A stretch of 64,000 bases of DNA, taken from an uncultured bacterium. GTDB taxonomy: Bacteria; Hydrothermota; Tepidihabitantia; SM23-42; JAOAFX01. This document shows positions 1 through 64,000 of this stretch, piece by piece. The position numbers were made by a program, and so were the translations under genes. Positions within the stretch are counted from its first letter, which is position 1. Each line of letters begins with the position of its first letter. The notes beneath the pieces were generated by a model, which saw nothing but the letters and a program-made list of their open reading frames with translations, was not told the origin of the DNA and did no database searches. Location of the stretch: the NCBI GenBank assembly GCA_964418185.1, contig CAYQKL010000001.1, positions 64,409-128,408 on the forward strand. The letters are read 5' to 3'.

Positions 1-100
1 GTCAAATTTTTGCGTATAACTTTTCAGTGCCCTATCACCGTACCTTTTTACCTCCCCAATCACCTTTGAAACCATCGATAACTCAGCACTCATCTGACAT

Positions 101-131
101 CTATAAAAATCATTACCCAGATTTTGGTAAT
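101..131 (-). terminator. possible intrinsic terminator downstream of trpG (6-bp stem AUUACC/GGUAAU followed by GAUUUUUAU on the minus-strand RNA)
   Basis: Short inverted repeat at 112-117 / 126-131 with a U-run on the transcribed strand; the stem is weak. Confidence 0.25.
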
Positions 132-140
132 AGACTATCC

Positions 141-749
141 TCAATTTTTCCTCCCCTGTTTTAATCTCTTCTTTGCTACAAATCTATATATTTCAAGAAA
201 ATTTCTCAGAATCTTTTTCCCGGATTTTGTCAGGATGGACTCCGGATGAAACTGTACCCCTTCAACATCATAAACCCGATGTTTCAACCCCATTATCAAA
301 CCATCGTTTGTCCAGGCAGTCACTTCAAGACAATTAGGAAGGCTTTCTCTTTCGACTATGAGCGAATGATAGCGCGTTGCCAGAAAAGGATTCCTTATTT
401 TCCAAAAGATATCCTTTTTGTTATGATAAATTAAAGATACCTTTCCATGCACAATATGATCTGCCCTTATAATTTTTCCGCCAAATACCCTTGCGATTGC
501 CTGATGCCCAAGACATACACCAAAAATTGGAATTCTATCAGCGAAAGCCTCAATGATTCTACAGGTCATGCCCGCATCATCAGGCGTTTTTGGACCCGGT
601 GAAATAAATATATAATCTGGTTTTAGTCTTCTTATCTTCATAATCGTTATCTCATCATTGCGGTATATCATCAATCTTTCGCCCATTGCCCCCAGATATT
701 GGGCGAGATTATAGACAAAAGAATCATAATTGTCAATCAAAAATATCAT
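141..749 (-). CDS. trpG: anthranilate synthase component II / glutamine amidotransferase (TrpG/PabA-type)
   Basis: Class I glutamine amidotransferase with GVCLGHQ catalytic-Cys motif; 4-nt overlap with trpE upstream; last gene of the supraoperon. Confidence 0.8.
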   Translation of the reverse strand: MIFLIDNYDSFVYNLAQYLGAMGERLMIYRNDEITIMKIRRLKPDYIFISPGPKTPDDAGMTCRIIEAFADRIPIFGVCLGHQAIARVFGGKIIRADHIVHGKVSLIYHNKKDIFWKIRNPFLATRYHSLIVERESLPNCLEVTAWTNDGLIMGLKHRVYDVEGVQFHPESILTKSGKKILRNFLEIYRFVAKKRLKQGRKN

Positions 750-2128
750 ACCATCTCCAGCGCTAATCTCAATGCCTTAATCTTATTTATTGTCTCCTGA
801 TATTCTTTCTGAGGTAGCGAATCAGCAACAATTCCTGCACCCCCCTGGATATAGGCGACATTGTTCTTCACAAGAATTGTCCTGATCGCAATACAGAAAT
901 CCATATTTCCGCCAAAATCAAAATAGCCTATCGCTCCGGCATATAAACCCCGCTTGACGGGTTCTAATTCATCAATGATTTCCATTGCCCTGATCTTTGG
1001 TGCACCTGAAACTGTGCCGGCAGGAAATGAGGCACTGAAAAGGTCAAATGCATCACAGTTCTTACGTAGATTTCCAGTGACATTTGAAACGATGTGCATG
1101 ACCCTGGAATACCGCTCAATTTTTAAGAGTGTAGTTGGTTTCACTGTTCCATATCTGCACACCCTGCCCAGGTCATTTCGTGCCAGGTCAACAAGCATAA
1201 TATGTTCAGCAAGTTCCTTTTCATCACTAAGGAGTTCTCTTTCTAATCTGCTATCCACTGTGACATTTTCCGCCCTGGGTCTGGTTCCTGCAAGAGGTCT
1301 GGATATTGCTACGCCGTCTTTCAGTTTTATAAGGATTTCAGGTGAGGAACCGAGGATAGTAATGTCATCAAGTTGCAGATAATACATATATGGTGAAGGA
1401 TTGGTCAGACGCAACGCGCAGTATATGTTAAATGATGAAGAATTAACAACGGTCTTCATTCGTTGGGAAAGAACGACCTGAAATATGTCGCCCGCAAAGA
1501 TGTAGTCCTTTGCCTTTTTTACAATGTTGCAGAATTCATCAGTGGTAAAATTTGAGTCATACTTCATTGACCTCTTCCCCTTCACTGATAAAATCTGTTT
1601 ATCTTCAGGCATATATAGAATTCTCTTTAAGTCATCAAGGCGATCTTTGTCTTTATTATACAAAATAATTTCGCAGGTACCGTATCGGTGGTCAAAGACG
1701 ATGATCTCTTCAGGAAAGATAAAAAAAAGATCAGGTATTTTCAGTTCATCAGGATTATTATCCGGAATTTTCTCAAAATATCTAATCGCATCATAAGAAA
1801 CATAACCCACTGCACCACCTGAGAATGGTGTAAAATATGAATGTATCCTGCTTGGTTTAATAATCTGCCGTAAAGACAAAAATGGATTGCCAGTTTTTAG
1901 ATCTTCTCTATCTTGATAAACTATCTGAATACGATTATTCTTTGCCTTGAAGATTATCCTGGGCATGGCGCCGATGAATGAATACCGTCCCCTTTCGCCA
2001 CCCTGTTCAAGCGATTCATATAAGAATGCGTAAGGTTCATTTTCATAGAGCATTTTGAATGCTGAAACAGGTGAGATTCTAAACCCAGAAAACTTTTTTC
2101 TAATTCTTAAACTGAATGCATCTTCCAT
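746..2128 (-). CDS. trpE: anthranilate synthase component I
   Basis: 460 aa chorismate-binding enzyme with LAGTRPR and GAIGY motifs; adjacent to trpG. Confidence 0.85.
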   Translation of the reverse strand: MEDAFSLRIRKKFSGFRISPVSAFKMLYENEPYAFLYESLEQGGERGRYSFIGAMPRIIFKAKNNRIQIVYQDREDLKTGNPFLSLRQIIKPSRIHSYFTPFSGGAVGYVSYDAIRYFEKIPDNNPDELKIPDLFFIFPEEIIVFDHRYGTCEIILYNKDKDRLDDLKRILYMPEDKQILSVKGKRSMKYDSNFTTDEFCNIVKKAKDYIFAGDIFQVVLSQRMKTVVNSSSFNIYCALRLTNPSPYMYYLQLDDITILGSSPEILIKLKDGVAISRPLAGTRPRAENVTVDSRLERELLSDEKELAEHIMLVDLARNDLGRVCRYGTVKPTTLLKIERYSRVMHIVSNVTGNLRKNCDAFDLFSASFPAGTVSGAPKIRAMEIIDELEPVKRGLYAGAIGYFDFGGNMDFCIAIRTILVKNNVAYIQGGAGIVADSLPQKEYQETINKIKALRLALEMV

Positions 2129-3404
2129 AACAAACTCTTTTCAGCAAATCAATAAAATCAGGAAAAGATATGCTGATACATTCGCAATCCTTGATGACTG
2201 TTCTACCCTCAGCAATTAAACCGGCGATTGTCATTGCCATAGCAATTCTGTGGTCCTGGTGACTATTGCATACAGCCCCCTTCAGCCTTGTCGGTCCATT
2301 GATCAACAATCCATCTTCAATCTCTTCTATATTTGCGCCAAATTTTTTCAATTCTGTGAAGATTGCCCTGATACGATCAGTCTCTTTTATCCGCAATTCT
2401 CCCGCATCTTTAATTATTGTCCTACCTTTGATCTGGGTTGCCAGAACCGCAAGCACAGGGATCTCATCAATCAATTTCGGAATCATTGGACCAAAGACCT
2501 TAAAAGGAGAAAGCATTGACCTTTTTATCATAATGTCAGCAACCGGCTCTCCTCCAACTATTCGGTAATTATCCATATTGATCTGAGCGCCTGCGTCTTT
2601 AAGCGTCTCAATCATACCACAACGTAAAGGATTGACACCAGTATCTTTGAGAACTAATTTATCGCCCGCAGTCAAAATTCCCAGCACAATAAAGAATGCA
2701 GCTGAAGATATATCGTTGGGAATCCAGATCGTTTTGCCTCTAAATTGTTGTCGCGGGAATATGATGATACTCTCTTTTGTTTTACAAAATTTTATCTGAA
2801 AATAATCAAAAATTTTTTCGGTATGGTCTCTTGTCGGAATCTGTTCTTCAATTGTAGTCCTGGAATTCGCATAAAGTCCGGCAAGCATCAATGCCGACTT
2901 CACCTGGGCGCTGGCAACGGGCAATCGGTAATCTATTCCTTTTAATGTAGAACCGATTATACACAATGGTGCGAGACCTTTGTTTCTACTATGTATCTTT
3001 GCACCCATTTGTTCTAATGGTTCAATAACCCTCCTCATCGGTCTCTTTCTCAAGGACTCATCACCGGTAAGTATTGAATTGAATCTCTGTCCAGCGAGTA
3101 AACCACTTAATAGACGCATTGTTGTGCCGGAATTGCCACAATCAAGTATATCCTCTGGTTCACCAAGTCCATCCAAACCCTTTCCTGATACCACAATTTC
3201 ATCTTTTTTGGTTTCAATTTCTATACCCATTTTTCGTAGGCATTTTAGCGTTGATAGACAATCCTCAGCATGAGAATAATTATTGATTCTTGTTTTACCT
3301 TTTGCAATTGCTCCAAGAATCAGACTGCGATGGGTGATTGATTTGTCGCCGCCCACCGAGATTTTTCCTGAACTTTTACTACATTTTTTGATCAATAGAT
3401 TCAT
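2100..3404 (-). CDS. aroA: 3-phosphoshikimate 1-carboxyvinyltransferase (EPSP synthase)
   Basis: 434 aa; N-terminal KSITHRSLILGAIAKGKT motif typical of EPSP synthase. Confidence 0.85.
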   Translation of the reverse strand: MNLLIKKCSKSSGKISVGGDKSITHRSLILGAIAKGKTRINNYSHAEDCLSTLKCLRKMGIEIETKKDEIVVSGKGLDGLGEPEDILDCGNSGTTMRLLSGLLAGQRFNSILTGDESLRKRPMRRVIEPLEQMGAKIHSRNKGLAPLCIIGSTLKGIDYRLPVASAQVKSALMLAGLYANSRTTIEEQIPTRDHTEKIFDYFQIKFCKTKESIIIFPRQQFRGKTIWIPNDISSAAFFIVLGILTAGDKLVLKDTGVNPLRCGMIETLKDAGAQINMDNYRIVGGEPVADIMIKRSMLSPFKVFGPMIPKLIDEIPVLAVLATQIKGRTIIKDAGELRIKETDRIRAIFTELKKFGANIEEIEDGLLINGPTRLKGAVCNSHQDHRIAMAMTIAGLIAEGRTVIKDCECISISFPDFIDLLKRVCYGRCIQFKN

Positions 3405-4239
3405 TTACACCATCCTTTACAACCGGATAACTTCCAAGGAATTTGAAGTAGACAGATACATTTTCTAAGGTTTCAATCGCACTTCGACAATTTTCCTCTT
3501 CAATACTACCCCGGAAATCAATATAAAAAATGTACTCCCAGGGCTTTCCAATGATCGGTCTTGACTCAAGTTTCAACAGATCAATGTTGCGCAAGGCAAA
3601 GATGCTCAAACAGCGAAACAGAATTCCTGGTTCGTTCTTTACCCCGAATACCAGGGTAGATTTTGCCTCTGGCCCCGCAAAAATTTTCTTTTCTTTTGAA
3701 AGTATGAGAAAGCGGGTAAAATTCATTGGATTATCTTCAATCTTTTTTCTTACTGCCTTCAAACCGTAGATCGCACCTACCTGTGGACCAGCAATGATAC
3801 CAACCTCGGTCTTGTTCTCTTTTACTACAACCTCAGCCGCACCGGCTGAATCAAAGAATGAAACAATCTTGTATTTCTGATTCTCCAACAGAAATCCCCG
3901 GCACTGTTCTAAGGCTGCAGGATGTGACCAGATCTCCCTGATATCCTCTAAGTGACCAATGCTGAAGAGATCATAGGTTATCTTCAATTCAACTTCAGCG
4001 ATTATCCAGAAATCGTGATTTAGCAACAGGTCATAATTTCTATGGATACTACCCATCAGAGAATTTTCAATGGGTAAAATTGTATATGCATCCTGATCAT
4101 TACTCAATGCACCTAAGGCATCCTCAAACCTTGTGAGCCCAACATATTCAACCGTGTTTCCGAAATAGGTCTGCCCGGCGAGTTCACTGTAGGCACCCCT
4201 TGTCCCCTGAAAATATACTTTGAGATTATCTCTTTTCAT
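3379..4239 (-). CDS. pheA: prephenate dehydratase (PDT domain plus C-terminal ACT domain)
   Basis: 286 aa with the TRF...ESRP signature; no chorismate mutase domain. Confidence 0.8.
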
Positions 4240-5255
4240 AGTGTCCTGCCAATTGCATTGGCGATCTTTTTAATATCTTCCATCAACTCTCTAAAGACTT
4301 CAATTTTTAGCGATTGCTTTCCATCGGAAAGGGCGTTCGTTGGATCCGGATGAACCTCGACAATTATGCCATCGGCGCCAGCAGCGATTGCGGATTTCGC
4401 CAGGGCATTAACATATCTCCAATCACCTGAGGCGTGACTTGGATCAACAATGATTGGTAAGTGGGAGAATCTTTTTGCTACTGGTATTGCACTAATATCA
4501 AGGGTATTTCTTGTATAGGTCTCAAATGTTCTTATGCCTCGCTCACATAGAACCACATTCTGATTTCCTTCCGCAAGAATGTATTCAGCCGCCATCAGCC
4601 ACTCTTCAATCGTTGCTGACATTCCTCTTTTTAATAATACCGGCTTATTAAATCTGCCCACGGTTTTCAATAATGGAAAGTTTTGCATATTCCGCGCACC
4701 AATCTGCAATATATCAGCATACTTATAGACTAACGGAACATCAATCTCTGAAAGAACCTCAGTGACAATAGATAAACCTGCCTTTTCCCTTGCCCGAGCA
4801 AGTATCTCCAGACCCTTTTCACCAAGTCCTTGGAAACTGTAAGGTGAACTGCGGGGTTTATATGCCCCGCCGCGCAGATACTGTGCACCGGATTCTTTCA
4901 GGGCACAGGCAAGTTCAATCATCATACTTTCAGATTCCACTGCGCAGGGACCGGCAATCACAGCAATCATTCTATCACCAATCGTTTTACCATTAACTGA
5001 TACAACAGTATTTTCAGGATGGAATTCCCGGCTGGCAAGTTTGAACGGACTCAATATCGGTATGAGATTTTCAACCGCAGGTAGAGATTCAACTGCCTTG
5101 ATGAGTTTTTCTCTATCTGTAACACCGATGATATGGATCACGGTCTTTTTCTCACCGAGAAAAATCTTTGTACCATAACCCAATTCTTCAACTTTTTTTC
5201 TCACCCTATCTATATCTTCTTTAAGGGCTCCTGCCGACATTGTAATTATCATCAC
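4236..5255 (-). CDS. 3-deoxy-7-phosphoheptulonate (DAHP) synthase, type I-beta (KDO8PS-like) with N-terminal ~80-aa regulatory domain, paralog 1
   Basis: 339 aa; catalytic core IAGPCAVES...GARNMQN...KRG; N-terminal ferredoxin-like extension as in Thermotoga-type DAHPS. Confidence 0.8.
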
Positions 5256-5265
5256 TTACCTCCTC

Positions 5266-6279
5266 TTAAACTGTTCTGCCAATGGCTTGCGTTATAATCT
5301 TTAATTCCTCAACCAATTTTTGAAAACCTCTAACATTTAATGATTGAGGACCATCAGATAGTGCTTTTTCCGGATTGTTATGGACCTCCACCATTATCCC
5401 GTCAGCGCCAGCCGCAATTGCCGCCCGAGATAGAGGCAAAACCATATCACGTTTTCCCGAAGCATGACTCGGGTCGGCAATCACTGGCAAATGTGAAATT
5501 CTTTTCAATTCCGGAATGCTACTGATATCAAGGGTGAAACGGGTAAAATCGCTGAATGTCCTTATCCCCCTTTCACAAAGAATAACATTGTAGTTGCCTT
5601 CAGACATAATGTACTCGGCCGCCAATAAGAACTCCTGAATGGTAGAAGCCATTCCTCTCTTCAGCAGTACTGGTTTCTTACATCTTCCAGCTCTTTTCAA
5701 GAGTGAATAATTCTGCATATTCCTTGCTCCAATCTGGATGATATCTGCATATTCCTCAACCAGCGAAAAGACTTCTGTATCTACTGCTTCAGATACCACG
5801 GGTAAGTTTGTTTCTTTACCTGCTTTGGACAATATCTTCAATCCTTCTTCACCCATTCCCTGGAATGAATATGGCGAGGTACGGGGTTTAAATGCGCCGC
5901 CACGCAGCATATCGGCACCAATGGACTTCACTGCTTGAGCAATGCTTATGACCTGCGCTTCTGATTCAACCGCACACGGGCCTGCAATTACCACTGCCTT
6001 TTTATTACCAATTACTACGTTACCAATCTCTATCTTTGTATCATCCGGTTTCATCTCTCTACTGGTCAACTTATATGGCTGGGTAACAGGAATGACATTT
6101 ATCACCCCATCCTGTGCCTCAATCTTTTGTCTATCAATCATATCTTTATTACCGGTAATGCCAATTGCCACACGCTGGGCGCCTTTTATTGGATGGGGCA
6201 CAAGCCCCATCTCTTTTATCACCTGACAGACCGCTTTTATCTGGTCTTCAGTTGCATCCTTGTGCATAACCACAAGCAT
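5266..6279 (-). CDS. 3-deoxy-7-phosphoheptulonate (DAHP) synthase, type I-beta with N-terminal regulatory domain, paralog 2
   Basis: 337 aa; same architecture and motifs ([18 protein letters not shown]) as the adjacent paralog. Confidence 0.8.
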   Translation of the reverse strand: MLVVMHKDATEDQIKAVCQVIKEMGLVPHPIKGAQRVAIGITGNKDMIDRQKIEAQDGVINVIPVTQPYKLTSREMKPDDTKIEIGNVVIGNKKAVVIAGPCAVESEAQVISIAQAVKSIGADMLRGGAFKPRTSPYSFQGMGEEGLKILSKAGKETNLPVVSEAVDTEVFSLVEEYADIIQIGARNMQNYSLLKRAGRCKKPVLLKRGMASTIQEFLLAAEYIMSEGNYNVILCERGIRTFSDFTRFTLDISSIPELKRISHLPVIADPSHASGKRDMVLPLSRAAIAAGADGIMVEVHNNPEKALSDGPQSLNVRGFQKLVEELKIITQAIGRTV

Positions 6280-7060
6280 ATAACCTCCTTTTATTTTTTG
6301 TGGTTGCTTCTTTAAATTTCTTTAGCAACATCTTTAAATCTTCTTTATTTCTTATTGCCTCAATTATCCTGCTACCAATTACAACACCATCTGCAACCTG
6401 ACACAATCTCCTGACCTGTTTGGGATTTGAAATGCCAAATCCTACAACAACAGGCTTTTTTACAATCTTCTTAACTTTACTTATAAATATGGGTAAGGTT
6501 CTGGGAAGCCTTTTCCTCACCCCGGTCGTCCCTGTAACACTTAAACAATATACAAAACCACTGCTCATCTTCCCAATCATTCTTATTCTTTCTGTATTTG
6601 ATGTCGGTGCAACCAATTGTATCAAATTTATTCTATAATTATCAGCAAATTTTTCAATCAATCCTGATTCTTCAACCACCAGATCCGGCACGATCAATCC
6701 TGAAATACCAATTTGAGAAATCTTTTTATAAAATTCCTCAATACCGAACGCAAAGACAGGGTTCAAATAGGTCATAATGACAAGTGGAGTTTCAATCTCT
6801 ATTTGTGCAATCTCTTCAAATATTTTATTAAGTGCTATTTTATTATTCAACGCAATATTTGATGCATACTGTATCGTCTTTCCATCCGCAATCGGGTCTG
6901 AAAAAGGGATTCCTATCTCAATAATGTCTGCATATAAACTGCTCTCTTTTATATATTTGATTGATTCTTTAATCCCTGGATAACCTGCAGTAAGATATAC
7001 AATCAAGGCAGATTCATTATTTTTTGAAAGGCATTCAAACTTTTTATCAATCTTATTCAT
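6248..7060 (-). CDS. trpA: tryptophan synthase alpha chain
   Basis: 270 aa; N-terminus ([11 protein letters not shown]) and overall TrpA pattern. Confidence 0.8.
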
Positions 7061-8249
7061 AAAACTCCTCTACAATCTGGAGGTCCTTATCACCCCTTCC
7101 TGAAAGGTTTACGATGATTATCTTTTCTGGATTTATCTTCTTTGCCTCCTTGATTGCGATATATACTGCATGGGCGCTCTCCAGTGCTGGTATGATACCT
7201 TCGGTCTCAGTGAGAATTCTAAATGCCTTGAGTGCCTGTTTGTCTGTGCAGGAAGTATACTGGACACGACCTTTGGATCTTAAAAAGGCATGCTCTGGAC
7301 CAACCCCCGGATAATCAAGGCCTGGTGCAATGGAATGGGTTGGACTTATCTGCCCATCACCATTCTGGAGCACATAACTCATTGCTCCATGGAGAACACC
7401 CATCGTTCCATAAGAAAGTGTTGCTGAATGTTTCTTTGTATAAATTCCCTTTCCACCAGCCTCAACACCGAGCATCTTTATTTCTGTATCAAGGAAGGGA
7501 TGAAAAAATCCTATTGCATTGCTACCGCCACCAACACAGGCAATGAGGAGGTCAGGCATTCTCCCGGTTATTTTCAATATCTGTTTTTTCGTCTCTTTGC
7601 CAATGACTGATTGAAAATCGCGCACCATCATTGGATATGGATGTGGACCAACGACCGAGCCAATACAATAATAAGTCGTCCTCACATTCGTTACCCAATC
7701 CCTTATCGCCTCATTTATTGCATCCTTCAAGGTCTGTGTTCCTGAATCAACCGGTATTACATCTGCACCGAGGAGTTTCATCCTTAAGACATTCATACTT
7801 TGCCTTTGAACATCCTTCTTCCCCATATATATTACACATTGCAAGCCGAACAAGACACAGGCAGTAGCGGTTGCTACACCATGCTGACCTGCACCGGTCT
7901 CAGCAATTATCCTCTTTTTTCCCATCATCTTTGCCAGAAGGACCTGGCCAATCGTATTATTTATCTTGTGCGCACCGGTATGGAGGAGGTCTTCCCTTTT
8001 AAAATAGAGCCTTGCACCTTTTAATCTCTCTGATAGATTCTTTGCATAATATAATGGAGTTGGCCTTCCTGCACAATTTTTTAGATAATGATTCAGTTCG
8101 CGTTTGAAATCAGGACTGTTCTTAAGGCGATTATATGCCTCTTCAAGTTCAATAATGGCGGACATCAAAGTCTCAGGGACGAATCTGCCACCAAACCTGC
8201 CAAAATATCCCTTTTTGTCAGGCTTCTTATAAGCCATCTCCTCCCCCAT
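7053..8249 (-). CDS. trpB: tryptophan synthase beta chain
   Basis: [16 protein letters not shown] and HTGAHKINN (PLP lysine) motifs. The ORF extends to 8324, but the conserved N-terminus begins at MAYKK or MGEEM, so the start is placed near 8237-8249 (uncertain). Confidence 0.8.
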
Positions 8250-8667
8250 TAATAAAGTATTCAATTGCAAGGATATATCCATACCAGCCCAGCCCTGTAA
8301 TCTGACCAGTACATACTGGTGCAATCAAACTTTTGTGTCGGAATGGCTCGCGCGCGTAAATATTGCTGATATGGACCTCTATTGACTTTATCCCAACTCC
8401 CTCAATTGCATCCCTTATTGCCACAGATGTATGGGTATAGGCACCGGGATTTATCACTATCCCATCATAAACATCAGCAGTCTGAATCAAATTGATTATT
8501 TCAGTTTCTGAATTTGTCTGGTGGATATCAACTTCTATATTTTTCTCTCGTACAAAATCAATGATCCTTTTATTGATTTCCTTAAGACTTAAAGACCCAT
8601 AGACCTCCGGAATTCTTTTCCCCAGTAGATTTAGATTTGGTCCGTGGATCAAAAGAATTTTCTGCAT
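8227..8667 (-). CDS. aroQ: 3-dehydroquinate dehydratase, type II
   Basis: 146 aa; [19 protein letters not shown]-terminus typical of type II DHQase. Confidence 0.85.
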
Positions 8668-10202
8668 AGAACCTCCTTAATAATAACCTTACCAATTCTT
8701 TGAAAAATTGGCATTCTTATCTTTGCACCTTTCATTTTTTTATCCTGAAGCAACATTCTTGCAATATCTGCTTGTTTCGTTCCCTCAGGCAAACCAATGG
8801 GCAGGGAATAATCTTTTAATAAACTCTTCACTTTCGCCAGTTCTGCCTTTTCCTTACCAAAGAGCCGTATCTCCTCAAGCATACCCATTGCAACTGCCTC
8901 ACCATGTGAATACTTTCTATAATTCGTCGTTGTTTCAATGATATGCCCAATGGTATGTCCAAAATTCAAAATTTGTCTGAATCCCTTTTCCTCATCTTCA
9001 TCCCTGCTTATAATTGCTGCTTTCATAAAGGCACAATCTCTGACAATCTGATAGAGCATTGATAAGTTCCGTTGCATTATCCCTTTTCTCTTCGCCTGTA
9101 AAGTTTCAAACAGTCTTTGCGATCCTATCAGACTGTATTTGATAACCTCAGCAATACCATTTATAAATTCTCTATCAGACAGAGTCAAAAGTTTTTTAAT
9201 GTCACATATCACCAGTTCTGGCTGGTAGAATGTGCCAAGCATATTTTTGCCAGATTGTGTATTAATCCCGGTCTTACCACCAATGGCTGCATCAACCTGG
9301 GCAAGGAGCGTCGTTGGTATATGAACAATCTTGCATCCCCTCTTTAATATTGAAGCAACAAAACCCGTAATATCAGTTATCACCCCGCCGCCAAGGCTGA
9401 CAATAAAATCCTGCCTTTGAAAGTTTAACTCGAGAAGAAAATTGCAAATCCTTTCCACAGTATCGATATTCTTGTGCAGTTCACCATCAGGAATTACCAA
9501 ATAATGGACCTCTTTTCCCTGATTTTTCAAATGTTCTATTATTTCTCCTAAATACAGTGCTCCAACCAATGGGTTTGTGATAATTACTACCCTTTTCTGC
9601 CTTATCTTCAATCGTCCCAGAATATCAAAACCAATTACCAGCGGATAATCTTTTGTCTTTGTCTTTACTGAGATTTCTATCTTTTTGTTGCAGGTATACA
9701 GCTTCTTTAAGTTGAGTCGGCACTCAATCTCGTGGGCAATACGATCTGGTGGCAGTGTTGAAGTATCAATCGTAATTCGGGCAAAGTCATAGATACCTTT
9801 TCTCTGTCTGTAAAGCCTTTCAATGTCAATCTTTGATTTCACCAGAGGACGAGAAGATTCTGGTATAATCCTTTTCTTCAGCACATCTGGCTCTGCAAAT
9901 AACTGAACGATTGTGCCAAGACTCGCCAATGTTCTGCGGTTTTCGGGAGGAATAACCATCCCTCCGCCGGTAGCAACCACGACATTTTTCAAACCCTTAA
10001 TTCTGTTGAGTGCCCATTTTTCTTTCTTCCGGAAATAATCTTCACCCCTCTCTTCAAAGATCTTTGCCACTGTCTTTTGTTCAACCAGTTCAATCATCTG
10101 GTCAGTTGAAATGAATGCCATATTTGTATTCTGCGCAAGTATCTTCCCCACGCTATCCTTACCGGTTCCCATAAAACCAACAAGAATTATATTTTCAAAC
10201 AT
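8649..10202 (-). CDS. aroB: bifunctional shikimate kinase / 3-dehydroquinate synthase (AroK-AroB fusion)
   Basis: 517 aa. N-terminal ~170 aa has the shikimate kinase P-loop GFMGTGKDSVGK. C-terminal ~350 aa is a DHQ synthase (NAD-binding GGGV, metal-binding His residues). Confidence 0.8.
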   Translation of the reverse strand: MFENIILVGFMGTGKDSVGKILAQNTNMAFISTDQMIELVEQKTVAKIFEERGEDYFRKKEKWALNRIKGLKNVVVATGGGMVIPPENRRTLASLGTIVQLFAEPDVLKKRIIPESSRPLVKSKIDIERLYRQRKGIYDFARITIDTSTLPPDRIAHEIECRLNLKKLYTCNKKIEISVKTKTKDYPLVIGFDILGRLKIRQKRVVIITNPLVGALYLGEIIEHLKNQGKEVHYLVIPDGELHKNIDTVERICNFLLELNFQRQDFIVSLGGGVITDITGFVASILKRGCKIVHIPTTLLAQVDAAIGGKTGINTQSGKNMLGTFYQPELVICDIKKLLTLSDREFINGIAEVIKYSLIGSQRLFETLQAKRKGIMQRNLSMLYQIVRDCAFMKAAIISRDEDEEKGFRQILNFGHTIGHIIETTTNYRKYSHGEAVAMGMLEEIRLFGKEKAELAKVKSLLKDYSLPIGLPEGTKQADIARMLLQDKKMKGAKIRMPIFQRIGKVIIKEVLCRKFF

Positions 10203-11265
10203 TTTTTATCCTTTTTATGTACTGTTTATAAACAGCTTTTATATCATCAAGGTTGTCGCTACCGAATTTCTCACAGAATGTGTCAGCAAGCACATAGGCA
10301 AGCATTGATTCCGCAATTACACCAACGGATTCAACTGCACATACATCAGCCCTTGGACTTGGTGCAAAGACTTTCTCTTTTGTCCTCAGGTCAACCGAAG
10401 TTAGTGGATTTCTTAATGTCGGGATTGGTTTGACATAAAGCCTAATTACAATCTTCGCACCATTGCTTACACCACCCTCAATGCCACCAGCATGATTAGT
10501 CTTTCTGTAAAGACCATTCTTCTTGTCATAAAATATCTGATCCTGGACTTCTGAACCAAAACAATAACTGTCTCTTATCGCATCCCCAATCTCCACTCCC
10601 TTTACCGAAGGTATTGAGAGCATCACCATTCCAATGCGCGCATCAAGTCTTTTGTCAAATTGTGTGTAACTTCCCAATCCTGGACAAACATTGTCTGCGA
10701 ATACCTCAACTACTCCACCCAATGTATCACCCTTTGCACGCGTCTCGTCTATAATTTTCTTCATATTGGACTGCCCCTTTGCCAGACCAACAGAAATCAT
10801 CCTGGAACCTATTGTAATACTAAATTCATTTAAGAATAATTTAAAGATTGCGCCGGCAGCAACCCTCGCCACAGTCTCCCGTGCCGATGCCCGTTCAATG
10901 ACATCTTGTATATCAGAAAGTCCATATTTCAAAAATCCTGCAAGGTCTGCGTGACCGGGCCTGGGTACAGAAACAAATCTATTGTTCCGGTGCAGACTGT
11001 TCATAAACTCTTCCGCACGATAATCCTGATTTCTAACAAAGATACCTATGGGTGAACCAATTGTCTGTTGACACCTTATTCCTGAAATTATTTCTGCACA
11101 GTCAAACTCAATCTTCATCCTCACACTACGGCCATATCCTGCCTGACGCCTGAGGAGTTCATTATTGATAAAATCAAGCTTTATCTTGAGACCCGCCGGC
11201 ATACCATCTATTATAACTGATATACCGGTTCCGTGAGATTCTCCCGCAGAAAGCATTCTAATCAC
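10195..11265 (-). CDS. aroC: chorismate synthase
   Basis: 356 aa; GESHG N-terminal motif and overall AroC pattern. Confidence 0.85.
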   Translation of the reverse strand: MIRMLSAGESHGTGISVIIDGMPAGLKIKLDFINNELLRRQAGYGRSVRMKIEFDCAEIISGIRCQQTIGSPIGIFVRNQDYRAEEFMNSLHRNNRFVSVPRPGHADLAGFLKYGLSDIQDVIERASARETVARVAAGAIFKLFLNEFSITIGSRMISVGLAKGQSNMKKIIDETRAKGDTLGGVVEVFADNVCPGLGSYTQFDKRLDARIGMVMLSIPSVKGVEIGDAIRDSYCFGSEVQDQIFYDKKNGLYRKTNHAGGIEGGVSNGAKIVIRLYVKPIPTLRNPLTSVDLRTKEKVFAPSPRADVCAVESVGVIAESMLAYVLADTFCEKFGSDNLDDIKAVYKQYIKRIKNV

Positions 11266-12037
11266 ATCGCACCTCCTTTAATGCCTTTTCCATTATGTTG
11301 ACCGGTGGTTTAATTCCTGTCCACAAGCTGAACGAATAGGCCGCCTGGATGACAAGCATACAAAAACCATTGACTACCTTAATGCCTTTGTATCTTTTCA
11401 AGCTGAAGCAGTAATTTGTATCATAGTATATGCTACCAGGTCTCAATTTGGGCACAATTGTATTATAAAGGTCTGTTGAGGTAGCATTTACCACCATATC
11501 AACCTCAGCAACAAAATCATAGATAAGATCAAATTCTATTGCCTTTGCTTTGCAAATTTCAACAACTTTAAGAGTATTCTCAAATGTGCGATTTGCCACC
11601 AGAATTTCTGCTGGTCTTTCTCTTTTTAAGACATACGCGCAGGCGCGTGCCACACCACCAGCACCAATAAGAAGAACTCTTTTATTTCTTAACCTAATCT
11701 TATTTTCTCTCAGCGATTCATAGTATCCATACACATCTGTATTTTCGCCAAGCAGACAATTATTATCTACAACAACTGTATTTATTGCACCAACCTCTCT
11801 GGCAATCAAACTTGTCCTATCAACATAATCAAGGCTACTTATCTTATACGGATTAGTTATATTGAGACCTGCAAAATCCAATTTTCTCAGACTATCAAAA
11901 AATATCCCCAAATCCGCAGGTGCAACACATAATGGATAATACCTACCTTCTATATGTAATTTTTTGAATGCATAATTGTGCAGAATTGGAGAGTAGGTTA
12001 GTCTTAGAGGATAGCCAATCACACCGGCAATGAACAT
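11258..12037 (-). CDS. aroE: shikimate dehydrogenase
   Basis: Conserved N-terminus MFIAGVIGYPLRLTYSPILHN. The probable start is the internal ATG at 12037, preceded by AGGAGG; the ORF extends to 12112. Confidence 0.75.
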   Translation of the reverse strand: MFIAGVIGYPLRLTYSPILHNYAFKKLHIEGRYYPLCVAPADLGIFFDSLRKLDFAGLNITNPYKISSLDYVDRTSLIAREVGAINTVVVDNNCLLGENTDVYGYYESLRENKIRLRNKRVLLIGAGGVARACAYVLKRERPAEILVANRTFENTLKVVEICKAKAIEFDLIYDFVAEVDMVVNATSTDLYNTIVPKLRPGSIYYDTNYCFSLKRYKGIKVVNGFCMLVIQAAYSFSLWTGIKPPVNIMEKALKEVRCD

Positions 12038-12636
12038 TTTCGCACCTCCTGAATAAATCTTTCTATCTTCTCTGAATCTTTTTTCCCCGGTTCTTTTTCT
12101 ACCCCTGTACACACATCGACACCATAAGGTCTCAACAGGTCAATAACCTGTCTGACATTGAAACAATTCAAACCGCCGGCAACAATAATCCTGCCTTTTA
12201 TGCCGGCTATAATTTTCCAGTCAAAAGTAATACCGCTCCCTTCACCCGGGTCAAAAACAAAGGCAGATACATCGTATTTCTCCATTTGTCCAACTATCTC
12301 TTCTCTGTTTGAATTATTGCAAATCCTGATTCTTTTTATTACGCGCGCCGACTTTATTGCCCGACAGTAATCCTCATCTTCAAACCCATGAAGCTGGACT
12401 GCATCAATGCCTGTGAATTGAATGATTTGATTTACGACTTCAAGTGGGCTATCTTTAAAAACTCCAACTGTGGTGATAAAAGGTGGCAATACTTTGATAA
12501 TCTTCCTTGCGGTAGTTGGTTCAATCATTCTTGAGGATTGTGCAAAGACAAAGCCCAGGGCATCAGCTCCCAATTCTGAAGAAACGAGGGCATCCTTGAA
12601 ATTCGTAATTCCGCAGATTTTGATCTTGCTACTCAT
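12019..12636 (-). CDS. trpF: phosphoribosylanthranilate isomerase
   Basis: 205 aa; KICGIT N-terminal motif of TrpF. Confidence 0.8.
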   Translation of the reverse strand: MSSKIKICGITNFKDALVSSELGADALGFVFAQSSRMIEPTTARKIIKVLPPFITTVGVFKDSPLEVVNQIIQFTGIDAVQLHGFEDEDYCRAIKSARVIKRIRICNNSNREEIVGQMEKYDVSAFVFDPGEGSGITFDWKIIAGIKGRIIVAGGLNCFNVRQVIDLLRPYGVDVCTGVEKEPGKKDSEKIERFIQEVRKCSLPV

Positions 12637-13714
12637 TTAGCCATCTGCTCCCATCTTCAAAGACCTTCCTGAACATAGCGCTGTTACCTTTTTGAATAGT
12701 CTTAGTGATTTCGTTTAGGGTCTTCTGCAACTGATTGAAGATTACTTTCTGGTATGGATTCAGTCTTTGAATCTCATAGTACAGCGCTGGATTTTCGTGA
12801 ACTACACTACGGGTCGTAACCAATTGAGAATTGAATGTTGTGCTCGCCACGCACTTCAGACTACAAAATTCATAACCACTTGTCAGAAGTATTTTGATAA
12901 AGAGTATGTTTATGAAATGAGATAACCCAAGCACATAAGAGATTAAGCGATCGTGCTCAACATACGGCAGAGGAATGATCTTTGCTGCAGTACCTCTAAA
13001 AAAATTCATCGCCTTATCATCTGCCTGTGCACAACCGCAATTACACAGACAAATCACTTTGTCAGCAAGAGTTTTGCAGGCGGGGCCAAACATTGGGTGG
13101 ATACTGGTAATCTTAATGTTGTTTTCAATTGCGTCCTTAATCGCTGGTATGATATGACTCTTTACACTACCAATATCGCAAACAACTCCAGGAAATCTTA
13201 GTACTGAGATCTTTCTTAGAATTTCCGGTACAACCCCTAATGGAGTAGCAATCAGCACAAAACTCTTCTTAAACAATGCCTTTTTCAAATCTCTGTAGTA
13301 TGGAAATCCATCAATACCCGATTTCTGCACATCACATATTGATACCCGATGCCCTTGATTTTGGAAAAAATATGCAAACCATTTGCCCATTGCACCGAGT
13401 CCACCGATGATCAGGATATCTTCACGCGTCCCAGAATATGCCGTATAATGCAACTTCTCCTGTTGAACTCGTGATTGTTCAATGATATTAGAAAAGATTG
13501 ATCTTATGAAATTTTCATCCAGGTTCATCTGCACAGCACACCTCAATGCATTATCAATCACACCCTTTTCAACATTCCAATCCTGTAATGGAATTCTCAA
13601 TCTTTTTTTCTCCCTGCCAATCTCTTTGACCACACTCAGTCGTTGATTGATCAACCTAATAATCTTTCGGTCAAAATTCTTGACCCTTTTTCTTAAGATT
13701 TTGAGTCTGTTCAT
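12629..13714 (-). CDS. tyrA: bifunctional chorismate mutase (AroQ class) / prephenate dehydrogenase
   Basis: N-terminal ~85 aa is a helical CM domain (RKKIDRIDxxLLxLLxERxxLVxEIG-like). It is followed by a Rossmann GxGxxG (IIGGLGAMGKW) prephenate dehydrogenase domain. Confidence 0.75.
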   Translation of the reverse strand: MNRLKILRKRVKNFDRKIIRLINQRLSVVKEIGREKKRLRIPLQDWNVEKGVIDNALRCAVQMNLDENFIRSIFSNIIEQSRVQQEKLHYTAYSGTREDILIIGGLGAMGKWFAYFFQNQGHRVSICDVQKSGIDGFPYYRDLKKALFKKSFVLIATPLGVVPEILRKISVLRFPGVVCDIGSVKSHIIPAIKDAIENNIKITSIHPMFGPACKTLADKVICLCNCGCAQADDKAMNFFRGTAAKIIPLPYVEHDRLISYVLGLSHFINILFIKILLTSGYEFCSLKCVASTTFNSQLVTTRSVVHENPALYYEIQRLNPYQKVIFNQLQKTLNEITKTIQKGNSAMFRKVFEDGSRWLNE

Positions 13715-13717
13715 TTT

Positions 13718-14491
13718 TTACCTCTCCCCTATCAATGTTGATAATTTCTTTTCAATATTTCTTGCCCTGAGTAAAGAGGTTCCGATGAGGATTCCATCAA
13801 AACCTGCATTCTCTAACATTTTAACATCCCTGCGATCCTTTATACCACTCTCACTCACAGTCAGAAAGTGGTCAGGAATTATTTTGCGCAATTTCAAAGA
13901 TAGATTTATGTCTACTTGAAAATTACCAAGATTGCGATTATTGATTCCGATAATATCCGTTTCGGTGGTTATCGCCTTTTTTATGTCCTGTTGAGTATGG
14001 ACTTCAACCAATGTCTTCAAGCCAAGCGAATGGGCGATATTTATGAAATTCTTCAGTTTATCCAATCCGAGTATCCGGGCAATCAACAATACCGCATCGG
14101 CACCAAGGAAATAAGATTCAAAAATTTGAAATTCCTCAATGATGAAGTCCTTTCTCAATATTGGCAGACTGCTCATTTTCTTCACCTGTTCAATATGGTC
14201 ACCCTTTCCACCAAAAAATCTTTCGTCGGTGAGCACCGAAATGGCATCAGCACCTCCCGATTCATAGATCAATGCGATCTTTGAAGGTTCAAAACATTTT
14301 CTAATTACACCTCTGGAAGGCGACATTCTCTTTATCTCCGCGATCAACGCTATTCCATGCTTGTTGAACCCATCAGTGAAATCCCTTAATTCAGAATGTC
14401 TGCCCTTTAACAACTCCCGAATTGAAGTGATCTTTTTCTTCCGGGAAATTTCCACTCTCTTATATCTGATTATGTTTCTGAGCACATTCAT
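13718..14491 (-). CDS. trpC: indole-3-glycerol phosphate synthase
   Basis: 257 aa; IAEIKRMSPSRG motif. Confidence 0.85.
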   Translation of the reverse strand: MNVLRNIIRYKRVEISRKKKITSIRELLKGRHSELRDFTDGFNKHGIALIAEIKRMSPSRGVIRKCFEPSKIALIYESGGADAISVLTDERFFGGKGDHIEQVKKMSSLPILRKDFIIEEFQIFESYFLGADAVLLIARILGLDKLKNFINIAHSLGLKTLVEVHTQQDIKKAITTETDIIGINNRNLGNFQVDINLSLKLRKIIPDHFLTVSESGIKDRRDVKMLENAGFDGILIGTSLLRARNIEKKLSTLIGER

Positions 14492-15500
14492 TTGTATATC
14501 TCAACAGTTCTTCTACTTTTTTTAATGCCAAGCCTGTAAAAACTGATTTCTTTGCAAGTTCAATACCTTCTTTAATTGATCCTGCTTTACCCGCGACATA
14601 TATCACCGCACCAGCATTGAATATCGCCATATCAGTTTTGGGACCGGAAGCTCCATTCAGAATTGCCATAAAGGCATCCAGATTATCCTGACTGTTCTTA
14701 ACCTTTAACTCTTCTATGCTACAAGTCTTGAAACCAAACTCTTCAGGTATGAGTTCATAGCAACTTATATTGCCGTCCTTTACTTCTTTTACATAGGTCT
14801 TTGTTGTAACAGTTATCTCATCAAGACCATCAGCCCCGTAGAAAACAAGAGAGTGTTGTACTCCGAAATTTCTTAATGTCTCAGCGATTTTGTTCACAAA
14901 TTCTTTTTGACATACTCCAATCACCTGCCTTTGCACACCAGCCGGATTACAAAGTGGACCTATCAAATTGAAGATTGTTCTTATACCCATTTCCTTTCTC
15001 GGTCCGCTGGCAAATTTCATTGCGGGATGAAAGAGTGGTGCAAATAGAAAACCAATACCTATGTCTTCAATACAATTTTTCAGAGCATCGGCGTTTAAGT
15101 CGATTCTTATCTTCAATGCTGAAACAAGGTCGGCACTTCCACACAAACTTGAAACCGAACGATTACCATGTTTTGCGACTGAACAACCTGCCCCTGCAGC
15201 AATAAATGCCGCAGCCGTTGAGACATTAAAGGTGTGTGCACCGTCCCCGCCCGTGCCGCAGGTGTCCACAAGGTTTTTTGAAGCACAATCTATACGGATC
15301 ATTTTTTCGCGCATTGCCCGAGCAAAACCGGTAATCTCATCTACATCTTCACCTTTCATCCTCAAACCGGTAAGTAAGGCACCAATCTGGGCAGGTGTTA
15401 CATTACCTTCCATAATTTCAAGGCATACTTCATATGCCTGTCTCTGCGTAAGGGATTGATTTTCTGTCAGCAGTTTTATAGCTTCAACAATATTTATCAT
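14460..15500 (-). CDS. trpD: anthranilate phosphoribosyltransferase
   Basis: 346 aa; CGTGGDG motif. Confidence 0.85.
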   Translation of the reverse strand: MINIVEAIKLLTENQSLTQRQAYEVCLEIMEGNVTPAQIGALLTGLRMKGEDVDEITGFARAMREKMIRIDCASKNLVDTCGTGGDGAHTFNVSTAAAFIAAGAGCSVAKHGNRSVSSLCGSADLVSALKIRIDLNADALKNCIEDIGIGFLFAPLFHPAMKFASGPRKEMGIRTIFNLIGPLCNPAGVQRQVIGVCQKEFVNKIAETLRNFGVQHSLVFYGADGLDEITVTTKTYVKEVKDGNISCYELIPEEFGFKTCSIEELKVKNSQDNLDAFMAILNGASGPKTDMAIFNAGAVIYVAGKAGSIKEGIELAKKSVFTGLALKKVEELLRYTNECAQKHNQI

Positions 15501-15507
15501 AGATACC

Positions 15508-16536
15508 TCAATTCGTACTACTCTTTCCTATACCTTCAAGGCAGAAAAGAGATTTAGAAATGTTAAAACAAGAATAGTTTCCGGTGTGGCAGGCAAAACC
15601 ATTTTGCTTTACAATCGCAAGCACTGCATCACGGTCACAATCTGCCCTTACCTTGATCAATTCCTGAGTATTGCCAGAGGTTCTACCCTTGAACCATAAC
15701 TCCTGGCGGCTTCTTGAAAAATACCACATCTTGTTGGTCTCAAAGATCTTTCTGAGTGATTCTTTGTTAGAGTAGGCAAGCATCAAGACACAACCTGATA
15801 TATCCTGAACAATCGTAGGAATAAGTTCACCCTTCCAGTTGAGTGTCTCAATGAAAGCCTCAGGTAGCGAAATTTTTCCTGTATACAACGCCATCCCCAG
15901 CTGGACATCAACATCCAGCCGGGCAAGGGTCCTTATCTCATCCATACTTGCTACGCCACCCGCAATGGTTATCTTCTTGTCTGTACATACCTTTATCTTC
16001 TCAACCATCTTCATATCAATTCCCTGCATTGTTCCTTCCCTTTCTACAATGGTAAAGAGAAATTCATCTGTATAAGGCTCAAATACCTTTATCCAATCAA
16101 ACAGATTAAGCCCAATATTCTGTTGCCAGCCTTTGATAACAATCGAACCATTAATAGAATCAAGGGCAATGATAATTTTGTCCGGTCCTATTTCATTCTT
16201 AAGGGATAATAAGAATTGGTGATTGGGTTGATTCTTATCAAATGCCCTTGAACCAATAATGATTTTGTGGGCACCCGCATTGATCAACTCTTTTGCCCTT
16301 TCAATTGTGCGAATTCCGCCACCCACACGACAATCGGCAATTTTTAATAACTGCTTGATAGTATTCAGGTTTTCTCCTCTACCCATTGCCGCATCAAGGT
16401 CAATCACTGCGATTTCATTATATCGGTCAAATTCTTTTGCCAGTTTCAGGGCATCATCATATTCTAAAACCTTTTCTCGACCCTGCCTTAACTGGACAAC
16501 TTTACCACTCATCAAATCAATTGAACTGATTACCAT
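15508..16536 (-). CDS. hisA: bifunctional ProFAR isomerase (HisA) / phosphoribosyl-AMP cyclohydrolase (HisI) fusion
   Basis: Residues 1-240 are a HisA TIM barrel ([23 protein letters not shown]). The C-terminal ~100 aa is HisI ([19 protein letters not shown]...DCDRD...CHTG). Confidence 0.8.
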
Positions 16537-17285
16537 CTTACACCAACCCCCTTTTTATGAAGAAATTCTTTAATCTCTTTAATCGTAAACTGTTCAAAAT
16601 GCAACACTGATGCCAGAAGTACAGCATCCGCACAACCAGATTTGATCACTTCATATATCTGTTGAAGATTTCCTGCCCCACCTGAAGCAATCACTGGTAT
16701 GCCTGCTCTTGTTGCGATCGCCCTTGTCAAATTAATATCATAACCCTTCTGGGTGCCATCCTGATCTATTGAATTCAAAAGAATTTCTCCAGCCCCAAAC
16801 CTCTCACATTTTCTTGCCCATCTGATCACATCAATTCCCGTATCAAACCTTCCGCCATGTGTATAGGCATGCCATTTATCTCCTGCTTTTTTGGCATCAA
16901 TTGATACTACAATGCATTGGGAACCAAACAATTCTGAACCCTGTTTTATCAACTCAGGAGTCTGAATTGCTGCAGTACATATTGCCACCTTATCGGCGCC
17001 TGCATTGAGAAGACCGCGCATGTCATCTGTGGTCTTTATACCACCGCCAACACACAATGGAATAAATACCTTTTTTGCAACGGCTTCAACTACCTTTATC
17101 ATTGTCTTTCGGTTTTGAACAGATGCCGTAACATCAAGAAATATGAGTTCATCTGCGCCCTGTTCATTGTAGTATTGAGCAAGTACTACAGGATCACCCG
17201 CAATCCTCAAATTCTTAAACTTCACACCTTTCACAACCTTACCATTATCAACATCAAGACAGGGAATGATCCTTGTGGTTAACAT
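16530..17285 (-). CDS. hisF: imidazole glycerol phosphate synthase cyclase subunit
   Basis: 251 aa; HisF-type barrel ([19 protein letters not shown]). Confidence 0.85.
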
Positions 17286-17878
17286 TTTTCCACCCAGTTC
17301 TTTAATAATTGTATTCCTGCCCTGCCACTCTTTTCCGGATGGAACTGAACTGCATAAATATTACCCCGGTTAATGACTGATGCATACCTCACCCCATATT
17401 CAGTCACACCAATCACTGCGTCTTTCTCTTTTGTAGTAAGATAATAACTATGTAGAAAATAGAAAAATGGATTATCTTTTGTAGAATCAAATATCAAGGA
17501 ATTTCTCACTATCTCTACCCTGTTCCAGCCAATCTGAGGAATCTTGTATCTGCGGAATCTTCTGATACAACCCTTGAATATACCAAAGCCTCTTATTCCT
17601 TTTGCTTCTTCGCTTGATTCAAACAGCAACTGGAGTCCGAGACATATACCCAAAAACGGTCGATCTACTCTTAACCATTCAATCACCGGTTCAAAGAGTT
17701 TCGAGATCTTGAGTTTCTTAACTGCCGAACCAAACGCGCCCACACCAGGCAAAATAATTCTTTCAACACGACGCAGCCTTCTCGGATCATTTATTAATAA
17801 ATGCCTTACACCCAAGTATTCAAGTGCATTCATCACTGATTTGAGATTACCCGCACCATAGTCAACAATGCCAATCAT
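17279..17878 (-). CDS. hisH: imidazole glycerol phosphate synthase glutamine amidotransferase subunit
   Basis: 199 aa; GICLGLQ catalytic Cys and HPEKS motif. Confidence 0.85.
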   Translation of the reverse strand: MIGIVDYGAGNLKSVMNALEYLGVRHLLINDPRRLRRVERIILPGVGAFGSAVKKLKISKLFEPVIEWLRVDRPFLGICLGLQLLFESSEEAKGIRGFGIFKGCIRRFRRYKIPQIGWNRVEIVRNSLIFDSTKDNPFFYFLHSYYLTTKEKDAVIGVTEYGVRYASVINRGNIYAVQFHPEKSGRAGIQLLKNWVEKC

Positions 17879-18459
17879 AGAACTCCTTTTGTGCTCGGAA
17901 TCCTTTTTATTTTCTTATCAATCGCACTGGCCTGTTTCAATGCCCGGGCAAATGCCTTGAATATTGCCTCAACCTTGTGGTGGTCAGATCTTCCAGAAAG
18001 TAATTGAATATGCAGTGTGCACAGACATCCATTGACAAATCCCGCAAAAAAATCCTGCAGCACATCTGTCTTTAATTCACCTATCTTTTCACCCTTGAAA
18101 CTACCATAAAATTTCAAGAATGGTCTATTAGAAATATCTATTGCAACCATTGCAAGCGCCTCATCCATTGGCTGAATAAAAAATCCTGCGCGGTTGATAC
18201 CCTTTTTGTCACCCAGTGCCTTATTAAATGCCAGACCAAGGCAATAGCCCGTATCTTCAACAATATGATGCTGATCAACCTTAATATCACCTTTTATCCT
18301 GGCTTCAAGATTGAATCCTCCATGACGGCTCAGGGTTTCAAGCATATGGTTGAAGAATCCAATTGGTGAATTAATCTTATAATCACCCGTTCCATCAACA
18401 TTTAATTTTATCAAAATTTCGGTCTCTTTTGTCTTACGCTCAATCCTAAACTTACGCAT
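17875..18459 (-). CDS. hisB: imidazoleglycerol-phosphate dehydratase
   Basis: 194 aa; RKTKETEI N-terminus and IGPD-family His-rich motifs. Confidence 0.85.
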   Translation of the reverse strand: MRKFRIERKTKETEILIKLNVDGTGDYKINSPIGFFNHMLETLSRHGGFNLEARIKGDIKVDQHHIVEDTGYCLGLAFNKALGDKKGINRAGFFIQPMDEALAMVAIDISNRPFLKFYGSFKGEKIGELKTDVLQDFFAGFVNGCLCTLHIQLLSGRSDHHKVEAIFKAFARALKQASAIDKKIKRIPSTKGVL

Positions 18460-19520
18460 TATTTGCCTCCTAATTCTTGAATACTACTTATCAAATTCCT
18501 GATAAATATGTTATTCTCCTCTTTTTTCCCAATTGTAACTCTAAGCATATTCTCTAAGTAAGGATGGTTAAATCGGCGTACAAGAATTCCTTTTTTGTAA
18601 AGATAGTGGAAAAGGTCGAGTCCGGAGATCCTTTTCAAACCGAATAAAATGAAATTTGCCCGAGACGGAATCGGCGCAATCTCTGGTGTGTTATTTAATA
18701 TTTTGAATATCCTTTCTCGCTCATCAATGATCTTCGCTGCTGTATCCTGAACAAATCTCTTTTTCCCCAGCATGAAATTTCCTGCAACCTGCTGGAATAT
18801 CCCCACTGAAAATGGCGGCTTTGCCTTTGCAATATGTTTTATCACAACAGCATTACCCAGGGCATAACCGAGCCTTATACCAGCGAGTCCAAATGCCTTG
18901 GAGAATGTACGCAATATCAAGAGATTTCTATATTTGTCAAGTAACCTCTGGGCAGTCAATTTATGGAATTCATAGTATGCTTCATCAATGACCACCAGTC
19001 CTCGGGCTCTTTTCACAATCTCTTCAATCATATAGATTTCCATTGCCGTTCCTGTAGGATTATTGGGTGAAGCAAAAAACATTATCTTTGTGCTAAGTGC
19101 CTTTCTGATAATTGCATCAACGTCAAAAGAAAAATCCTTTTTCAGTGGAATTTCAAAAATATTAAAATTAAGAATCTGTGCAAAGTATTTGTAGATTGCA
19201 AAACCCGGTGTCACAAATGCAATATTATCTCCTTTATCACAGGTAGCGAGCATAATCGCAAGTATCAATTCATTTGAACCATTGCTAACCATAATTCCTT
19301 GTTCAGGGTGCTGAGTATAAATTGATAGTCTTTCTTTTAGTTTGATAAGATCATCGAGTGGGTAACGATTCCAGGGTATCTTTTTTATTCTCTCAAGAAT
19401 TTCTCTTTTGTGTTCCGCAGGAATATCATAAGGGGATTCATTCTGGTTCAATTTTATTCTTGCCTTCTGAGGTACTTCATAAGCAGGTAGATTGATTATT
19501 GATCTCTTTAGGTTTTTCAT
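18459..19520 (-). CDS. hisC: histidinol-phosphate aminotransferase (class II aminotransferase)
   Basis: 353 aa; LNQNESPY and TFSKAFGLAGIRLGY (PLP lysine) motifs. Confidence 0.8.
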   Translation of the reverse strand: MKNLKRSIINLPAYEVPQKARIKLNQNESPYDIPAEHKREILERIKKIPWNRYPLDDLIKLKERLSIYTQHPEQGIMVSNGSNELILAIMLATCDKGDNIAFVTPGFAIYKYFAQILNFNIFEIPLKKDFSFDVDAIIRKALSTKIMFFASPNNPTGTAMEIYMIEEIVKRARGLVVIDEAYYEFHKLTAQRLLDKYRNLLILRTFSKAFGLAGIRLGYALGNAVVIKHIAKAKPPFSVGIFQQVAGNFMLGKKRFVQDTAAKIIDERERIFKILNNTPEIAPIPSRANFILFGLKRISGLDLFHYLYKKGILVRRFNHPYLENMLRVTIGKKEENNIFIRNLISSIQELGGK

Positions 19521-20371
19521 ACCACAACCTTTTTGAATTCATATTCAAGGATGTCAGTTGCACCAAGTCTCTTTAACTGGGGAATGAGTTTTATCACCTC
19601 GCTCTTCTTCACCGCCACCTTCACGGCAAATCCTCTTGCGCCATATAAAGGAGCCACAGTTGGCGAACGCATACAGGGCAAGATTTTAACAATTCTATCA
19701 AATTTCTCCTTAGGCACATTCATCTCAAGCATTACCCTTTCCCGGGCATCAAGCACTGCCTGAAAGAGCATCTTCAGCTCCTCAATTTTATTTCGCTTCC
19801 ATTCGTCTTTCAGTGTGTTATTACTTGCAATAAACCTTGTGGTTGATTCCATGATAACTTTCAGAATTCTCAATTTATGCTCTTTCAAAGTCGTGCCGGT
19901 TGCGGTGTTATCAACAATCATATCTGCATCCTCAGGTGGATAAACCTCGGTCGCTCCATAGGTACGCAAAAATCTGTATCTATATCTTTCTCTTTTCAGA
20001 TAATCTCTGGTCAACCTCTCATATTCTGAAGCAACTACAATCTCTTTTTTGCGCAGATCTCTTTCCTTAATATTTTCTGGTATCGCCGAGACAATCTTTA
20101 CCGGATCCAATTTAAGATCCAGTATCTCTACAACATTAACATCAGATTCTATTACCCAATCTTTACCAGTAAATCCCGCATCATGTGAACCAATCTCCAC
20201 TAATTCAGGAATGTTCTGCGGTCTTAAGATCTTTATCTCAAGTTCAGGGTCACTTACAAATGGCCTGTATACTCGGTCATTTGCTCCAATGTCAATCCCG
20301 GCATCAATCAATAGTCTTGCGACCTTTTCATAAATACTGCCTTTGGGAATTGCTATTCTCAACCTCTTCAA
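19517..20371 (-). CDS. hisG: ATP phosphoribosyltransferase, long form with C-terminal regulatory domain
   Basis: 284 aa; LRIAIPKGS start and a C-terminal regulatory domain; RBS AAGGAGG upstream; first gene of the supraoperon. Confidence 0.85.
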   Translation of the reverse strand: MKRLRIAIPKGSIYEKVARLLIDAGIDIGANDRVYRPFVSDPELEIKILRPQNIPELVEIGSHDAGFTGKDWVIESDVNVVEILDLKLDPVKIVSAIPENIKERDLRKKEIVVASEYERLTRDYLKRERYRYRFLRTYGATEVYPPEDADMIVDNTATGTTLKEHKLRILKVIMESTTRFIASNNTLKDEWKRNKIEELKMLFQAVLDARERVMLEMNVPKEKFDRIVKILPCMRSPTVAPLYGARGFAVKVAVKKSEVIKLIPQLKRLGATDILEYEFKKVVV

Positions 20372-20500
20372 TTAAACCTCCTTTCCGCCAGATAGACTGA
20401 CGAATATAATCGTTTGGTCTTGAAGCCTTAACTAAATCCCGAAAAGGCTCTCTTCTTTTTTTTGCTAAAAATTAGGTTTTATGTGAGGTGATAGAATGGC

Positions 20501-20554
20501 GGCACTTCCGGGACCAAAAAGGATGTATTGACCCTTATTGGGCCCGGAAGTGCC
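20501..20554 (-). promoter_or_regulatory. 12-bp perfect GC-rich hairpin in the hisG 5' leader (GGCACTTCCGGG / CCCGGAAGTGCC, loop ~30 nt)
   Basis: Direct inspection of the inverted repeat. No U-tract follows on the transcribed strand, so it is not a classical terminator. Confidence 0.4.
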
Positions 20555-20678
20555 AATACCAGTAATGATTAAAGTGAAATCTTGTGTGGTTGTGGTTAAG
20601 TGCAAATAGATCCGATATTGTCCTCATCGGACAATCGGTCTTAAAATCTTTACCCAGATAAATCTTAACCACGATACG

Positions 20679-20706
20679 AGTATATCCAAAAAAAGAAGCT
20701 TGTCAA
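20679..20706 (-). promoter_or_regulatory. sigma70-like promoter for the his-trp-aro supraoperon (minus strand -35 TTGACA, 16-nt spacer, -10 TATACT)
   Basis: Plus-strand tgtcaa at 20701-20706 and agtata at 20679-20684, read on the minus strand. Predicted TSS ~20672, giving a ~300-nt leader before hisG. Confidence 0.45.
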
Positions 20707-21112
20707 GAGGAAAATGCAAACCTTCAAACACATCGTTACCAGTGCAAAAAAACTCTTAAGCAGCAAATTTGAATAACGACCTTTCTGCGCATATTAAAAA
20801 AGACCTCAAAAACCAACTTTGGGAAGAATAACTTCTATCAATACTGGCATCCCTGATTCCCTTCCCCTTACCCCATATTCTTACATTTCTAAAATTGACA
20901 TATTGATAATTATAAATATCTAAATATGTGCAATTATGCATACCTCAATATATTGTGGGTATCTCTTTCTTTGTGATTGTCTGGTGCTTACAATAACAAA
21001 TTGATCGCGTGCCGTCAAAAAGATTGGCATTGGACACAACTCTTCTCAGAAATTATCAAAATGATAATAGACAGTGATTGATCTATAGTCCTGGATACTT
21101 TTCAGTAGTATG

Positions 21113-21140
21113 TTGACTAAATACCTTATGTCATTATAAT
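21113..21140 (+). promoter_or_regulatory. sigma70 consensus promoter TTGACT-N16-TATAAT, 7 nt upstream of the tamB ATG (leaderless)
   Basis: Exact hexamers at 21113-21118 and 21135-21140; ATG at 21148. Confidence 0.5.
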
Positions 21141-21147
21141 ATCGCAT

Positions 21148-24100
21148 ATGAAAAAAATCTGGGTCTTTCCTGTTCTATTTGTACTGCTATTTATTGCAAT
21201 CTTTATTCTCGCAGGAACTCCACTATTCTTGAATTTTGCAAAGAATAAAATTGTATCCACAGCCCAATCCCAGGTTGGTCTACCAGTTAATATCGGCTCA
21301 TTAGAAGGAAATCTTTTTTATAATCTGAAAGTTCAAGATATAAAAATCGGCGATCTTGCCGAAATCAAATCAATCAATGTATCATACAATATATTATCCA
21401 TAATTTCCAGAAAAATAGAAATAAATTCACTGATCATAGATAGGATTTCATTGGATCTGGACAAAGCAAAGGCATTTGCACGCAATGTCACACCAAAAAA
21501 AACAGAAGAAAAAGAAAGGAGAATGCCACTTGAAATAACAATCAAAAAGATGGAGATCAATAATACGAATATCGCCAGTATAATAAATGAAAGAAATATT
21601 AGACTTCTCCTAAACATAAGGGGTGCATTAATAGACCAGACTTTTGCCATTGAACAACTGGACATCAAGACAGAAAAGTCTTATGTCATAATAAGAGGAA
21701 ATGTTCCACTAACCGAAGAAAATTCTTTCAATTTGAAATATTCATTGTTTTTGACGGTTGATGAAATAGGTATTGGACGATTAAAAGGAACGGTTCAAAG
21801 CACGGGCAATATTGAAGGAAAATTTTCAAACCCTGTGATTTCAAACAACACAGAGGTTTCCATAGACTATAGAAAAGAACAAATAAGAGGTCGTTTTCAA
21901 ATCAACTGGAAAATGCCATTTCTGGATAGTCTTGATATCAATGCAAATTTTTCAGTTCGGATGCCTGATCAGAAATTAGAACTGACATTGAAGAAGAAAT
22001 TCACGAATTTTTTTGCCGGTGTTATCTCAACCTATGGTGATATTCGTATCCCCGGCTCAATTAGTGGTTCATTTGAAGACCCGAGATTCAAAAGTCAGAT
22101 TCAGGGTGCATTAAAATTCGCCGGGTTCAAACCCAAAATCAATGGCGCTATGACCTATCATGGCAATACCCTGAATCTAAATATCAATCTGAGTGAAAAG
22201 AATTTTTCTGCCCGACTCAATGGAATACTGGATATTTTAAATTCCAAAATCATCAAAGGAGATATCGTAATAAGATGTCCTGAAATCAATCTGGTGAACA
22301 ATTTTTTGAAGGAACCAATGCCCGTTAGCGGTGCCCTGAATATGAGGGCAGAATTTGACGGCAGTTTAGATAATCCATATATCTCTAGTAAACTCACATT
22401 GCACAACGCCACTATATATAACGAAACAATCAACAAGGCGGATCTAAAATTTAGCCTCCAAAATGAATTTCTATATCTTGAAAATGGATTGATACAGAGT
22501 CCCCGTGGGCAGATCAATATCAGTGGAAATTACGGAACAAAAAATAGCAGTTTCAATTGCAGAATTTCCAGTGAGAATATAAGGTTTGAATCTCCTGAAG
22601 TTTTTGGTAATGATACAATTCCACTTAGCGGCAACATTGGATTAGATATCAATCTTTATGGTAATATATCTGATATCAATGGCTCGGGCAAGTTCTATCT
22701 TGCCAATGTTTTCTATGATAAATATAAATTTGATGATCAAAATCTTGAGTTTGAGATAAAACATAATATTGCAAATATTTGTTTATCAGATATTTCTGAA
22801 CATCTGCGACTCAATGCCTCGATTCAATTGGAAGAACCTTATCACTTTGATGCCCTGTTATCTTTAAAACATTTTGAATTTGCCCGCTATCTGGGATTAG
22901 AATCTGGATATATTTGTGGAAATATTTCAGCAAGTGGAGACATCGCCAGCCCCATCTTGAGCGAAGCGAACATTACTGTTGATACAATATCTGCAATAGC
23001 AGAAAAGAATGAAATCCATAATTCTGAACCTATATATATTGAAATACAAAATGGAATTGTTAGAATTCACAAAGCAAGCATCACAGTGCAAGACCATATA
23101 CTTTTGGTTCAAGGTCAGGTACCATTAGATAAAAGATTCGGCGATGTCAATCTAAAAATTCAAGGAGACCATATACAGATCGGCTCACTATACGCTATAT
23201 TTAGCAAGCATCAGGCACCTGGTGGATTTCTTGATGTGGCTATAGAGGTGAAAGGCGATTTGACTACCCCAAAGATAAGTGGACAGATAAATTTTGAAAA
23301 GGTGAGTTATGCACTGCCGGATATTCTGGTTGACTCGGTCTCAGGTTTGATCAAGTTTCAGAAAGACTATTTCAATATTGAATATATCAAAGGTAAGATC
23401 AATGATGGCACATTTGATATTACTGGCTTTATCAAACTTGATAAATCAGGGATTGATACAATTGCTATAAATTTAGTGATTACAAAAATTGACTATGCAA
23501 GCAAAGAATTTGGTTCGGTAATCTTGTCCAGTTCAGTCTGGTTTATTGCCAAAAAAGATTCTTACAAAATAAATGGGGAGTTAACAATTGACCAGGGAAT
23601 CTATGACCGACCATTTAACCTTCAAACAATCACTCAAATTTTGACGACTGCAAATCGTCCCAAAGAAGAGAACAAATTGCTCAAACAAATATACTGTAAT
23701 ATCGGTATAAATTCTCCAAATGGTATTAAGATTTCCAATAATATTGCAAATATTACTGTGGATCCAGATTTACAAATCAAAGGTTTGTTGTCCAGGATAA
23801 ATATCTATGGCACCGTAAAAACTTCATCACCCGGCGAAGTCAAATATCTGGGTAAAAGATTTGACATTATGAGGGCAATCATACAATTTGACAACCCCCA
23901 CCAGATAGACCCGGTTCTGGACCTTGAGGCAATGCATTCTGTATCATCAGTTGATGGCGATTATGAAATGACAATGGCGCTCACTGGAACAATTGGAAAA
24001 TGGTACCTAAAACTTTCTTCAGATCCACCTATTCCGGAACAGGATATAATAAGTCTACTATTAATTAACCGAAGAAGACCAGGGCTTTATCTTTATACTG

Positions 24101-24432
24101 AAGCAAAGGATATCAATCTCACTGGTCTGGCAAAAGATTATGCCCTTGGTTTAGCAAGGGGTACACTTGAAAGGACGGCTGAGAAATCACTGGGGTTTGA
24201 AAAATTCACAATTACGGGTGATCTACTTGAACCCAGACAATGGGATATTGGATTTGAAAAGAGAATTAACAAGAAGCTTACATTTATTTATGGCACAGGT
24301 ATAGAATCCTGGGAAGTGCGCAGGATTGGTATCAATTATGCGATCAATGATAATCTATCAATATTTACACTCCACGATCAGGAAAATATGAATTCAAGTG
24401 TGGACTTTGATTTAAACTTAAAGGTAAAATGA
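21148..24432 (+). CDS. tamB: TamB/AsmA-family translocation and assembly module protein (DUF490-like)
   Basis: 1094 aa; single N-terminal TM anchor then long beta-rich repetitive region; followed by an overlapping (ATGA) BamA/TamA-family gene. Confidence 0.65.
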   Translation: MKKIWVFPVLFVLLFIAIFILAGTPLFLNFAKNKIVSTAQSQVGLPVNIGSLEGNLFYNLKVQDIKIGDLAEIKSINVSYNILSIISRKIEINSLIIDRISLDLDKAKAFARNVTPKKTEEKERRMPLEITIKKMEINNTNIASIINERNIRLLLNIRGALIDQTFAIEQLDIKTEKSYVIIRGNVPLTEENSFNLKYSLFLTVDEIGIGRLKGTVQSTGNIEGKFSNPVISNNTEVSIDYRKEQIRGRFQINWKMPFLDSLDINANFSVRMPDQKLELTLKKKFTNFFAGVISTYGDIRIPGSISGSFEDPRFKSQIQGALKFAGFKPKINGAMTYHGNTLNLNINLSEKNFSARLNGILDILNSKIIKGDIVIRCPEINLVNNFLKEPMPVSGALNMRAEFDGSLDNPYISSKLTLHNATIYNETINKADLKFSLQNEFLYLENGLIQSPRGQINISGNYGTKNSSFNCRISSENIRFESPEVFGNDTIPLSGNIGLDINLYGNISDINGSGKFYLANVFYDKYKFDDQNLEFEIKHNIANICLSDISEHLRLNASIQLEEPYHFDALLSLKHFEFARYLGLESGYICGNISASGDIASPILSEANITVDTISAIAEKNEIHNSEPIYIEIQNGIVRIHKASITVQDHILLVQGQVPLDKRFGDVNLKIQGDHIQIGSLYAIFSKHQAPGGFLDVAIEVKGDLTTPKISGQINFEKVSYALPDILVDSVSGLIKFQKDYFNIEYIKGKINDGTFDITGFIKLDKSGIDTIAINLVITKIDYASKEFGSVILSSSVWFIAKKDSYKINGELTIDQGIYDRPFNLQTITQILTTANRPKEENKLLKQIYCNIGINSPNGIKISNNIANITVDPDLQIKGLLSRINIYGTVKTSSPGEVKYLGKRFDIMRAIIQFDNPHQIDPVLDLEAMHSVSSVDGDYEMTMALTGTIGKWYLKLSSDPPIPEQDIISLLLINRRRPGLYLYTEAKDINLTGLAKDYALGLARGTLERTAEKSLGFEKFTITGDLLEPRQWDIGFEKRINKKLTFIYGTGIESWEVRRIGINYAINDNLSIFTLHDQENMNSSVDFDLNLKVK

Positions 24433-25028
24433 ATCTTCTTATCTTCTTGATATTCCTTCAAGGTGATTTCAGAGTAAAAGAAATAAATATCCAGGGCAAT
24501 AGTTATCTTGAGGAAAAGGCGATAAAAAATATTATGTTCACAAAGACAAAATCACTCTTTCGGAAAGGAAAATTTATCTCCCAAATCTATGGCAGTGATA
24601 TTCTGGCAATAAAGAATCTATATGATTATAACGGATTTCTTGAGAACGAAATCACAGATAGTTTGATATTTGACAGCACGCAGAAACTTGTGGAGATTAA
24701 TATAATAATCAAAGAAGGCATTCAGACCGTTATCAAGGAAATTGAATTTGAAGGGAACAAACTATTTTCTGATCAATTTTTGAAAGAAAAAATAACCACA
24801 AAATCTGAAAAACCATTTGACCGAAGAAAATTTGAGATTGATAATTATGTTATCACCTCTCTATATGATAACATTGGATATACCGAAATTCAAATAAAGA
24901 ACGGGCATATTATAAATGACCACCAGGCAAAGATTGTATATGATATTACTGAAGGAGAAAAGCAGTTTGTTGAGGCAATTGAAATTACTGGTTTGAACCG
25001 GACACGAGAAGATATTGTGCGCAAATAG
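24429..25028 (+). CDS. tamA: TamA/BamA-family outer membrane protein, N-terminal POTRA fragment (terminated by in-frame TAG)
   Basis: POTRA-like sequence. It ends with ...ITGLNRTREDIVRK then TAG at 25026-25028, and the reading frame continues in the same frame as the next ORF. Confidence 0.55.
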   Translation: MNLLIFLIFLQGDFRVKEINIQGNSYLEEKAIKNIMFTKTKSLFRKGKFISQIYGSDILAIKNLYDYNGFLENEITDSLIFDSTQKLVEINIIIKEGIQTVIKEIEFEGNKLFSDQFLKEKITTKSEKPFDRRKFEIDNYVITSLYDNIGYTEIQIKNGHIINDHQAKIVYDITEGEKQFVEAIEITGLNRTREDIVRK

Positions 25029-25034
25029 CTTACC

Positions 25035-26153
25035 TTGAAACCACAGGATATATTCTGTTATGCAAACATTCTAAAAAGCCGACGCAACCTCGCCAACCTC
25101 GGCATCTTCAATTCAATCAGAACCCAGACAAAAAATGGTTCAAAAACAAATTATAAAATTATCCAATTTATTTTTTCCGAGAAGGAAAGGATTGTATTAA
25201 ACCTTCGCCTTGGCTATGGGACCAGAGATTATCTACGATTCGGTGCCGGGCTTACCCATCTCAATATATTGGGCAGAGCCTGTCAAGGAAGGGTTGAAGG
25301 TAAAATAAGTTTTGCTGAGTATCGTCTAAATTCCGAAATCATTTTTCCAAAATTTATCCTGTTCCCGGTACGATACCGTATCGGATCGTTCTATCAATTT
25401 AAGAAGGAGATTGGATTTAAATCCCGGCATATTGGTTTGTATAACGAATTCCGATTCAATTTATTAACCGGCTCATTCTCAACGAAATACAATGTTGAAA
25501 ACATACGGACATATTTTCCCATTGAGAACAATAGTCAAAGCGATAGTATCAAGAACGATTGGCTACACGGAGTTACACTAACCTGGTTGAGAGACAAAAG
25601 AGACGACCCGATATTCGCCAATGCCGGTAATTATACAAATCTCACCATAGAAACAAGTGGAATAATTATGCCCGCCGATGTAAACTATGTGAAACCAACA
25701 GTTGAACAAAGATTCTTCAAACCATTCTTACCAGTAGTCCTTGGCATCTCATTTAAAGCCGGGACAATTCAGGCAATAGCGCCCTCATCAGAAATTCCAG
25801 TCTATAAGCGATTCTATTGTGGCGGCACTACTTCGGTCCGGGGCTATTCAGACTGGTCAATCGGTCCAGAAGATAGTAAGGGAAATCCGCTTGGTGGTAA
25901 AGTCTTGTTTGAAACATCATTAGAATTCAGATTTCCAATCTATAAGATACTCGGTGGAGTATTTTTCATTGATGGAGGAAATGTCTGGACGGAAATTGAC
26001 AATATCAAATTGAATTTGAGATGGGCACTTGGTCCGGGTTTGAGACTGCGTACACCCCTGGGTAGTCTGCGCCTTGATTACGGCATAAAACTAATGCCAG
26101 AAACCAATGAATCATCCGGCGCCTTACACTTCGCAATCGGCGAGGCATTTTGA
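25035..26153 (+). CDS. tamA: TamA/BamA-family outer membrane protein, C-terminal part (rest of POTRA plus Omp85 beta-barrel)
   Basis: Begins LKPQDIFCYANILKSRRNLANLGIF, the continuation of the same POTRA motif. Omp85/surface-antigen barrel with terminal aromatic (…AIGEAF). Same frame as 24429-25028. Confidence 0.6.
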   Translation: MKPQDIFCYANILKSRRNLANLGIFNSIRTQTKNGSKTNYKIIQFIFSEKERIVLNLRLGYGTRDYLRFGAGLTHLNILGRACQGRVEGKISFAEYRLNSEIIFPKFILFPVRYRIGSFYQFKKEIGFKSRHIGLYNEFRFNLLTGSFSTKYNVENIRTYFPIENNSQSDSIKNDWLHGVTLTWLRDKRDDPIFANAGNYTNLTIETSGIIMPADVNYVKPTVEQRFFKPFLPVVLGISFKAGTIQAIAPSSEIPVYKRFYCGGTTSVRGYSDWSIGPEDSKGNPLGGKVLFETSLEFRFPIYKILGGVFFIDGGNVWTEIDNIKLNLRWALGPGLRLRTPLGSLRLDYGIKLMPETNESSGALHFAIGEAF

Positions 26154-26206
26154 GCCTATGCTTTTCTATCTTTTTCTGAACCTATTGACGGTCTAAAGAA
26201 GATTTT

Positions 26207-26238
26207 AACATTTCAAAATTTTGAAATCTTGAAATGTT
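26207..26238. promoter_or_regulatory. nested palindrome AACATTTCAA-N12-TTGAAATGTT containing perfect 12-bp palindrome TCAAAATTTTGA; candidate operator upstream of hypF
   Basis: Direct inspection; 10-bp arms plus inner perfect palindrome; a TTGAAAT direct repeat overlaps it. Confidence 0.3.
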
Positions 26239-26381
26239 GTTGCGGGAATAATCTTCTCGCCCTCTTGCGTACCCTTTGTAATGTAGTAATGTAGTGTCCG
26301 ACTTTAATGAGATAACAACATTTTCCTGAGGCAGAAAGTAATCAAGTCTCTACTCCCGAAGTTCTGTTCTCTGCTAAGACC

Positions 26382-26409
26382 TTGATAATTGCTGGTTGAT
26401 AAGTATAAT
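26382..26409 (+). promoter_or_regulatory. sigma70-like promoter TTGATA-N16-TATAAT, 5 nt upstream of the hypF ATG (leaderless)
   Basis: Hexamers at 26382-26387 and 26404-26409; ATG at 26415. Confidence 0.45.
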
Positions 26410-26414
26410 ACTCA

Positions 26415-28823
26415 ATGCCAAGAAATCAGATCCAGATAAAAGGGATTGTCCAGGGTGTGGGATTCAGACCATTTGTTTACCGACTGGCAAAAAGTCTGCA
26501 CCTTGCCGGCTTTGTAAGAAATACCTCCTCTGGCGTGGAGATTGAAATAGAGGGTGAAAACAACAAAATCAGAGAATTTTTGAAAAAACTCTGGCTTGAG
26601 AAACCAAGAGCGTCAATAATTGAAAGAATAACGGCCAAAAATATTCCCGCAAAGAAGGAAAATAATTTTTTCATCAAAGAAAGTAAACTTACCAAAGGCT
26701 TCACCCAGGTCTCTCCGGATATTGCAACCTGCGAGGATTGTCTCAAAGAGTTCTTCCAATTTAAAGACCGCAGATTCAGATTTCCTTTTATCAATTGCAC
26801 GAATTGCGGACCAAGATATTCAATAATCTACAATACACCCTATGACCGCAAACAGACCTCAATGAGGGAATTCAAGATGTGTCCTGAATGTAACAAAGAA
26901 TTTGAAGATGTTCATAACCGCAGGTTCCATGCCCAGCCTGATTGCTGTTTCTTATGTGGTCCTGAATTTTCTCTATACAAAATTGATGGCACAAAGATTA
27001 TAACCAATAATCCAGTTGATGAAGCCATAAAATTGCTCAAGAATGGTAAAATCATTGCCATTAAAGGTATTGGTGGATTCCATATTGCCTGCGATGCTAC
27101 AAATTGCCCGACGGTAAGAAGATTAAGAATTTTGAAAAATAGACCGACAAAGCCCTTTGCAATAATGACTGAAGAAAAATATTTAAACAGAATAGTCAGC
27201 ATAAATCCTGCGGAAAGGGATATATTGAAATCACCAATTGCACCAATTATGCTTTTGGAAAAGAAGAAAAGTGTAGTATGTGATGAAGTTGCTCCTAATA
27301 ATCCATACCTTGGTGTGATGCTACCCTATGCACCTGTCCATTATCTACTATTAGAGAGAATCCCCTATCTTGTGATGACCAGTGGCAATATTGTTGATGA
27401 GCCACTGGTAAAGGATGACGGAGAAGTCAGAACCAAATTGAAAAGGATGACTTCATTCTATTTTACCCATAATCGTGAAATCATAAATCGGTGCGATGAC
27501 TCAGTCGGGTTTTTTCTTAAAGGCCGCGGATTCTCAATCATCCGCCGTTCAAGAGGGTATGTGCCGGTGCCGATTGAATTGCCATTCAGTGTTCAACCTA
27601 CCCTTGCCGTCGGCCCATATCTAAAGAATACATTCACACTTGCGGAAAAAAAGAGTGCCTATGTCTCGCCCCATATTGGTGACCTGGATAATTTTGAAAC
27701 CCTGAATTTCTTTAATGAAATGGTTGAAAAATATAAGAGGTGGTTCAAGATTGAACCCGAATTGATCGTCCACGATTTGCACCCGGACTATCTTTCCACA
27801 AAGATTGCGTATCAATACTTTAATCGTGAACCGTTTAGCGTGAACCGAATAAACAAGATCAGCAAACGGTCAACGGTAAAGGGTAAACGAATTGTGGGGG
27901 TCCAGCACCACATTGCCCATATCATCTCCTGCCTCGCAGAGAATAAAATCTATGATAAAGCAATCGGCATTGCCTTTGATGGTACAGGATTTGGTCTTGA
28001 TGGAAATATCTGGGGTAGTGAGTTCTTTGTTGGCGATACAAAAGAGTTGAAACGGGTTGCCCATCTTGAATATCTACCCCTGCCTGGCGGTGAAGAGAGT
28101 ATAAAAAAACCTTATAGAATTGCAATTGCCTATCTTTTCAAACTCTTTGGTCCAATCCCCAGAATTTCCTCTCTTACTGCTCATTCAAAAGAAATCCAGG
28201 CAATCCAACAAATGATTGATAATAACTATAATCTTGCCTATACATCAAGTATGGGCAGGTTATTTGACTGCGTCTCAGCACTGCTTGGCATCACACAGGA
28301 GATAACCTATGAGGCAGAGGCAGCAATAAACTTAGAATATATTGCAGCAAAAAATATTAAAAACTTCTATTCATATAAAATTGTTGAAAGAGTAAAGGGA
28401 CATCTTTGTCATGCTGAACGAAGTGAAAAATCTAATATAGAAATGAAACCTGATGTAGCCTCACCCTTCAGGTCAGATGGTAAGAATGAAGCAGTGCATT
28501 TTATCCTTTGTATTTCAGAAATCCTGCAAGGCATAATCAACGATTTGAAAAAAGGGATTGGTAAAGATATTATTTCAGCAAAATTTCACAATACCGTGGT
28601 TCAATTCTCCCTTGACATCGCAAGGATGTTGCGTAAGATTTATGGCGTGGATAAGGTTGCTTTATCAGGCGGTGTCTTTCAGAACCGCTACTTATTGAAT
28701 TTGATGATAAGAAGGCTGGAAGATAACAACTTTGAAATATATACCCATCACAAACTGCCCACGAATGATGGCTGTATCTCGTATGGACAGGTGATTTATG
28801 GAAATATTGTATCCAAACTATAA
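26415..28823 (+). CDS. hypF: [NiFe]-hydrogenase maturation carbamoyltransferase HypF
   Basis: 802 aa. N-terminal acylphosphatase domain (GIVQGVGFRPFVYRLA), two Zn-finger CxxC pairs (CEDC...CTNCGPRYSII; CPEC...CFLCGPEFS), YrdC-like and Kae1-like domains. Confidence 0.85.
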   Translation: MPRNQIQIKGIVQGVGFRPFVYRLAKSLHLAGFVRNTSSGVEIEIEGENNKIREFLKKLWLEKPRASIIERITAKNIPAKKENNFFIKESKLTKGFTQVSPDIATCEDCLKEFFQFKDRRFRFPFINCTNCGPRYSIIYNTPYDRKQTSMREFKMCPECNKEFEDVHNRRFHAQPDCCFLCGPEFSLYKIDGTKIITNNPVDEAIKLLKNGKIIAIKGIGGFHIACDATNCPTVRRLRILKNRPTKPFAIMTEEKYLNRIVSINPAERDILKSPIAPIMLLEKKKSVVCDEVAPNNPYLGVMLPYAPVHYLLLERIPYLVMTSGNIVDEPLVKDDGEVRTKLKRMTSFYFTHNREIINRCDDSVGFFLKGRGFSIIRRSRGYVPVPIELPFSVQPTLAVGPYLKNTFTLAEKKSAYVSPHIGDLDNFETLNFFNEMVEKYKRWFKIEPELIVHDLHPDYLSTKIAYQYFNREPFSVNRINKISKRSTVKGKRIVGVQHHIAHIISCLAENKIYDKAIGIAFDGTGFGLDGNIWGSEFFVGDTKELKRVAHLEYLPLPGGEESIKKPYRIAIAYLFKLFGPIPRISSLTAHSKEIQAIQQMIDNNYNLAYTSSMGRLFDCVSALLGITQEITYEAEAAINLEYIAAKNIKNFYSYKIVERVKGHLCHAERSEKSNIEMKPDVASPFRSDGKNEAVHFILCISEILQGIINDLKKGIGKDIISAKFHNTVVQFSLDIARMLRKIYGVDKVALSGGVFQNRYLLNLMIRRLEDNNFEIYTHHKLPTNDGCISYGQVIYGNIVSKL

Positions 28824-28937
28824 ATCCGAAACACGAAATCCGAAACAAATTCCAAATCCTGAATTCTACCATTCTCCAAGACATTTAAATTGGGGGTTGA
28901 CTTTTGGATATTGTGATTTAAATGAAGTGAGGCCACT

Positions 28938-29156
28938 TTGTGTTTAGCCGTCGTTGGTAAGATAGAAAAGATTGAAGGTGATACGGCGATTGCCGAGATT
29001 ATGGGCGTGCGCCGGGAAATCTCTATTGTTCTCACGCCCGAGGTAAAGGTCGGTGATTACGTGATGATCCACGCCGGCTTTGCCATCAATCCAGTTGACG
29101 AGAAAGAAGCCAAAGAGACCGAAAAAATCCTCAGAGAGGTTGCAAAATATTCATAG
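28938..29156 (+). CDS. hypC: hydrogenase maturation factor HypC/HupF
   Basis: 72 aa beginning MCLAV (conserved N-terminal Cys2) with a HypC-like beta-barrel sequence. Confidence 0.75.
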   Translation: MCLAVVGKIEKIEGDTAIAEIMGVRREISIVLTPEVKVGDYVMIHAGFAINPVDEKEAKETEKILREVAKYS

Positions 29157-29180
29157 TTAAAAAGCGTCGTAGATAGATAA

Positions 29181-30734
29181 TTACAACTTAATCAATTTGG
29201 CACATCCGATCAGCACCTCATCTGCTAACACTGCACAAAAGTATACGCCCTGGGAAACACTTTGCAGATCAGCACTTGCTATCCTCACAGATTGCGCTTG
29301 TACTGGATATGAATTCTTATGGATGATTTTACCGCAGGCATCATATATCACAACCTTTACCGTCGAAAGGATAGGACGATTTATCTTCAGTTCAATGGTA
29401 TTTGAGAAAAAAATCGGCCGGGCGGTAACACCGCCATTTGAAAGACTGTAGAACACGACATCATCCACTCCAAAAATTAGGTTACGGTAGATTTGCAATC
29501 CGGCACGGTGGCAAGCACACGCAATATAGTTGACGCCTAATGCCGCTAAACCAAAGGCATAATCGGGCGTCTGATAATGGCCCACTTCATATGGACTGTA
29601 AGGATTATTCACATTGATAACTCTCAAGCCACCGCTACCATCCGCCATATAACAATAGGAACCAACAACTGTTACATCACAAGTCCAACCTGAGGAACTT
29701 AGATTACCAACCAGCACAGGATTTGTTGGATTAGAAACATCAATTATGACTAATCCATTATTATCATCTGCAACATAGGCATAAGAACCAGTGACGAAAA
29801 CACTTCGGGCAGAACCCGCTGTATTATATGAACCAACTAATACCGGGTTTGCAGGATTATTGATGTTGATAATCTGCAATCCCTCAGAAAAATCGGCAAC
29901 ATAAGCGTACGAACCAGCAACAAATACTCCATATGAGTAACCAGGGGTATCATAATAACCGACCTCAACTGGATTAACAGGGTTTGCAATGTTTATCACC
30001 CGTAGTCCGTAGTAGTCGTCTGCCACGTATGCATAATTGCCAACAACATAAATCCCTCGTGCCCACCCTGGAGTAACCAACGAACCAGTTTCATAGGGGT
30101 TTGCTGGATTTGCCACATTAATTATTCTAATTCCGGATGGACCGTCAGCAACATAAGCATAAGAACCAACCACATCAATCTTGTAAGCCGTACCAGGCGT
30201 ATTACACGACCCGATCAATACAGGGTTGGCAGGATTACTGATATTAACAATTTGAATTCCGGCTCCTCCGTCAGCTATGTAAGCATAGGATCCTATAACC
30301 ACAACACCATAAGCGCGGTCCGAGGTATATAAGAAACCGATTCGTGAAGGTGAATTTACATTTGATAAGTTCCAGATTTCAAGACCCCCTAAACCGGTGG
30401 CGATGTAAAGAACTTGGTTAGTAGCAACATAAGACAAACCGCTTACCAGGCCACGCGTTTTAAATCGTGCTATTTCAATCGGATTATTCGGGTCGGTATC
30501 ATCAATTATTACTACACCACCGCCCGTAGAGGCGTACACATAATTACGTGCATTGTCGTGGACAATTGTTATAGCAGGTCCGTAGGGCCAATTGCCTATA
30601 AACCGCACATTCAGAGAATCAAAATCAGTAATTTGTGACTTAATGAAATTATCGCTCGACGAGGCTAACAACAAAATTGGCGTTATGCAGATCAACCAGA
30701 GCAAACAATATATCTGACTTCGTTTATTCATCAT
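29181..30734 (-). CDS. secreted LVIVD-repeat beta-propeller protein with T9SS C-terminal sorting domain
   Basis: Signal peptide. About eight ~42-aa repeats (GSYAYVAD..GL.IIN.SNPANPV.VG.Y.T.G). C-terminal ~80 aa Por/T9SS CTD pattern (TIELKI...VKVVIYDACGKII...GVYFCAV...KLIKL). Confidence 0.7.
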   Translation of the reverse strand: MMNKRSQIYCLLWLICITPILLLASSSDNFIKSQITDFDSLNVRFIGNWPYGPAITIVHDNARNYVYASTGGGVVIIDDTDPNNPIEIARFKTRGLVSGLSYVATNQVLYIATGLGGLEIWNLSNVNSPSRIGFLYTSDRAYGVVVIGSYAYIADGGAGIQIVNISNPANPVLIGSCNTPGTAYKIDVVGSYAYVADGPSGIRIINVANPANPYETGSLVTPGWARGIYVVGNYAYVADDYYGLRVINIANPVNPVEVGYYDTPGYSYGVFVAGSYAYVADFSEGLQIININNPANPVLVGSYNTAGSARSVFVTGSYAYVADDNNGLVIIDVSNPTNPVLVGNLSSSGWTCDVTVVGSYCYMADGSGGLRVINVNNPYSPYEVGHYQTPDYAFGLAALGVNYIACACHRAGLQIYRNLIFGVDDVVFYSLSNGGVTARPIFFSNTIELKINRPILSTVKVVIYDACGKIIHKNSYPVQAQSVRIASADLQSVSQGVYFCAVLADEVLIGCAKLIKL

Positions 30735-31095
30735 ATTTCCTCCTATTCTTTATTACATCATCATATCGCATATAGTATCAATTCATATTCATTTTTGGGA
30801 ATCTCAATGCTAAAGATACCCATAAGGTAATTTTTAGGCATGCCCGATAGGTCTTCAGTGACCCAATTCAAACATCATATTTTTTTGCTTACTACTTCTA
30901 TTCAGGTCCCTGAAAAGTCCGTTATTCTGATAACAGACACCAAACAGGAACACATGCCTGTCTTTCATAATTACAAAAGGTATTCTTTTATAGTAAATTA
31001 TATTCCGAATCTTAATGATGTCAAGACTTTTTTGCTGAAAATCTTTATAAAAAAACAACCTATTTGAGACAACTCCACTATGTTATATTTTCCAA

Positions 31096-33012
31096 CTACT
31101 TCTTTCTTCCTGCCCACCAGTTATGCTCACCCAGTCCTTCAGCAAAATGTTTCCCTTCAATCCGTTCCCAGTCGCCTGAAAGTTTTCCTCTAATAACAAC
31201 CCTCTTTTTTGTTGTAACCCAGTAAAATACATTGCGTTCTCTACAATTAACATAACCATCTGCAAGAAAATCATTCTTTACTACAATAGCATTTATTTCA
31301 CCATTATAACTAAGTTCCCTTGTCGGCTGATGAGAATATTTTACCTTAAGCTGACCCTTTTTCTGACTTATGGTCATTTTAAAAGATGCATTATACGCCA
31401 CACCGTCTTCCCCAATCTTTCCAACCCAGGTTCCCAATATATCCTTCAAAGGAATAGTTCCAAGGTCAAGCGTCTCTCCTTTAGCGATATTTATATTGTT
31501 GGTGTATATTTGGTAACCAGGAAATTCAATGTCAATTTTATGTGGTGCCACTGGAATATTTCCGGAAACATAAGGGGTTTTGCCAATCACCTGTCCATCA
31601 AGATAAACATTCGCACTCTCCGGCTCAGAGTTTACCCGAAAAGCACCAAAGACTGGAACGAGATTCACTCTAACCACAACATCTACAGCAAATCCAATAT
31701 TCACCTTTTTCTGGAATTTTTCATATCCCTGTTTCTCAATATCTACTGTGTGTGAACCAATAAATAACTCGGCAGATTCAAATACTCCTGTTCCTTTAGA
31801 CTTCAATCCTGTCTGCCGGCCATCAATCAAGATTGTTAAATCAGTTGCAGGCTCAACATAAATAATTATCCTGTTGCGTAGAAATATCCACATCAATATC
31901 ACAAATATACATACTCCAATTGTACTGAATAAAATTGATAAAGTTTTTCTAATAAATTTTTTGTTAGCATTCGCTATTTCGGCGTTAGTTTTTTCAAGAT
32001 TTTCCTGATATTGCTTGGCATCAGGGTCAAATTCAATCGCCTTTTCAAAGAAGGGAATCGCCTGTCTTGGTCTTTTGTCTTTTAGTTTATCTTCTGCGTT
32101 CTTTGAAAAAATCAAGGCGAGTTTTTTACGCATTTCAGTATCCAATTGTGTAGCAGGTGATATTTTCAGTATTAAATTCTCAGCACCTGAAACATCGCCC
32201 TTATCAAAATATGCAAAAACCAGATAGGTATGTATCACACCACTCATCTGCTCTGAAATATTTTCTTTCAGAAGCAAACCCTTCAACATTTCGATTGCTT
32301 TATCGTATTCACCAGTTTCATAATAATACTTTCCAATCATAAAGCCCAGTTGGATATCTTCTATTCTCATTTCTTCCATCTTTTGGTAGTATTTTGTCAG
32401 ACCCTCCATATCATTTTGATCTGTGAAGTATTGAACAATCTCCCTGATAACCTCTTCATTATTGGGCACAAGAGTCTCCAGTTTCTGAAGTTCCATAAAT
32501 GCCTTTTCTTTATCGCCCTTTTGCCTATATAGATTTTTTATCAACATATGGAATTCAACGCTATCGGGCTTGATCTTAAGGATCTTCTCACCCAGAGCAA
32601 TTGCCTCAATGGTCTTGTTCTGAAGATAATAGACGCGGAAAAGTCCAATCAGGGCATCCTCAGAATCGGGCTTGATATGCAGGGCAGAACGAAAGGAAAT
32701 TTCCGCCTTAACGAGATCATTCAGTTTGAGATGAATTATCCCGGACTTGTGATGGGCATCAAAATTTTTTGGATCTATCACTATTACCTTCTGGTACTCG
32801 TCAAGTGCTTCATACAGGAAATTATGCTTCTGTAGCAAACCAGCAAGTTCATTATGCAGATTTACATTTTTGGGTTCAGATTCAATCTTTTTTCTCAAAA
32901 GATTGATATGAGCGGTAACTTCAGTGCTCAGAGTTGCCAGAATTGTTCCGCAAATACTACATACCTTATATTTATCTTTTAACTGTGCTCCACAATGTGG
33001 ACATTTTTCCAT
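31096..33012 (-). CDS. zinc-ribbon / TPR-repeat membrane protein with C-terminal PEGA domains
   Basis: N-terminal CPHC...CSIC zinc ribbon, multiple TPR-like repeats, one TM helix, then PEGA-like beta domains (VYLDGQVIGKTPY). Confidence 0.55.
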   Translation of the reverse strand: MEKCPHCGAQLKDKYKVCSICGTILATLSTEVTAHINLLRKKIESEPKNVNLHNELAGLLQKHNFLYEALDEYQKVIVIDPKNFDAHHKSGIIHLKLNDLVKAEISFRSALHIKPDSEDALIGLFRVYYLQNKTIEAIALGEKILKIKPDSVEFHMLIKNLYRQKGDKEKAFMELQKLETLVPNNEEVIREIVQYFTDQNDMEGLTKYYQKMEEMRIEDIQLGFMIGKYYYETGEYDKAIEMLKGLLLKENISEQMSGVIHTYLVFAYFDKGDVSGAENLILKISPATQLDTEMRKKLALIFSKNAEDKLKDKRPRQAIPFFEKAIEFDPDAKQYQENLEKTNAEIANANKKFIRKTLSILFSTIGVCIFVILMWIFLRNRIIIYVEPATDLTILIDGRQTGLKSKGTGVFESAELFIGSHTVDIEKQGYEKFQKKVNIGFAVDVVVRVNLVPVFGAFRVNSEPESANVYLDGQVIGKTPYVSGNIPVAPHKIDIEFPGYQIYTNNINIAKGETLDLGTIPLKDILGTWVGKIGEDGVAYNASFKMTISQKKGQLKVKYSHQPTRELSYNGEINAIVVKNDFLADGYVNCRERNVFYWVTTKKRVVIRGKLSGDWERIEGKHFAEGLGEHNWWAGRKK

Positions 33013-33107
33013 AAATACCGTCCTTTTCTATTCTGAAAAGTAATCCATAATAATTATATGAAAGATTCGGAAAATGTCAAGAGAACTGGAAGGAATAACA
33101 AATCCCC

Positions 33108-33135
33108 TTGCATTGGTCGGAATTATTGATATAAT
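33108..33135 (+). promoter_or_regulatory. sigma70-like promoter TTGCAT-N16-TATAAT, 5 nt upstream of the polA GTG start
   Basis: Hexamers at 33108-33113 and 33130-33135; GTG at 33141. Confidence 0.4.
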
Positions 33136-33140
33136 CATCT

Positions 33141-35579
33141 GTGAAGAAATTTCTGCTTCTTGATGCCCATTCTTTGATATTTCGTGCCTATTTTGCATTT
33201 ATAAGAAACCCACTCAAAAATTCCAAAGGGCAGAACACTTCGGGGATCTTCGGTTTTTTGAATTCATTAAGAAAGATCAAGGCAAAATTTTCAAGCGACT
33301 ACATCGCACTGGCATTCGATGCTCCTGGTGAAACCTTTAGAGACCGGTTCTATAAAGAATATAAAGCAACCAGGCCACCTGCGCCAAAAGATATCCCATT
33401 CCAGATTGAAAAGGCAAAACAGATAAGTCAATTTATAGGAATTACTACTTATGAAATCTCCGGGTATGAGGCGGATGACATATTGGCGACCCTGGCAAAG
33501 AGATTGCAGGCTCATGGCGAAGTCTATATTATCAGTTCAGATAAAGACCTTATGCAACTCATTTCCGAAAATGTGTATGTCTACGATGTATTTAATGATA
33601 TAATCTATGATGTTGCGCAGGTCAAAGAGAAATTTGGTGTGGCACCGGAACGTATCGGTGATTATCTTGCACTCTGCGGTGATTCCATTGATAATGTCCC
33701 GGGTGTGCCAGGCATTGGTCCACGCCGGGCGATAGAAATTCTGAAAAAGTATCCTGACCTTGAGCAGGCACTTGTAAAAGAACCGAAACTTGCTGAATAT
33801 CGGGAAACATTGATACTATCAAAGAAACTTGTTGAACTTGAAACTGATGTTCCGATTGAAATTAACCTTGAAAACTTAATGACAAAACCCCCTGATGTTT
33901 ATAGTCTCCTTAAGGTGCTCTCGGAACTGGAATTCCATTCATTTATAAAGGAATTTGCCAAAAGGATTGATACTGCAGACATAACCAGAAAAGAAATAAT
34001 CAGCCCAGACGAAATAAAAGAGTACGCCGGAATTTTCATTGAGAGTGATAAGGTTTTCATAAGTTTTAGGGGAGAAGAAATCTATATTTCATCTGTGAAT
34101 GATACAATGAATATTATTTCTGATCCCAAGATTGTAAAAATTGGTTATGACCTGAAATCAGCAGTAAAATCTGCACCGATAAAATCACCCCTATTTGACA
34201 TAAAGATTGCAGCCTGGCTCATTGACCCCAACATAAAGAACGATCAGTTTGAAGATATCTGCCTTAAGTATTTAAACTGCTATTCTGAACCCGCACCTGA
34301 GACAGTAACAACTCTTTCCCTAAAACTTTATCCTCTACTAAGCCAGAAACTTGTGGAACTGGGCGAGATTGATCTATATAGAAAGATTGAAGAACCATTG
34401 ATATTTGTCCTCGCTAAAATGGAAGAAAGAGGTATTGGTATTGATCTTGATTTCTTAAGGGAACTCAAACACCGCATCGAAAAGGATATGACCCAACTTG
34501 TTGATGAATGCTACAGTATTGCTGGTAGTGTATTCAATATGAATTCACCCAAACAACTTGCCCAGATTCTTTTTGAAAGGCTCAAACTACCACCGGTAAA
34601 AAAGGGAAAATCCCATTACTCAACAGATTATGAGGTATTACAACAACTGAGCCACAAACATCCATTGCCAAAGAAGATCCTTGAATACCGTGAACTTGCG
34701 AAGGTGTTAGGGACATACATTGATCCGTTGATTGATTTTGCAAAAAATGGCCGGGTTCATACGACCTTTAATCAAACCGGTACTGCTACGGGCAGGCTAT
34801 CCTCAAACAACCCCAATATCCAGAATATTCCGATCCGTACATACCTTGGCAACGAATTAAGAAAAGGATTTGTTGCTCAAAAGGGATTTTTGCTTATTTC
34901 TGCCGACTATTCACAGATTGAATTAAGAATCCTTGCCCATATAACCAAAGACAGAAATCTCGTTGAGGCATTCAAATCCAGCCGTGACATTCATAATCAT
35001 ACTGCATCATTAATTTTTGAGATATCTGAAGATAATGTTGATGATACAAAGCGCAGAATTGCCAAGGTGGTAAATTATGGGTTGATCTATGGGATGACTG
35101 ATTATGGCCTTGCCCAGGAACTGGGGATTTCTCGCGAAGAAGCCGCACAATTCATTCAATCATACTACACACTCTATCCTGAAGTTGATAAATGGAGGCA
35201 ATCAGTAATCTCAGAGGTTGAACAAAAAGGTTATACCGAAACACTCTTTGGTAGAAAAAGACCTATTCCGGAGATAAATTCAGAAAACTACAATTTGAAG
35301 GAGTTTGGAAAGAGACTGGCAATCAACACACCAATCCAGGGTACGGCTGCCGATCTGATAAAATTATCAATGATTGAGGTAGAACATAGATTGACGATGG
35401 CACGATTTAAATCCGGACTGATACTGTCAATTCATGACGAATTACTATTTGAAATAGAAAAAGAAAGAATAGATGAAGCAAAGGCCATAATCAAGGAATC
35501 AATGGAACAAATCAGCAAATTTGAAGTTCCCATTTCAGTAAATATAAATGCCGGCGAAAACTGGGCAGAAGCACACTAA
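33141..35579 (+). CDS. polA: DNA polymerase I (5'-3' exonuclease plus polymerase domains)
   Basis: 812 aa. FEN-like N-terminus (LLLDAHSLIFRAYFA). Pol A motifs DYSQIELRILAH, KVVNYGLIYGM and HDELLFE. The 3'-5' exonuclease acidic motifs are not evident (Taq-like). Confidence 0.9.
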   Translation: MKKFLLLDAHSLIFRAYFAFIRNPLKNSKGQNTSGIFGFLNSLRKIKAKFSSDYIALAFDAPGETFRDRFYKEYKATRPPAPKDIPFQIEKAKQISQFIGITTYEISGYEADDILATLAKRLQAHGEVYIISSDKDLMQLISENVYVYDVFNDIIYDVAQVKEKFGVAPERIGDYLALCGDSIDNVPGVPGIGPRRAIEILKKYPDLEQALVKEPKLAEYRETLILSKKLVELETDVPIEINLENLMTKPPDVYSLLKVLSELEFHSFIKEFAKRIDTADITRKEIISPDEIKEYAGIFIESDKVFISFRGEEIYISSVNDTMNIISDPKIVKIGYDLKSAVKSAPIKSPLFDIKIAAWLIDPNIKNDQFEDICLKYLNCYSEPAPETVTTLSLKLYPLLSQKLVELGEIDLYRKIEEPLIFVLAKMEERGIGIDLDFLRELKHRIEKDMTQLVDECYSIAGSVFNMNSPKQLAQILFERLKLPPVKKGKSHYSTDYEVLQQLSHKHPLPKKILEYRELAKVLGTYIDPLIDFAKNGRVHTTFNQTGTATGRLSSNNPNIQNIPIRTYLGNELRKGFVAQKGFLLISADYSQIELRILAHITKDRNLVEAFKSSRDIHNHTASLIFEISEDNVDDTKRRIAKVVNYGLIYGMTDYGLAQELGISREEAAQFIQSYYTLYPEVDKWRQSVISEVEQKGYTETLFGRKRPIPEINSENYNLKEFGKRLAINTPIQGTAADLIKLSMIEVEHRLTMARFKSGLILSIHDELLFEIEKERIDEAKAIIKESMEQISKFEVPISVNINAGENWAEAH

Positions 35580-35623
35580 TTTTTACCCATTGATTATTTC
35601 CTATTTTTGAATATAATCTATCT

Positions 35624-35824
35624 GTGATTACCAGAAAATCTAAAGTAGAAGATATTTTAAGAGATTTTCCAGAGAAATCAGGCATTTTTGTGCAAATGGG
35701 CCTCCCCTGCCTTGTTTGCGGCGAACCGTTCTGGGGAACAGTTGAGGAACTATGCCTGAGATATAATGTTGAACCTGAAAAACTATTGAAAAGATTAAAC
35801 GAAGACGAAGGAGTAAGAATATGA
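35624..35824 (+). CDS. DUF1858-like small redox/disulfide domain protein (ScdA/RIC N-terminal-domain family)
   Basis: 66 aa with a single CxxC (GLPCLVCGEP); resembles hybrid-cluster-protein-associated DUF1858; ATGA overlap with the next gene. Confidence 0.5.
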   Translation: MITRKSKVEDILRDFPEKSGIFVQMGLPCLVCGEPFWGTVEELCLRYNVEPEKLLKRLNEDEGVRI

Positions 35825-36672
35825 AAAAGTGGAAATATTGCCCAGTGTGCAAAAATAGGTTAACCAGTAAAAAATCATCAATCCTTTGTCAGAACTGCGG
35901 CTGGCGATATTACATCAATCCACTGCCATCAGTTGCAGCATTCGTAATAAATGGAAAAGATGAAATACTTCTGATTAAAAGAGGAATTGATCCGAGTAAA
36001 GGCAAGTGGGCATTATCATCAGGCTTTATTGAATCGGGCGAAACCCCAGAGCAAGCAGTGATCAGAGAATTAAAAGAAGAGACAGGATTAAATGGCAGGG
36101 TAAGGCAAATGCTCGGTGTCCATATCGAACCAACAAAGATTTATGGCGATGTTCTCCTTGTAGGTTATGACATTGAAGTAACAGGTGGTAAAATGAAAGC
36201 TGGTTCTGATACTACAGAAGCAAAATTCTTTCCGAAAAACAAGCTGCCTGAAATTCCATTTTTGAGCCATCGTGTTATCATCAATCAAGGATTGAATAAT
36301 CGGTTAATAAATAATGCCTACATCGAGGTTCTAAAATCAAAGGTGACTGAGGCAATAATTACAGATACTGTCCTGTTTTATAAGGGGAGCATGGGTATTG
36401 ATGCGAAGATTATGGAGGCAGCACATATTAACCCTGGAGAAAAGGTTCAGGTTCTGAATTACGACAATGGCGAAAGGCTTGAAACCTATGTGATTGCAGA
36501 AAAGCCCCACTCAAGAAGATTTGTCCTGTATGGACCGGCTTCACTAAAAGGGGAAAAAGGCCAGAGACTGTGTATTCTTTCGTATGCATTTGTACCCCAG
36601 AATCAGATTAATTCTTTTAAGCCGAGGATTGTTATCCTTGATACAAAAAACCGCATCAAAAAGATCAAGTAA
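35821..36672 (+). CDS. panD: fusion protein: N-terminal zinc-ribbon NUDIX hydrolase plus C-terminal aspartate 1-decarboxylase (PanD, pyruvoyl-dependent)
   Basis: Residues ~1-150 carry CPVC...CQNC and the NUDIX box (GFIESGETPEQAVIRELKEETGL). Residues ~166-283 align to PanD: KSKV, the FYKGS self-cleavage Gly-Ser, INPGEKVQVLNYDNGERLETYVIAEK and LYGPASL. There is no in-frame ATG or RBS at the domain junction. Confidence 0.7.
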   Translation: MKKWKYCPVCKNRLTSKKSSILCQNCGWRYYINPLPSVAAFVINGKDEILLIKRGIDPSKGKWALSSGFIESGETPEQAVIRELKEETGLNGRVRQMLGVHIEPTKIYGDVLLVGYDIEVTGGKMKAGSDTTEAKFFPKNKLPEIPFLSHRVIINQGLNNRLINNAYIEVLKSKVTEAIITDTVLFYKGSMGIDAKIMEAAHINPGEKVQVLNYDNGERLETYVIAEKPHSRRFVLYGPASLKGEKGQRLCILSYAFVPQNQINSFKPRIVILDTKNRIKKIK

Positions 36673-37603
36673 TAGAAGATTTCTTTATGGTCCGGTACCA
36701 TCAAGACGCCTGGGATATTCATTGGGCATAGACCTTATTCCGCTCAAAACCTGCACCTACAACTGTGTCTACTGCCAGTTAGGGAAGACAACAAATCAAA
36801 CCGTCAAACAAAAGAGATATGTTCAACCAGATAAAGTATTGAAAGAACTAAGCCATTTTCTGAACCTGAAGACCCGAATTGATTATATTACATTATCGGG
36901 TTCTGGCGAACCAACCCTGAACTCAGGGATTGGCATGCTGATAAGAAAAATAAAAAGAATTACAAAAATCCCTGTAGCAGTTGTCACCAATTCTTCCATA
37001 ATCTATAAGAATAATGTCCAGAAAAATTTACTAAATGCTGATGTGATTATGCCTACACTTACTTCAGTTCAAGAGCGCACCTTTAAAAGAATCCATCGGC
37101 CTGCGCCAGGGATAACTGCAAAACTCATCATTGACGGATTGACAAAATTTCGTAAAAAATATAAAGGCAAGATCTGGCTTGAGATAATGATAATTAAGGG
37201 AATCAATGATTCAAAAAAGGAAATCGTGGCTTTGAAGAAAGTGATACACAAGATTCAGCCGGATAAAATTCAATTGAATACTGTAGTAAGACCACCAACC
37301 GAAGAATTTGCAAGCCCCATTTCTCGGGTCCGACTGAATCAAATAAAGAAGGTGTTGGGGAGAAAATGTGAGGTAATTGCCGAATTCAAAGAATCCGAAA
37401 ATTTTCTCAGAGCCAACAACAAAAAAACAATTGTTTTACAATATCTGCAAAGAAGACCCGGCACCCTGATTGATTTGAACAGTTCTCTGGGAATTAACCA
37501 AAATGAATTGATAAAATATCTTAATGACCTAATGAGAACCAAGAAAGTCATAAAAAGGAGATACAGAGGTAAAATCTTCTATGAAGCCATCAAAAATAAT
37601 TGA
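36584..37603 (+). CDS. radical SAM enzyme (COG0731/Tyw1-like family) with C-terminal winged-helix-like region
   Basis: GPVPSRRLGYSLGIDLIPLKTCTYNCVYCQ with the CxxxCxxC motif. The 5' end overlaps the upstream gene by ~90 nt, so the true start is uncertain. Confidence 0.65.
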   Translation: MHLYPRIRLILLSRGLLSLIQKTASKRSSNRRFLYGPVPSRRLGYSLGIDLIPLKTCTYNCVYCQLGKTTNQTVKQKRYVQPDKVLKELSHFLNLKTRIDYITLSGSGEPTLNSGIGMLIRKIKRITKIPVAVVTNSSIIYKNNVQKNLLNADVIMPTLTSVQERTFKRIHRPAPGITAKLIIDGLTKFRKKYKGKIWLEIMIIKGINDSKKEIVALKKVIHKIQPDKIQLNTVVRPPTEEFASPISRVRLNQIKKVLGRKCEVIAEFKESENFLRANNKKTIVLQYLQRRPGTLIDLNSSLGINQNELIKYLNDLMRTKKVIKRRYRGKIFYEAIKNN

Positions 37604-38108
37604 ACCATCAGATCTATCAAAAGAAGAACTCCTGAATTTTATTCCTGACCTTGCCAAGAACTGGCTTGCCCATGACGGGCTCTGGTTTCTTTGTGTGGAG
37701 AAAAAGTATGGTCTGGAATCGGCAATTGAACTTGATAAAAAGGCATGGGAACAATTTACTGTCATTGAGGCAGAAAGAATAATGAAACGATTGGGTATTG
37801 CGCCAAATAGTGGCATACCGGGATTGATCCAGGCATTGAAATTCCGACTCTATGCATTCATAAACAAACAGGAGATTATTGAGATCTCAGAAAAGAGATG
37901 TGTTTTAAGAATGAACAACTGTCGGGTACAGGAGGCAAGAAAACGCAAAGGACTGCCCGATTTTCCGTGTAAGCCTGTGGGTATTGTTGAATATTCCTAT
38001 TTTGCAAAGACGCTTGATACAAGGATAATAACGAATTGTCTGTGTTGCCCTCCAGATCCACATCCTGAACAGTATTACTGCGCCTGGGAATTCGTTCTTC
38101 AGGATTGA
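37581..38108 (+). CDS. conserved hypothetical protein with WLAHDGLWF motif and Cys-rich C-terminus
   Basis: 175 aa ORF translationally coupled to the radical SAM gene. Cys cluster CRVQE...CKP...CLCCPPDPHP...YYC. No confident family assignment. Confidence 0.45.
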   Translation: MKPSKIIEPSDLSKEELLNFIPDLAKNWLAHDGLWFLCVEKKYGLESAIELDKKAWEQFTVIEAERIMKRLGIAPNSGIPGLIQALKFRLYAFINKQEIIEISEKRCVLRMNNCRVQEARKRKGLPDFPCKPVGIVEYSYFAKTLDTRIITNCLCCPPDPHPEQYYCAWEFVLQD

Positions 38109-38111
38109 ATA

Positions 38112-38861
38112 CTATTTTCCTCTTATCGTTTCCAGAAGTCTCAATGCCTCAGGTTTATCATCAAGGATATAATCTGCTTCATAAGTCGGATTTTCCAATT
38201 CCAGGACTCTGCTCAAAAACCACCTTGCCTTTTCGTAATCTTTCTTCTTGATATAGACCTTTGCCATATCCACATAGAGAATTGCATAGTTTGAATCAGT
38301 CGCAATTGCTCGATTAAGATATTCAATTGATCTATTGAGATTTCCGCCCATCAATCCTGGGAGTTCATAATAGAGCATTGCACCTGCATCCATTGCACCA
38401 GTATGTTTGGGATCAAGTTTCAATACAATATCAATCTCCTTTTTAATTTCTGGCACCAAACCGAGAGAATTTAGCACACCCTTTGTCTGACCGCTTCTCC
38501 CGAGATTTACCATATACCAGAAGTGTGCCTGAGCACAATTTTTATCCAAATTTATCGCCTTTTTTCCATACTTCATACCCTGTTCATAAAAATATAATTT
38601 ATCTTCTTTTTTTTCTGCGTTGTCACCTGATAGGTAGCAAACCTTGGCAAGTTCATAATTTGCACGAAGATTATCAGGTTCATCTTTTACAATATCTGAC
38701 AGTATTTCATAACTCTTTCTCAGATTCTCCTTATCTATATGTCGGGTCTCATATAATTCAATTGCTCCCTGGATTTTTTCGGCCGAACCTTGGGCCATAG
38801 CAGATGCCGCGCAAAAAATTAATGCAGTGAAGATTCTGTATAACATAATTCCTCCATTCAA
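38112..38861 (-). CDS. secreted TPR-repeat protein
   Basis: Signal peptide plus TPR-like helical repeats. Confidence 0.5.
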   Translation of the reverse strand: MNGGIMLYRIFTALIFCAASAMAQGSAEKIQGAIELYETRHIDKENLRKSYEILSDIVKDEPDNLRANYELAKVCYLSGDNAEKKEDKLYFYEQGMKYGKKAINLDKNCAQAHFWYMVNLGRSGQTKGVLNSLGLVPEIKKEIDIVLKLDPKHTGAMDAGAMLYYELPGLMGGNLNRSIEYLNRAIATDSNYAILYVDMAKVYIKKKDYEKARWFLSRVLELENPTYEADYILDDKPEALRLLETIRGK

Positions 38862-38904
38862 AGAAATTTCAAGAACCTGGCTTTATCCTTGCAGTAAAAT
38901 CTTA

Positions 38905-39639
38905 TCAACATCTTTGATGACTACTCATTTTCAATATTGTCGCAATGGTAAAATAATTTATCACCTTCTGCTGGAAGCGTTCGTAAGAATACAAAATTGA
39001 AGGATTTTCTGAAATCTTCACCTTTAATGTCAAAGGGTTATCAGTTATGTATACTGCTTCCTTCTTGATGGTCAAATCGTTCTGCCCTTCACCGCCAAAA
39101 CCGTATCTATACCCTGCCTCAGCGACTTTTTTCAATACTGTAGTATTAATTCTATTGAATGGATAAGAAATCGTATCAACTTCACCAAGGTATTTCTCCA
39201 GAATTCTTTTTGATTCAAATAATTCGTATTCCAGCCCTTGAACATCTATACGGGTCAAATTACGGTGCGACATTGTGTGTGAGCCAAACATAATACCTGA
39301 TTTTCTCATTTCCAAAATCTGATCCCAATTAAGATGATAACTTCTTTTCCCTAAAATTGAAATATCCCAGTAATTTCGTTTGCCTATGTAATTGGCTACA
39401 AGAAATATCATAGCCGAACAGCTGTATCTTTTCAGAACCGGGAATGCGTGTTGATAAAGGTTTTCCTCGCCATCATCAAAGGTTATGATTATTCCATCAC
39501 GGTCTTCACCGGGTAGAACAATATCATAACCGCAATCAAGGATTGTTTTCAAAAAGAGGTTTAGTTGCTCAGGGTAATTCCAGGTTCCACAGAACTGGAA
39601 TTTGTTAGTTATCCTGTGGAACTGTAATGCCTTTATCAT
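38905..39639 (-). CDS. polysaccharide deacetylase (NodB homology domain)
   Basis: IITFDDGEEN motif and His residues typical of the CE4 family. Confidence 0.7.
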   Translation of the reverse strand: MIKALQFHRITNKFQFCGTWNYPEQLNLFLKTILDCGYDIVLPGEDRDGIIITFDDGEENLYQHAFPVLKRYSCSAMIFLVANYIGKRNYWDISILGKRSYHLNWDQILEMRKSGIMFGSHTMSHRNLTRIDVQGLEYELFESKRILEKYLGEVDTISYPFNRINTTVLKKVAEAGYRYGFGGEGQNDLTIKKEAVYITDNPLTLKVKISENPSILYSYERFQQKVINYFTIATILKMSSHQRC

Positions 39640-40855
39640 TCTCTCTTGTACGGCTAATCAATATCCAGCCCGCAATAGAAAATATTAGAACTATCGCACC
39701 AAAGATCAAAAAAAGATATTTTTTGACGATAAAGGTTGCCATAGAACCAACCACCAGTGCACCAACAACAAAGGTCAGATTCAGAAGCCAGTCCCGAAAG
39801 GAAAATATTCTACCCCGGACTTCCTCATCTGCATAATGATGGATAAGCGTATCCTGACCAATAAATATGGGTGATGCAGCAATTCCCACAATCAAAGCAA
39901 TGATAATAAACTGATAGAATTGGTTAATAAAAGGAAAGGCAAAGAGACCAATGCTAACAAGAATAAAGCAATAGACTATAAATATTTTTAAATCAAGATA
40001 GTGCCCGAGTGTACCGGCAATAAAGGCACCAAGCAGAAGCCCAATTGCACCGACTGCGGCAAGCACACCCACACCCCTTGTACCCCATTCCATATCTTGC
40101 TGGATAGTGGGTATTGCCAGTACATAGATCACGCTACCGGCAATAATCATTAGAAAGATTGTAGCCATTGCAAAACTCAAGTTTTTTCGTTTAACAATAT
40201 GTTTTATCGCCTGAAACATCTCTCTTAAAATCCTCAATATACCATCCTTTATCATCAAAATCAAATTCTCAGGTTTCAAAGGACCGATATCTCTAACCCT
40301 TTCTTTTAGATTGACTCTCATCACATATAGCATAACTGCTGAGATACCAAAGGTAATACCATCAATGATAAATGCAATAATCCAACCTGCGATACCCAGT
40401 ACGTTCTTCCAGAAGGGCCAATCAATTATCAAACCTCCAGTTGCCATACCTAAAAATGTTGCGCCCCTGCCTACAAGATTGATGATTGAATTTGCAGTAA
40501 GCAATCTCTTTTTGGAGACGAGATTGGGAATTATTGAACTTCGTGCCGTATTGAAAAATAAAGCGAGCAAAAACATAAAGAATACTACACCGAAGACTGG
40601 ATAGATGTTTTTTGTATAAATATATATTGCAGGAAGGCAGAATGCACAGACCATCCGCATTGTATCACAGATGACCATCACCTTTTTCTTATGCCAGCGA
40701 TCAACCAGAACTCCGGCGATAGGACCAAAAAGCAATACCGGCAGGGTTATAAAAAGCGCAAGTTGTGAGAGTAAGAACGGCGTTCTTTCTTTGGGGAATA
40801 ATCCAATAAGTGCGATGAGTGCAATATAATCAAGTTTGTCACCGAATTGACTCAC
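39605..40855 (-). CDS. MFS transporter (possibly lysophospholipid transporter LplT-like)
   Basis: 416 aa with ~12 TM helices; MFS pattern. The LplT assignment is inferred from the adjacent acyltransferase and GT genes. Confidence 0.6.
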   Translation of the reverse strand: MSQFGDKLDYIALIALIGLFPKERTPFLLSQLALFITLPVLLFGPIAGVLVDRWHKKKVMVICDTMRMVCAFCLPAIYIYTKNIYPVFGVVFFMFLLALFFNTARSSIIPNLVSKKRLLTANSIINLVGRGATFLGMATGGLIIDWPFWKNVLGIAGWIIAFIIDGITFGISAVMLYVMRVNLKERVRDIGPLKPENLILMIKDGILRILREMFQAIKHIVKRKNLSFAMATIFLMIIAGSVIYVLAIPTIQQDMEWGTRGVGVLAAVGAIGLLLGAFIAGTLGHYLDLKIFIVYCFILVSIGLFAFPFINQFYQFIIIALIVGIAASPIFIGQDTLIHHYADEEVRGRIFSFRDWLLNLTFVVGALVVGSMATFIVKKYLFLIFGAIVLIFSIAGWILISRTRENDKGITVPQDN

Positions 40856-40916
40856 GGTTTGAGAGAATACAAATATTGAAAAATCCCTTATTCTCAGAAT
40901 ATTCCAGAATTTTACC

Positions 40917-42032
40917 TTAGCTATGGCACACCTCAGTATAAAAATCCAAGACCTGTTTGGTTACAACCTTCCAGTCATATTGTTTCGCTTTTTTCCTGCC
41001 TGCATCACCCATCTGCCTCATCAGTTCAGGCTTTCTTAAGAGACTAATGATCTTTTCAGTTAGGGATTCAGGATTCATCGGCTCAAAGAAGAAACCTTCA
41101 ACCCCATTGCTAAGAATCGTTCTATATCCTGGAATGTCTGATGCAACAATCGGTTTGCCGCTCGCCATCGCCTCCAGTAAGACAATACCAAAACTTTCTG
41201 CCCCGGTTGCAGGCGAACAATAGATATCACAGGATGCATAATAACGAGGTAAATCTTCTGGGCTTACATAACCTACGAATATTACATTTTCTTTTATATG
41301 CTCCTCAATATAACGACGATAATAATGTTCTAAAAACCCTTCACCCACAATAACGAGTTTTGCTTCGGGGAACTCTTTTACAATATTGGGAAATGCCATC
41401 AAAAGATATTTCAATCCCTTGCGCGGTTCAAATCTTCCTACAAAAAGGATTTTGGGCGAATATTTTTTTAATTCTGCTATCGTAGTTACCTCAGGATTGA
41501 ACCTTTCGCTATCAATACCATTGGGGATAATTCGATATTCACCAATTGGGAAATAGCGCAAAACACAATCCCTTGCTACTGTAGAAACTGCAATCATTCC
41601 ATCAATTCTCCGGAAATACTGTTCCAGCACTGGTTCCCATAGAACATAACCAAAACTCTCTTCGTAGGCCGAATGAAAGGTAACAAAATTTTTTGCCTTT
41701 GAATACTTCAAAGCAAGATAAGGCAGAGTTGGTGCAAGCGCACCATGCAAATGGATGACATCAAATCTCTCTGCCTCCAGAAATCTACGAATTTGCCAGG
41801 GTAAGGTAATACCAAAACTCAATACTGAAAATGAGCGATTCTTAGGAAATTTTATTGCCCTGCCCATACGCACAATCTTTTCATCCACATAGGGATAGTT
41901 CTTGCCAAATGATGGAGCAAGAATTTTTGCCAGATGCCCCATCTGATTCAAATTTTTCCAGAGGTGTAGAATATGTTCTGAGATACCTCCGGTATGGGGA
42001 TAAAAAATATCTGAGACAAGCAGGACCTTCAA
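40917..42032 (-). CDS. glycosyltransferase family 4 (GT-B, group 1)
   Basis: 371 aa; EX7E-type C-terminal motif region (GVEGFFFEP) and GT4 fold pattern. Confidence 0.7.
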
Positions 42033-42532
42033 GCAATGCCTCCTGTATGTCCAAACCCACCCCTTCCCCGTTGAGTTCTGCTCAACTTCTTTACCTTAAT
42101 AAATTTCGCCTTAGTGACCGGAGCAAATATCATTTGGGCAACTCTATCTCCACGCTTTATTCTCACTCTCTTCTTACCAAAGTTGAAAATGATAACCTTT
42201 ATCTCTCCGCGATAATCTGCATCAATTGTGCCTGGTGCATTCAATATTCCTATCCCATATTTTAGTGCCAATCCGCTTCGAGGTCTGACCTGGGCTTCAA
42301 AGCCCTCTGGTATTTCCACACTAATACCAGTCGGTATTGCACAAAAATTACCAGGTTCAAGAACCACAGGCATTTTAATATCCGCACACAAATCGCACCC
42401 AGCAGAGTGTTGCGTCTGATATTTTGGTACAAAATTACCTTTGATTTTGATTTCTATTCCACCAGTTCTCTTATTATCCGTAGACCTTTTGAATTTCAGG
42501 TATTTGAAAGTCTTTTTCATCATTCTATCCAC
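42029..42532 (-). CDS. dut: dUTP diphosphatase
   Basis: dUTPase motifs [23 protein letters not shown]; the N-terminal extension suggests the real start may be internal. Confidence 0.75.
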
Positions 42533-43365
42533 TCAGGATGAAAAACAAACCACTGGTCTGGATATTTTGAAATGATTGTCTGGAATCTTTCAATAATATA
42601 TGTGTAGAATTCATTTTCATCATTGAACAACTCCATTTTTTCAACGACCCCCAAGTAACGTTTTTTACCATCAGTTTTTTTAAGCAAAACCATATATCCA
42701 AAGACCACAGGAATCCTGCGTTTGATAATTATCGCACCCAGATTTCTTGGAAGGCTCCTTTTTCCTGAAAAGAATTTGAATACCACACCCTGCTTGAGTA
42801 TATCCCGGTCAGCAAGAACCGCAAGTATACGGTTGTTTTTTATTGTATCAAGAAAGGCGTAACTCGCCCGGGAAAGTGAGAAAGTCCTTAAACCTGTTGC
42901 CTCACGATGCTTTGTATACAATCTAAACATCTCCGGCTCGGTCTCTTCAACCAGTGCATTCATTGGATAACCTAAGGCAGCAAGATAACTACCAGCAAAG
43001 TCCCAGTTTCCAAGATGCATTGTAATCAGAATACAACCCCTTTTCTGCTGCAATGCCCTATCCAGATTTTCAAAACCCCGGGGAATAACCTCTTTTATTA
43101 ATTCATCCTTCTTCAAAAATCCCAACCGAAAGAAATCAACCATACAACGACTAAAATTCTCAAATGTCCGCCGACCAAGTTCATTATGAAGTTCTGGATT
43201 TAGTGGCAGAATGTGGTGGAGATTCTGCAAGATGTAACCTCTTTTTCTCTTAAGAAAGGAATAACATATTCCCCCAGTAAACCGCGCAATCCCGTCAGTA
43301 ATTCGTAGGGGAAGTATCCTTACCAATCCTATTCCACACTTCTGAAGTTTAACCGCGATATTCAC
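42520..43365 (-). CDS. LpxL/HtrB-family lipid acyltransferase
   Basis: 281 aa; [12 protein letters not shown] (HX4D-like motif) typical of Kdo2-lipid IVA / PIM-type late acyltransferases. Confidence 0.6.
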
Positions 43366-43368
43366 CAG

Positions 43369-44622
43369 TCAAGATTTTATGTTTTTTTTTCTGTATTCTT
43401 TGAGCGCGATACCAAGTATCTTTATGGCATTTCTAATATCTTCTTCTTTAAGCACATAAGCAACTCTGATCTGATTTCTGCCCTTTTTCAATGTAGAATA
43501 AAATCCATTGGCAGGCGCAAGCATTACAGTGCTATTTTGATAACTAAAATCGGTCAGAAGCCACTGACAGAAATGGTCAGCGTCCTTCACAGGCAGACTG
43601 AGGACCGTATAAAATGCACCTTCAGGTTTGTGCCCATAAACATCAGGGATCTCCTTTAGACAATCAAATAGCACATTGCGGCGGTGTTCATATTCTTTGA
43701 TCATTGGGATAACATATTTATCTATACATTTATAAGCCGAAATTGCACCGATCTGTTCCAAGGTCGGAGGGCACAATCGTGCCTGGCAGAATCTTATCAG
43801 TACATCCATCACCTTCTTATTACGACTGATAATACAACCAACCCGGGCACCACAGGCTGAAAACCTCTTTGATATAGAATCCATCAGTATCACGCGATCT
43901 TCAATTTCTGGTAGCGATAAGGCGCTGATGTGTTCTTTGCCATCATAGATAAACTCACGGTAGACCTCGTCAGAGAGTATAAAAAGATTATGTTTTTTAC
44001 TCAAACGCTGAAGGATGAACATCTCCTCTTCGGTGAGCACTGTTCCTGTTGGATTGTTTGGTGTGTTGATTAGAATCGCCCGGGTACGAGTGGTTATCTT
44101 CTTTCCAATCTCTGATTCAGATGGAAGATGAAAACCATTTTCAATCTTTGTTTCTATCGCAACAAGTTTTATATTAGCCATTACAGAAAACCCGTTGTAA
44201 TTTGTATAATAAGGTTCAAAAATTATTATTTCATCTTTTGGGTCGCAAACCGTCATCATCGCGAAGATAATTGCTTCACTACCACCAATTGTAATCCAGA
44301 TATTATCAAGGTCCAGGTCAAACCCAAGGGTCCGATAGTAATTAAGAATTGCAAGCCGTAGATCAAGCATTCCCCCCGAAGGTCCGTAACCCAACACCTT
44401 TTCGCGGTAATTTGCAATGGATTCAAATATCTCTGGTGGAGTCTCAATATCAGGTTGACCAATATTAAGGTGATAGACCTTTATTCCTCTTTTCTTTGCC
44501 TCATCAGCAAAGGATGACAATTTCCTGATAGGTGAATAGGGCATATGGTCTGCCCTTTGTGAAAGTATGCGTTCTTTAATTTGTTTTTTTACCATACAGA
44601 AATTATATCCAGAAGATTTCAA
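43369..44622 (-). CDS. class I/II pyridoxal-phosphate aminotransferase (aspartate/aromatic or LL-DAP type)
   Basis: 417 aa; NIGQPDIETP and SKRFSACGARVG (PLP lysine) motifs. Confidence 0.65.
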   Translation of the reverse strand: MKSSGYNFCMVKKQIKERILSQRADHMPYSPIRKLSSFADEAKKRGIKVYHLNIGQPDIETPPEIFESIANYREKVLGYGPSGGMLDLRLAILNYYRTLGFDLDLDNIWITIGGSEAIIFAMMTVCDPKDEIIIFEPYYTNYNGFSVMANIKLVAIETKIENGFHLPSESEIGKKITTRTRAILINTPNNPTGTVLTEEEMFILQRLSKKHNLFILSDEVYREFIYDGKEHISALSLPEIEDRVILMDSISKRFSACGARVGCIISRNKKVMDVLIRFCQARLCPPTLEQIGAISAYKCIDKYVIPMIKEYEHRRNVLFDCLKEIPDVYGHKPEGAFYTVLSLPVKDADHFCQWLLTDFSYQNSTVMLAPANGFYSTLKKGRNQIRVAYVLKEEDIRNAIKILGIALKEYRKKNIKS

Positions 44623-44673
44623 AAGTCAATCATTGTGGGATGAGTGTTCTGCCCTAACAACCTAATCAAGCCG

Positions 44674-44701
44674 TTGACATTGGATAGAATTTCCATATAA
44701 T
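44674..44701 (+). promoter_or_regulatory. sigma70 consensus promoter TTGACA-N16-TATAAT upstream of the PAS-GGDEF gene
   Basis: Exact hexamers at 44674-44679 and 44696-44701; 21-nt leader without SD before the ATG at 44723. Confidence 0.5.
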
Positions 44702-44722
44702 TAAAATGGGCTTGAAAAACCA

Positions 44723-46081
44723 ATGAAGCATACAAAATTTAGGAGAATTTCAAAGGCAAAATTGCTTGAGGAAGTAGCCATCTTGAAAGCCCGGGTAAAA
44801 GACTTACAGAAAACCCTGGTTTGGTACAAGGCAATAAATAAGGCAGTCTTTGAACACTCACCCGTGGGGATCACTGTGAGATTAGGGTCAGGCGAGCTTA
44901 TTTCATTCAATAAAGCCTGGAAAAAAATCTGGAATTTAACATACCGAAAAATCATTGAAAACGAAGAAAAATGTAGAAATTGGAATGTTCGCCAGCGATA
45001 TCCTTTTCTAAAAGATGCCATACCAAAGGTTCAACGAGTTTTTGACAGAGGTGGTGAGGTATTTTTACCCGAAATTCATGTAGTAAATCCGCAAACAAAG
45101 TTTGACAAATTGATTTCCCAGCATTACTATGCGATAAAAAACAATCAGAACAAAGTTGAACATGTCGTAACCATTACCCAGGACATTAGCGAACAAAAAC
45201 GCGTTCTCACGGCACTCCAGGAAAGTGAGGAGAAGTTCAGAACTATCGTAAACAATGTCAATCTTGGGGTCTATCGTTCTACGGCTGAATCACCTGGTTA
45301 TTTTGTCCAGGTTAATCCTGCATTTGTAAAGATGTTTGGCTATAAATCAACAAAACAGGTTTTGAAGATACCGGTGGAGAAAGTTTATAAGAACCCAGAG
45401 GACCGTAGGAAATTTATCAGAGATCTTCTGACAAAAGGAGAGGTGACTGACCGAGAACTGCTATTGAACAGAAGTGATGGTTCTATATTCTGGGCTTCAA
45501 TATATGCCAAGGCACACTTTGATGAGAGTGGTAAACTTCAGTGGATTGACGGTGTGATTGAAGACATTACTGAACGCAAGAAAACAACCGAAATGCTCCA
45601 CGCCCTTTCATTCACGGATGAACTCACTGGACTATACAACCGCCGAGGATTTTTTGCTTTGGCTGAACACCAGGTGAAAATTGCAAATCGGACAGAAAAA
45701 TCTATGTTGTTACTCTTCGTAGATATGGACAACCTCAAGGATATCAATGATGAGTATGGCCATCAAATGGGTGACGAGGCACTCATCCAGACCACGAAAA
45801 TTCTAAAGAAGACCTTCCGCGGATCTGATATTATTGCTCGAATCGGTGGCGACGAATTTGTGATTCTGACCATTGAAATGCAGAAGACAAAAGGAGAAAT
45901 CTTCTGCGAACGTCTGCAAAAAAGTGTGAATATTTTTAACCGAACTAAAAAATTACCTTTCGGTATTGCATTAAGTGTAGGATGGTCATATTATGAACCC
46001 AAAAAACCTAAATCTATTGCGTTACTTTTGAGGCAAGCCGACCGAATGATGTATTTGCACAAAAAAAAGAAAACGATTTAA
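44723..46081 (+). CDS. PAS-domain diguanylate cyclase (GGDEF) with intact I-site
   Basis: 452 aa; two PAS-like regions; RGSDIIARIGGDEF (RxxD I-site plus GGDEF active site). Confidence 0.8.
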   Translation: MKHTKFRRISKAKLLEEVAILKARVKDLQKTLVWYKAINKAVFEHSPVGITVRLGSGELISFNKAWKKIWNLTYRKIIENEEKCRNWNVRQRYPFLKDAIPKVQRVFDRGGEVFLPEIHVVNPQTKFDKLISQHYYAIKNNQNKVEHVVTITQDISEQKRVLTALQESEEKFRTIVNNVNLGVYRSTAESPGYFVQVNPAFVKMFGYKSTKQVLKIPVEKVYKNPEDRRKFIRDLLTKGEVTDRELLLNRSDGSIFWASIYAKAHFDESGKLQWIDGVIEDITERKKTTEMLHALSFTDELTGLYNRRGFFALAEHQVKIANRTEKSMLLLFVDMDNLKDINDEYGHQMGDEALIQTTKILKKTFRGSDIIARIGGDEFVILTIEMQKTKGEIFCERLQKSVNIFNRTKKLPFGIALSVGWSYYEPKKPKSIALLLRQADRMMYLHKKKKTI

Positions 46082-46131
46082 GAGGTAATTAATGAAAAGA
46101 ATTTTTTTATCAGTAGAAAAAGGAGGATAGT

Positions 46132-48330
46132 ATGAATCAATTGGTTGGGTTTTTCTTAATAACCATTATAGGACTATTCAGTCCACTAAAAAAAATCAGA
46201 GAGATGCAAAGAGATCATTTTGAACCCCAGTACGTACATCCATCAATAAAATCAGAAAATCCATGGAACTGGAATCTTTTCAATCTGCCGGGGGGTGAAA
46301 TCCTCGGTACATTCAGCCATCCTAACGCGCCGAATTTGGCATTTGCCCTTTCATTCCGCGATGTCTGGCGTACAACAGATGGCGGAACGAACTGGGAATT
46401 ATCCTTAGAAAATTGTATGCCCCTGGGGGGACTGATGTCAACACCAACAAGGGGTATAGTAATTGACGGATCAGGCACAGTCTGGATAACCTTAAATGGT
46501 GGCTCAGATTGGGCTGAAGTCTTGTATACGAATAATTTTCAGACGGCAAGTTTTGAAGTGACTGATACGATAATTTACCTTGTTGATAGTACTCCCCCAA
46601 GACTTTGGCGCAGTACAAATTCAGGCCTTTCCTGGCAGGTCATTGGTACTTTTAGTAATCTTTACGCAGTTGACCAAATCACCCATATTCCAAACGCACC
46701 AAATGTCTTTTGGCTGCTGGGTCACACCGTACCTGATGATACACTTACCTATATCTATTATTCATCAGCCAGTGCATTTGTTGATACCATTCCAGCTGAC
46801 GAGGTTTTAGATTTTCAGCCCAATCCGTATAATCCAAATCATACCCTTATTGCTACAAGTAATGGGATGTACCAGGCATTATCTCCGGCTGGTCCATGGA
46901 CAACGCTAAATGAACCACTGGTCTTTGGATTGTATCAACCCGTAGATATTGAATTTACGGGCAATGATTCAATCGTAGTTTCAAGCTATCTCAGTCCCGG
47001 GATTTTTAAAGGACAAAGGCAGTATAATGTGTGGCTATTTTCTTACGTGGAATCGCGTGAGATAGGCACCTATGTAAGTTCCGGCGGACCAACAACCTTT
47101 TATGCTGGCTGTATGGGCAAAGGAGTCTACAAATCTACGGACGATGGTTCCTCCTGGTCAATCCAGAGAAACAATCTCTATGCCCATACCATTATCAGTC
47201 CGGGTTGTGTTAGCTATCCTAATTTGGATACGAGCTTTTACTACATTGGCCTTGGTGGTATCATTTATCGCTTCAGAAACCCGGGTTCTGCTTATGATAC
47301 ATTAAAGAACTTTCTACTTATGGGTTCTGCGATTGAATCTGCTCCAACCAGTCCTAATTTTCTTATTGCCTCCTGCATCGATATGCAGATTTCTGGAACA
47401 ACCTTAAGCATGGGAACGATATTTACATCTAATGATGGTGGAATGAACTGGACAAAGGTTGATTCTAATTACCTGCCCACTGATTTTCTAATAACCAGTA
47501 ATCCTAATATCATTATTGGTCTCTGCGACACATTCTTGATTCGTTCAACAACTGGCGGTACCAACTTCACACCAATATTTGCGCAATCTACTTCTCTGGG
47601 AAATCTTGCGGGTCTTGATACAATCTTTGTCGAAACGGATGACAATGTATTCGTAAGTTATGACCAAGGTGCAAACTGGCAGCTCCTTTTTGTTGACCCC
47701 GGCGACGGCACCAATGAAATCTCCTATGACAATACCCAAAAAATTCTATATTTGACCGATATTCCGATCTACCGATACAACTTGCAAACCGTCATTCTTG
47801 ACAGCATAACATTCAATGGTTATGCAAATTATGTAACTGATGTAGCGCCGAATGGAAAGCTATATTTCTTATACCGTGGTGCCGATACTACCTACATTGC
47901 CCGTTCATTTGATACCGGAAATACTATTGAGCAGGAACCATTTCCTATCTCACACTTGTTTGGAGGGCTGGTCGCCAGCAACAGTGCATTATACTATTAC
48001 GAAGGAGGCAGGAGATTCTGGGTAAATATGGATATAACGCATAAGATTGAAGAAATACATACAGGAAAACAGATTTCACCAGTTTCTATGCCAACAGTAA
48101 TCAGAAAGGGGACAAATTTGACTATTAAATTCACCTCGTCGCAATGGCAAAATTATCCACTCAAGTTCTACGATATTTCAGGCCGAGTTGTAAAAACTAT
48201 TACTCATCAAAATTTCGTTTCAGGATCTGGCGCCATTGAGTTCAGCACAAAGGGGTTTGAATCAGGCGTCTACTTCTTAATAATTGACAATCCACAAAAC
48301 AGGATTGCAAAGAAATTGATTATCTATTGA
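46132..48330 (+). CDS. secreted BNR/Asp-box repeat (sialidase/Ycf48-like beta-propeller) protein with T9SS C-terminal sorting domain
   Basis: Multiple S/T-x-D-x-G-x-x-W boxes (TDGGTNWE, STNSGLSWQ, STDDGSSWS, SNDGGMNWT, TTGGTNFT, YDQGANWQ). C-terminal T9SS CTD (LKFYDISGRVVKTI...GVYFLIID...KKLIIY). SD AAGGAGGA upstream. Confidence 0.7.
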   Translation: MNQLVGFFLITIIGLFSPLKKIREMQRDHFEPQYVHPSIKSENPWNWNLFNLPGGEILGTFSHPNAPNLAFALSFRDVWRTTDGGTNWELSLENCMPLGGLMSTPTRGIVIDGSGTVWITLNGGSDWAEVLYTNNFQTASFEVTDTIIYLVDSTPPRLWRSTNSGLSWQVIGTFSNLYAVDQITHIPNAPNVFWLLGHTVPDDTLTYIYYSSASAFVDTIPADEVLDFQPNPYNPNHTLIATSNGMYQALSPAGPWTTLNEPLVFGLYQPVDIEFTGNDSIVVSSYLSPGIFKGQRQYNVWLFSYVESREIGTYVSSGGPTTFYAGCMGKGVYKSTDDGSSWSIQRNNLYAHTIISPGCVSYPNLDTSFYYIGLGGIIYRFRNPGSAYDTLKNFLLMGSAIESAPTSPNFLIASCIDMQISGTTLSMGTIFTSNDGGMNWTKVDSNYLPTDFLITSNPNIIIGLCDTFLIRSTTGGTNFTPIFAQSTSLGNLAGLDTIFVETDDNVFVSYDQGANWQLLFVDPGDGTNEISYDNTQKILYLTDIPIYRYNLQTVILDSITFNGYANYVTDVAPNGKLYFLYRGADTTYIARSFDTGNTIEQEPFPISHLFGGLVASNSALYYYEGGRRFWVNMDITHKIEEIHTGKQISPVSMPTVIRKGTNLTIKFTSSQWQNYPLKFYDISGRVVKTITHQNFVSGSGAIEFSTKGFESGVYFLIIDNPQNRIAKKLIIY

Positions 48331-48382
48331 ATTTTATCGCATTATGATATCATAAGGCACGAGTTTAGAACAACGGTTGTTA

Positions 48383-48410
48383 TTGACTTATCAATAGGAA
48401 TCAATATAAT
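48383..48410 (+). promoter_or_regulatory. sigma70 consensus promoter TTGACT-N16-TATAAT, 5 nt upstream of the epimerase ATG (leaderless)
   Basis: Hexamers at 48383-48388 and 48405-48410; ATG at 48416. Confidence 0.5.
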
Positions 48411-48415
48411 TTGCT

Positions 48416-49348
48416 ATGAATATTCTTGTTACCGGTGGTGCGGGTTTTATTGGTTCCCATATTGTTGATGCCTATATAAATGAAGGACATAGTGTAGTAA
48501 TAATCGATGACCTTTCAACTGGTGATATCAAAAATATAAATCCCGGGGCTGAATTCATAAAACAAGATATTTCCAAATCCGAAATAGAAACGATCTTCAA
48601 AGAATTTCGATTTGAAATAGTAAACCATCATGCGGCACAGATAAATGTACGCCGTTCTCTCGAAGATCCATTATTTGATGCACAGGTAAATATCATTGGT
48701 TCCTTAAATCTTCTCAACCTTTCAGCAAAATATAGAATTAAGAAATTTATCTTTTCTTCAAGTGGTGGTGCAATCTATGGCGAACCGAAGACCTATCCCA
48801 TTACCGAAGATTTTCAACCAGAACCGCTTTCGCCGTACGGTGTCGCTAAACTTGCCGTAGAACATTATATCAAAGTATTCGCAAAGTTATACAATTTTCA
48901 GTATGTCATTCTGCGCTACAGTAATGTCTATGGACCTAGACAGATTTCCAAGAGCGAAGCCGGGGTCATATCAATCTTCATTAACCAAATTCTTGAGAGC
49001 AAAGAATGTTTTGTAAACGGTGATGGCGAACAGATTCGTGATTATGTCTATGTTGGTGATGTAGTAAGGGCAAATCTTCTGGCATTAAATGCCCATTCAG
49101 ATTATTTTAACATCGGCACCGGTATTGAGACCAGCGTTAATAGATTGCTTGAGGTGTTGGAGAGAATATTAAAGAAAAAGATACCCCACCAGCATCGTGC
49201 ACCAATACCCGGTGAGGTGCTCAAGAATGTTTTGGATTATTCAAAGGCAAGAAAAGTGTTATGCTGGTCTCCAGAGGTTCTCTTAGAAAAAGGTATTGAA
49301 TTGACATATAAATACTTTTTTAATGAAAAACAAAACAAAGTATCTTAA
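48416..49348 (+). CDS. NAD-dependent epimerase/dehydratase (UDP-glucose 4-epimerase-like SDR)
   Basis: VTGGAGFIGSH Rossmann motif and the YxxxK of extended SDRs. Confidence 0.8.
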   Translation: MNILVTGGAGFIGSHIVDAYINEGHSVVIIDDLSTGDIKNINPGAEFIKQDISKSEIETIFKEFRFEIVNHHAAQINVRRSLEDPLFDAQVNIIGSLNLLNLSAKYRIKKFIFSSSGGAIYGEPKTYPITEDFQPEPLSPYGVAKLAVEHYIKVFAKLYNFQYVILRYSNVYGPRQISKSEAGVISIFINQILESKECFVNGDGEQIRDYVYVGDVVRANLLALNAHSDYFNIGTGIETSVNRLLEVLERILKKKIPHQHRAPIPGEVLKNVLDYSKARKVLCWSPEVLLEKGIELTYKYFFNEKQNKVS

Positions 49349-50213
49349 TTCTGAAATCCTTGCGCGCTTATCAAGACTTGATTTAAAGGCAAGATTAGTC
49401 GTAGAAGGATTTCTCACCGGCTTGCACCATAGCCCGTACAAAGGTTTTTCCCAGGAATTCACTGATTATCGTCCCTATATGCCCGGTGATGAAATAAAAC
49501 GCATTGACTGGAAGGTATTTGCAAGACGCGATCGATTCTATGTCAAAGAATATCAGGAAGAAACCAATCTGCGGGCGTATATTCTGCTTGACAAAAGTGG
49601 TTCAATGGGCTATGGAAAGCAGATAACAAAACTTGAATATGCAAAATTTTTGAGTGCCTGCCTTGCCTATCTTCTGTTCAAACAAAGAGATGGAGTTGGC
49701 ATTATTACCTTTGACACAAAAATAAACCACTTCATACCACCTTCGGCAAAAAAAATAAATTTCACAAGAATTCTACAGTCAATTGATGAAATAAATTCTG
49801 GCAATGAAACATCCCTTGCCAGTATCTTATTTGAACTCGGTCAGAAAATAAAACGCCGGGCACTGGTTATACTTATCTCAGACCTTTTTGATAAACCCGA
49901 GACGGTTTTGAAATCGCTAAAATCATTTCGGGCACGCAGACACGAAATCATCGTCTTTCAGATTATTGATCCTCAAGAATTTACATTCCCGTTCAGCGAA
50001 ATTGCTATTTTCCAGGATATGGAAACGAATGAAAATCTGGTCATTGAACCCAGCGCCGTTCGAGAATCCTACAAAAAGAAATTTGGAGAATTTCTGGATT
50101 ATTATAATCGGCATATGCCTGAATCCCGGATTGATTACGAGTTGATAAATACGGCAGAGAGTTTTGACCGAGCACTATTTTCATATCTTCAGAAACGTGC
50201 AAGACTTATATGA
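49323..50213 (+). CDS. DUF58 domain protein (vWA-like, MoxR/Bat-operon associated)
   Basis: YRPYMPGDEIKRIDWKVFARRDRFYVKEY signature of DUF58. Confidence 0.7.
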   Translation: MKNKTKYLNSEILARLSRLDLKARLVVEGFLTGLHHSPYKGFSQEFTDYRPYMPGDEIKRIDWKVFARRDRFYVKEYQEETNLRAYILLDKSGSMGYGKQITKLEYAKFLSACLAYLLFKQRDGVGIITFDTKINHFIPPSAKKINFTRILQSIDEINSGNETSLASILFELGQKIKRRALVILISDLFDKPETVLKSLKSFRARRHEIIVFQIIDPQEFTFPFSEIAIFQDMETNENLVIEPSAVRESYKKKFGEFLDYYNRHMPESRIDYELINTAESFDRALFSYLQKRARLI

Positions 50214-52021
50214 AATTTCTTAACCCCAATTATCTTTTTGGGCTCATTCTTATCGCTGTTCCTATTATCATCCATCTCATCTTCAGAAAAAAATTACAAA
50301 AATTTCCTTTTTCTTCCCTGATGTTTTTGAAAAGTGCTGAGGCTTCCAGATTGAGATGGTTGAGATTGAAAGAAATCCTGATTCTGCTTATGAGGTGCTT
50401 ATTTGTCGCCTCGCTCTTCCTTGCCCTTGCCCGCCCCCAGTATCAGGGTAGAATATTCAGGGGCAGTCGTCTTGCTGCTGTCTATTTGGTTATTGACAAT
50501 TCATTAAGTATGAACTATGGCAAAAACTTTAAAGCGGCACTCGATCAGGCAGAAAAGATTATCACCGCCTATTCATCCAAGAGTATGTTTTATGTTATTC
50601 CCCTATGTGTCCAAAATGATTACAAACCTTTCTGGAGTAATAGAATCTCTGCACTCAATAGGATAAAAGAAATACGGTTGTCAAATTCCACTGGTTCAAT
50701 AAAGGATCTATACGAGAAATTTGCCCGGGAAAAGACTGAACTACCAGCTGAATTTGTGTATATTGGGGACGGTCAGACAATCAATTTTCGCGGTCTTGAA
50801 ACAGTGAATAATTTCTACTGGATAAAAATACCTCTGGGTAGCAATGTTGCCATTGAATACGTTGAATTAAAAAATCCTTATTCAATCCCCACAGACAATT
50901 ATGAAATGAAGGTGAAAATAAAAAATTATTCAGGTGGCTCTTATCAAGGTAAGGTTCAAGTTATTGCTGGCAGTCTTTTTCAACAGAAGGAATATAACAT
51001 ACCACCAATGCAAGACCTGATAACCGTCTTCTCCTTACCAGTTAACATTCAAAACGGTGTAGTGAAGATTGACAATGACAGTCTACCAGTTGACAATCAA
51101 TATTACTTTTCAAAATCTCTTCTATTTAGAATAAATGTGCTGGTTGTTGGCAATGGGAAATATATAAAACTTGTCTTGTCCCCTTCAACCACAATTAAAA
51201 CGCCATTCAAAATTGAACATACTACAGATTTGAAAAAAGTAAACCTTGGTCCACATCAAATCATTTTGCTCAACGGTATTGAAGAAATCACAGAATTTGA
51301 AAGACTGAAATTGCTTAATTTTCTCACGCAATCACGAAACGGTTTGATAATCTGTCTGGGACCGAAAACCGGACCCCAATTGAAGAACTTTCTAACTGAC
51401 TGTGGCGATATTAAAGGTTTGGTCAATATAGATGGCTATCTAAACATCAAATGGTATGATACAGATTATCCACCATTCTATGTTTTCCAGGACAACCCCG
51501 GATTGAAGACTATCAAGTTCTTCAGGTTATGTCAGATGATCCCGCGTGGACGGGTTCTGGCACTACTAAATAATGATATGCCATTAATCATCAATCATAA
51601 CAACCTTACAGTCCTCACAACAGAATTGAATGAAAGTAGTACAGATCTCATTTACAACCCGAACTTTGTACCGCTATTACATTCACTCATTTATGGATTG
51701 ACGAACAAACATATTGATAATGAATTCAGAATTGGAGATAGGGTTTTACGACCTGATTTGATCCGAGATCCAGATGGCGAAATCTTGTCTGATAGTATTC
51801 TCTCAAAAATAGGATTTTATACCGTTAGCAAGGAAACACTTGCGGTTAATATCGACCCGGTTGAAAGCAATCCTGCCACCATAACGCCACAGATGGCAGA
51901 CAATCTGGGGATAAAGACAATAACCATTGAATCATTGAAGGGACCAGCCGATATGAGCACCTCTTTTCTGATCATTGCCCTCTGTGCCTTTGTCTGTGAA
52001 CTGCTCTTTTTGTTATTATAG
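50210..52021 (+). CDS. BatA-like membrane protein: N-terminal double-TM domain (TIGR02226-like) plus vWA domain
   Basis: MKFLNPNYLFGLILIAVPIIIHL N-terminal signature; MIDAS-like VIDNSLSM; C-terminal TM. Confidence 0.6.
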   Translation: MKFLNPNYLFGLILIAVPIIIHLIFRKKLQKFPFSSLMFLKSAEASRLRWLRLKEILILLMRCLFVASLFLALARPQYQGRIFRGSRLAAVYLVIDNSLSMNYGKNFKAALDQAEKIITAYSSKSMFYVIPLCVQNDYKPFWSNRISALNRIKEIRLSNSTGSIKDLYEKFAREKTELPAEFVYIGDGQTINFRGLETVNNFYWIKIPLGSNVAIEYVELKNPYSIPTDNYEMKVKIKNYSGGSYQGKVQVIAGSLFQQKEYNIPPMQDLITVFSLPVNIQNGVVKIDNDSLPVDNQYYFSKSLLFRINVLVVGNGKYIKLVLSPSTTIKTPFKIEHTTDLKKVNLGPHQIILLNGIEEITEFERLKLLNFLTQSRNGLIICLGPKTGPQLKNFLTDCGDIKGLVNIDGYLNIKWYDTDYPPFYVFQDNPGLKTIKFFRLCQMIPRGRVLALLNNDMPLIINHNNLTVLTTELNESSTDLIYNPNFVPLLHSLIYGLTNKHIDNEFRIGDRVLRPDLIRDPDGEILSDSILSKIGFYTVSKETLAVNIDPVESNPATITPQMADNLGIKTITIESLKGPADMSTSFLIIALCAFVCELLFLLL

Positions 52022-52022
52022 A

Positions 52023-52937
52023 TTAATAAACCAGCACCTTAAGACGCTGAGGGCTGATGTGCACAGGAGTCATAAATTCGGGCAGGACAATTTCAGGTGG
52101 AAGAAAATACTCACCGTTAACAAGGTCTGTAGTTTTTATACAGGCACTAATATCTTCTCTTTTTAAATCGTTAAGCCGGCTACGGGCACCCAGGATAATA
52201 ACCGTATCTATCTCCTGAACTGAGACCCAGGTTCTCTGCCCTGAATTCCTTACTACACTTAATGAGACATTCGTGAATACCTTTTGCGCCGATGAATCTA
52301 TCAATACCCTGACACTCACATTTTCTGAAGAAAATCTTACCAGCCCGGATACCGGCTCAAATTTCAAGTTTCTTTCAAATGTTGCTGACTGATTCTTTAT
52401 ATCTAACGATTCAACATTTACTTCATTCAACTTCTGCAGGATTTTTCTCGGTCCTGTTACCAAAATTGTATCGAGCAGTTCAATCGCAGCAATAGAAAAT
52501 CCGCCCTTCAGAACACCCTTGAGTGGAATTGATGGCTTCGCGGGTTTGGTAATCTTTTCATCAACCTCAACATTAACAAATCTTAACCCATAGTCTATCG
52601 AAACATCCTTCACGGGTATAACAAAATCCTTTGTAGAAATGACATTCTTACCCGGAACCACCTCAGAAAGGTTACATTCTGCCACTGGTGGTTTTATCCA
52701 GATTCCAAATAAGAACCTTCCTTTTCCATTGAAAGAAACCCTCAATTTCGGAATAGAATCTGTGACGATATATGTATCAGGTAGATTTCTGTAATTAATT
52801 GATATCTCGCGCTCATAACTATATATTCCATCAATTGCCACAAAAAGCCACAGCCCAAATGCGAGTATCAATGATAGGATCTTGCGCGCCGGCTCTACTG
52901 TAAAAAATCTTACAAATAATTTCAGGATTTTAAGCAT
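52023..52937 (-). CDS. YbbR-like domain protein (CdaR-like)
   Basis: N-terminal TM plus repeated YbbR-like beta-rich segments; assignment by pattern only. Confidence 0.4.
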   Translation of the reverse strand: MLKILKLFVRFFTVEPARKILSLILAFGLWLFVAIDGIYSYEREISINYRNLPDTYIVTDSIPKLRVSFNGKGRFLFGIWIKPPVAECNLSEVVPGKNVISTKDFVIPVKDVSIDYGLRFVNVEVDEKITKPAKPSIPLKGVLKGGFSIAAIELLDTILVTGPRKILQKLNEVNVESLDIKNQSATFERNLKFEPVSGLVRFSSENVSVRVLIDSSAQKVFTNVSLSVVRNSGQRTWVSVQEIDTVIILGARSRLNDLKREDISACIKTTDLVNGEYFLPPEIVLPEFMTPVHISPQRLKVLVY

Positions 52938-53827
52938 AGAAATACCATTATGCCCTTCTGTATGTGCAGACGGTTTTCTGCCTGGTCATAGACAATTGAA
53001 TGTGAACCATCAATCACCTCATCAGTAATCTCCTCACCCCGGTGTGCGGGCAGACAGTGCATCACAATATAATCATCTTTTCTCACATTTTTCAGAAGTT
53101 TGCTGTTCAACTGAAAGGATTTGAAAATTTCTTTCCGTTGTTCTGCCTCTGCCTCCTGGCCCATTGAAGCCCAGACATCCGTATAGATAACATCTGCCCC
53201 TATAACTGCATCTATCGGATTACTGGTCCACCTTGCATTCGCTGCCTTTTTTAAGTAATCTTTGTTTGGCTCATAACCGTCCGGTGTTGCAATATTCAAT
53301 TTGAAACCGAGCAATGTTGATGCAGCAACGAAAGAATTGCATACATTATTGCCATCACCAATATAGGTTAAGGTCACTTTATCCAGACTACCCTTTTTCT
53401 CAATGACCGTAAAAAGGTCACAGAGTATCTGACAGGGATGTTCAAGATCACACAGGCCATTTATCACTGGAACACTGGCATTTTCAGCCAGTTCTCTAAT
53501 ATGTTTGTGACTGAATACCCTGGCCATAATTATATCTACCCACCGGGACAGATTCTTTGCCACATCTTTTACTGCCTCTCTTTTTCCAAGTTGAATATCC
53601 GTCGGCGCAAGGTATATGGCATGACCGCCAAGCTGAGTCATCCCGGTCTCAAAAGTTACCCTTGTCCTCAATGATGGTTTTTCAAAGATCATTGCCAGAG
53701 TCTTATCCTTCAAAATCTTGTGTTCAATGCCCTTTTTCTGCTTATCTTTTAACTCTCGGGTAATATCAAAGATCTTATATATTTCTTCCCGACTCAGGTC
53801 AAAGATTGAAGTTAAATCTCTTTTCAT
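52922..53827 (-). CDS. argF: ornithine carbamoyltransferase
   Basis: SLRTRVTFE (STRTR motif) and HCLPAHRGEE (HCLP motif). Confidence 0.8.
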   Translation of the reverse strand: MKRDLTSIFDLSREEIYKIFDITRELKDKQKKGIEHKILKDKTLAMIFEKPSLRTRVTFETGMTQLGGHAIYLAPTDIQLGKREAVKDVAKNLSRWVDIIMARVFSHKHIRELAENASVPVINGLCDLEHPCQILCDLFTVIEKKGSLDKVTLTYIGDGNNVCNSFVAASTLLGFKLNIATPDGYEPNKDYLKKAANARWTSNPIDAVIGADVIYTDVWASMGQEAEAEQRKEIFKSFQLNSKLLKNVRKDDYIVMHCLPAHRGEEITDEVIDGSHSIVYDQAENRLHIQKGIMVFLCLKS

Positions 53828-53967
53828 AATTTCTACTCCTATTTTCTTAATTATATAAAATTCTCCAGAAAAATCAATATTCGCTTAGTACAGGATACAT
53901 CTTTTTTATTTCTTTCCGGGGTAATTTACCCAACATTTTGGACTCTACTTAACTCTGCTACGACCCA

Positions 53968-53995
53968 TTGACAAAACAAAAAAATGCTTTATAAT
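53968..53995 (+). promoter_or_regulatory. sigma70 consensus promoter TTGACA-N16-TATAAT, 6 nt upstream of the thrS ATG (leaderless)
   Basis: Exact hexamers at 53968-53973 and 53990-53995; ATG at 54002. Confidence 0.5.
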
Positions 53996-54001
53996 TGACC
54001 T

Positions 54002-55900
54002 ATGTTGAAGATCAAACTTAACGATAGCATAATGGAAGTTGAAGCAGGCAAGAAGATTGTGGAACTGATGAAGGATAAGAACTATATTGCAGCACGAATC
54101 AATGGAGAATTGAAAGACCTTAGCACCTCAATCAACGAGAATTGTGAAATAGAATTGATTGGTTTCAATGAACCAGAAGGTCAGCAGATATTCTGGCATT
54201 CAACTTCCCATATAATGGCAATGGCAGTTAAGGCATTATTCCCCGATGCCAAATTGGCAATTGGCCCTGCAATTGACCAGGGTTTTTACTATGATTTTGA
54301 CCGACCCACCCCATTTACAACCGAAGAACTTGCAAAGATTGAAGAAAAAATGGTAGAGATTATCAAAGAGGATATACCTTTTGAACGAATCGTTATGACG
54401 AAAGAGGCAGTTATTGAATTTTTCTCCCGTCGTAGTGAGTATTATAAAGTAGAACTTGTGCGCGAAATCAACGATAAAGAAATAAGCCTTTATCGCAATG
54501 GAGAATTTGTTGATCTGTGCCGGGGACCACACATACCGAGGACCGGGCTTGTGAAGGCATTTAAACTTCTGAGTGTTGCAGGCGCTTACTGGCGTGGCGA
54601 TTCACGCCTGCCAATGCTATCAAGGATATATGGCATATCCTTCACTTCCCAGGACCAATTGAAGAACTATCTGCATAAACTTGAAGAAGCACAGAAAAGG
54701 GACCATCGCAAACTCGGTGCAGAACTGGAACTATTTTCAATCTTTGATGAAGCAGGTGCAGGTCTGGTCTTCTGGCACCCGAAAGGAACAATCATCAAAA
54801 GGCTCATTGAGGATTACTGGATAAAACAACACCTGAAAAATGGTTATGAAATAATTGCCACCCCACATATTGCCCGAAGCAATCTCTGGCAGACCTCAGG
54901 CCATTATGATTTCTATCGAGACAAAATGTTCACCCTGCCCGTTGAAAATGAAGAATATGTGCTCAAACCGATGAACTGTCCAGGTCATATTTTGATCTAT
55001 AAATCAAAAGTCAGAAGTTATAAAGAGTTACCTATAAAATATGCAGAACTGGCAACGGTCTACAGGAACGAACTCTCCGGAACCCTGCATGGCTTGCTGA
55101 GGGTAAGGGGCTTTACCCAGGACGATGCCCATATCTTCTGCCGTCCTGATCAGATTGAAGAAGAGATCATCAAAATCTTGCAATTGACCTTAACAATATT
55201 CAAGAAATATGGTTTCAGTGATTACCAGGTAAACCTATCAGTGCGTGACCCAAAGGAAAAGGAAAAGTTTATGGGTTCAGATGAAGAATGGCAAAGGGCA
55301 GAGAATGGATTGATATCAGCCCTGAAAAAGGTCAATCTCTCATATAAGGTTCAGTTGGGTGAAGCAGTATTTTATGGTCCGAAGATTGATATCAATATCC
55401 TTGATGCCCTGGGGCGCGCCTGGCAGGCGACAACGGTTCAGTTTGATTTTAATCTGCCCAAAAGATTCAACATTGAATATATGGATGCAAAAGGACAGCA
55501 TAAAGAAGTTGTGGTGATACACCGGGCACTGTATGGTTCACTGGAAAGGTTTATCGGCACCCTGATTGAGCACTATGCGGGCGCATTTCCGTTCTGGCTT
55601 GCACCGGTCCAGGTCGTTATAATGCCCATCACTGACAAAGAAAACACCTATGCCCGGGATGTTTTTAATCGCGCTTTGAAACACGGTTTAAGGGCAGAAT
55701 TGAATAGTAAGTCTATGAAAATAAACTATCGAATTAGAGAAGCAGAAGTCAAAAAGGTTCCATATATACTTGTCATTGGTCAACGCGAAGTTGAGAAAAA
55801 AACCATTTCTGTAAGAAAAAGGGGTCGTGGAGACCTCGGTGAAATGAAATTAAAGGATTTTTTCAATTTGTGTGACTCAGAACAAGGGGGTGAAGATTAA
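54002..55900 (+). CDS. thrS: threonine--tRNA ligase
   Basis: 632 aa; N-terminal TGS domain, class II core motifs and C-terminal anticodon-binding domain. Confidence 0.9.
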   Translation: MLKIKLNDSIMEVEAGKKIVELMKDKNYIAARINGELKDLSTSINENCEIELIGFNEPEGQQIFWHSTSHIMAMAVKALFPDAKLAIGPAIDQGFYYDFDRPTPFTTEELAKIEEKMVEIIKEDIPFERIVMTKEAVIEFFSRRSEYYKVELVREINDKEISLYRNGEFVDLCRGPHIPRTGLVKAFKLLSVAGAYWRGDSRLPMLSRIYGISFTSQDQLKNYLHKLEEAQKRDHRKLGAELELFSIFDEAGAGLVFWHPKGTIIKRLIEDYWIKQHLKNGYEIIATPHIARSNLWQTSGHYDFYRDKMFTLPVENEEYVLKPMNCPGHILIYKSKVRSYKELPIKYAELATVYRNELSGTLHGLLRVRGFTQDDAHIFCRPDQIEEEIIKILQLTLTIFKKYGFSDYQVNLSVRDPKEKEKFMGSDEEWQRAENGLISALKKVNLSYKVQLGEAVFYGPKIDINILDALGRAWQATTVQFDFNLPKRFNIEYMDAKGQHKEVVVIHRALYGSLERFIGTLIEHYAGAFPFWLAPVQVVIMPITDKENTYARDVFNRALKHGLRAELNSKSMKINYRIREAEVKKVPYILVIGQREVEKKTISVRKRGRGDLGEMKLKDFFNLCDSEQGGED

Positions 55901-56426
55901 GAATCTACCAAGAGTCAATAATGAAATAAGAACCGAAAAGGTCAAACTGGTGGATGAAAATCGTCAGTATATGGGGATATTTGATACTGCAATTGCCCTG
56001 CGCATTGCCCGTGAGCACGGGCTTGATCTCGTGGAAGTCGCACCTGACGCCCAACCGCCAGTATGCCGTTTGATGAATTTCGGCCGCTATGTATATGAGA
56101 AAAAAAGACAGGAACGGGAATCAAGAAAACACCAACATCAAACTCAAGTTAGAGAAATGAGGATGTCAATGAAGATATCAGACCACGATTATCAGGTTAA
56201 AATGAACAAAATCAAGGAATTCCTGGAAAAGGGCGATCGGGTAAAGGTCAAACTAAGGCTACGGGGTAGGGAACTCATCCATGCACACATAGGTATGAAT
56301 CTGGTAGAAAGGGTAATCAATGATCTCAAGGAAATTGCAAAAGAAGAGGCACCGCCTAAACAGGAAGAACAGATTATCTTTGTTACCTTGATTCCACAAA
56401 AAACTAAGAAGGAGAGTAAACAATGA
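55872..56426 (+). CDS. infC: translation initiation factor IF-3
   Basis: IF3 N- and C-domain sequence (NNEIRTEKVKLVDENRQYMGI...PPVCRLMNFGRYVYE). The likely true start is ATT at 55896, overlapping the thrS TAA and preceded by AAGGGGG. Confidence 0.8.
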   Translation: MTQNKGVKIKNLPRVNNEIRTEKVKLVDENRQYMGIFDTAIALRIAREHGLDLVEVAPDAQPPVCRLMNFGRYVYEKKRQERESRKHQHQTQVREMRMSMKISDHDYQVKMNKIKEFLEKGDRVKVKLRLRGRELIHAHIGMNLVERVINDLKEIAKEEAPPKQEEQIIFVTLIPQKTKKESKQ

Positions 56427-56611
56427 AAAAACTGAAATCAAAAAGAGGTTGGTTAAAACGGATTAAAATGAAAAAGAATGGTAAGATTCTCCGCTGGAAA
56501 TCAGGAAAAAGGCATCTCTTGACCGGTAAATCACGAAAGCGTAAGAGAAGATTGTCCAAACTGACCCCGGTATCCAAATCCGACTTAAAGAGATACAAGG
56601 ATTTTAGATAA
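56423..56611 (+). CDS. rpmI: 50S ribosomal protein L35
   Basis: 62 aa, very basic, MKKLKSKRG... L35 pattern; ATGA overlap with infC. Confidence 0.85.
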   Translation: MKKLKSKRGWLKRIKMKKNGKILRWKSGKRHLLTGKSRKRKRRLSKLTPVSKSDLKRYKDFR

Positions 56612-56675
56612 TCTATACAATTTATAAGAAATGTCCTCTGAAAGTTATGGTAGACTATGATTTACCCCGTGATAC

Positions 56676-56703
56676 TTGACAGAATTTATAATATGATTAT
56701 AAT
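56676..56703 (+). promoter_or_regulatory. sigma70 consensus promoter TTGACA-N16-TATAAT upstream of rplT
   Basis: Exact hexamers at 56676-56681 and 56698-56703; ~65-nt leader with AAAGGAGAA RBS before the ATG at 56774. Confidence 0.5.
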
Positions 56704-56773
56704 CTCTGGATAGGTCTGAACTTTATTAATTTCAGGCAATATAGAGCAATTTATAGAGAAAGGAGAATAATAG

Positions 56774-57130
56774 ATGCCAAGAACAAAGAATGCACCGTAT
56801 ACGAGAAAACGCCGAAAAAAATGGCTTAAGGCAGCAAAAGGTTACTGGGGTGCAAAGCACCGCCTTTACAAAACTGCTCGCATACAGGTGATGAAGGCAT
56901 GGCTTTCTGCCTATAAAGAACGGAAACGAAAGAAAAGGGTCTTCAGGGCATTATGGATTACAAGGATAAATGCGGCATTGCGCGAAAAGGGCCTGAAATA
57001 CTCAGAATTTATGAATATGTTGAAAAAGAATAGTATTAATATAAACCGCAAAACCCTGGCAATGCTTGCCTATGAACATCCTGAAGAATTCAATTCCTTG
57101 ATTGATGCCTGCAAAATTGCCCAGTCATAG
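56774..57130 (+). CDS. rplT: 50S ribosomal protein L20
   Basis: 118 aa; MPRTKNAPYTRKRRKK... L20 signature. Confidence 0.9.
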   Translation: MPRTKNAPYTRKRRKKWLKAAKGYWGAKHRLYKTARIQVMKAWLSAYKERKRKKRVFRALWITRINAALREKGLKYSEFMNMLKKNSININRKTLAMLAYEHPEEFNSLIDACKIAQS

Positions 57131-57141
57131 AAAAAAGTGGC

Positions 57142-58149
57142 TTGAAAATGGATAAGAAGCTTACTGATATTAGATCGACCATTGATAAAGAATTGAGCAA
57201 TATCAATGACCTGAAGGCACTTGATGCCTTCAGAATTCGCTATTTAGGTAGAAAGGGCATACTGAACGAACTCATAAAAGAACTTGTGAAACTACCTGTA
57301 GAAGACCGAAGAAGGATAGGCAATGAGATAAATCTTTTGAAATCAAGATTGAATGAGATCTTAAACACCCGTCAGACAGAATTGAGTCAGACCGCCATTC
57401 CCGGGGTTGACCCCCTGCTTCCGGGCAGAATGGCATATGTTGGTCATCGTCATCCCCTCTCATTGATCCTGGATGAAATTGAATCATTTTTTGAAAATCT
57501 TGGATTTGTTGTGGCTTCAGGTCCTGAAATTGAATATGACTGGTACAATTTTGAGGCATTGAATATTCCAAAAGACCACCCGGCGCGTGACAACTTCTCA
57601 AGTCTATACATTTCAGATGAACTCCTCTTAAGAAGCCACACATCTCCGGTTCAGATAAGGGTAATGGAAAAGACTAAACCACCGATTAAGATTATCTGCC
57701 CGGGAAGGTGTTATCGGTTTGATCCATTTGACCCGAGTCATTCACCGGTCTTTCATCAGGTTGAAGTACTATATGTTGATAAAGGAGTTTCATTCGGCGA
57801 ATTGAAATGGCTCCTCAGTGAGTTTGTAAAACATATATTTGGTCCAAAGACAAAATACGAATTAAGACCGAGTTTCTTTCCTTTTACTGAACCGTCTGGC
57901 GAACTTGCCATAAGTTGTTCTGTTTGTCAGGGCGAAGGCTGTCCGGTCTGTGGGAATACGGGCTGGCTTGAGATGCTTGGCTGTGGTATGGTCCATCCCC
58001 AGGTTCTAAAGAATGTCAAAATCTCACCAAAAGAATATTCTGGCTATGCCCTGGGAATGGGTATTGAGCGGGTGGCGATGATTAAATATCTGATTGATGA
58101 TATAAGGGTATTTTATAACAATGACATAAGATTTCTGGAGCAGTTTTGA
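57142..58149 (+). CDS. pheS: phenylalanine--tRNA ligase alpha subunit
   Basis: 335 aa; class II motifs (FRPSFFPFTEPS, GMGIERVAM). Confidence 0.9.
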   Translation: MKMDKKLTDIRSTIDKELSNINDLKALDAFRIRYLGRKGILNELIKELVKLPVEDRRRIGNEINLLKSRLNEILNTRQTELSQTAIPGVDPLLPGRMAYVGHRHPLSLILDEIESFFENLGFVVASGPEIEYDWYNFEALNIPKDHPARDNFSSLYISDELLLRSHTSPVQIRVMEKTKPPIKIICPGRCYRFDPFDPSHSPVFHQVEVLYVDKGVSFGELKWLLSEFVKHIFGPKTKYELRPSFFPFTEPSGELAISCSVCQGEGCPVCGNTGWLEMLGCGMVHPQVLKNVKISPKEYSGYALGMGIERVAMIKYLIDDIRVFYNNDIRFLEQF

Positions 58150-58206
58150 ATATGGTTATACAGACAGTAGAAACGATGGCCCGGTTTGAAAAACCCAGGA
58201 GTATGA

Positions 58207-60528
58207 ATGTTAGTTTCAATTAAATGGCTTGAGGAGTTGCTCAATACAAAACTTGATGTGGAAGTGCTGAAAAAGGCAGCGAATAATCTTGGTATGGAAG
58301 TGGTTCAGGAATACAGGTATTGTCCGGGCGAAATTGTCATTGGAAGAATTCAAAAGATGACTCCCCATCCGAACCTGAAGAATTTGAATATCCTGGATAT
58401 AAAAACCACTGCCCATCACCAAATTGTTACCTCAGCCGCAAACATAAAGTTAAATGACCTTGTCTTTGTGGTTCCCACCGGCAAAAAGTTCAAAGACCAG
58501 ATAGTTGGCGAAAGGGATTTCAATGGTGTCAAATCTAATGGAATGCTGGTAAGTGAAGAAGAACTTGGAATTGCTGAAAAGTCAACTGGTGTTATTATTC
58601 TGGATAAAGGAACTGAAGGAAGACACTTCACTGATATCTATGACGATGTAGTATTAGATATTAAAGTCAATGCCAATCGTCCTGATCTTTTATCGGTGAT
58701 CGGACTTGCCCGGGAGTTCAGTCTTGGTCTGGACATCAAAATTCTCTGCAAAGAAAAAACTTCTACACAGACCAATCACATTGATAAATCCTGGGTAAAT
58801 ATCAAAGACCCTGATGGTTGTCCAAGATACACCGCGAGAATATTTGAAAATGTGAAAATTGCGGAATCTCCCTTTTCCACAAAATGGCGCCTGGCCTGTA
58901 TGGGAATGAAAGGTATAAATAATGTGGTTGACATTACCAATATCAATATGCTACTTTATGGCCAACCCCTGCACCCATTTGACCTTGATCTGCTGAAAGG
59001 TAGAGTGGTAATCAGACGGGCGCAAAAAAATGAGCAATTTGTAACTCTTGAAGGAACCGTCTTTAAATTGGATGAAAATGACCTGGTAATTGCGGATAAA
59101 GAAAGTCCAATTGCCCTTGCCGGCATAATTGGTGCACGGTGTTCTCAGATTACAAACTCAACCCGCCGTATCTTGCTGGAAAGTGCATTCTTTGATCCCC
59201 GACGCGTTGCCCATACCCGAAGAAGACTCGGAATACAGACTGAGGCATCAATGCGATTTGAACGGGGTGCAGATCTATCAATGGTTGATGAAGTTTCAAG
59301 GATAACTGCGGAAGACTTCAAGATCTGTGCCCATGCCCTGGAGACCAAATTCATAAGTATCGGGAAAAAAGCAAAACCCAGGATAATATCTTTATCCCGG
59401 AGCCGGATGAACACCATCCTTTCTTTAAATTTGAATACTGAAGAAATCAAAAATCTATTAAATAAATCTGACATCAAAGTAACAGGCAAGAATCAAATCA
59501 GAGCGAGCATCCCCCATTATCGCTATGACCTGCAGATTGAAGAAGATATTTATGAAGAGGTCGCAAGGATATACGGTTATATGAATATTCCTGATGTCCT
59601 GCCTGGACGCTGGGCAATAACCAGAATCCAGGATAAGACACGGAATTTTATGAAATTCCTTAAGTCCTATATGATTGGACTTGGTTTCTGTGAAACCTAT
59701 AATCTCTCACTTGTATCCAGTCAGCGACTAAATGAACTTGGCTACAGTGAGTTTGTTAAATTAAAAAATCCGCTAAATGAACGTTTTGACGCATTAAGAC
59801 CAACCTTGTTTTTAGGACTACTTGATGCAGTCAATTACAATCTCTCAAAGGGTAATTATTCACTCAAACTCTTTGAGATTGGAAATATACTCTTTAATTC
59901 TGAACCTTTCCAGGAGAGAAGACTCGCAGTCATTCTTGGTGGCGAACTCTATCCAAATTTCTGGGAAAATTCTAACAGGATGTTAAATTACTACGACGCC
60001 AAAGGAGTCGTAGAGACAACTCTTGAAGCCCTGAGAATTAAAGAAATAGAGTTCCAAGCCCACAAAATGCAGGTCTTCAGTCAGGCAGTGAAGATTGTCC
60101 ATTCTGACAAAGAACTCGGTTACTTAGGAATTATTGCACCGGAAATCTGTGAGCGAGAATTCTTCTACTTTGAGTTATCAATAGAAAAAATCCTTTCCCT
60201 GGTGAGCGAACCATTTTACATCCCACCGCCAAAATTTCCCGCAAATATTCGCGACCTTGCCTTTCTATTTGATGAAGGCACCGAAGTGCCGCGCGTTAAA
60301 AATCTGATCAGTCGCGTTGCTGGTCCAATCCTGGAGAAGGTCATACTCTTTGATTACTACAAAGGTAAAAACCTGCCCGCGGGCAAAAAAAATCTGGGGT
60401 TCAGGTTATTCTTTAAGGCACCGGACCGAACCCTTACCGACGAAGAGGTAGACAATTTCATTAAAAAAATAGTTTCTGAAGTCTCAAATAGTTTTGGGGC
60501 TATTTTAAGAACAAAGGAGACAAATTGA
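58207..60528 (+). CDS. pheT: phenylalanine--tRNA ligase beta subunit
   Basis: 773 aa; tRNA-binding, B3/B4, B5 and FDX-ACB domain pattern; SD AGGAG upstream. Confidence 0.9.
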   Translation: MLVSIKWLEELLNTKLDVEVLKKAANNLGMEVVQEYRYCPGEIVIGRIQKMTPHPNLKNLNILDIKTTAHHQIVTSAANIKLNDLVFVVPTGKKFKDQIVGERDFNGVKSNGMLVSEEELGIAEKSTGVIILDKGTEGRHFTDIYDDVVLDIKVNANRPDLLSVIGLAREFSLGLDIKILCKEKTSTQTNHIDKSWVNIKDPDGCPRYTARIFENVKIAESPFSTKWRLACMGMKGINNVVDITNINMLLYGQPLHPFDLDLLKGRVVIRRAQKNEQFVTLEGTVFKLDENDLVIADKESPIALAGIIGARCSQITNSTRRILLESAFFDPRRVAHTRRRLGIQTEASMRFERGADLSMVDEVSRITAEDFKICAHALETKFISIGKKAKPRIISLSRSRMNTILSLNLNTEEIKNLLNKSDIKVTGKNQIRASIPHYRYDLQIEEDIYEEVARIYGYMNIPDVLPGRWAITRIQDKTRNFMKFLKSYMIGLGFCETYNLSLVSSQRLNELGYSEFVKLKNPLNERFDALRPTLFLGLLDAVNYNLSKGNYSLKLFEIGNILFNSEPFQERRLAVILGGELYPNFWENSNRMLNYYDAKGVVETTLEALRIKEIEFQAHKMQVFSQAVKIVHSDKELGYLGIIAPEICEREFFYFELSIEKILSLVSEPFYIPPPKFPANIRDLAFLFDEGTEVPRVKNLISRVAGPILEKVILFDYYKGKNLPAGKKNLGFRLFFKAPDRTLTDEEVDNFIKKIVSEVSNSFGAILRTKETN

Positions 60529-60701
60529 ACGGAATAGCAAAACTTGAAGAAAAAATTGATCGCATTGTAAACTTGATAAATGAACTTAGGCAGAAAATCA
60601 GTGAACTTGAAGAAGAAAACAGACAACTAAAAGAAAAAGAAGAAGAAGTAAGAAAACGAGTTGACGGTTTGATTGAAAAGATTGATACAATGACCTTATG
60701 A
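60525..60701 (+). CDS. small coiled-coil protein, ZapB-like (58 aa), TTG start, not in the supplied ORF track
   Basis: RBS AAGGAGA 4 nt upstream of TTG, which overlaps the pheT stop. Continuous 58-codon heptad-rich ORF (NGIAKLEEKIDRIVNLINELRQKISELEEENRQLKEKEEEVRKRVDGLIEKIDTMTL) directly upstream of zapA. Confidence 0.5.
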   Translation: MNGIAKLEEKIDRIVNLINELRQKISELEEENRQLKEKEEEVRKRVDGLIEKIDTMTL

Positions 60702-60723
60702 TTGAATCTTTTGTTGATTTATT

Positions 60724-61044
60724 TTGGATGAGCAATCAGGAGCAATCTTGAAGAAAAGCCAAGGCAATGAAGTTGTAGTTAATATCTTCGGAAATGATTA
60801 TCGGATTATTTCCGAAGATATGGATGAGGAACGAATTAAGAAAATCGCTGAAATTGTGGATAAAAAGATGCGGGATATTCATCGTGAATTTCCCCTGCCA
60901 TCAACCACCAAGATTGCCGTGCTCGCCTGTTTGAATCTGGTTGATGAGTACCTGCAAAAGGAAGAGCATCTTAATAGAAAGAATTCAGAATTGGAGCAAA
61001 GGATTAATTCTTTGATCCTGAAGATTGATGAAGTGATTACTTAA
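60724..61044 (+). CDS. zapA: cell division protein ZapA
   Basis: VVVNIFGNDYRI...LACLNLVDEY ZapA family pattern. An alternative TTG start at 60748 has a better RBS (CAGGAG). Confidence 0.7.
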   Translation: MDEQSGAILKKSQGNEVVVNIFGNDYRIISEDMDEERIKKIAEIVDKKMRDIHREFPLPSTTKIAVLACLNLVDEYLQKEEHLNRKNSELEQRINSLILKIDEVIT

Positions 61045-61048
61045 TTCG

Positions 61049-61132
61049 TTCCCTGCGATGCTCGTGATGGGTATTAAGTCTTGAGCCAACACCCATCGTT
61101 AGGGAGCCAAGTTCGACTCCAGGTTTTCCTGG
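61049..61132 (+). promoter_or_regulatory. structured element in the rny 5' region: competing helices (CGATG or GATGGGT vs ACCCATCG) plus CCAGGttttCCTGG hairpin
   Basis: Direct inspection of inverted repeats. Two mutually exclusive left arms share one right arm. Confidence 0.3.
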
Positions 61133-61253
61133 AATTGACAGGCGCCCACTTTAACCCTGGGTTCAAAGACTTTTTCCCACACGGCATATGCGGGGAACTT
61201 TTAAAAATTTTCCCGGTGCTGTATTTTGGCAGCCCCGGAATTGGGAGGTTGAT

Positions 61254-62807
61254 ATGACAGTGCTAATAATCGCCATAATCATTTTGGCTTTAGAAGCAAT
61301 CATCGTAGTTTATTTTTATCTGAAACAAAACCGAGCAAAGATTGTAAGTGCCCAGGATGAAGCAAGAAAGATTATTGAAGATGCAAAAAAAGAGGCAGAA
61401 AATTATCGCAAGTCTGCTGAGATTGCTGCTAAGGAACATTGGTATCAGGAAAAACTAAATTTCGAAAAAGAGACCCTGAATCGGCGTCGGGAGATTGAAA
61501 AAGCCGAAAGAAGGCTCTTAGAAAAAGAAAATGGATTTGAAAGGCGCGAGAGATTAATCATTGATAAAGAGAAAGAACTTATCAACAAAGAACACAACCT
61601 GCAAAACCGAGAAAAGATAATCCAGGTGAAATCTGAGAGACTTGATCAGTTGATCAAAGAAGAAACTGAGGCATTACAAAAAATAGCCAATCTTTCAAGG
61701 GATGAAGCCAAGGCTGCCCTGATGAAGAACTTAGAGGCTGAGGTAAGGCATGAGGCATCTGGGCTTCTGAACCGCATAAAAGAAGAAGCAAGACAAAAGG
61801 CTGAAGAGACTGCCCGGGAGATTGTTCTTCAGGCAATTCAGCGCTGTGCTACAAGCCACACAGCTGAAACAACAATATCAGTTGTATCAATTCCATCAGA
61901 AGAAATGAAAGGAAGGATCATTGGTCGGGAAGGTCGGAATATCCGGGCATTTGAAAATCTAACTGGTGTTGAGGTTATCATAGATGATACACCTGAGACT
62001 ATTTCTCTATCCTGTTTTGACCCTGTAAGAAGGGAGATTGCCCGACTTGCAATGGCAAAATTGATTTCTGATGGAAGAATCCACCCTGCCCGCATTGAAG
62101 AAGTAGTAAAGAGTGCACAAAAGGAGATTGATACCACAATAAAAAGCACAGGTGAAGAAATCTGTCTGGAATTGGGGATCATCGGCCTGGCACCAGAACT
62201 TGTAAAACATCTGGGCAAGATGCATTTTCGCACCAGTTATGGTCAAAATCTATTACAGCATTCAAAAGAGGTTGCCTATCTATCTGCACTCATAGCCCAG
62301 GAATTGGGTTTGGATCCAATTATTGCCAAACGGGCAGGATTATTGCACGACCTGGGTAAGGTTGCAGATGTCACTATGGAAGGGTCACATGCCCAGATTG
62401 GCGCTGAACTTGCAGCAAAATTCAGTGAAAGTGATACAGTTGTGAATGCAATTGCTGCCCACCATGAGGAGATTGTAGCAAATACTCCGTACGCCTTCAT
62501 TGTGGAGATTGCCGATTCTATTTCAGGAGCAAGACCAGGTGCAAGAAGAGAAACTATTGAGGCATATATCAAAAGACTTAAAGCCCTTGAAGAAGTTGTC
62601 TCCTCATTCAATGGTGTAGAAAGGGTATATGCTATTCAAGCTGGTCGTGAAGTCAGGGTAATGGTCAATCCTGGTGCGGTTTCAGACAACGAAGTAATAA
62701 CTATGGCAAATGATATGGCACGCAGAATTGAAAAAGAGATTCAATATCCGGGCCAGATAAAAGTTACTGTGGTGCGTGAGACCAGGGCAATTGAAATAGC
62801 AAAATAA
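61254..62807 (+). CDS. rny: ribonuclease Y
   Basis: N-terminal TM helix, coiled coil, KH domain (GRIIGREGRNIRAFE) and HD domain (LLHDLGK). The start is placed at ATG 61254 with GGGAGG RBS; the ORF extends further upstream. Confidence 0.85.
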   Translation: MTVLIIAIIILALEAIIVVYFYLKQNRAKIVSAQDEARKIIEDAKKEAENYRKSAEIAAKEHWYQEKLNFEKETLNRRREIEKAERRLLEKENGFERRERLIIDKEKELINKEHNLQNREKIIQVKSERLDQLIKEETEALQKIANLSRDEAKAALMKNLEAEVRHEASGLLNRIKEEARQKAEETAREIVLQAIQRCATSHTAETTISVVSIPSEEMKGRIIGREGRNIRAFENLTGVEVIIDDTPETISLSCFDPVRREIARLAMAKLISDGRIHPARIEEVVKSAQKEIDTTIKSTGEEICLELGIIGLAPELVKHLGKMHFRTSYGQNLLQHSKEVAYLSALIAQELGLDPIIAKRAGLLHDLGKVADVTMEGSHAQIGAELAAKFSESDTVVNAIAAHHEEIVANTPYAFIVEIADSISGARPGARRETIEAYIKRLKALEEVVSSFNGVERVYAIQAGREVRVMVNPGAVSDNEVITMANDMARRIEKEIQYPGQIKVTVVRETRAIEIAK

Positions 62808-62914
62808 AACATTCAATACATTGATATCGTAGTAGCCAGTGGCTTACCAAACAAGGTTGGAGCAGGGAACCTGATTGCCATCAGGGCACACATTAGTCCT
62901 GTGATTTTCTCTTT

Positions 62915-62968
62915 CTGGAATAGAGACTTTAGTCCCGTGAAAATTTGAGACTGAAGTCTCTATTCCAG
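62915..62968 (+). terminator. 20-bp near-perfect hairpin (CTGGAATAGAGACTTTAGTC / GACTGAAGTCTCTATTCCAG, 14-nt loop) ~110 nt downstream of rny; possible terminator or processing site
   Basis: Direct inspection; one mismatch in 20 bp; followed by AU-rich sequence but no clean U-tract. Confidence 0.35.
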
Positions 62969-62986
62969 AGGATTATAATTTAAATT

Positions 62987-63070
62987 GTAGTGGCAGGCCG
63001 CCACACCTCTTGGCGGCTCGCTCGGCAATATTCAATTATGTCAAGCAAGTTTGACTACTACAATACACAC
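62987..63070 (+). repeat. repeat unit copy 1 (~80 bp) with two hairpins (GCCGCCA-N7-TGGCGGC and GTCAA-N6-TTGAC)
   Basis: Direct repeat of the unit at 63175-63250 (~85% identity), 188-bp periodicity. Confidence 0.5.
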
Positions 63071-63174
63071 AATCCCCCTTACTCCCCCTTTCCCAAAGGG
63101 GGAAACAGAGGGATTTAATCAAATCATTCCATTCTTTATTCTATTTCGTGCATCCTGTATGATTCATCAAGGAT

Positions 63175-63250
63175 GTAGTAACCGGCCGCCACACCTCTTG
63201 GCGGATTACTCGGCACAAAAAAGTCAAGCAAGCTTGACCACTACAAAAAC
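63175..63250 (+). repeat. repeat unit copy 2 with the same two hairpins (GCCGCCA...TGGCGG; GTCAAGC-aa-GCTTGAC)
   Basis: Aligned by eye to copy 1. Confidence 0.5.
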
Positions 63251-63264
63251 ATTTGCAGGATCGT

Positions 63265-63313
63265 CCGCCATACTACCTGGCGGGCTCGCAGGAGACGCAG
63301 GAATCGCAGGAAA
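63265..63313 (+). repeat. degenerate third copy of the CCGCCA-N7-TGGCGG hairpin followed by a 9-bp tandem repeat x3 (CGCAGGAGA / CGCAGGAAT / CGCAGGAAA)
   Basis: Direct inspection. Confidence 0.4.
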
Positions 63314-64000
63314 CGTTCAAACAAACCCTTCCCTTGTAATTCTGGGTCCCGACTTTAGGCGAGGACGAAGAATTTCAGATATTCTAAAATACAGGAGATT
63401 CTTCACTCCGCTATCGCTCCGTTCAAAATGACAAGAGACGATGAGTTCATCGTCAGGGTGACATTAAAATGTCATTTGGTCATTGTGACTTAGAATTTGT
63501 TTGGGATTTGGTGCTTAGGATTTAGAATTTAATTCTGATACGGACGTCGTAATCGTATGACGATGGATGTTATGTCCTTAATTGGGGTCTGTATATAATC
63601 AGGGTGAAAAAGGTATGATGGCCCCAAAGGCGTAAACCTTTTTACCTGTTTATTAAATTTCAAAAATGCTGGCAGGATGGAGCCATTATACCTTTTTTGC
63701 TTTTAATAATGGAGATGATTGATGAAGAGAGCTTATATGATAAAAATGATGATACCCAAACCCTTGACTTTTGAAAATATTTTATTAAAATTATTATATA
63801 TGAGTGATTATGTCTTATCTTATCTTCTAACTCAGAAGATATTCATCGGCATTTTATCTGTGCTGATTTTAACAAAGATGCCTTTGGCTATTTCTATGTG
63901 AGATTTATAAGGTTTGTCTGAGGTTGCTCCGTCTGACATCGGAGCCCAAAGATAATGTCAGAGTTGTAGCGTCCATCTTTAGATGGACGAAAATGTGGCG

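Follow-up and report, generated by a model that had tools for sequence, protein, structure and literature searches.

In Enterobacteria leader-peptide attenuators include trpL, hisL and pheL. Some are multivalent, with Thr and Ile codons in thrL and Ile/Leu/Val codons in ilvL and ivbL. The E. coli pyrBI and pyrE attenuators rely on polymerase pausing and ribosome coupling to sense UTP. Their leader ORF overlaps the terminator hairpin and a ribosome on the 5′ arm prevents termination without an antiterminator. pheL has been described (PMC3082878), as have leaders in Actinobacteria (PMC1262725). The aro–trp supraoperon of B. subtilis has the order aroFBH-trpEDCFBA-hisC-tyrA-aroE, and other trp/aro supraoperons occur in Desulfovibrio vulgaris and Nostoc/Anabaena (PMC1173090). 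An FCB-type his operon, hisG-(C)-B-H-F-AI(E)-hisD with His runs in its leaders, was found in Calditrichota, KSB1, Ignavibacteria and Aminicenantes MAGs.

The window, a 64-kb stretch of DNA, is from a candidate-phylum WOR-3 bacterium. Its ORF listing contained 22 successive minus-strand ORFs (Table 1). The initial annotation had named these hisG to trpG and NCBIfam profiles agreed with every name. The end it had placed at trpG was not upheld. A hisD gene starting with TTG overlaps the trpG stop and runs out of the window. The window sequence is also present, identical, on an independent Logan contig. There hisD encodes 423 aa (Histidinol_dh) and its start overlaps the stop of trpG by 4 nt. A convergent gene comes next, which brings the unit to 23 genes and ~21.6 kb. 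The order from 5′ to 3′ is hisG-C-B-H-F-AI, then trpD-C, CM-tyrA, trpF, aroE-C-KB-Q, trpB-A, DAHPS, DAHPS, pheA, aroA and trpE-G, then hisD. The his part had been called a whole his operon but the block contains neither a HisE domain nor a histidinol-phosphate phosphatase. A tblastn search with the HisE tail of a relative found no HisE-like sequence in the 64 kb. With the longest ORFs 19 of the 22 junctions overlap and the remaining gaps are 3, 7 and 10 nt, in line with the maximum of about 10 bp first reported. With gene-caller starts that maximum is exceeded, the largest gap being 22 nt (pheA/aroA). Over both choices of start 18–19 of 22 junctions overlap. Nowhere between its genes could the block hold an internal regulatory region. 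At 53% identity to each other the two DAHP synthases read as old paralogues and not as a recent duplication. The sole aminotransferase of the block, HisC, is probably shared for Phe and Tyr synthesis, by analogy with hisC/hisHb of B. subtilis (PMC1173090).

Table 1. Features of the his-trp-aro block and its leader region (window coordinates).
Feature	Position	Strand	Basis or remark
Sigma-70-type promoter TTGACA, 16 nt, TATACT	20679..20706	-	Score 11/12
Leader ORF, 45 codons, GTG start 6 nt past −10 box	20535..20672	-	ORF listing
5′ domain, long-range helix P1 (GUGGUUAAGA : UCUUAACCAC)	20592..20672	-	RNAalifold, 10 leaders
Regulatory codon run FHFNHYWYWHF	20547..20579	-	Final six codons YWYWHF at 20564..20547
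Conserved long hairpin, terminator candidate	20497..20561	-	−40.7 kcal/mol in window
Degenerate U-tract TTCTATC	20490..20496	-	Immediately past hairpin base
G-depleted spacer	20377..20489	-	Ends in hisG Shine-Dalgarno AGGAGG (20382..20377)
hisG, long form with C-terminal regulatory domain	19517..20371	-	TIGR00070 + TIGR03455
hisC, histidinol-phosphate aminotransferase	18459..19520	-	TIGR01141, 305.7 bits (cutoff 276.6)
hisB, imidazoleglycerol-phosphate dehydratase (IGPD) only	17875..18459	-	NCBIfam
hisH	17279..17878	-	NCBIfam
hisF	16530..17285	-	NCBIfam
hisA-hisI fusion, without HisE domain	15508..16536	-	NCBIfam
trpD, opens inserted trp/aro block	14460..15500	-	NCBIfam
trpC	13718..14491	-	NCBIfam
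Chorismate mutase–prephenate dehydrogenase fusion (CM-tyrA)	12629..13714	-	NCBIfam
trpF	12019..12636	-	NCBIfam
aroE	11258..12037	-	NCBIfam; gene-caller start, longest ORF to 12112
aroC	10195..11265	-	NCBIfam
aroK-aroB fusion	8649..10202	-	NCBIfam
aroQ, type II dehydroquinase	8227..8667	-	NCBIfam
trpB	7053..8237	-	NCBIfam; gene-caller start, longest ORF to 8324
trpA	6248..7060	-	NCBIfam
DAHP synthase 1, N-terminal FXD domain	5266..6279	-	Closes 5′ module in split relatives
DAHP synthase 2	4236..5252	-	Opens 3′ module in split relatives
pheA, prephenate dehydratase + ACT domain	3379..4239	-	NCBIfam
aroA	2100..3356	-	NCBIfam; gene-caller start, longest ORF to 3404
trpE	746..2128	-	NCBIfam
trpG, closes inserted trp/aro block	141..749	-	NCBIfam
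hisD, first 48 codons, gene 23	1..144	-	Leaves window; rest on Logan contig

More than 12 WOR-3 assemblies, independent of each other and from different projects, have the merged order, with protein identities of 43–85%. It is complete for the 22 genes in L083, L084 and L089, and continues to the contig or flank limit in L001–L005, L086–L088, L093, L165 and L166. The trp/aro block also exists alone, with the same internal order, in L092 and L163. The interleaved order noted at the outset is correct as given but is not specific to the merger, being inherited from the lone block. As for the merger being unusual, B. subtilis provides a known case of one biosynthetic operon nested in another (PMC1173090). 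As there, hisC, tyrA and aro genes are linked to trp, with a shared aminotransferase as the likely rationale. Here, in contrast, the host is a nearly whole his operon in a 23-gene unit, and the 16 inserted trp/aro genes follow another internal order. The window shares with the FCB-type his operon the his order with hisD last, the hisA-hisI fusion and a leader ORF before hisG. It differs in the 16 trp/aro genes between hisAI and hisD, the loss of the HisE domain and the addition of Phe/Tyr/Trp codons to His in the leader.

A conserved leader mini-gene rich in His, Phe, Tyr and Trp codons, previously unnoticed, precedes hisG. Its peptide is VVKIYLGKDFKTDCPMRTISDLFALNHNHTRFHFNHYWYWHFRAQ, ending in …FHFNHYWYWHFRAQ before the stop. 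A promoter of the form TTGACA/TTGACG-N16–17-TATACT/TATAAT was present at the matching position in all relatives reaching that far. The leader ORFs of relatives are 45–46 codons long, except in L089 with 37, and start in frame 6–7 nt past the −10 box; in L089 and L165 ATG replaces GTG at the identical place. In L166 and L168 the ORF was called independently by the gene caller. No Shine-Dalgarno sequence lies ahead of the conserved start and the window leader mRNA is probably leaderless and GUG-initiated. His, Phe, Tyr and Trp make up 10 of 12 residues in the codon run, a unique maximum in the six frames of the 64 kb. The promoter, start position, ORF length, peptide end and hairpin are kept in L001–L005, L083, L084, L086–L088 and L166, across which the proteins flanking the leader are only 45–85% identical.

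The amino acid composition of the leader follows the gene content of the operon downstream. In the leader of L092 (trp/aro only) the run contains Y6 W5 F2 but lacks His. L163 retains a hisIE remnant beside the trp/aro genes; its leader has W5 H4 Y3 and is followed by a canonical terminator. Leaders of his-only operons carry runs of His. The L089 leader ends in …YFGHCYWYWHFRT and a stop, with compensatory stem changes, and the L165 leader contains …PFVYFFNYFWHPGH… with its own hairpin and T5. These two are independent leader sequences built on the same logic.

The whole-leader fold had z = −6.9 against shuffles. Helix P1 includes the leader start codon and encloses hairpin P2 (20638..20612), in which pairs change on both sides (RNAalifold, 10 leaders). 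The 5′ arm of the long hairpin is formed by codons W-Y-W-H-F-R-A-Q-stop, and the six codons YWYWHF lie in or beside this arm. Energies in relatives ranged from −21 to −40 kcal/mol. Across 11 sequences 95% of cells were paired, with three compensatory pairs, all from L089; stem covariation is thin, its double changes coming from one sequence only. In constrained folding the hairpin was lost when the A site of the ribosome was placed on Y-W-Y-W-H-F, while the upstream His/Phe codons (LNHNH, FHF) fell short of it in a steric model. The leader stop codon lies within the 5′ arm, and in L165 the ORF traverses the entire hairpin. With a ribosome at the stop, then, the terminator could not form either, and termination under plenty would require the ribosome to leave quickly or the polymerase to pause. 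A search for a conserved RNA antiterminator found none; duplex scores were only 1.4–2.9 sd better than shuffles in window-type leaders and no different from shuffles in L089 and L165.

As in the Enterobacteria attenuators an ORF lies between promoter and first gene, its distal codons match the end products, it adjoins a hairpin and U-tract, and one peptide would sense more than one amino acid. The window leader differs in covering four amino acids of two separate pathways (His and the three aromatics), in its long (45 codons), apparently leaderless ORF, in having sensing codons that form the terminator 5′ arm with no 2:3-type antiterminator found, and in matching no Rfam leader model. The overlap of leader ORF and terminator-candidate hairpin recalls pyrBI and pyrE, but those lack amino acid sensing by codon-specific stalling.

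How termination would occur has a second, rather unlikely answer: the leader would sense the four amino acids by stalling, but in place of intrinsic termination at the hairpin Rho or another factor would terminate in the G-poor spacer. A stalled ribosome or the freed 3′ arm would then prevent factor loading, resembling tna-operon logic. The spacer from the hairpin to the hisG Shine-Dalgarno has very little G, less than C, and in the leaders examined stretches of 18–58 nt lack it altogether. Past the U-tract the short motif ACYNCAUAAAA..YCC is found again, even in leaders as divergent as those of L089 and L165. The U-tract of the window is weak, as in L084, L087 and L088, and the stop codon position is kinetically awkward for pure intrinsic termination. 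But most relatives have a proper T4–T7 directly past the hairpin base, a textbook intrinsic terminator lies past the L163 leader, and the spacer is A/U-rich and not C-rich.

The single his and trp/aro transcription unit proposed by the initial annotation is supported as far as sequence can show, and so is the conservation among relatives that it suggested as a check. One conserved promoter and one His/Phe/Tyr/Trp-rich leader stand before hisG, and the check for internal terminators gave no excess (13 sites vs 13.5 ± 3.9 in shuffles, chance level). Several units, transcribed from promoters within coding sequence so that the leader controls the proximal genes only, are distinctly unlikely. In their favour, relatives show that the block can work when divided at its DAHP synthase pair. 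In these relatives the 3′ half (DAHPS2…hisD) bears its own promoter, 45-codon leader and hairpin; a copy of this 3′-module cassette is present in L167, from the same genome as L005. This gain of a full promoter and leader by the separated module implies that there is none inside the merged form, and is expected if the uncut block relies on a single upstream cassette. A perfect TTGACA-17-TATAAT lies at 736..708 in the 5′ end of trpG, upstream of hisD, but its nucleotides encode the conserved TrpG motif LIDNYDSFVYNL, and the match decays in L089 and L092 with codon drift. Promoter-like sites were not significantly enriched (64 vs 55.6 ± 7.6 expected), and the short gaps and overlapping junctions also argue against division. 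Weak internal promoters may exist besides the main one.

It is very improbable that the upstream element works as a structured RNA without translation, either a riboswitch or a leader that binds protein or tRNA, with an incidental aromatic/His frame. The very stable structure, the start without a Shine-Dalgarno and the extreme nucleotide conservation over the ORF end and hairpin, third positions included, are compatible with such an RNA. However, unrelated nucleotides in L165, L163 and L092 encode a similar peptide before the same genes, and His codons are missing exactly where his genes are missing. NHYWYWHF showed five synonymous and no non-synonymous changes, the stop is kept (varying only from TAA to TAG), and the only indel observed, a 3-nt insertion in L087, is in frame. 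The leader had no Rfam match, T-box included, and no TRAP-type array, its 183 nt containing a single (G/U)AG triplet. The control proposed here is by leader peptide and not, as in B. subtilis, by an RNA-binding protein. An assembly or binning chimera, to which the metagenome-type assembly behind the window might point, is refuted by the identical Logan contig and by the recurrence of the order in more than 12 independent assemblies.

The 23 genes quite probably form one operon with a single promoter and multivalent leader-peptide attenuation. A pre-existing trp/aro operon, already in this gene order, would have entered an FCB-type his operon between hisAI(E) and its terminal hisD, a model based on synteny and on his-only relatives ending …hisAI–hisD. 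Under a shortage of charged tRNA for His, Phe, Tyr or Trp the ribosome would stall on Y-W-Y-W-H-F and keep the 5′ arm open, and RNA polymerase would proceed into hisG with no terminator formed. With all four amino acids plentiful the ribosome would complete the peptide and depart, the hairpin would form and transcription would stop. Alternatively, under plenty P1 may mask the start codon so that the ribosome never loads and the hairpin forms. The tight start/stop overlaps would allow translational coupling along the operon. The leader mini-gene most likely serves the whole block as its one sensor of starvation.

The 22 consecutive ORFs between 141 and 20371 all lie on the minus strand, and every identity proposed in the initial annotation was matched by NCBIfam. 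With the longest ORFs, genes overlapped at 19 of the 22 junctions and the remaining gaps were 3, 7, and 10 nt, in keeping with the claimed limit of about 10 bp; that limit did not hold with gene-caller starts on the identical Logan contig, where the largest gap was 22 nt. Nor does the block end at 141 as had been stated. A hisD gene opens at TTG, position 144, overlapping the trpG stop. It encodes 423 aa on the Logan contig, with a convergent gene 14 nt beyond. Because hisD follows trpG and is in turn followed by the convergent gene, the unit comprises 23 genes in approximately 21.6 kb.

Features of the his-trp-aro block and its flanks (window positions)
Feature	Position	Strand	Description	Basis
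Promoter	20706..20679	minus	TTGACA-16-TATACT	
Leader ORF	20672..20535	minus	45 codons, GTG six nt past the −10 box	
Helix P1			GUGGUUAAGA : UCUUAACCAC; long-range, contains start codon	RNAalifold
P1 3′ strand	20592..20600		CUUAACCAC	
Hairpin P2			Enclosed by P1; compensatory changes	RNAalifold
Long hairpin	20561..20497		−40.7 kcal/mol; 5′ arm consists of codons W-Y-W-H-F-R-A-Q-stop	
AACCAY box	20497..20502		GCCAU in the window; between GC stem and U-tract	
Spacer	20385..20489		Hairpin to hisG ribosome-binding site	
his part, in order		minus	hisG, hisC, hisB (dehydratase only), hisH, hisF, hisA-hisI fusion	NCBIfam
hisA-hisI fusion	15508..16536			
Next genes, in order		minus	trpD, trpC, chorismate-mutase–tyrA fusion, trpF	NCBIfam
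Next genes, in order		minus	aroE, aroC, aroK-aroB fusion, aroQ	NCBIfam
Last of the 22, in order		minus	trpB, trpA, two DAHP synthases, pheA, aroA, trpE, trpG	NCBIfam
DAHP synthases	4236..6279			
sR5-like match	3021..3067	minus	Inside aroA	
Promoter-like site in trpG 5′ end	736..708	minus	TTGACA-17-TATAAT, 12/12 to sigma-70 consensus	
TamB-like gene	21148..24432	plus	1094 aa, divergent from hisG	
Promoter-like site of TamB-like gene	21113..21140			

The proposal of a single his and trp/aro transcription unit was supported by comparison with relatives. Terminator-like sites inside the block were at chance level (13 versus 13.5 ± 3.9), so the check for internal terminators went in favor of the proposal, and promoter-like sites were not significantly enriched (64 versus 55.6 ± 7.6). 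The best available sequence-level argument for dependence on one promoter came from relatives with a split block. In three of these (L082, L093, and L166) the block stops at DAHPS1, the first of the two DAHP synthases. The detached half, DAHPS2-pheA-aroA-trpE-trpG-hisD, lies elsewhere with its own promoter, leader ORF, and hairpin. Its 45-codon leader ORF, ending …FNHYWYWHFRAQ before the stop, was seen in L167 (same genome as L005) and L168. The two DAHP synthase genes of the window are 10–13 nt apart, leaving no room for such a cassette. Since the split 3′ halves carry their own cassette, the 23 genes of the window would depend on the one promoter and leader upstream of hisG.

The perfect sigma-70 consensus within trpG was considered as a hisD promoter. 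It coincides with codons of the conserved TrpG motif LIDNYDSFVYNL, is intact in L083 and L084, and is eroded by codon drift in both L089 and L092; for these reasons it was dropped as promoter evidence. It is probably a by-product of coding, and a weak internal promoter for hisD at this site is possible.

The claim that a whole his operon is present applied to the his genes as named, without a HisE domain or a histidinol-phosphate phosphatase. In the clade of the window no HisE (PRA-PH) domain is attached to the hisA-hisI fusion, and no HisE-like sequence was found across the 64-kb window by tblastn with the L089 HisE tail. L089 (4332..5591, 419 aa) still has HisE fused, as does L016, a Zixibacteria locus. 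The phosphatase is absent from the block. HisC is the sole aminotransferase of the block and, by likeness to B. subtilis hisC/hisHb, probably also makes Phe and Tyr. If true, this dual role would give a functional reason for the his/aromatic merger. The DAHP synthases are 53% identical, both with an N-terminal FXD regulatory domain, and probably act as isozymes that respond to different feedback effectors. Relatives split the operon exactly at the junction of these two genes.

The region upstream of hisG is 776 nt long. The divergent TamB-like gene beyond it has its own promoter-like site and scored 79.7 bits, far under the 825-bit family cutoff; if real, it would fit an organism with an outer membrane. 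The leader ORF lies 163 nt ahead of hisG and encodes the peptide VVKIYLGKDFKTDCPMRTISDLFALNHNHTRFHFNHYWYWHFRAQ. The stretch FHFNHYWYWHF contributes to a 12-residue run with ten His, Phe, Tyr, or Trp residues, a density that is the unique maximum over the six frames of the window. From the promoter geometry we infer that the mRNA is leaderless at the GTG start. An ATG at 20627 was rejected as the start as it is not conserved; the conserved feature is a GTG or ATG 6–7 nt past the −10 box.

The 304-nt leader folds more stably than shuffled sequences (z = −6.9). The consensus structure of ten leaders, predicted with RNAalifold, contained three elements, namely P1, P2, and the long hairpin. This last hairpin is highly stable and conserved. 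In most relatives T4–T7 comes immediately past its base; the window has no more than TTCTATC there, and the U-runs of L084, L087, and L088 are weak. The 3′ arm contains an internal U5 run. A simple terminator scan missed this hairpin, with its loop of more than 8 nt and internal loops in the stem. The AACCAY box repeats the P1 3′ strand. The 5′-terminal GUGGUU could pair with either of these, and this alternative pairing may represent a third conformational state; in the RNAalifold structure, ACCA is paired instead with UGGU, the first of the Trp codons.

The layout of promoter, leader ORF, and first gene was common to all relatives. In the his-headed relatives the promoter, start position, and hairpin were the same, and the ORF had 45–46 codons ending …NHYWYWHFRAQ before the stop. 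The N-terminal two-thirds of the peptide varied freely. The NHYWYWHF codons had five synonymous and no non-synonymous changes, and the stop changed only from TAA to TAG. The lone length change was 3 nt, in frame, in L087, and ATG and GTG interchanged at the same start site. This comparative signature is the one expected of an ORF read as codons. More distant genomes have the same design in different nucleotides. In L089 the ORF opens with an ATG at the equivalent position, the peptide ends …YFGHCYWYWHFRT before the stop, and the hairpin, shorter and including three compensatory pairs, leads into a U-rich tail. The ORF of L165 begins with ATG 6 nt past TATAAT and has 45 codons ending …PFVYFFNYFWHPGHCLGCH before the stop, with its own hairpin and T5.

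Leader amino-acid composition followed operon gene content across leader types. L092, which has trp/aro genes only, has the Shine-Dalgarno-led leader MAKQIGHRTKKFNITGIYPCYYYWWTNFAWRYYWWEI, whose run is without His. L163, with a hisIE remnant and trp/aro genes, has a Shine-Dalgarno-led leader of 51 codons rich in Trp, His, and Tyr, followed by a canonical terminator. The L163 Trp codons UGGAUGUGG are complementary to the terminator 5′ arm. Leaders with His runs precede the his-only operons of L007, L010, L014, and L024. These leaders, from Calditrichota, Treponematales, and other MAGs, are short ORFs 100–260 nt upstream of hisG, with runs such as MRRHHHHTAHHW… and MKHFYHHTAHHH….

The mechanism to which we commit is multivalent leader-peptide attenuation. 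In constrained folding a ribosome footprint with its A site on any of Y-W-Y-W-H-F opened the hairpin, and stalls on the earlier His/Phe codons left it closed. These six codons cover all four amino acids and form an invariant core, L089 included. Since stalls on them open the hairpin, a shortfall in even one of the four charged tRNAs would stall the ribosome, prevent formation of the terminator, and allow polymerase to proceed into hisG. Genes further along could then be translationally coupled through their numerous start/stop overlaps of 4 and 8 nt.

RNAalifold gave no conserved antiterminator helix and nothing convincing emerged from constrained or duplex folding. In window-type leaders the best duplexes between upstream sequence and the 3′ arm exceeded shuffles by only 1.4–2.9 sd, and those of L089 and L165 did not exceed them. 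Without such a helix, steric blocking by a stalled ribosome would be enough. The stop codon sits in the upper 5′ arm of the hairpin, and in L165 the ORF extends across all of the hairpin; a ribosome paused at the stop codon would likewise prevent termination. Because of this stop position, and with no conserved antiterminator found, termination under plenty would have to come from quick release of the ribosome, from polymerase pausing at the internal U5, or from transcripts not loaded with ribosomes, P1 hiding the start.

A Rho-dependent variant of leader control is a live alternative. It draws on the spacer to the hisG Shine-Dalgarno sequence, which is strikingly G-poor with C commoner than G; the leader spacers examined had G-free runs of 18–58 nt. 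A short motif past the U-tract, ACYNCAUA(A/C)AAA…YCC, recurs in the spacers, even in the otherwise different leaders of L089 and L165. A rut site and an unstructured standby region are both possibilities for the G-depleted spacer. TRAP-type regulation was rejected, as the 183-nt leader has a single GAG/UAG triplet and no (G/U)AG array. Within multivalent attenuation, a more specific reading is put forward tentatively, and we lean somewhat against it. The leader may be a minimal and portable attenuator without a described counterpart, built on a leaderless 45-codon ORF in which the six codons for YWYWHF both sense the four amino acids and form the terminator base. The stalled ribosome would be the sole antiterminator, and P1, by hiding the start codon, would set the default to off, giving one switch for 23 genes and four products that would be copied each time the operon splits.

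The closest genomes were MAGs of the candidate division WOR-3, with HisG 75–81% identical. The order hisG…aroKB was retained in five of these to the limit of the 10-kb flank. A single AroC protein query of metagenomes gave no contigs, and the scan was seeded with an alignment of six AroC sequences. It recovered all 22 genes in the same order in L083, L084, and L089, and the same order up to the contig end in L086, L087, L088, and L093. Protein identity between the window and these contigs was just 43–85%. L165 and L166 add two further WOR-3 genomes with the arrangement. The synteny comparison suggested in the initial annotation thus rules out an assembly chimera, and the merged arrangement is a lineage trait.

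Operons with his genes only, found in Calditrichota, KSB1, Ignavibacteria, Aminicenantes, and others, have the order hisG-(C)-B-H-F-AI(E)-hisD with hisD last. The trp/aro part occurs alone in L092, where its genes are interleaved in the same order, a single DAHP synthase is present, and his genes are absent. The clade of L163 and L164 also has it, preceded there by a 5′-truncated remnant of hisA′-hisIE. The window carries trpD…trpG between hisAI and hisD, genes that are adjacent in his-only relatives. Because his-only operons end in hisAI(E)-hisD and the trp/aro block exists alone, the operon is best read as the product of an insertion that placed this block between hisAI and hisD. The scrambled order of the trp and aro genes would then be older than the his merger. 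In the WOR-3 sub-clade of L163 (8921..9150 and 9468..10004) and L164 (24 contigs with the same TrpD) hisG through most of hisA is lost at the locus, and the truncated hisA′-hisIE gene stands in front of trpD. In L011 (Aminicenantes) a trpE-G-D-C-F-B-A-DAHPS-aroA operon is divergent from hisG…hisD, and in L016 and L017 (Zixibacteria and Aminicenantes) trpD-trpC-(trpF) is appended behind hisD. Clustering of his and trp genes appears to have at least two separate origins in this region of the tree.

The finding is a variant on known kinds, combining a supraoperon with multivalent attenuation. In B. subtilis the trp operon is nested in the aro operon, beside hisC-tyrA (PMC1173090). The nesting of one amino-acid operon inside another is shared with that supraoperon, whereas the gene order differs throughout from aroFBH-trpEDCFBA-hisC-tyrA-aroE. 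The leader resembles enterobacterial leader-peptide attenuators, above all the multivalent thr and ilv, in its short ORF between promoter and first gene and its end-product codon cluster near the ORF end. It differs in appearing to cover the products of two separate pathways, in its long and apparently leaderless ORF, in putative sensing codons that are themselves the arm of the candidate terminator, and in the 23 genes predicted to be under its control. A search of window 1..21500 against Rfam (E ≤ 1) gave no leader or T-box match. The sole match resembled the archaeal C/D-box sRNA family sR5 and was taken as chance (22 bits, the gathering score being 40; E = 0.21). The His_leader, Trp_leader, Phe_leader, Thr_leader, Leu_leader, and T-box models gave no gathering-score match in L089, L092, L163, L165, L007, L014, or L010, and His_leader matched none of the three scanned His-run leaders (L007, L010, L014). 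In full-text literature of incomplete coverage, trp/aro supraoperons and single-pathway leaders were found, and no his, trp, and aro merger or mixed His/aromatic leader.

In textbook cases attenuation ties an operon to a single amino acid or to several that are chemically related. Here one peptide appears to report on His and all three aromatic amino acids, gating enzymes that lead from erythrose-4-phosphate/PEP and PRPP to four products. The locus is a natural test case for the ways in which cells cope with joint control of distinct pathways that have PRPP, glutamine amidotransferases, and probably an aminotransferase in common. The sensor is compact and sequence-defined, and the 300-nt cassette is open to direct reporter testing. 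The his-only, trp/aro-only, merged, and split operons, the last with a duplicated cassette, form a natural variant series and a ready comparative experiment on the co-evolution of leaders with operon content. The locus would place leader-peptide attenuation, possibly on a leaderless mRNA, in the uncultured candidate phylum WOR-3.

Follow-up and report, generated by a model that had tools for sequence, protein, structure and literature searches.

Spacer-16 sigma-70-type promoters and candidate leaderless genes in a candidate division WOR-3 bacterium

Promoters and genes at the locus

The stretch of DNA analyzed, referred to here as the window, comprises 64,000 nucleotides of an uncultured bacterium with a genome of 39% GC; it belongs to candidate division WOR-3 (Caldifarciminota), a lineage with a GC content of 38–48%. 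Promoter-like hexamers separated by 16 nt were located directly before five genes: tamB, hypF, polA, a galE-like NAD-dependent epimerase gene and thrS (Table 1). These had been reported in the original prediction, and all of the coordinates, the 16-nt spacers and the gaps of 5–7 nt to the start codon proved correct. Their description as near-consensus promoters held for the -10, which is TATAAT in all five, but not for the polA -35, TTGCAT, which has only 3/6 consensus matches and was missed by a generic promoter scanner. Two additional leaderless candidates, absent from that prediction, were observed at ATG 44595 (minus strand, an aminotransferase gene) and at GTG 35624. The latter opens a 66-aa ORF with a match to DUF1858 (residues 2–55, profile positions 1–59, E 1e-6) below the Pfam cut-off.

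Table 1. Spacer-16 promoters and associated genes in the window (positions counted from its first nucleotide).
Feature	Position	Strand	Description
tamB promoter	21113..21150	+	TTGACT 21113-18, 16 nt, TATAAT 21135-40, 7 nt, ATG 21148
tamB gene	21148-24432	+	Pfam DUF748 residues 2-143, TamB 748-1092
hypF promoter	26382..26417	+	TTGATA 26382-87, 16 nt, TATAAT 26404-09, 5 nt, ATG 26415
hypF gene	26415-28823	+	Acylphosphatase domain residues 5-85, profile positions 2-83
LVIVD-repeat/T9SS protein promoter	30997..31024	-	Spacer-16 promoter; 262 nt to ATG 30734; AGGAGG SD
TPR-PEGA protein promoter	33053..33080	-	40 nt to ATG 33012; weak AGGA SD; divergent from polA promoter
polA promoter	33108..33143	+	TTGCAT 33108-13, 16 nt, TATAAT 33130-35, 5 nt, GTG 33141
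polA gene	33141-35579	+	5_3_exonuc_N residues 3-166, profile positions 1-164
DUF1858 gene promoter	35590-35617 (feature 35590..35824)	+	TTGATT-N16-TATAAT, 6 nt, GTG 35624
DUF1858 ORF	from GTG 35624	+	66 aa; TGA overlaps ATG 35821 of NUDIX/PanD gene; leaderless candidate
Aminotransferase promoter	44593..44629	-	TTGACT 44629-24, TATAAT 44607-02, 6 nt, ATG 44595
Aminotransferase gene	43369-44595	-	Aminotran_1_2 residues 40-393; leaderless candidate
PAS-GGDEF gene promoter	44674..44701	+	21 nt to ATG 44723; short leader without SD
Epimerase promoter	48383..48418	+	TTGACT 48383-88, 16 nt, TATAAT 48405-10, 5 nt, ATG 48416
Epimerase gene (galE-like)	48416-49348	+	Epimerase domain residues 3-234, profile positions 1-240
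OTCase-fold carbamoyltransferase promoter	53850..53877	-	22 nt to ATG 53827; AGGAG SD; divergent from thrS promoter
thrS promoter	53968..54004	+	TTGACA 53968-73, 16 nt, TATAAT 53990-95, 6 nt, ATG 54002
thrS gene	54002-55900	+	Followed by infC, rpmI
rplT promoter	56676..56703	+	70 nt to ATG 56774; AGGAG SD

No Shine-Dalgarno (SD) sequence was detected before the seven candidate leaderless starts, and many other genes in the window carry AGGAGG, AGGAG or GGAGG 4–8 nt before the start. The presence of SDs on other genes had been predicted and was observed, with AGGAGG for the BNR gene, AGGAG for pheT and GGGAGG for rny. Both modes of initiation would thus coexist in this organism. A six-codon ORF at 44706 was considered as a leaderless uORF coupled to the GGDEF gene and was rejected, as it is not kept in the related locus L082.

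Promoter motif and its distance to the start codon

The motif searched in the window was TTG-N19-TATAAT, equivalent to a 16-nt spacer with the last three -35 positions left free. It occurred 12 times, compared with 1.46 ± 1.12 in shuffled sequences, and none of 100 shuffles reached 12; the pattern therefore stands above shuffled controls. The 17-nt version was at chance level (2 sites against 1.36 expected), and TATAAT alone was not significantly enriched (77 against 63).

In a partial genome sample of 260 kb of WOR-3 DNA, made up of the window and about 200 kb from relatives, the 16-nt spacer yielded 69 sites and any other spacer 2–14, in counts that pool orthologous promoters, so that the sites are not independent. 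The free -35 positions at these 69 sites returned the consensus (A in 62/69, C in 48/69, A/T in 66/69). The control consisted of 80 loci (1.3 Mb) from other phyla, taken from a scan of a genome collection with ThrS in which all of the matches listed showed at most 56% identity and belonged to other phyla. Its spacer histogram was flat, with no spacer-16 peak, and the promoter pattern was absent from its 385 kb of low-GC loci. The hexamers thus occur at a defined spacing, above chance, 5' of genes and pointing at them, which supports a genuine lineage-specific promoter of the sigma-70 type with a spacer sharply fixed at 16 nt. The modal promoter spacing in E. coli is 17 nt.

The position of the start codon was analyzed at the same sites. 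At 7 of the 12 window sites, an ORF of 60 aa or more has its first possible start codon 5–7 nt past the -10, against a baseline of 2.6% of all positions (binomial P about 6e-9); when TATAAT lacked a -35, an ORF start at this distance was observed in just 2 of 65 cases in the window. The gap was bimodal among the 69 WOR-3 sites, with 35 at 5–7 nt and the others mostly at 16–372 nt, and a start codon at 5–7 nt was found for none of the 17 spacer-16 sites in the other-phyla control. In this limited sample, the affected share (7/12 in the window, 35/69 in the 260 kb) is above the approximately 25% used for leaderless-rich genomes. Moreover, the base preceding the start codon is T in 22/36 and the start codon opens with a purine in 35/36, which fits the preference of transcription start site (TSS) selection for pyrimidine(-1)/purine(+1). 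The first 40 nt of the leaderless candidates were slightly less structured than those of other genes (median -2.9 vs -4.0 kcal/mol, P 0.02), a weak comparison because the orthologues in it are not independent.

Start codons, conservation and mode of initiation

The promoter-to-start layout is kept in relatives for all seven genes, while spacers, discriminators and upstream neighbors vary. A gap of 5–7 nt was found in seven relatives for thrS (including L082, L083, L085, L086, L087, and L092; ThrS identity 98–68%), in two each for polA and hypF, and in one each for tamB, the epimerase, the aminotransferase and the DUF1858 gene. The polA GTG and its 5-nt gap are kept in L088 (72% identity), the single locus obtained in a metagenome scan with PolA, and in L090; the latter also keeps the 7-nt gap of tamB, the promoter and GTG start of the DUF1858 orthologue, and the spacer-16 promoter of the TPR-PEGA gene. 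The hypF promoter is kept in L089 and L090. In L082, the layout of the aminotransferase gene is the same, and the epimerase promoter is kept despite a diverged spacer. In the window, an in-frame TTG of the aminotransferase gene at 44622 falls within the promoter.

These observations are best explained, and with considerable confidence, if about half of the WOR-3 spacer-16 promoters drive leaderless mRNAs, the remaining units and the downstream cistrons relying on SDs or coupling. Under this explanation, the housekeeping promoters of WOR-3 would obey a rigid TTGAC(A/T)-N16-TATAAT rule, and in about half of them only 5–7 nt lie between the end of the -10 and the start codon that opens the transcription unit. 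Since RNA polymerase normally starts 6–8 nt past the -10, initiation is expected at the first base of the start codon, A or G. The product would be a 5'-pppAUG or 5'-pppGUG mRNA with neither a 5' UTR nor an SD, whose 5'-terminal start codon would be bound directly by the ribosome and the initiator tRNA. Translation of downstream cistrons and of the remaining units would use AGGAGG-type SDs or coupling through overlapping stop and start codons. The leaderless reading of the original prediction is thus favored by the motif, the domain-anchored starts, the kept gap and the lack of an SD. Where exactly transcription starts and how the ribosome is recruited are inferred from sequence, and a leader of 1–3 nt or extra upstream TSSs are possible.

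A different origin of the transcripts was considered, in which these genes are mainly read from longer upstream transcripts and TATAAT acts as a signal for SD-independent translation, for example as an AU-rich element bound by S1. In the FCB group, translation signals are as a rule AT-rich and not of the SD type (PMC6028130). In the window, the DNA separating the promoters of hypF and the epimerase from the preceding genes on their strand showed no intrinsic terminator, so that read-through transcripts are possible for these two cistrons, which would then lack an SD. However, a translation signal does not account for a -35 TTGAC(A/T) at exactly 16 nt every time, nor for the complete motif also lying 20–260 nt upstream of SD-led genes, and TATAAT without the -35 is not associated with start codons. 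In addition, the genes upstream of thrS, polA, the aminotransferase gene and tamB are divergent, which leaves no upstream feeder on the same strand, and the motif is missing before hypF in L091, where this gene sits inside an operon. No further same-strand promoter-like site was found in the short intergenic regions of thrS, polA and the aminotransferase gene; the 776-nt gap upstream of tamB showed no similarity to relatives. Altogether, this alternative appears improbable.

Even less credit can be given to the idea that the promoters are real and translation begins at a downstream in-frame codon, the apparent first 14–19 codons being short leaders. This corresponds to the public annotation of the identical sequence, in which thrS begins at codon 20 (P0002, 613 aa; 19 codons short) and hypF at codon 15 (P0121, 788 aa; 14 codons short). 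An exact look-up of the full-length ThrS of the window among public proteins gave no match, because the public gene call is shortened. Against a downstream start, the P0121 start cuts the conserved VQGVGFR catalytic loop of the acylphosphatase domain, and ThrS is called full length (632 aa) in most relatives. Furthermore, the Pfam domains of PolA, the epimerase, HypF, TamB and the DUF1858 protein begin at residues 1–5, so that these starts cannot be further downstream, an objection that the original prediction had raised against itself. Relatives share the N-terminal residues at the protein level but encode them with different codons, and each of the five reported starts is the first ATG/GTG/TTG past an in-frame stop. 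The first codons are therefore supported as probable true translation starts.

Chance matches in AT-rich intergenic DNA, for which the 39% GC and the small excess of TATAAT might speak, have a negligible probability and are refuted by the shuffles, the confinement of the effect to spacer 16, the conservation of sites at orthologous positions and the low-GC controls.

thrS regulation and known leaderless systems

Expression of thrS is controlled elsewhere through its leader, by an operator in E. coli and by a T-box in Firmicutes. As in those bacteria, thrS heads the conserved thrS-infC-rpmI-rplT-pheST cluster in the window, but without the leader: only 6 nt separate the -10 from the ATG, compared with the >100 nt expected of a structured leader. 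An Rfam search of thrS detected no T-box or other leader, either at the gathering threshold or with E up to 0.5, and a permissive search for T-box, L20 and his leaders returned only 6S RNA and chance microRNA-like matches on a palindrome. The original claim that thrS lacks its usual leader is thus reinforced, also by the seven relatives, in which the upstream neighbors of thrS differ. L092 was considered as a transcript-derived contig marking the 5' end; as it has 70 nt 5' of the ATG, including the promoter, it is uninformative on the TSS. A leaderless thrS would exclude leader feedback of the E. coli or Firmicutes type, and some other control of threonyl-tRNA synthetase is expected, which must act at the promoter or inside the coding sequence.

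Other phyla already provide well-characterized cases of leaderless expression, and WOR-3 would be a new lineage, uncultured and low in GC, for the known type in which the -10 box adjoins the ORF. This type corresponds to the bacterial genomes of GeneMarkS-2 group C (Lomsadze et al., 2018, PMC6028130) and to the TA-led leaderless genes (Zheng et al., 2011, PMC3160421). As in those genomes, the first gene of an operon has a Pribnow box close to its start codon (there at about 6–8 nt), a large share of operons is affected (there about 25–50%), and SDs serve internal and leadered genes. By contrast, group C genomes with genetic code 11 are reported to be almost entirely high-GC, chiefly Actinobacteria and Deinococcus-Thermus (bioRxiv 10.1101/2022.07.25.500264), whereas the WOR-3 lineage is low-GC and uncultured. 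The -10 also differs, being TANNNT in group C and a full TATAAT in WOR-3, with a strong -35 at the fixed 16-nt spacing.

In Deinococcus-Thermus, a -10 region adjacent to ORFs drives leaderless mRNAs (Zhong et al., 2025, PMC12340547; de Groot et al., 2014, as cited in PMC6028130). There, as here, the -10 is located directly 5' of ORFs, lineage-wide and at orthologous genes; that system was validated by reporters, RNA-seq and dRNA-seq, while the WOR-3 one is predicted from sequence and comparison between relatives. Mycobacterial promoters, unlike those of WOR-3, lack a well-conserved -35 and belong to high-GC genomes. GUG as well as AUG reportedly works as a 5'-terminal start codon in mycobacteria, and the polA and DUF1858 genes of WOR-3 likewise keep GTG in relatives. 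Leaderless transcripts form a large share of transcription units in mycobacteria (Cortes, 2013; Shell, 2015; both as cited in PMC6028130), as they would here. In the literature searched, no paper was found linking WOR-3 with leaderless or Shine-Dalgarno initiation.

It is fairly likely that WOR-3/Caldifarciminota as a whole is an unrecognized leaderless-rich phylum, combining low GC and the standard code with unusually rigid promoters of high information content (TTGACW, exactly 16 nt, perfect TATAAT) and with core genes of translation and replication that lack a 5' UTR. The core genes concerned are the thrS-infC-rpmI operon and polA, the latter starting from a 5'-terminal GUG. The shortened public calls of thrS and hypF indicate that start prediction in WOR-3 MAGs should use a promoter-aware (group C) model; if the phylum-wide reading is true, gene starts in these MAGs would be systematically mis-called. 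The rigid TTGACW-N16-TATAAT rule would also make the transcription units of the lineage predictable from sequence. Under the phylum-wide reading, leaderless initiation would be a major mode far beyond Actinobacteria and Deinococcota, and the addition of an uncultured low-GC phylum would bear on whether it is ancestral or has been repeatedly derived.

Promoter motif with a 16-nt spacer

The original prediction had placed promoters immediately before the start codons of tamB, hypF, polA, a galE-like epimerase gene and thrS, and at all five sites the arrangement TTGNNN, 16 nt, TATAAT, 5–7 nt and then ATG or GTG was borne out exactly, the start codon being in each case the earliest possible ORF start after an in-frame stop. 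The −35 of polA is weak. In the whole window, TTG-N19-TATAAT (16-nt spacer) was found at 12 sites on both strands, versus 1.46 ± 1.12 in dinucleotide shuffles, and none of 100 shuffles reached 12. The 17-nt-spacer version was observed twice versus 1.36 expected, and TATAAT by itself was barely enriched (77 vs 63). AT-richness of the DNA does not account for the motif.

All 12 sites are located upstream of genes and oriented toward them, and at seven, where the original prediction had five, a real ORF begins 5–7 nt past the −10. The baseline is low: only 2.6% of all positions have an ORF start (at least 60 aa) at that distance downstream, so the binomial P for 7 of 12 is 6e-9. Among the 65 TATAAT hexamers that lack a −35 TTG, only 2 are followed by such a start codon. 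One of the added candidates is an aminotransferase gene, which begins in the mechanical ORF list at a TTG within the promoter; the other encodes a DUF1858 protein and ends with a stop codon that overlaps the following gene's ATG. The other five promoters belong to leadered genes, four of them with a Shine-Dalgarno (SD) sequence.

Positions of the candidate leaderless genes, leadered genes and other elements in the window
Feature	Position	Strand	Description
tamB	ATG 21148		Candidate leaderless; DUF748, residues 2-143, profile positions 15-165 (Pfam)
hypF	ATG 26415		Candidate leaderless; Acylphosphatase, residues 5-85, profile positions 2-83 (Pfam)
polA	GTG 33141		Candidate leaderless; 5_3_exonuc_N, residues 3-166, profile positions 1-164 of 164 (Pfam)
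DUF1858 gene (66 aa)	promoter 35590-35617, GTG 35624		Added candidate; DUF1858, residues 2-55, profile positions 1-59 (Pfam)
Aminotransferase gene	promoter 44629-44602, ATG 44595	−	Added candidate
Epimerase gene	ATG 48416		Candidate leaderless; Epimerase, residues 3-234, profile positions 1-240 (Pfam)
thrS	ATG 54002		Candidate leaderless
LVIVD gene	29181-30734, promoter 31024-30997	−	Leadered, 262 nt from promoter; SD
TPR-PEGA gene			Leadered, 40 nt from promoter; SD
Carbamoyltransferase-fold gene			Leadered, 22 nt from promoter; SD
rplT	promoter region 56676-56773	+	Leadered, 70 nt from promoter; SD
PAS-GGDEF gene	ATG 44723		Leadered, 21 nt from promoter; without SD
Six-codon ORF, MGLKNQ*	44706-44726	+	Opens 4 nt past the −10 of promoter 44674-44701
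ORF-free stretch	20372-21147		776 nt
Promoter TTGACA-N16-TATACT	from 20706	−	307 nt upstream of the his gene start
Long hairpin	~20497-20560		In the ORF-free stretch
6S RNA (RF00013)	61047-61200	+	79.6 bits, full length
Palindrome	62906-62976		~100 nt downstream of rny

Leadered genes and other elements

A separate consensus promoter, downstream of rpmI, serves the rplT gene, also in three loci fetched from relatives (L082, L083 and L087). In the rplT leader of ~65–70 nt, which gave no Rfam match, there is a conserved "gatttcaggc" box and possibly a short hairpin; it may be an L20 autoregulatory leader. A ~15-nt leader without SD precedes the GGDEF gene in the window and in L082; the six-codon ORF whose TGA overlaps the ATG of this gene is not conserved in L082 and is therefore probably incidental. 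The leader of the LVIVD gene, ending at an AGGAGG-led ATG, had no Rfam match. The product has LVIVD repeats and a T9SS C-terminal sorting domain; the gene is not rny.

The stretch between the hisG-like gene and tamB holds no credible ORFs, a near-consensus promoter and a long hairpin; it showed neither an Rfam match nor similarity to the fetched relatives, and could represent a small RNA or the leader of a his operon. The only real Rfam match in the window was the 6S RNA, placed between zapA (end 61044) and rny as in the zapA-ssrS neighbourhood of E. coli. The true start of rny is probably not the one in the ORF list (61188), which overlaps this RNA, but an ATG at about 61254 that follows GGGAGG. 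The long near-perfect palindrome beyond rny, with weak microRNA-like Rfam matches on both strands, is probably a bidirectional terminator hairpin.

Conservation and promoter geometry in WOR-3

Relatives of ThrS and HypF, at 81–83% identity and below, carry the name candidate division WOR-3, a phylum called Caldifarciminota in current NCBI naming. At thrS, TTGACA-N16-TATAAT-N5/6-ATG was retained in L082, L083, L085, L086, L087 and L092, from 98% to 68% ThrS identity, while the spacer, the discriminator and the further-upstream sequence had all diverged and the upstream neighbour differed; of these loci, L086 belongs to the complete genome CP070686.1. The weak −35 (TTGC[A/C]T), 5-nt gap and GTG of polA were retained in L088 (72%) and L090, and the hypF layout in L089 (81%) and L090 (71%); in L091, hypF lies in an operon after hypA-hypB and the promoter is missing. 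L090 also retained the 7-nt gap of tamB and the GTG of the DUF1858 gene, and L082 the layout of the epimerase and aminotransferase genes.

In ten WOR-3 loci (260 kb in total), with orthologous promoters counted repeatedly in the pooled numbers, TTG-Nx-TATAAT with spacers of 13, 14, 15, 16, 17, 18, 19 and 20 nt was found at 7, 12, 7, 69, 14, 6, 9 and 2 sites, respectively. For the 69 spacer-16 sites, the gap to the nearest following start of an ORF of 60 aa or more was bimodal: 5, 6 and 7 nt at 17, 15 and 3 sites (51% together), the remainder lying mostly 16–372 nt before the start codon. These sites include genes not leaderless in the window (zinc alcohol dehydrogenase, radical-SAM protein, EamA and acylphosphatase). 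Base counts at the −35 positions left free in the pattern (A 62/69, C 48/69, A/T 66/69) recovered TTGAC(A/T). A T was present 4 nt upstream of the −10 at 50/69 promoters, and there was no TG extended −10. The start codons were ATG (29), GTG (6) and TTG (1), preceded by T in 22/36. In the control, which comprised 80 thrS loci from phyla other than this one (1.3 Mb, 385 kb with GC <45%), the spacer histogram was flat at 8–18 sites per spacing, and 0/17 spacer-16 sites had a start codon at 5–7 nt. The fixed 16-nt spacer and the T at 4 nt upstream of TATAAT are a lineage-specific promoter geometry.

Putative leaderless transcripts and gene starts

Sigma-70 holoenzyme initiates ~6–8 nt beyond the −10 hexamer, preferentially at a purine that follows a pyrimidine. 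With a gap of 5–7 nt, the expected +1 would be the first base of the start codon, A or G; the mRNA would therefore have no 5′ UTR, and the ribosome and initiator tRNA would bind directly to the 5′-terminal AUG or GUG. Downstream cistrons have SD sites or overlapping stop and start codons. The leaderless interpretation of the original prediction is supported, at the sequence level, by motif enrichment, start codons and conservation. Over their first 40 nt, the putative leaderless mRNAs show slightly less structure than those of other genes, which is weak evidence. The thrS, polA, aminotransferase and tamB genes each face a divergent gene, and no further same-strand promoter-like site was found in the 100–174-nt intergenic regions of the first three. 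As the search for terminators ahead of the hypF and epimerase promoters gave none, read-through may occur there.

No T-box or other Rfam family was matched near thrS. Leader-based control of thrS is known in E. coli and Firmicutes; such control is excluded here, because there is no Rfam match and the intergenic region of 174 nt contains only two promoters, placed back to back. The exclusion holds across the lineage.

Pfam alignments begin at the very first residues of PolA, the epimerase, HypF, TamB and the DUF1858 protein, so translation cannot start at a later codon, and the ORFs offer no earlier in-frame start. The public gene calls for identical sequences begin at downstream GTG codons, codon 20 for ThrS (P0002, 19 codons lost) and codon 15 for HypF (P0121, 14 codons lost), the latter inside the conserved VQGVGFR loop of the acylphosphatase domain. 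This is the error expected of an SD-based gene caller on a leaderless gene, and leaderless starts in the WOR-3 lineage appear to be systematically mis-called in public annotation.

The leaderless group C pattern is common among Actinobacteria and Deinococcus-Thermus (PMC6028130), and in the latter it has been shown experimentally (PMC12340547). Nearly all code-11 group C genomes are reported to be high-GC (bioRxiv 10.1101/2022.07.25.500264), whereas the WOR-3 lineage has low GC. In the literature searched, no paper joined WOR-3 or Caldifarciminota with leaderless or Shine-Dalgarno. The leaderless mode itself is already known; new here are the lineage, the low GC and the unusually rigid, near-consensus promoter with its 16-nt spacer. 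The main value of these results is for annotation and transcription-unit prediction in WOR-3 MAGs, and they bear also on the evolutionary distribution of leaderless initiation.

Follow-up and report, generated by a model that had tools for sequence, protein, structure and literature searches.

The 64-kb window, by which we mean the whole stretch of DNA that was analysed, encodes a genuine single-polypeptide fusion of a zinc-ribbon Nudix domain to aspartate 1-decarboxylase (PanD), with the catalytic residues intact in both halves. PanD is the textbook self-processing pyruvoyl enzyme, whose beta chain is usually a 24-residue remnant. In the fusion this remnant would be replaced by a whole second enzyme. 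Our favoured reading, which we regard as probable though well short of certain, is that the protein is a bifunctional enzyme, a self-cleaving divergent PanD combined with an active Nudix pyrophosphatase, that became fixed in one lineage of candidate division WOR-3. The fusion also marks a conserved WOR-3 operon of unknown-function genes (DUF1858, radical SAM and DUF6125).

Architecture and distribution of the Nudix–PanD fusion

From its N-terminus the 283-residue protein runs through a zinc ribbon with four Cys and a complete Nudix domain, followed after a variable linker of roughly 10 residues by a full PanD (Table 1). The sequence-only reading had claimed this architecture for a single ORF, and a Pfam scan bore it out with both domains above their cutoffs. 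PF00293 (NUDIX) matches residues 36-142 with 72.6 bits (E 4.1e-20; GA 21.1) and PF02261 (Asp_decarbox) matches residues 168-279 with 113.4 bits (E 6.9e-33; GA 25), over profile positions 3-114 of 115. The PF02261 match speaks against the earlier concern that the C-terminal domain might fail PanD HMMs. All of the motifs quoted earlier are present, namely CPVC...CQNC, the Nudix box GFIESGETPEQAVIRELKEETGL, KSKV, FYKGS, RLETY and LYGPAS. An internal start giving a separate PanD was rejected: as claimed before, an in-frame ATG is missing from the junction (codons 140 to 180), and the only in-frame alternatives there are TTG148, TTG158 and GTG175; L158 is not conserved and GTG175 lies past the catalytic Lys. 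The G+C content is 0.38 and 0.41 for the two halves and 0.39 for the window, so the junction is uniform in composition. No second PanD or Nudix paralogue was found within the 64-kb window.

Table 1. Positions of the fusion gene, its domains and key residues, and its neighbours in the window
Feature	Position	Strand	Remarks
DUF1858 gene, 66 aa, CxxC, upstream of the fusion	35624..35824	+	PF08984 and TIGR03980, both below cutoffs
Nudix–PanD fusion ORF	35821..36672	+	283 aa + stop; ATG start, TAA end; from the ORF list and sequence
N-terminal zinc ribbon, residues 5-34 (C7, C10, C23, C26), followed by YxNP	35833..35922	+	Cys conservation
Nudix fold, residues 36-158, including C-terminal helix 148-158	35926..36294	+	PF00293 E 4e-20; AF2 pLDDT ~90
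Nudix box G68-L90 (GX5EX7REUXEEXGU)	36022..36090	+	Pattern in 119/120
Variable interdomain linker, residues 159-167	36295..36321	+	Lowest conservation; sole stretch with frequent gaps; pLDDT dip to ~70
PanD (aspartate 1-decarboxylase) domain, residues 168-283	36322..36669	+	PF02261, 113 bits
K174 (Lys9 equivalent, 120/120) and T176 (in place of His11)	36340..36348	+	Family alignment
Predicted self-cleavage site G189-S190 (E. coli Gly24-Ser25)	36385..36390	+	Codons ggg agc; S190 would become the pyruvoyl group
R219, T222, Y223 (Arg54, Thr57, Tyr58 equivalents)	36475..36489	+	120/120 each
Y237 replacing Asn72	36529..36531	+	Tyr in 120/120 fused
C251 replacing Ile86; sole Cys outside the zinc ribbon	36571..36573	+	Cys in 120/120 fused
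Radical SAM gene, 321 aa, downstream of the fusion	36638..37603	+	PF04055; TTG start, 35-nt overlap with the fusion ORF
DUF6125 gene, 175 aa, paired with the radical SAM gene	37581..38108	+	PF19620, E 2e-83

The database search for the same architecture that the sequence-only reading had proposed returned more than 120 orthologous sequence clusters from NCBI, JGI, ENA and Logan assemblies, 54-76% identical, of the same length and with both domains, and a protein identical to the fusion (P0001) is present in public assemblies. The linker differs in sequence and in length among these clusters and never acquires a stop or a conserved start. The concordance of more than 120 clusters of independent assemblies, with an unbroken frame on contigs of up to 353 kb, rules out that neighbouring nudix and panD genes were joined through a frameshift, sequencing error or assembly chimera, an artefact to which we give a negligible probability, since the even composition across the junction and the stop-free linker also speak against it and its sole supporting point is at least one apparent in-frame stop elsewhere in the window (25026-25028), from which it follows that the sequence is not error-proof.

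The clusters that bear an organism name all belong to candidate division WOR-3. Of the 150 top-ranking representatives of 50%-identity clusters just 2 are fused proteins, so the fusion looks like one lineage-specific family. A scan of a genome collection with the single protein gave just five close WOR-3 relatives, so that the taxonomic breadth rests on source names. Among the matches listed in a metagenome scan by Nudix-motif patterns there were at least one fused locus and at least 79 stand-alone Nudix loci; beside 19 stand-alone zinc-ribbon Nudix proteins that are close homologues (L018-L035, L006, L007) we found no split nudix and panD genes in a pre-fusion state. Public annotation names the Nudix–PanD proteins by one domain of the two, as 'aspartate 1-decarboxylase' at NCBI and as '8-oxo-dGTP diphosphatase' at JGI. 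A literature search found no paper on the architecture, in accordance with the sequence-only reading, which was aware of no description, although the sequences have been deposited under these one-domain names. What is new is the description and the function; the sequences themselves are already in databases.

Catalytic residues and relatives of the two halves

Residue conservation was counted in an alignment of 120 fused family members. The four Cys of the zinc ribbon (C7, C10, C23 and C26) are each found in 118-120 of these proteins, many of the orthologues match PF14803 (Nudix zinc ribbon), and the ribbon can be aligned to residues 95-130 of E. coli NudC, where that protein binds zinc. Within the Nudix box G68, E74, R82, E83, L84, E86 and E87 are present in every fused protein. 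Foldseek searches with the Nudix half of the AF2 model matched 3cng and NudC (5iw4, 7e44) with E ~1e-11, as well as NUDT18. From this model, the Nudix domain has a NudC/3cng-like topology and is apparently intact. NudC and 3cng are the structures that the N-terminal half matches best. It shares with NudC, an NAD(H) pyrophosphatase that also acts in NAD/dephospho-CoA RNA decapping, and with 3cng, a zinc-ribbon Nudix protein from Nitrosomonas europaea, the four-Cys ribbon abutting the Nudix fold, the YxNP motif and a full Nudix box, but it is without the N-terminal domain of NudC (~95 residues, the alignment starting at NudC residue 95). Membership of the NudC family was rejected on this ground and on two more: the score against the NudC equivalog NF001299 is 56.5 bits for a cutoff of 158 and covers model positions 100-242 only, and the NudC motif SQPWPFPxS after the Nudix box occurs in none of the 120 family members.

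The CoA pyrophosphatases of the NudL/Nudt7 type carry upstream of the Nudix box a NuCoA signature (PROSITE PS01293). Neither a strict nor a relaxed pattern for this signature matched any of the 120 family members, no CoA-pyrophosphatase model is among the 25 NCBIfam matches listed for the fusion, and assignment to this group was rejected as well. The label 'CoA- or NADH-pyrophosphatase-like' that the domain had been given at the outset is therefore not supported. ADP-ribose pyrophosphatases follow a rule of a conserved proline about 15 residues past the Nudix box; the corresponding P104 of the fusion, 14 residues past L90, is kept in just 80 of the 120 fused proteins. The NadM-Nudix and ADP-sugar pyrophosphatase models matched the Nudix half weakly.

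Among solved structures, the cleaved PanD of Francisella tularensis (3oug; E 3e-24, ~48% identity) is the best relative of the C-terminal half. Superposed on 3oug, the PanD half of the AF2 model gives an rmsd of 1.0 Å and a target-normalised TM-score of 0.96; on 1ppy its TM-score is 0.97, and it is thus predicted to adopt the double-psi beta-barrel fold. The fusion scores 94 bits against the panD equivalog TIGR00223, below the cutoff of 106. At the putative cleavage site S190 is invariant and G189 is found in 116 of the 120 fused proteins (three Ala and one Ser in the others); Y187, the equivalent of Tyr22, is likewise present in all 120. In E. coli PanD activation depends on Thr57, and Tyr58 has been put forward as the proton donor (PMC3975893).

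Judged by the alignment, the fused PanD is a divergent subtype in which His11 is replaced by Thr, Asn72 by Tyr and Ile86 by Cys. The Thr-Glu pair that had been noted at the position of His11-Arg12 is present (T176, E177) and is indeed unusual, His occupying position 11 in 128 of 147 representatives of stand-alone PanD and T176 in 110 of the 120 fused proteins. The divergence goes beyond what had been noted, as the LYGPAS motif holds the change of Asn72 to Tyr and Ile86 has become Cys. Among the same 147 representatives position 72 is Asn in 126 and Tyr in 11, and position 86 is Ile in 112. In the zymogen of the E. coli enzyme a hydrogen bond links Asn72 to the hydroxyl of Ser25 (PMC3975893), and the H11A mutant of E. 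coli PanD crystallised unprocessed (entry 1pt1). With these precedents, the three replacements suggest that the processing chemistry or the substrate could differ. The Francisella enzyme has Ser at position 11 and its crystal contains the cleaved form, so His11 is not needed universally. There are also rare stand-alone PanDs (P0122, P0123) that combine Tyr72 with a non-His residue at position 11, which suggests that the fused PanD derives from a natural PanD subtype. The cluster names for the stand-alone Tyr72 PanDs are uninformative and come from short metagenome contigs.

Proposed maturation and the place of the fusion in its operon

In the bifunctional enzyme that we favour, the PanD proenzyme would, like other PanDs, undergo a rearrangement and self-cleavage between G189 and S190, in which T222 would polarise the scissile carbonyl. 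This would make S190 the N-terminal pyruvoyl cofactor of an alpha chain of 94 residues with a calculated mass of 10.7 kDa, and the predicted beta chain of 189 residues (21.2 kDa) would extend from the zinc ribbon through the Nudix domain and the linker to the end of the first PanD barrel strand, in line with the ~21 and ~11 kDa products anticipated by the sequence-only reading. Since this first strand stays within the barrel, the Nudix domain would stay attached after cleavage. The assembly would be a PanD-type tetramer bearing four Nudix domains via flexible linkers. E. coli PanD constructs with N-terminal extensions of ~17 residues have been crystallised (143-aa chains aligned from residue 22), and the N-terminus of PanD thus tolerates additions. 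The PanD core would convert L-aspartate to beta-alanine, feeding pantothenate and CoA, and the Nudix domain would hydrolyse nucleoside-diphosphate-X substrates as an active, Mg-dependent pyrophosphatase. The AF2 model of the whole fusion has a mean pLDDT of 89 and a pTM of 0.53, and the variable, gapped and lower-confidence linker fits independent domains. Counting against the bifunctional enzyme are the score below the TIGR00223 cutoff, the three residue replacements found across the family, and conserved neighbours (DUF1858, DUF89, radical SAM and DUF6125) none of which is a pantothenate gene. The fusion could also be a functionally neutral merger of two adjacent genes.

Alternatively, the Nudix domain might mainly regulate PanD, by binding and slowly hydrolysing a nucleotide end-product, for instance CoA, dephospho-CoA or an acyl-CoA, and thereby gating its maturation or activity, as a cis equivalent of PanZ·acetyl-CoA. 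E. coli PanD is indeed under the control of a CoA-sensing partner in trans, PanZ·acetyl-CoA, which activates and then feedback-inhibits it (PMC4410942). A cleaved Nudix domain would stay tethered beside the active-site loop via the beta-chain strand, its closest solved relatives include dephospho-CoA-bound NudC (7e44), and altered residues around the processing site (T176, Y237 and C251) would be expected if activation were handled differently. We nevertheless consider such a regulator improbable, as all the catalytic glutamates of the Nudix box are invariant, which argues for turnover and not for sensing alone. The complete lack of the CoA-pyrophosphatase signature in the 120 family members also speaks against it, as do the AF2 model, where the domains are not confidently packed on one another (pTM 0.53, low-pLDDT linker), and the existence of stand-alone Tyr72-type PanDs without a fused Nudix domain.

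The genes around the fusion follow a conserved order, DUF1858 – fusion – (DUF89) – radical SAM – (DUF6125). In the window the stop of the DUF1858 gene overlaps the start of the fusion (ATGA), and in seven of the eight family clades examined DUF1858 lies directly upstream, overlapping or abutting. The radical SAM gene is downstream of the fusion in seven of the eight clades as well; none of the equivalog models matched its product at cutoff, and its family is widespread in other phyla. DUF6125 follows the radical SAM gene at most fusion loci and also at one locus without the fusion (L102), and its relatives fill more than 5000 clusters, with 59-87% identity among the 120 listed. A DUF89/ARMT1-like gene is inserted at three loci (L017, L097 and L098, of which L017 and L097 are perhaps one organism) and is absent from the window. 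In one clade (L013) the fusion stands without any of these neighbours, and DUF6125 is missing from two clades. Sequence searches of the PDB with the radical SAM and DUF6125 proteins gave no matches, and a look-up of the thrS product gave none either. Our literature search found no paper for DUF6125 and none tying DUF89 to this radical SAM family.

This neighbourhood raises the possibility that the fusion performs a non-pantothenate step in a pathway formed by the DUF1858 – Nudix/PanD – (DUF89 phosphatase) – radical SAM – DUF6125 block, for example in the synthesis or salvage of a nucleotide-linked or thiol cofactor or in controlling damage to it, with the PanD-like domain decarboxylating aspartate or an aspartate-like amine. 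The persistence of DUF1858 upstream and radical SAM downstream in seven of eight clades despite differing outer flanks would be in accordance with such a pathway, and so would the overlapping stops and starts in the window (ATGA and the 35-nt overlap), the DUF89/ARMT1-like insertion at the three loci, the residues near the active site that are unlike those of canonical PanD, and the score below the TIGR00223 cutoff. The radical SAM/DUF6125 pair is however very widespread in phyla without any Nudix–PanD gene, the clade L013 fusion does without the block neighbours and two clades do without DUF6125, such neighbours are absent around the nearest stand-alone Nudix homologues, and the family keeps every one of the aspartate-binding residues K9, R54, T57 and Y58. 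Taken together these points leave a role outside pantothenate synthesis with a low probability.

A point in favour of the bifunctional enzyme is that a complete pantothenate pathway has been reported for WOR-3 MAGs (PMC10766756). A point against it is that we found no panB, panC or panE in the 64-kb window, nor in the 5-10 kb flanking the gene in eight family clades. With the CoA signatures missing from the Nudix domain a CoA-related link, either channelling or regulation, is conjecture. Going further, one may speculate that Nudix and PanD form one machine in which the Nudix 'beta chain' couples beta-alanine output to the level or damage of a nucleotide cofactor (CoA, dephospho-CoA or NAD), perhaps together with the DUF1858 redox-disulfide protein, whose translation would be coupled to that of the fusion, and with DUF89/radical SAM/DUF6125 downstream. 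This suggestion is tentative and we think it rather unlikely; if it were true, the fusion would represent a cis counterpart of PanZ-type control and its operon a new cofactor-homeostasis operon in an uncultured phylum.

Comparison with known PanD and Nudix systems

The fusion shares with stand-alone PanD (E. coli; M. tuberculosis, 2c45; F. tularensis, 3oug) the barrel fold, as modelled, the Gly-Ser site and the residues equivalent to Lys9, Tyr22, Arg54, Thr57 and Tyr58. It differs from them by the 165-residue zinc-ribbon Nudix moiety added at the N-terminus, giving a predicted beta chain of 189 instead of 24 residues, by Tyr72 and Cys86 throughout the family, by a score below the TIGR00223 cutoff and by the lack of adjacent panB and panC. 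A natural PanD with a whole second enzyme as its beta chain would test the tolerance of both the processing and the tetramer. Since the family replaces His11, Asn72 and Ile86 of the E. coli activation literature, it could also show how autoactivation proceeds without PanZ.

The enterobacterial complex of PanD with PanZ (PanM)·acetyl-CoA offers an analogy, though only an analogy, as there too PanD is physically linked to a second, nucleotide- or CoA-binding module that could govern how it matures or how active it is (PMC4410942). PanZ acts in trans as a separate protein of the GNAT fold, whereas the partner in the fusion is a Nudix fold in cis. If the two domains were coupled, the fusion would link the supply of beta-alanine to the status of nucleotide cofactors in a second way that evolved independently.

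Nudix domains joined to an enzyme of cofactor biosynthesis have a precedent in NadM–Nudix, which combines an NMN adenylyltransferase with an ADP-ribose pyrophosphatase. The likeness is limited, since the domain order is opposite, the partner is unrelated and the ADP-ribose substrate of NadM–Nudix belongs to the pathway of its partner; the match of the fusion's Nudix half to the NadM–Nudix models is weak (E 6e-10 to 5e-5; 38.8 bits for a cutoff of 418). The PanK4-type fusions attributed to Huang et al. 2016, which reportedly join pantothenate kinase to a DUF89 damage-control phosphatase, resemble the WOR-3 protein in that an enzyme of the CoA pathway is paired with a 'house-cleaning' hydrolase. 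The enzymes and the organisms are different, and DUF89 is in WOR-3 a separate gene, which at some loci adjoins the fusion.

A single-chain Nudix–PanD protein

The sequence-only reading had proposed that a zinc-ribbon Nudix hydrolase and a PanD-type aspartate 1-decarboxylase are encoded in one open reading frame, and Pfam bears this out with two strong matches that do not overlap: PF00293 (NUDIX) at residues 36-142 (E 4.1e-20, 72.6 bits, gathering score 21.1) and PF02261 (Asp_decarbox) at residues 168-279 (E 6.9e-33, 113.4 bits, gathering score 25), the latter covering positions 3-114 of the 115 in the profile. Every motif it had quoted was found in place and the junction indeed lacks an in-frame ATG; TTG148, TTG158 and GTG175 are not credible as internal starts, as GTG175 lies beyond the catalytic lysine and residue 158 is not conserved. 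Its expectation that the C-terminal domain would be recognized by PanD models held only in part, as the NCBIfam equivalog TIGR00223 gave 94 bits, slightly under its cutoff of 106. The top NCBIfam model for the Nudix half was NF001299, NAD(+) diphosphatase (56.5 bits, cutoff 158). The closest solved structures were Francisella tularensis PanD for the C-terminal half (3oug, E 3e-24) and various MutT/Nudix proteins, E. coli NudC and the zinc-ribbon Nudix 3cng for the N-terminal half.

A homologue search of 5.8 billion proteins gave 639 matches, and the figures that follow come from the best 120 clusters. All 120 contain both PF00293 and PF02261, measure 269-295 aa (nearly all 280-295) and align with the window protein over 92-100% of its length at 54-76% identity, on contigs of up to 353 kb. 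That a frameshift, sequencing error or chimeric assembly merged two genes, the outcome that the sequence-only reading had set against itself, is extremely improbable: both domains are present in 120 clusters from independent sources (NCBI, JGI, ENA and Logan assemblies), and base composition is uniform over the junction. Taxonomic range was taken from source names, and where these best 120 of 639 have one it reads ‘candidate division WOR-3 bacterium’ or plain ‘bacterium’; a scan of the species-representative genome collection yielded five loci with the fusion, four under the label WOR-3 and the fifth plain ‘bacterium’. Public names of the fused proteins (‘aspartate 1-decarboxylase’ at NCBI, ‘8-oxo-dGTP diphosphatase’ or ‘L-aspartate-alpha-decarboxylase’ at JGI) cover just one domain each.

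When the PanD domain alone was run in an exhaustive HMMER scan against 1.84 billion 50%-identity representatives, 2139 proteins matched. Only two of the best 150 are fused (relatives P0074, 289 aa, and P0121, 280 aa), and the fusion is thus one narrow family and not a recurrent architecture; the others are mostly stand-alone proteins of ~110-130 aa, a minority being extended at the N-terminus by a few dozen residues. The sequence-only reading knew of no description of this architecture, and we likewise found no dedicated NCBIfam model and no paper, in a literature search that did not reach most subscription journals and whose silence is therefore not proof. Each half comes from a very well-known superfamily, and fusion of a Nudix domain with another enzyme is common, as in NadM–Nudix.

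Conservation and predicted structure of the two halves

The 120 proteins of the family were aligned together with E. coli PanD, and the outcome was confirmed on 66 sequences. K174, Y187, S190, R219, T222 and Y223 (E. coli Lys9, Tyr22, Ser25, Arg54, Thr57 and Tyr58) are present in 120/120, including the counterparts of Thr57, required for activation of the E. coli enzyme, and Tyr58, its proposed proton donor (PMC3975893). G189 (Gly24) is kept in 116/120, with Ala in P0041, P0043 and P0103 and Ser in P0086, variants that may be inactive, differently processed or sequencing errors. The E. coli G24S mutant, for which a crystal structure is deposited (1pqf), is reportedly unprocessed.

Comparison with 147 stand-alone PanD representatives confirmed the divergence at His11 noticed earlier, this position being Thr in 110 of the 120 fused proteins and His in 128 of the 147. 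Asn72 is Tyr in all 120 (stand-alone: Asn in 126/147, Tyr in 11/147) and Ile86 is Cys in all 120 (stand-alone: Ile in 112/147). The LYGPAS stretch is present as claimed, yet what had been cited as a conserved motif includes the Tyr that replaces Asn72. In the zymogen of E. coli PanD, Ser25 is hydrogen-bonded through its hydroxyl to the side chain of Asn72, and Ile86 is among the conserved residues near the active site (PMC3975893); a tyrosine hydroxyl at position 72 could substitute for this bond. The E. coli H11A mutant crystallised unprocessed (1pt1) and Francisella PanD, with Ser at position 11, crystallised in cleaved form. The nearest stand-alone PanDs, P0122 (51% identity) and P0123 (49%), have Met at the canonical start position, Tyr72 and a non-His position 11, and P0123 also has Cys86. 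The cleaved Ser11 enzyme and these two stand-alone proteins speak against taking the three replacements for a loss of function, and the features shared with the latter point to descent of the fused domain from a natural minority PanD subtype. Since the Pfam profile, fold and catalytic residues agree with PanD and the equivalog score and three conserved residues do not, we file this half as a putative divergent PanD-type decarboxylase and not as a proven orthologue.

Of the 120 proteins, 118-120 keep each of the four cysteines of the zinc ribbon and 119 the Nudix-box pattern, with G68, E74, R82, E83, L84, E86 and E87 invariant. The Nudix half resembles NudC in having a CxxC…CxxC ribbon and next a YxNP stretch ahead of the Nudix fold, but lacks the N-terminal domain (the alignment begins at NudC residue 95) and has EPTKxYG in place of the specificity motif SQPWPFPxS, which occurs in 0/120 members. 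The CoA-pyrophosphatase signature is likewise found in 0/120; a proline 14 residues past the Nudix box is present in 80/120, and Tyr108-Gly109, 18-19 residues past it, is invariant. These motifs do not assign a substrate, and the domain appears to sit within the superfamily but in no characterised subfamily. The metal-binding glutamates are intact, which speaks for a hydrolase with catalytic activity and against a degenerate module that binds a ligand; it seems unlikely that the main role of the domain is regulation in cis, by analogy with PanZ·acetyl-CoA. The stand-alone proteins closest to it are zinc-ribbon Nudix proteins (33-51% identity) of many metagenomes and Rokubacteria, beside which neither PanD, DUF1858, radical SAM nor DUF6125 was found.

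Residues 159-167 between the domains form the only poorly conserved, gap-containing stretch of the alignment. AlphaFold2, run on the alignment of the family, gave a model (mean pLDDT 89.3, pTM 0.53) that dips in confidence at this linker and shows two well-defined domains whose mutual orientation is not fixed. The modelled PanD half superposes at 1.0 Å on cleaved Francisella PanD and at 0.8-1.3 Å on E. coli and M. tuberculosis PanD; the modelled Nudix half best matches 3cng and NudC.

Gene block and candidate function

Features of the window
Feature	Position	Strand	Remarks
Histidine/tryptophan/shikimate super-operon	141-20371 (window 1-20 kb)	-	~23 co-directional, mostly overlapping genes
TamB, Omp85-like, hypF, hypC			
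Split Omp85 gene, first ORF	24429..25028	+	
Split Omp85 gene, second ORF	25035..26153	+	
Secreted repeat protein	29181-30734	-	
polA (DNA polymerase I)	33141-35579	+	
DUF1858 gene	35624-35824	+	66 aa, CxxC; ATGA end overlaps fusion start codon
Nudix–PanD fusion	35821..36672	+	ATG start, 283 codons, TAA stop
Radical SAM gene	36638-38108 (with DUF6125)	+	start 35 nt inside fusion 3' end; N-terminus …YGPVPSRRLG…
DUF6125 gene		+	overlaps end of radical SAM gene
Cell-envelope genes, dCTP deaminase, aminotransferase			
Secreted repeat protein	46132-48330	+	
Aspartate/ornithine carbamoyltransferase			
thrS–infC–rplT–pheST cluster, RNase Y			

Clustering of the 120 proteins at 35% distance gave 20 clades, of which 8 were examined for neighbours. 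DUF1858, whose product weakly matches a hybrid-cluster-protein-associated redox disulfide domain, lies directly upstream and radical SAM downstream in 7/8, even with wholly different outer flanks (at loci L097 and L099 DUF1858 has no gene call but tblastn detects it), and DUF6125 follows in 5/8. The remaining clade (locus L013, protein P0024) has none of these neighbours. A DUF89/ARMT1-like gene of the damage-control phosphatase family, absent from the window's clade, lies between fusion and radical SAM at three loci (L017 7008-7700, L097 6008-6700, L098 5978-6697; L017 and L097 are possibly the same organism). In WOR-3 the DUF1858–fusion–radical SAM–DUF6125 block probably forms an operon.

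The radical SAM family comprises at least 8000 clusters, with ~50% identity in Aminicenantes and Elusimicrobiota, and DUF6125 more than 5000, the 120 listed being 59-87% identical to the window protein, with Aminicenantes and Acidobacteriota at ~70% and some clusters labelled ATC hydrolase; the conservation of DUF6125 is unusually high. Both are far commoner than the fusion; their overlapping pair recurs outside WOR-3 without it (e.g. locus L102 5001-6502) and clearly exists independently, and the DUF1858 coupling is the more specific association of the fusion. For the radical SAM/DUF6125 module we found no PDB relatives, NCBIfam equivalog or papers. That the fusion belongs to an uncharacterised pathway encoded by this conserved block is a doubtful proposition.

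We lean towards a bifunctional protein whose C-terminal domain is the PanD of this lineage. The PanD domain would cleave itself between G189 and S190, giving a pyruvoyl alpha chain of 10.7 kDa and a beta chain of 21.2 kDa (computed masses) that carries the entire zinc-ribbon Nudix domain; since the first PanD strand (residues 168-189) is part of the barrel, cleavage would not release the Nudix domain. The predicted assembly is a PanD-type oligomer bearing Nudix domains on flexible linkers, in which the core would make beta-alanine, the Nudix domain would hydrolyse some nucleoside-diphosphate derivative and the two activities might be coupled. E. coli PanD tolerates N-terminal extensions, as the crystallisation of tagged constructs shows (alignment begins at chain residue 22). 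Complete pantothenate pathways were described in WOR-3 MAGs by a metagenomic study that does not state which panD was counted (PMC10766756). Within the 64-kb window we found no pantothenate or CoA genes and no second PanD or Nudix copy. None of this demonstrates a new mechanism; a specialist in pyruvoyl enzymes would take note of a beta chain the size of an enzyme and of Thr11, Tyr72 and Cys86 around the active site.

Other genes of the window

Among the genes of the super-operon, a very long one for amino-acid biosynthesis with histidine, tryptophan, shikimate/chorismate, prephenate and DAHP synthase functions, are a 517-aa fusion of shikimate kinase with dehydroquinate synthase and two DAHP synthases in tandem. 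An in-frame TAG at 25026-25028 (…EDIVRK*LTLKPQDIF…) divides a POTRA + Omp85 (TamA/BamA-like) gene into two ORFs that share one frame; in a Logan assembly from this organism the gene call is a single 574-aa product with its end at the same coordinate, and the TAG may reflect a sequencing error, strain variation or a pseudogene. DNA polymerase I matches the Pfam 5'-3' exonuclease and polymerase domains, with no 3'-5' exonuclease match recorded, and measures 812 aa from a GTG start in the ORF list versus 773 aa in the public gene call. Each of the two secreted repeat proteins, both large (LVIVD repeats; sortilin/BNR-like), has a C-terminal Por_Secre_tail sorting domain, which implies that this WOR-3 organism possesses a type IX-like secretion system.
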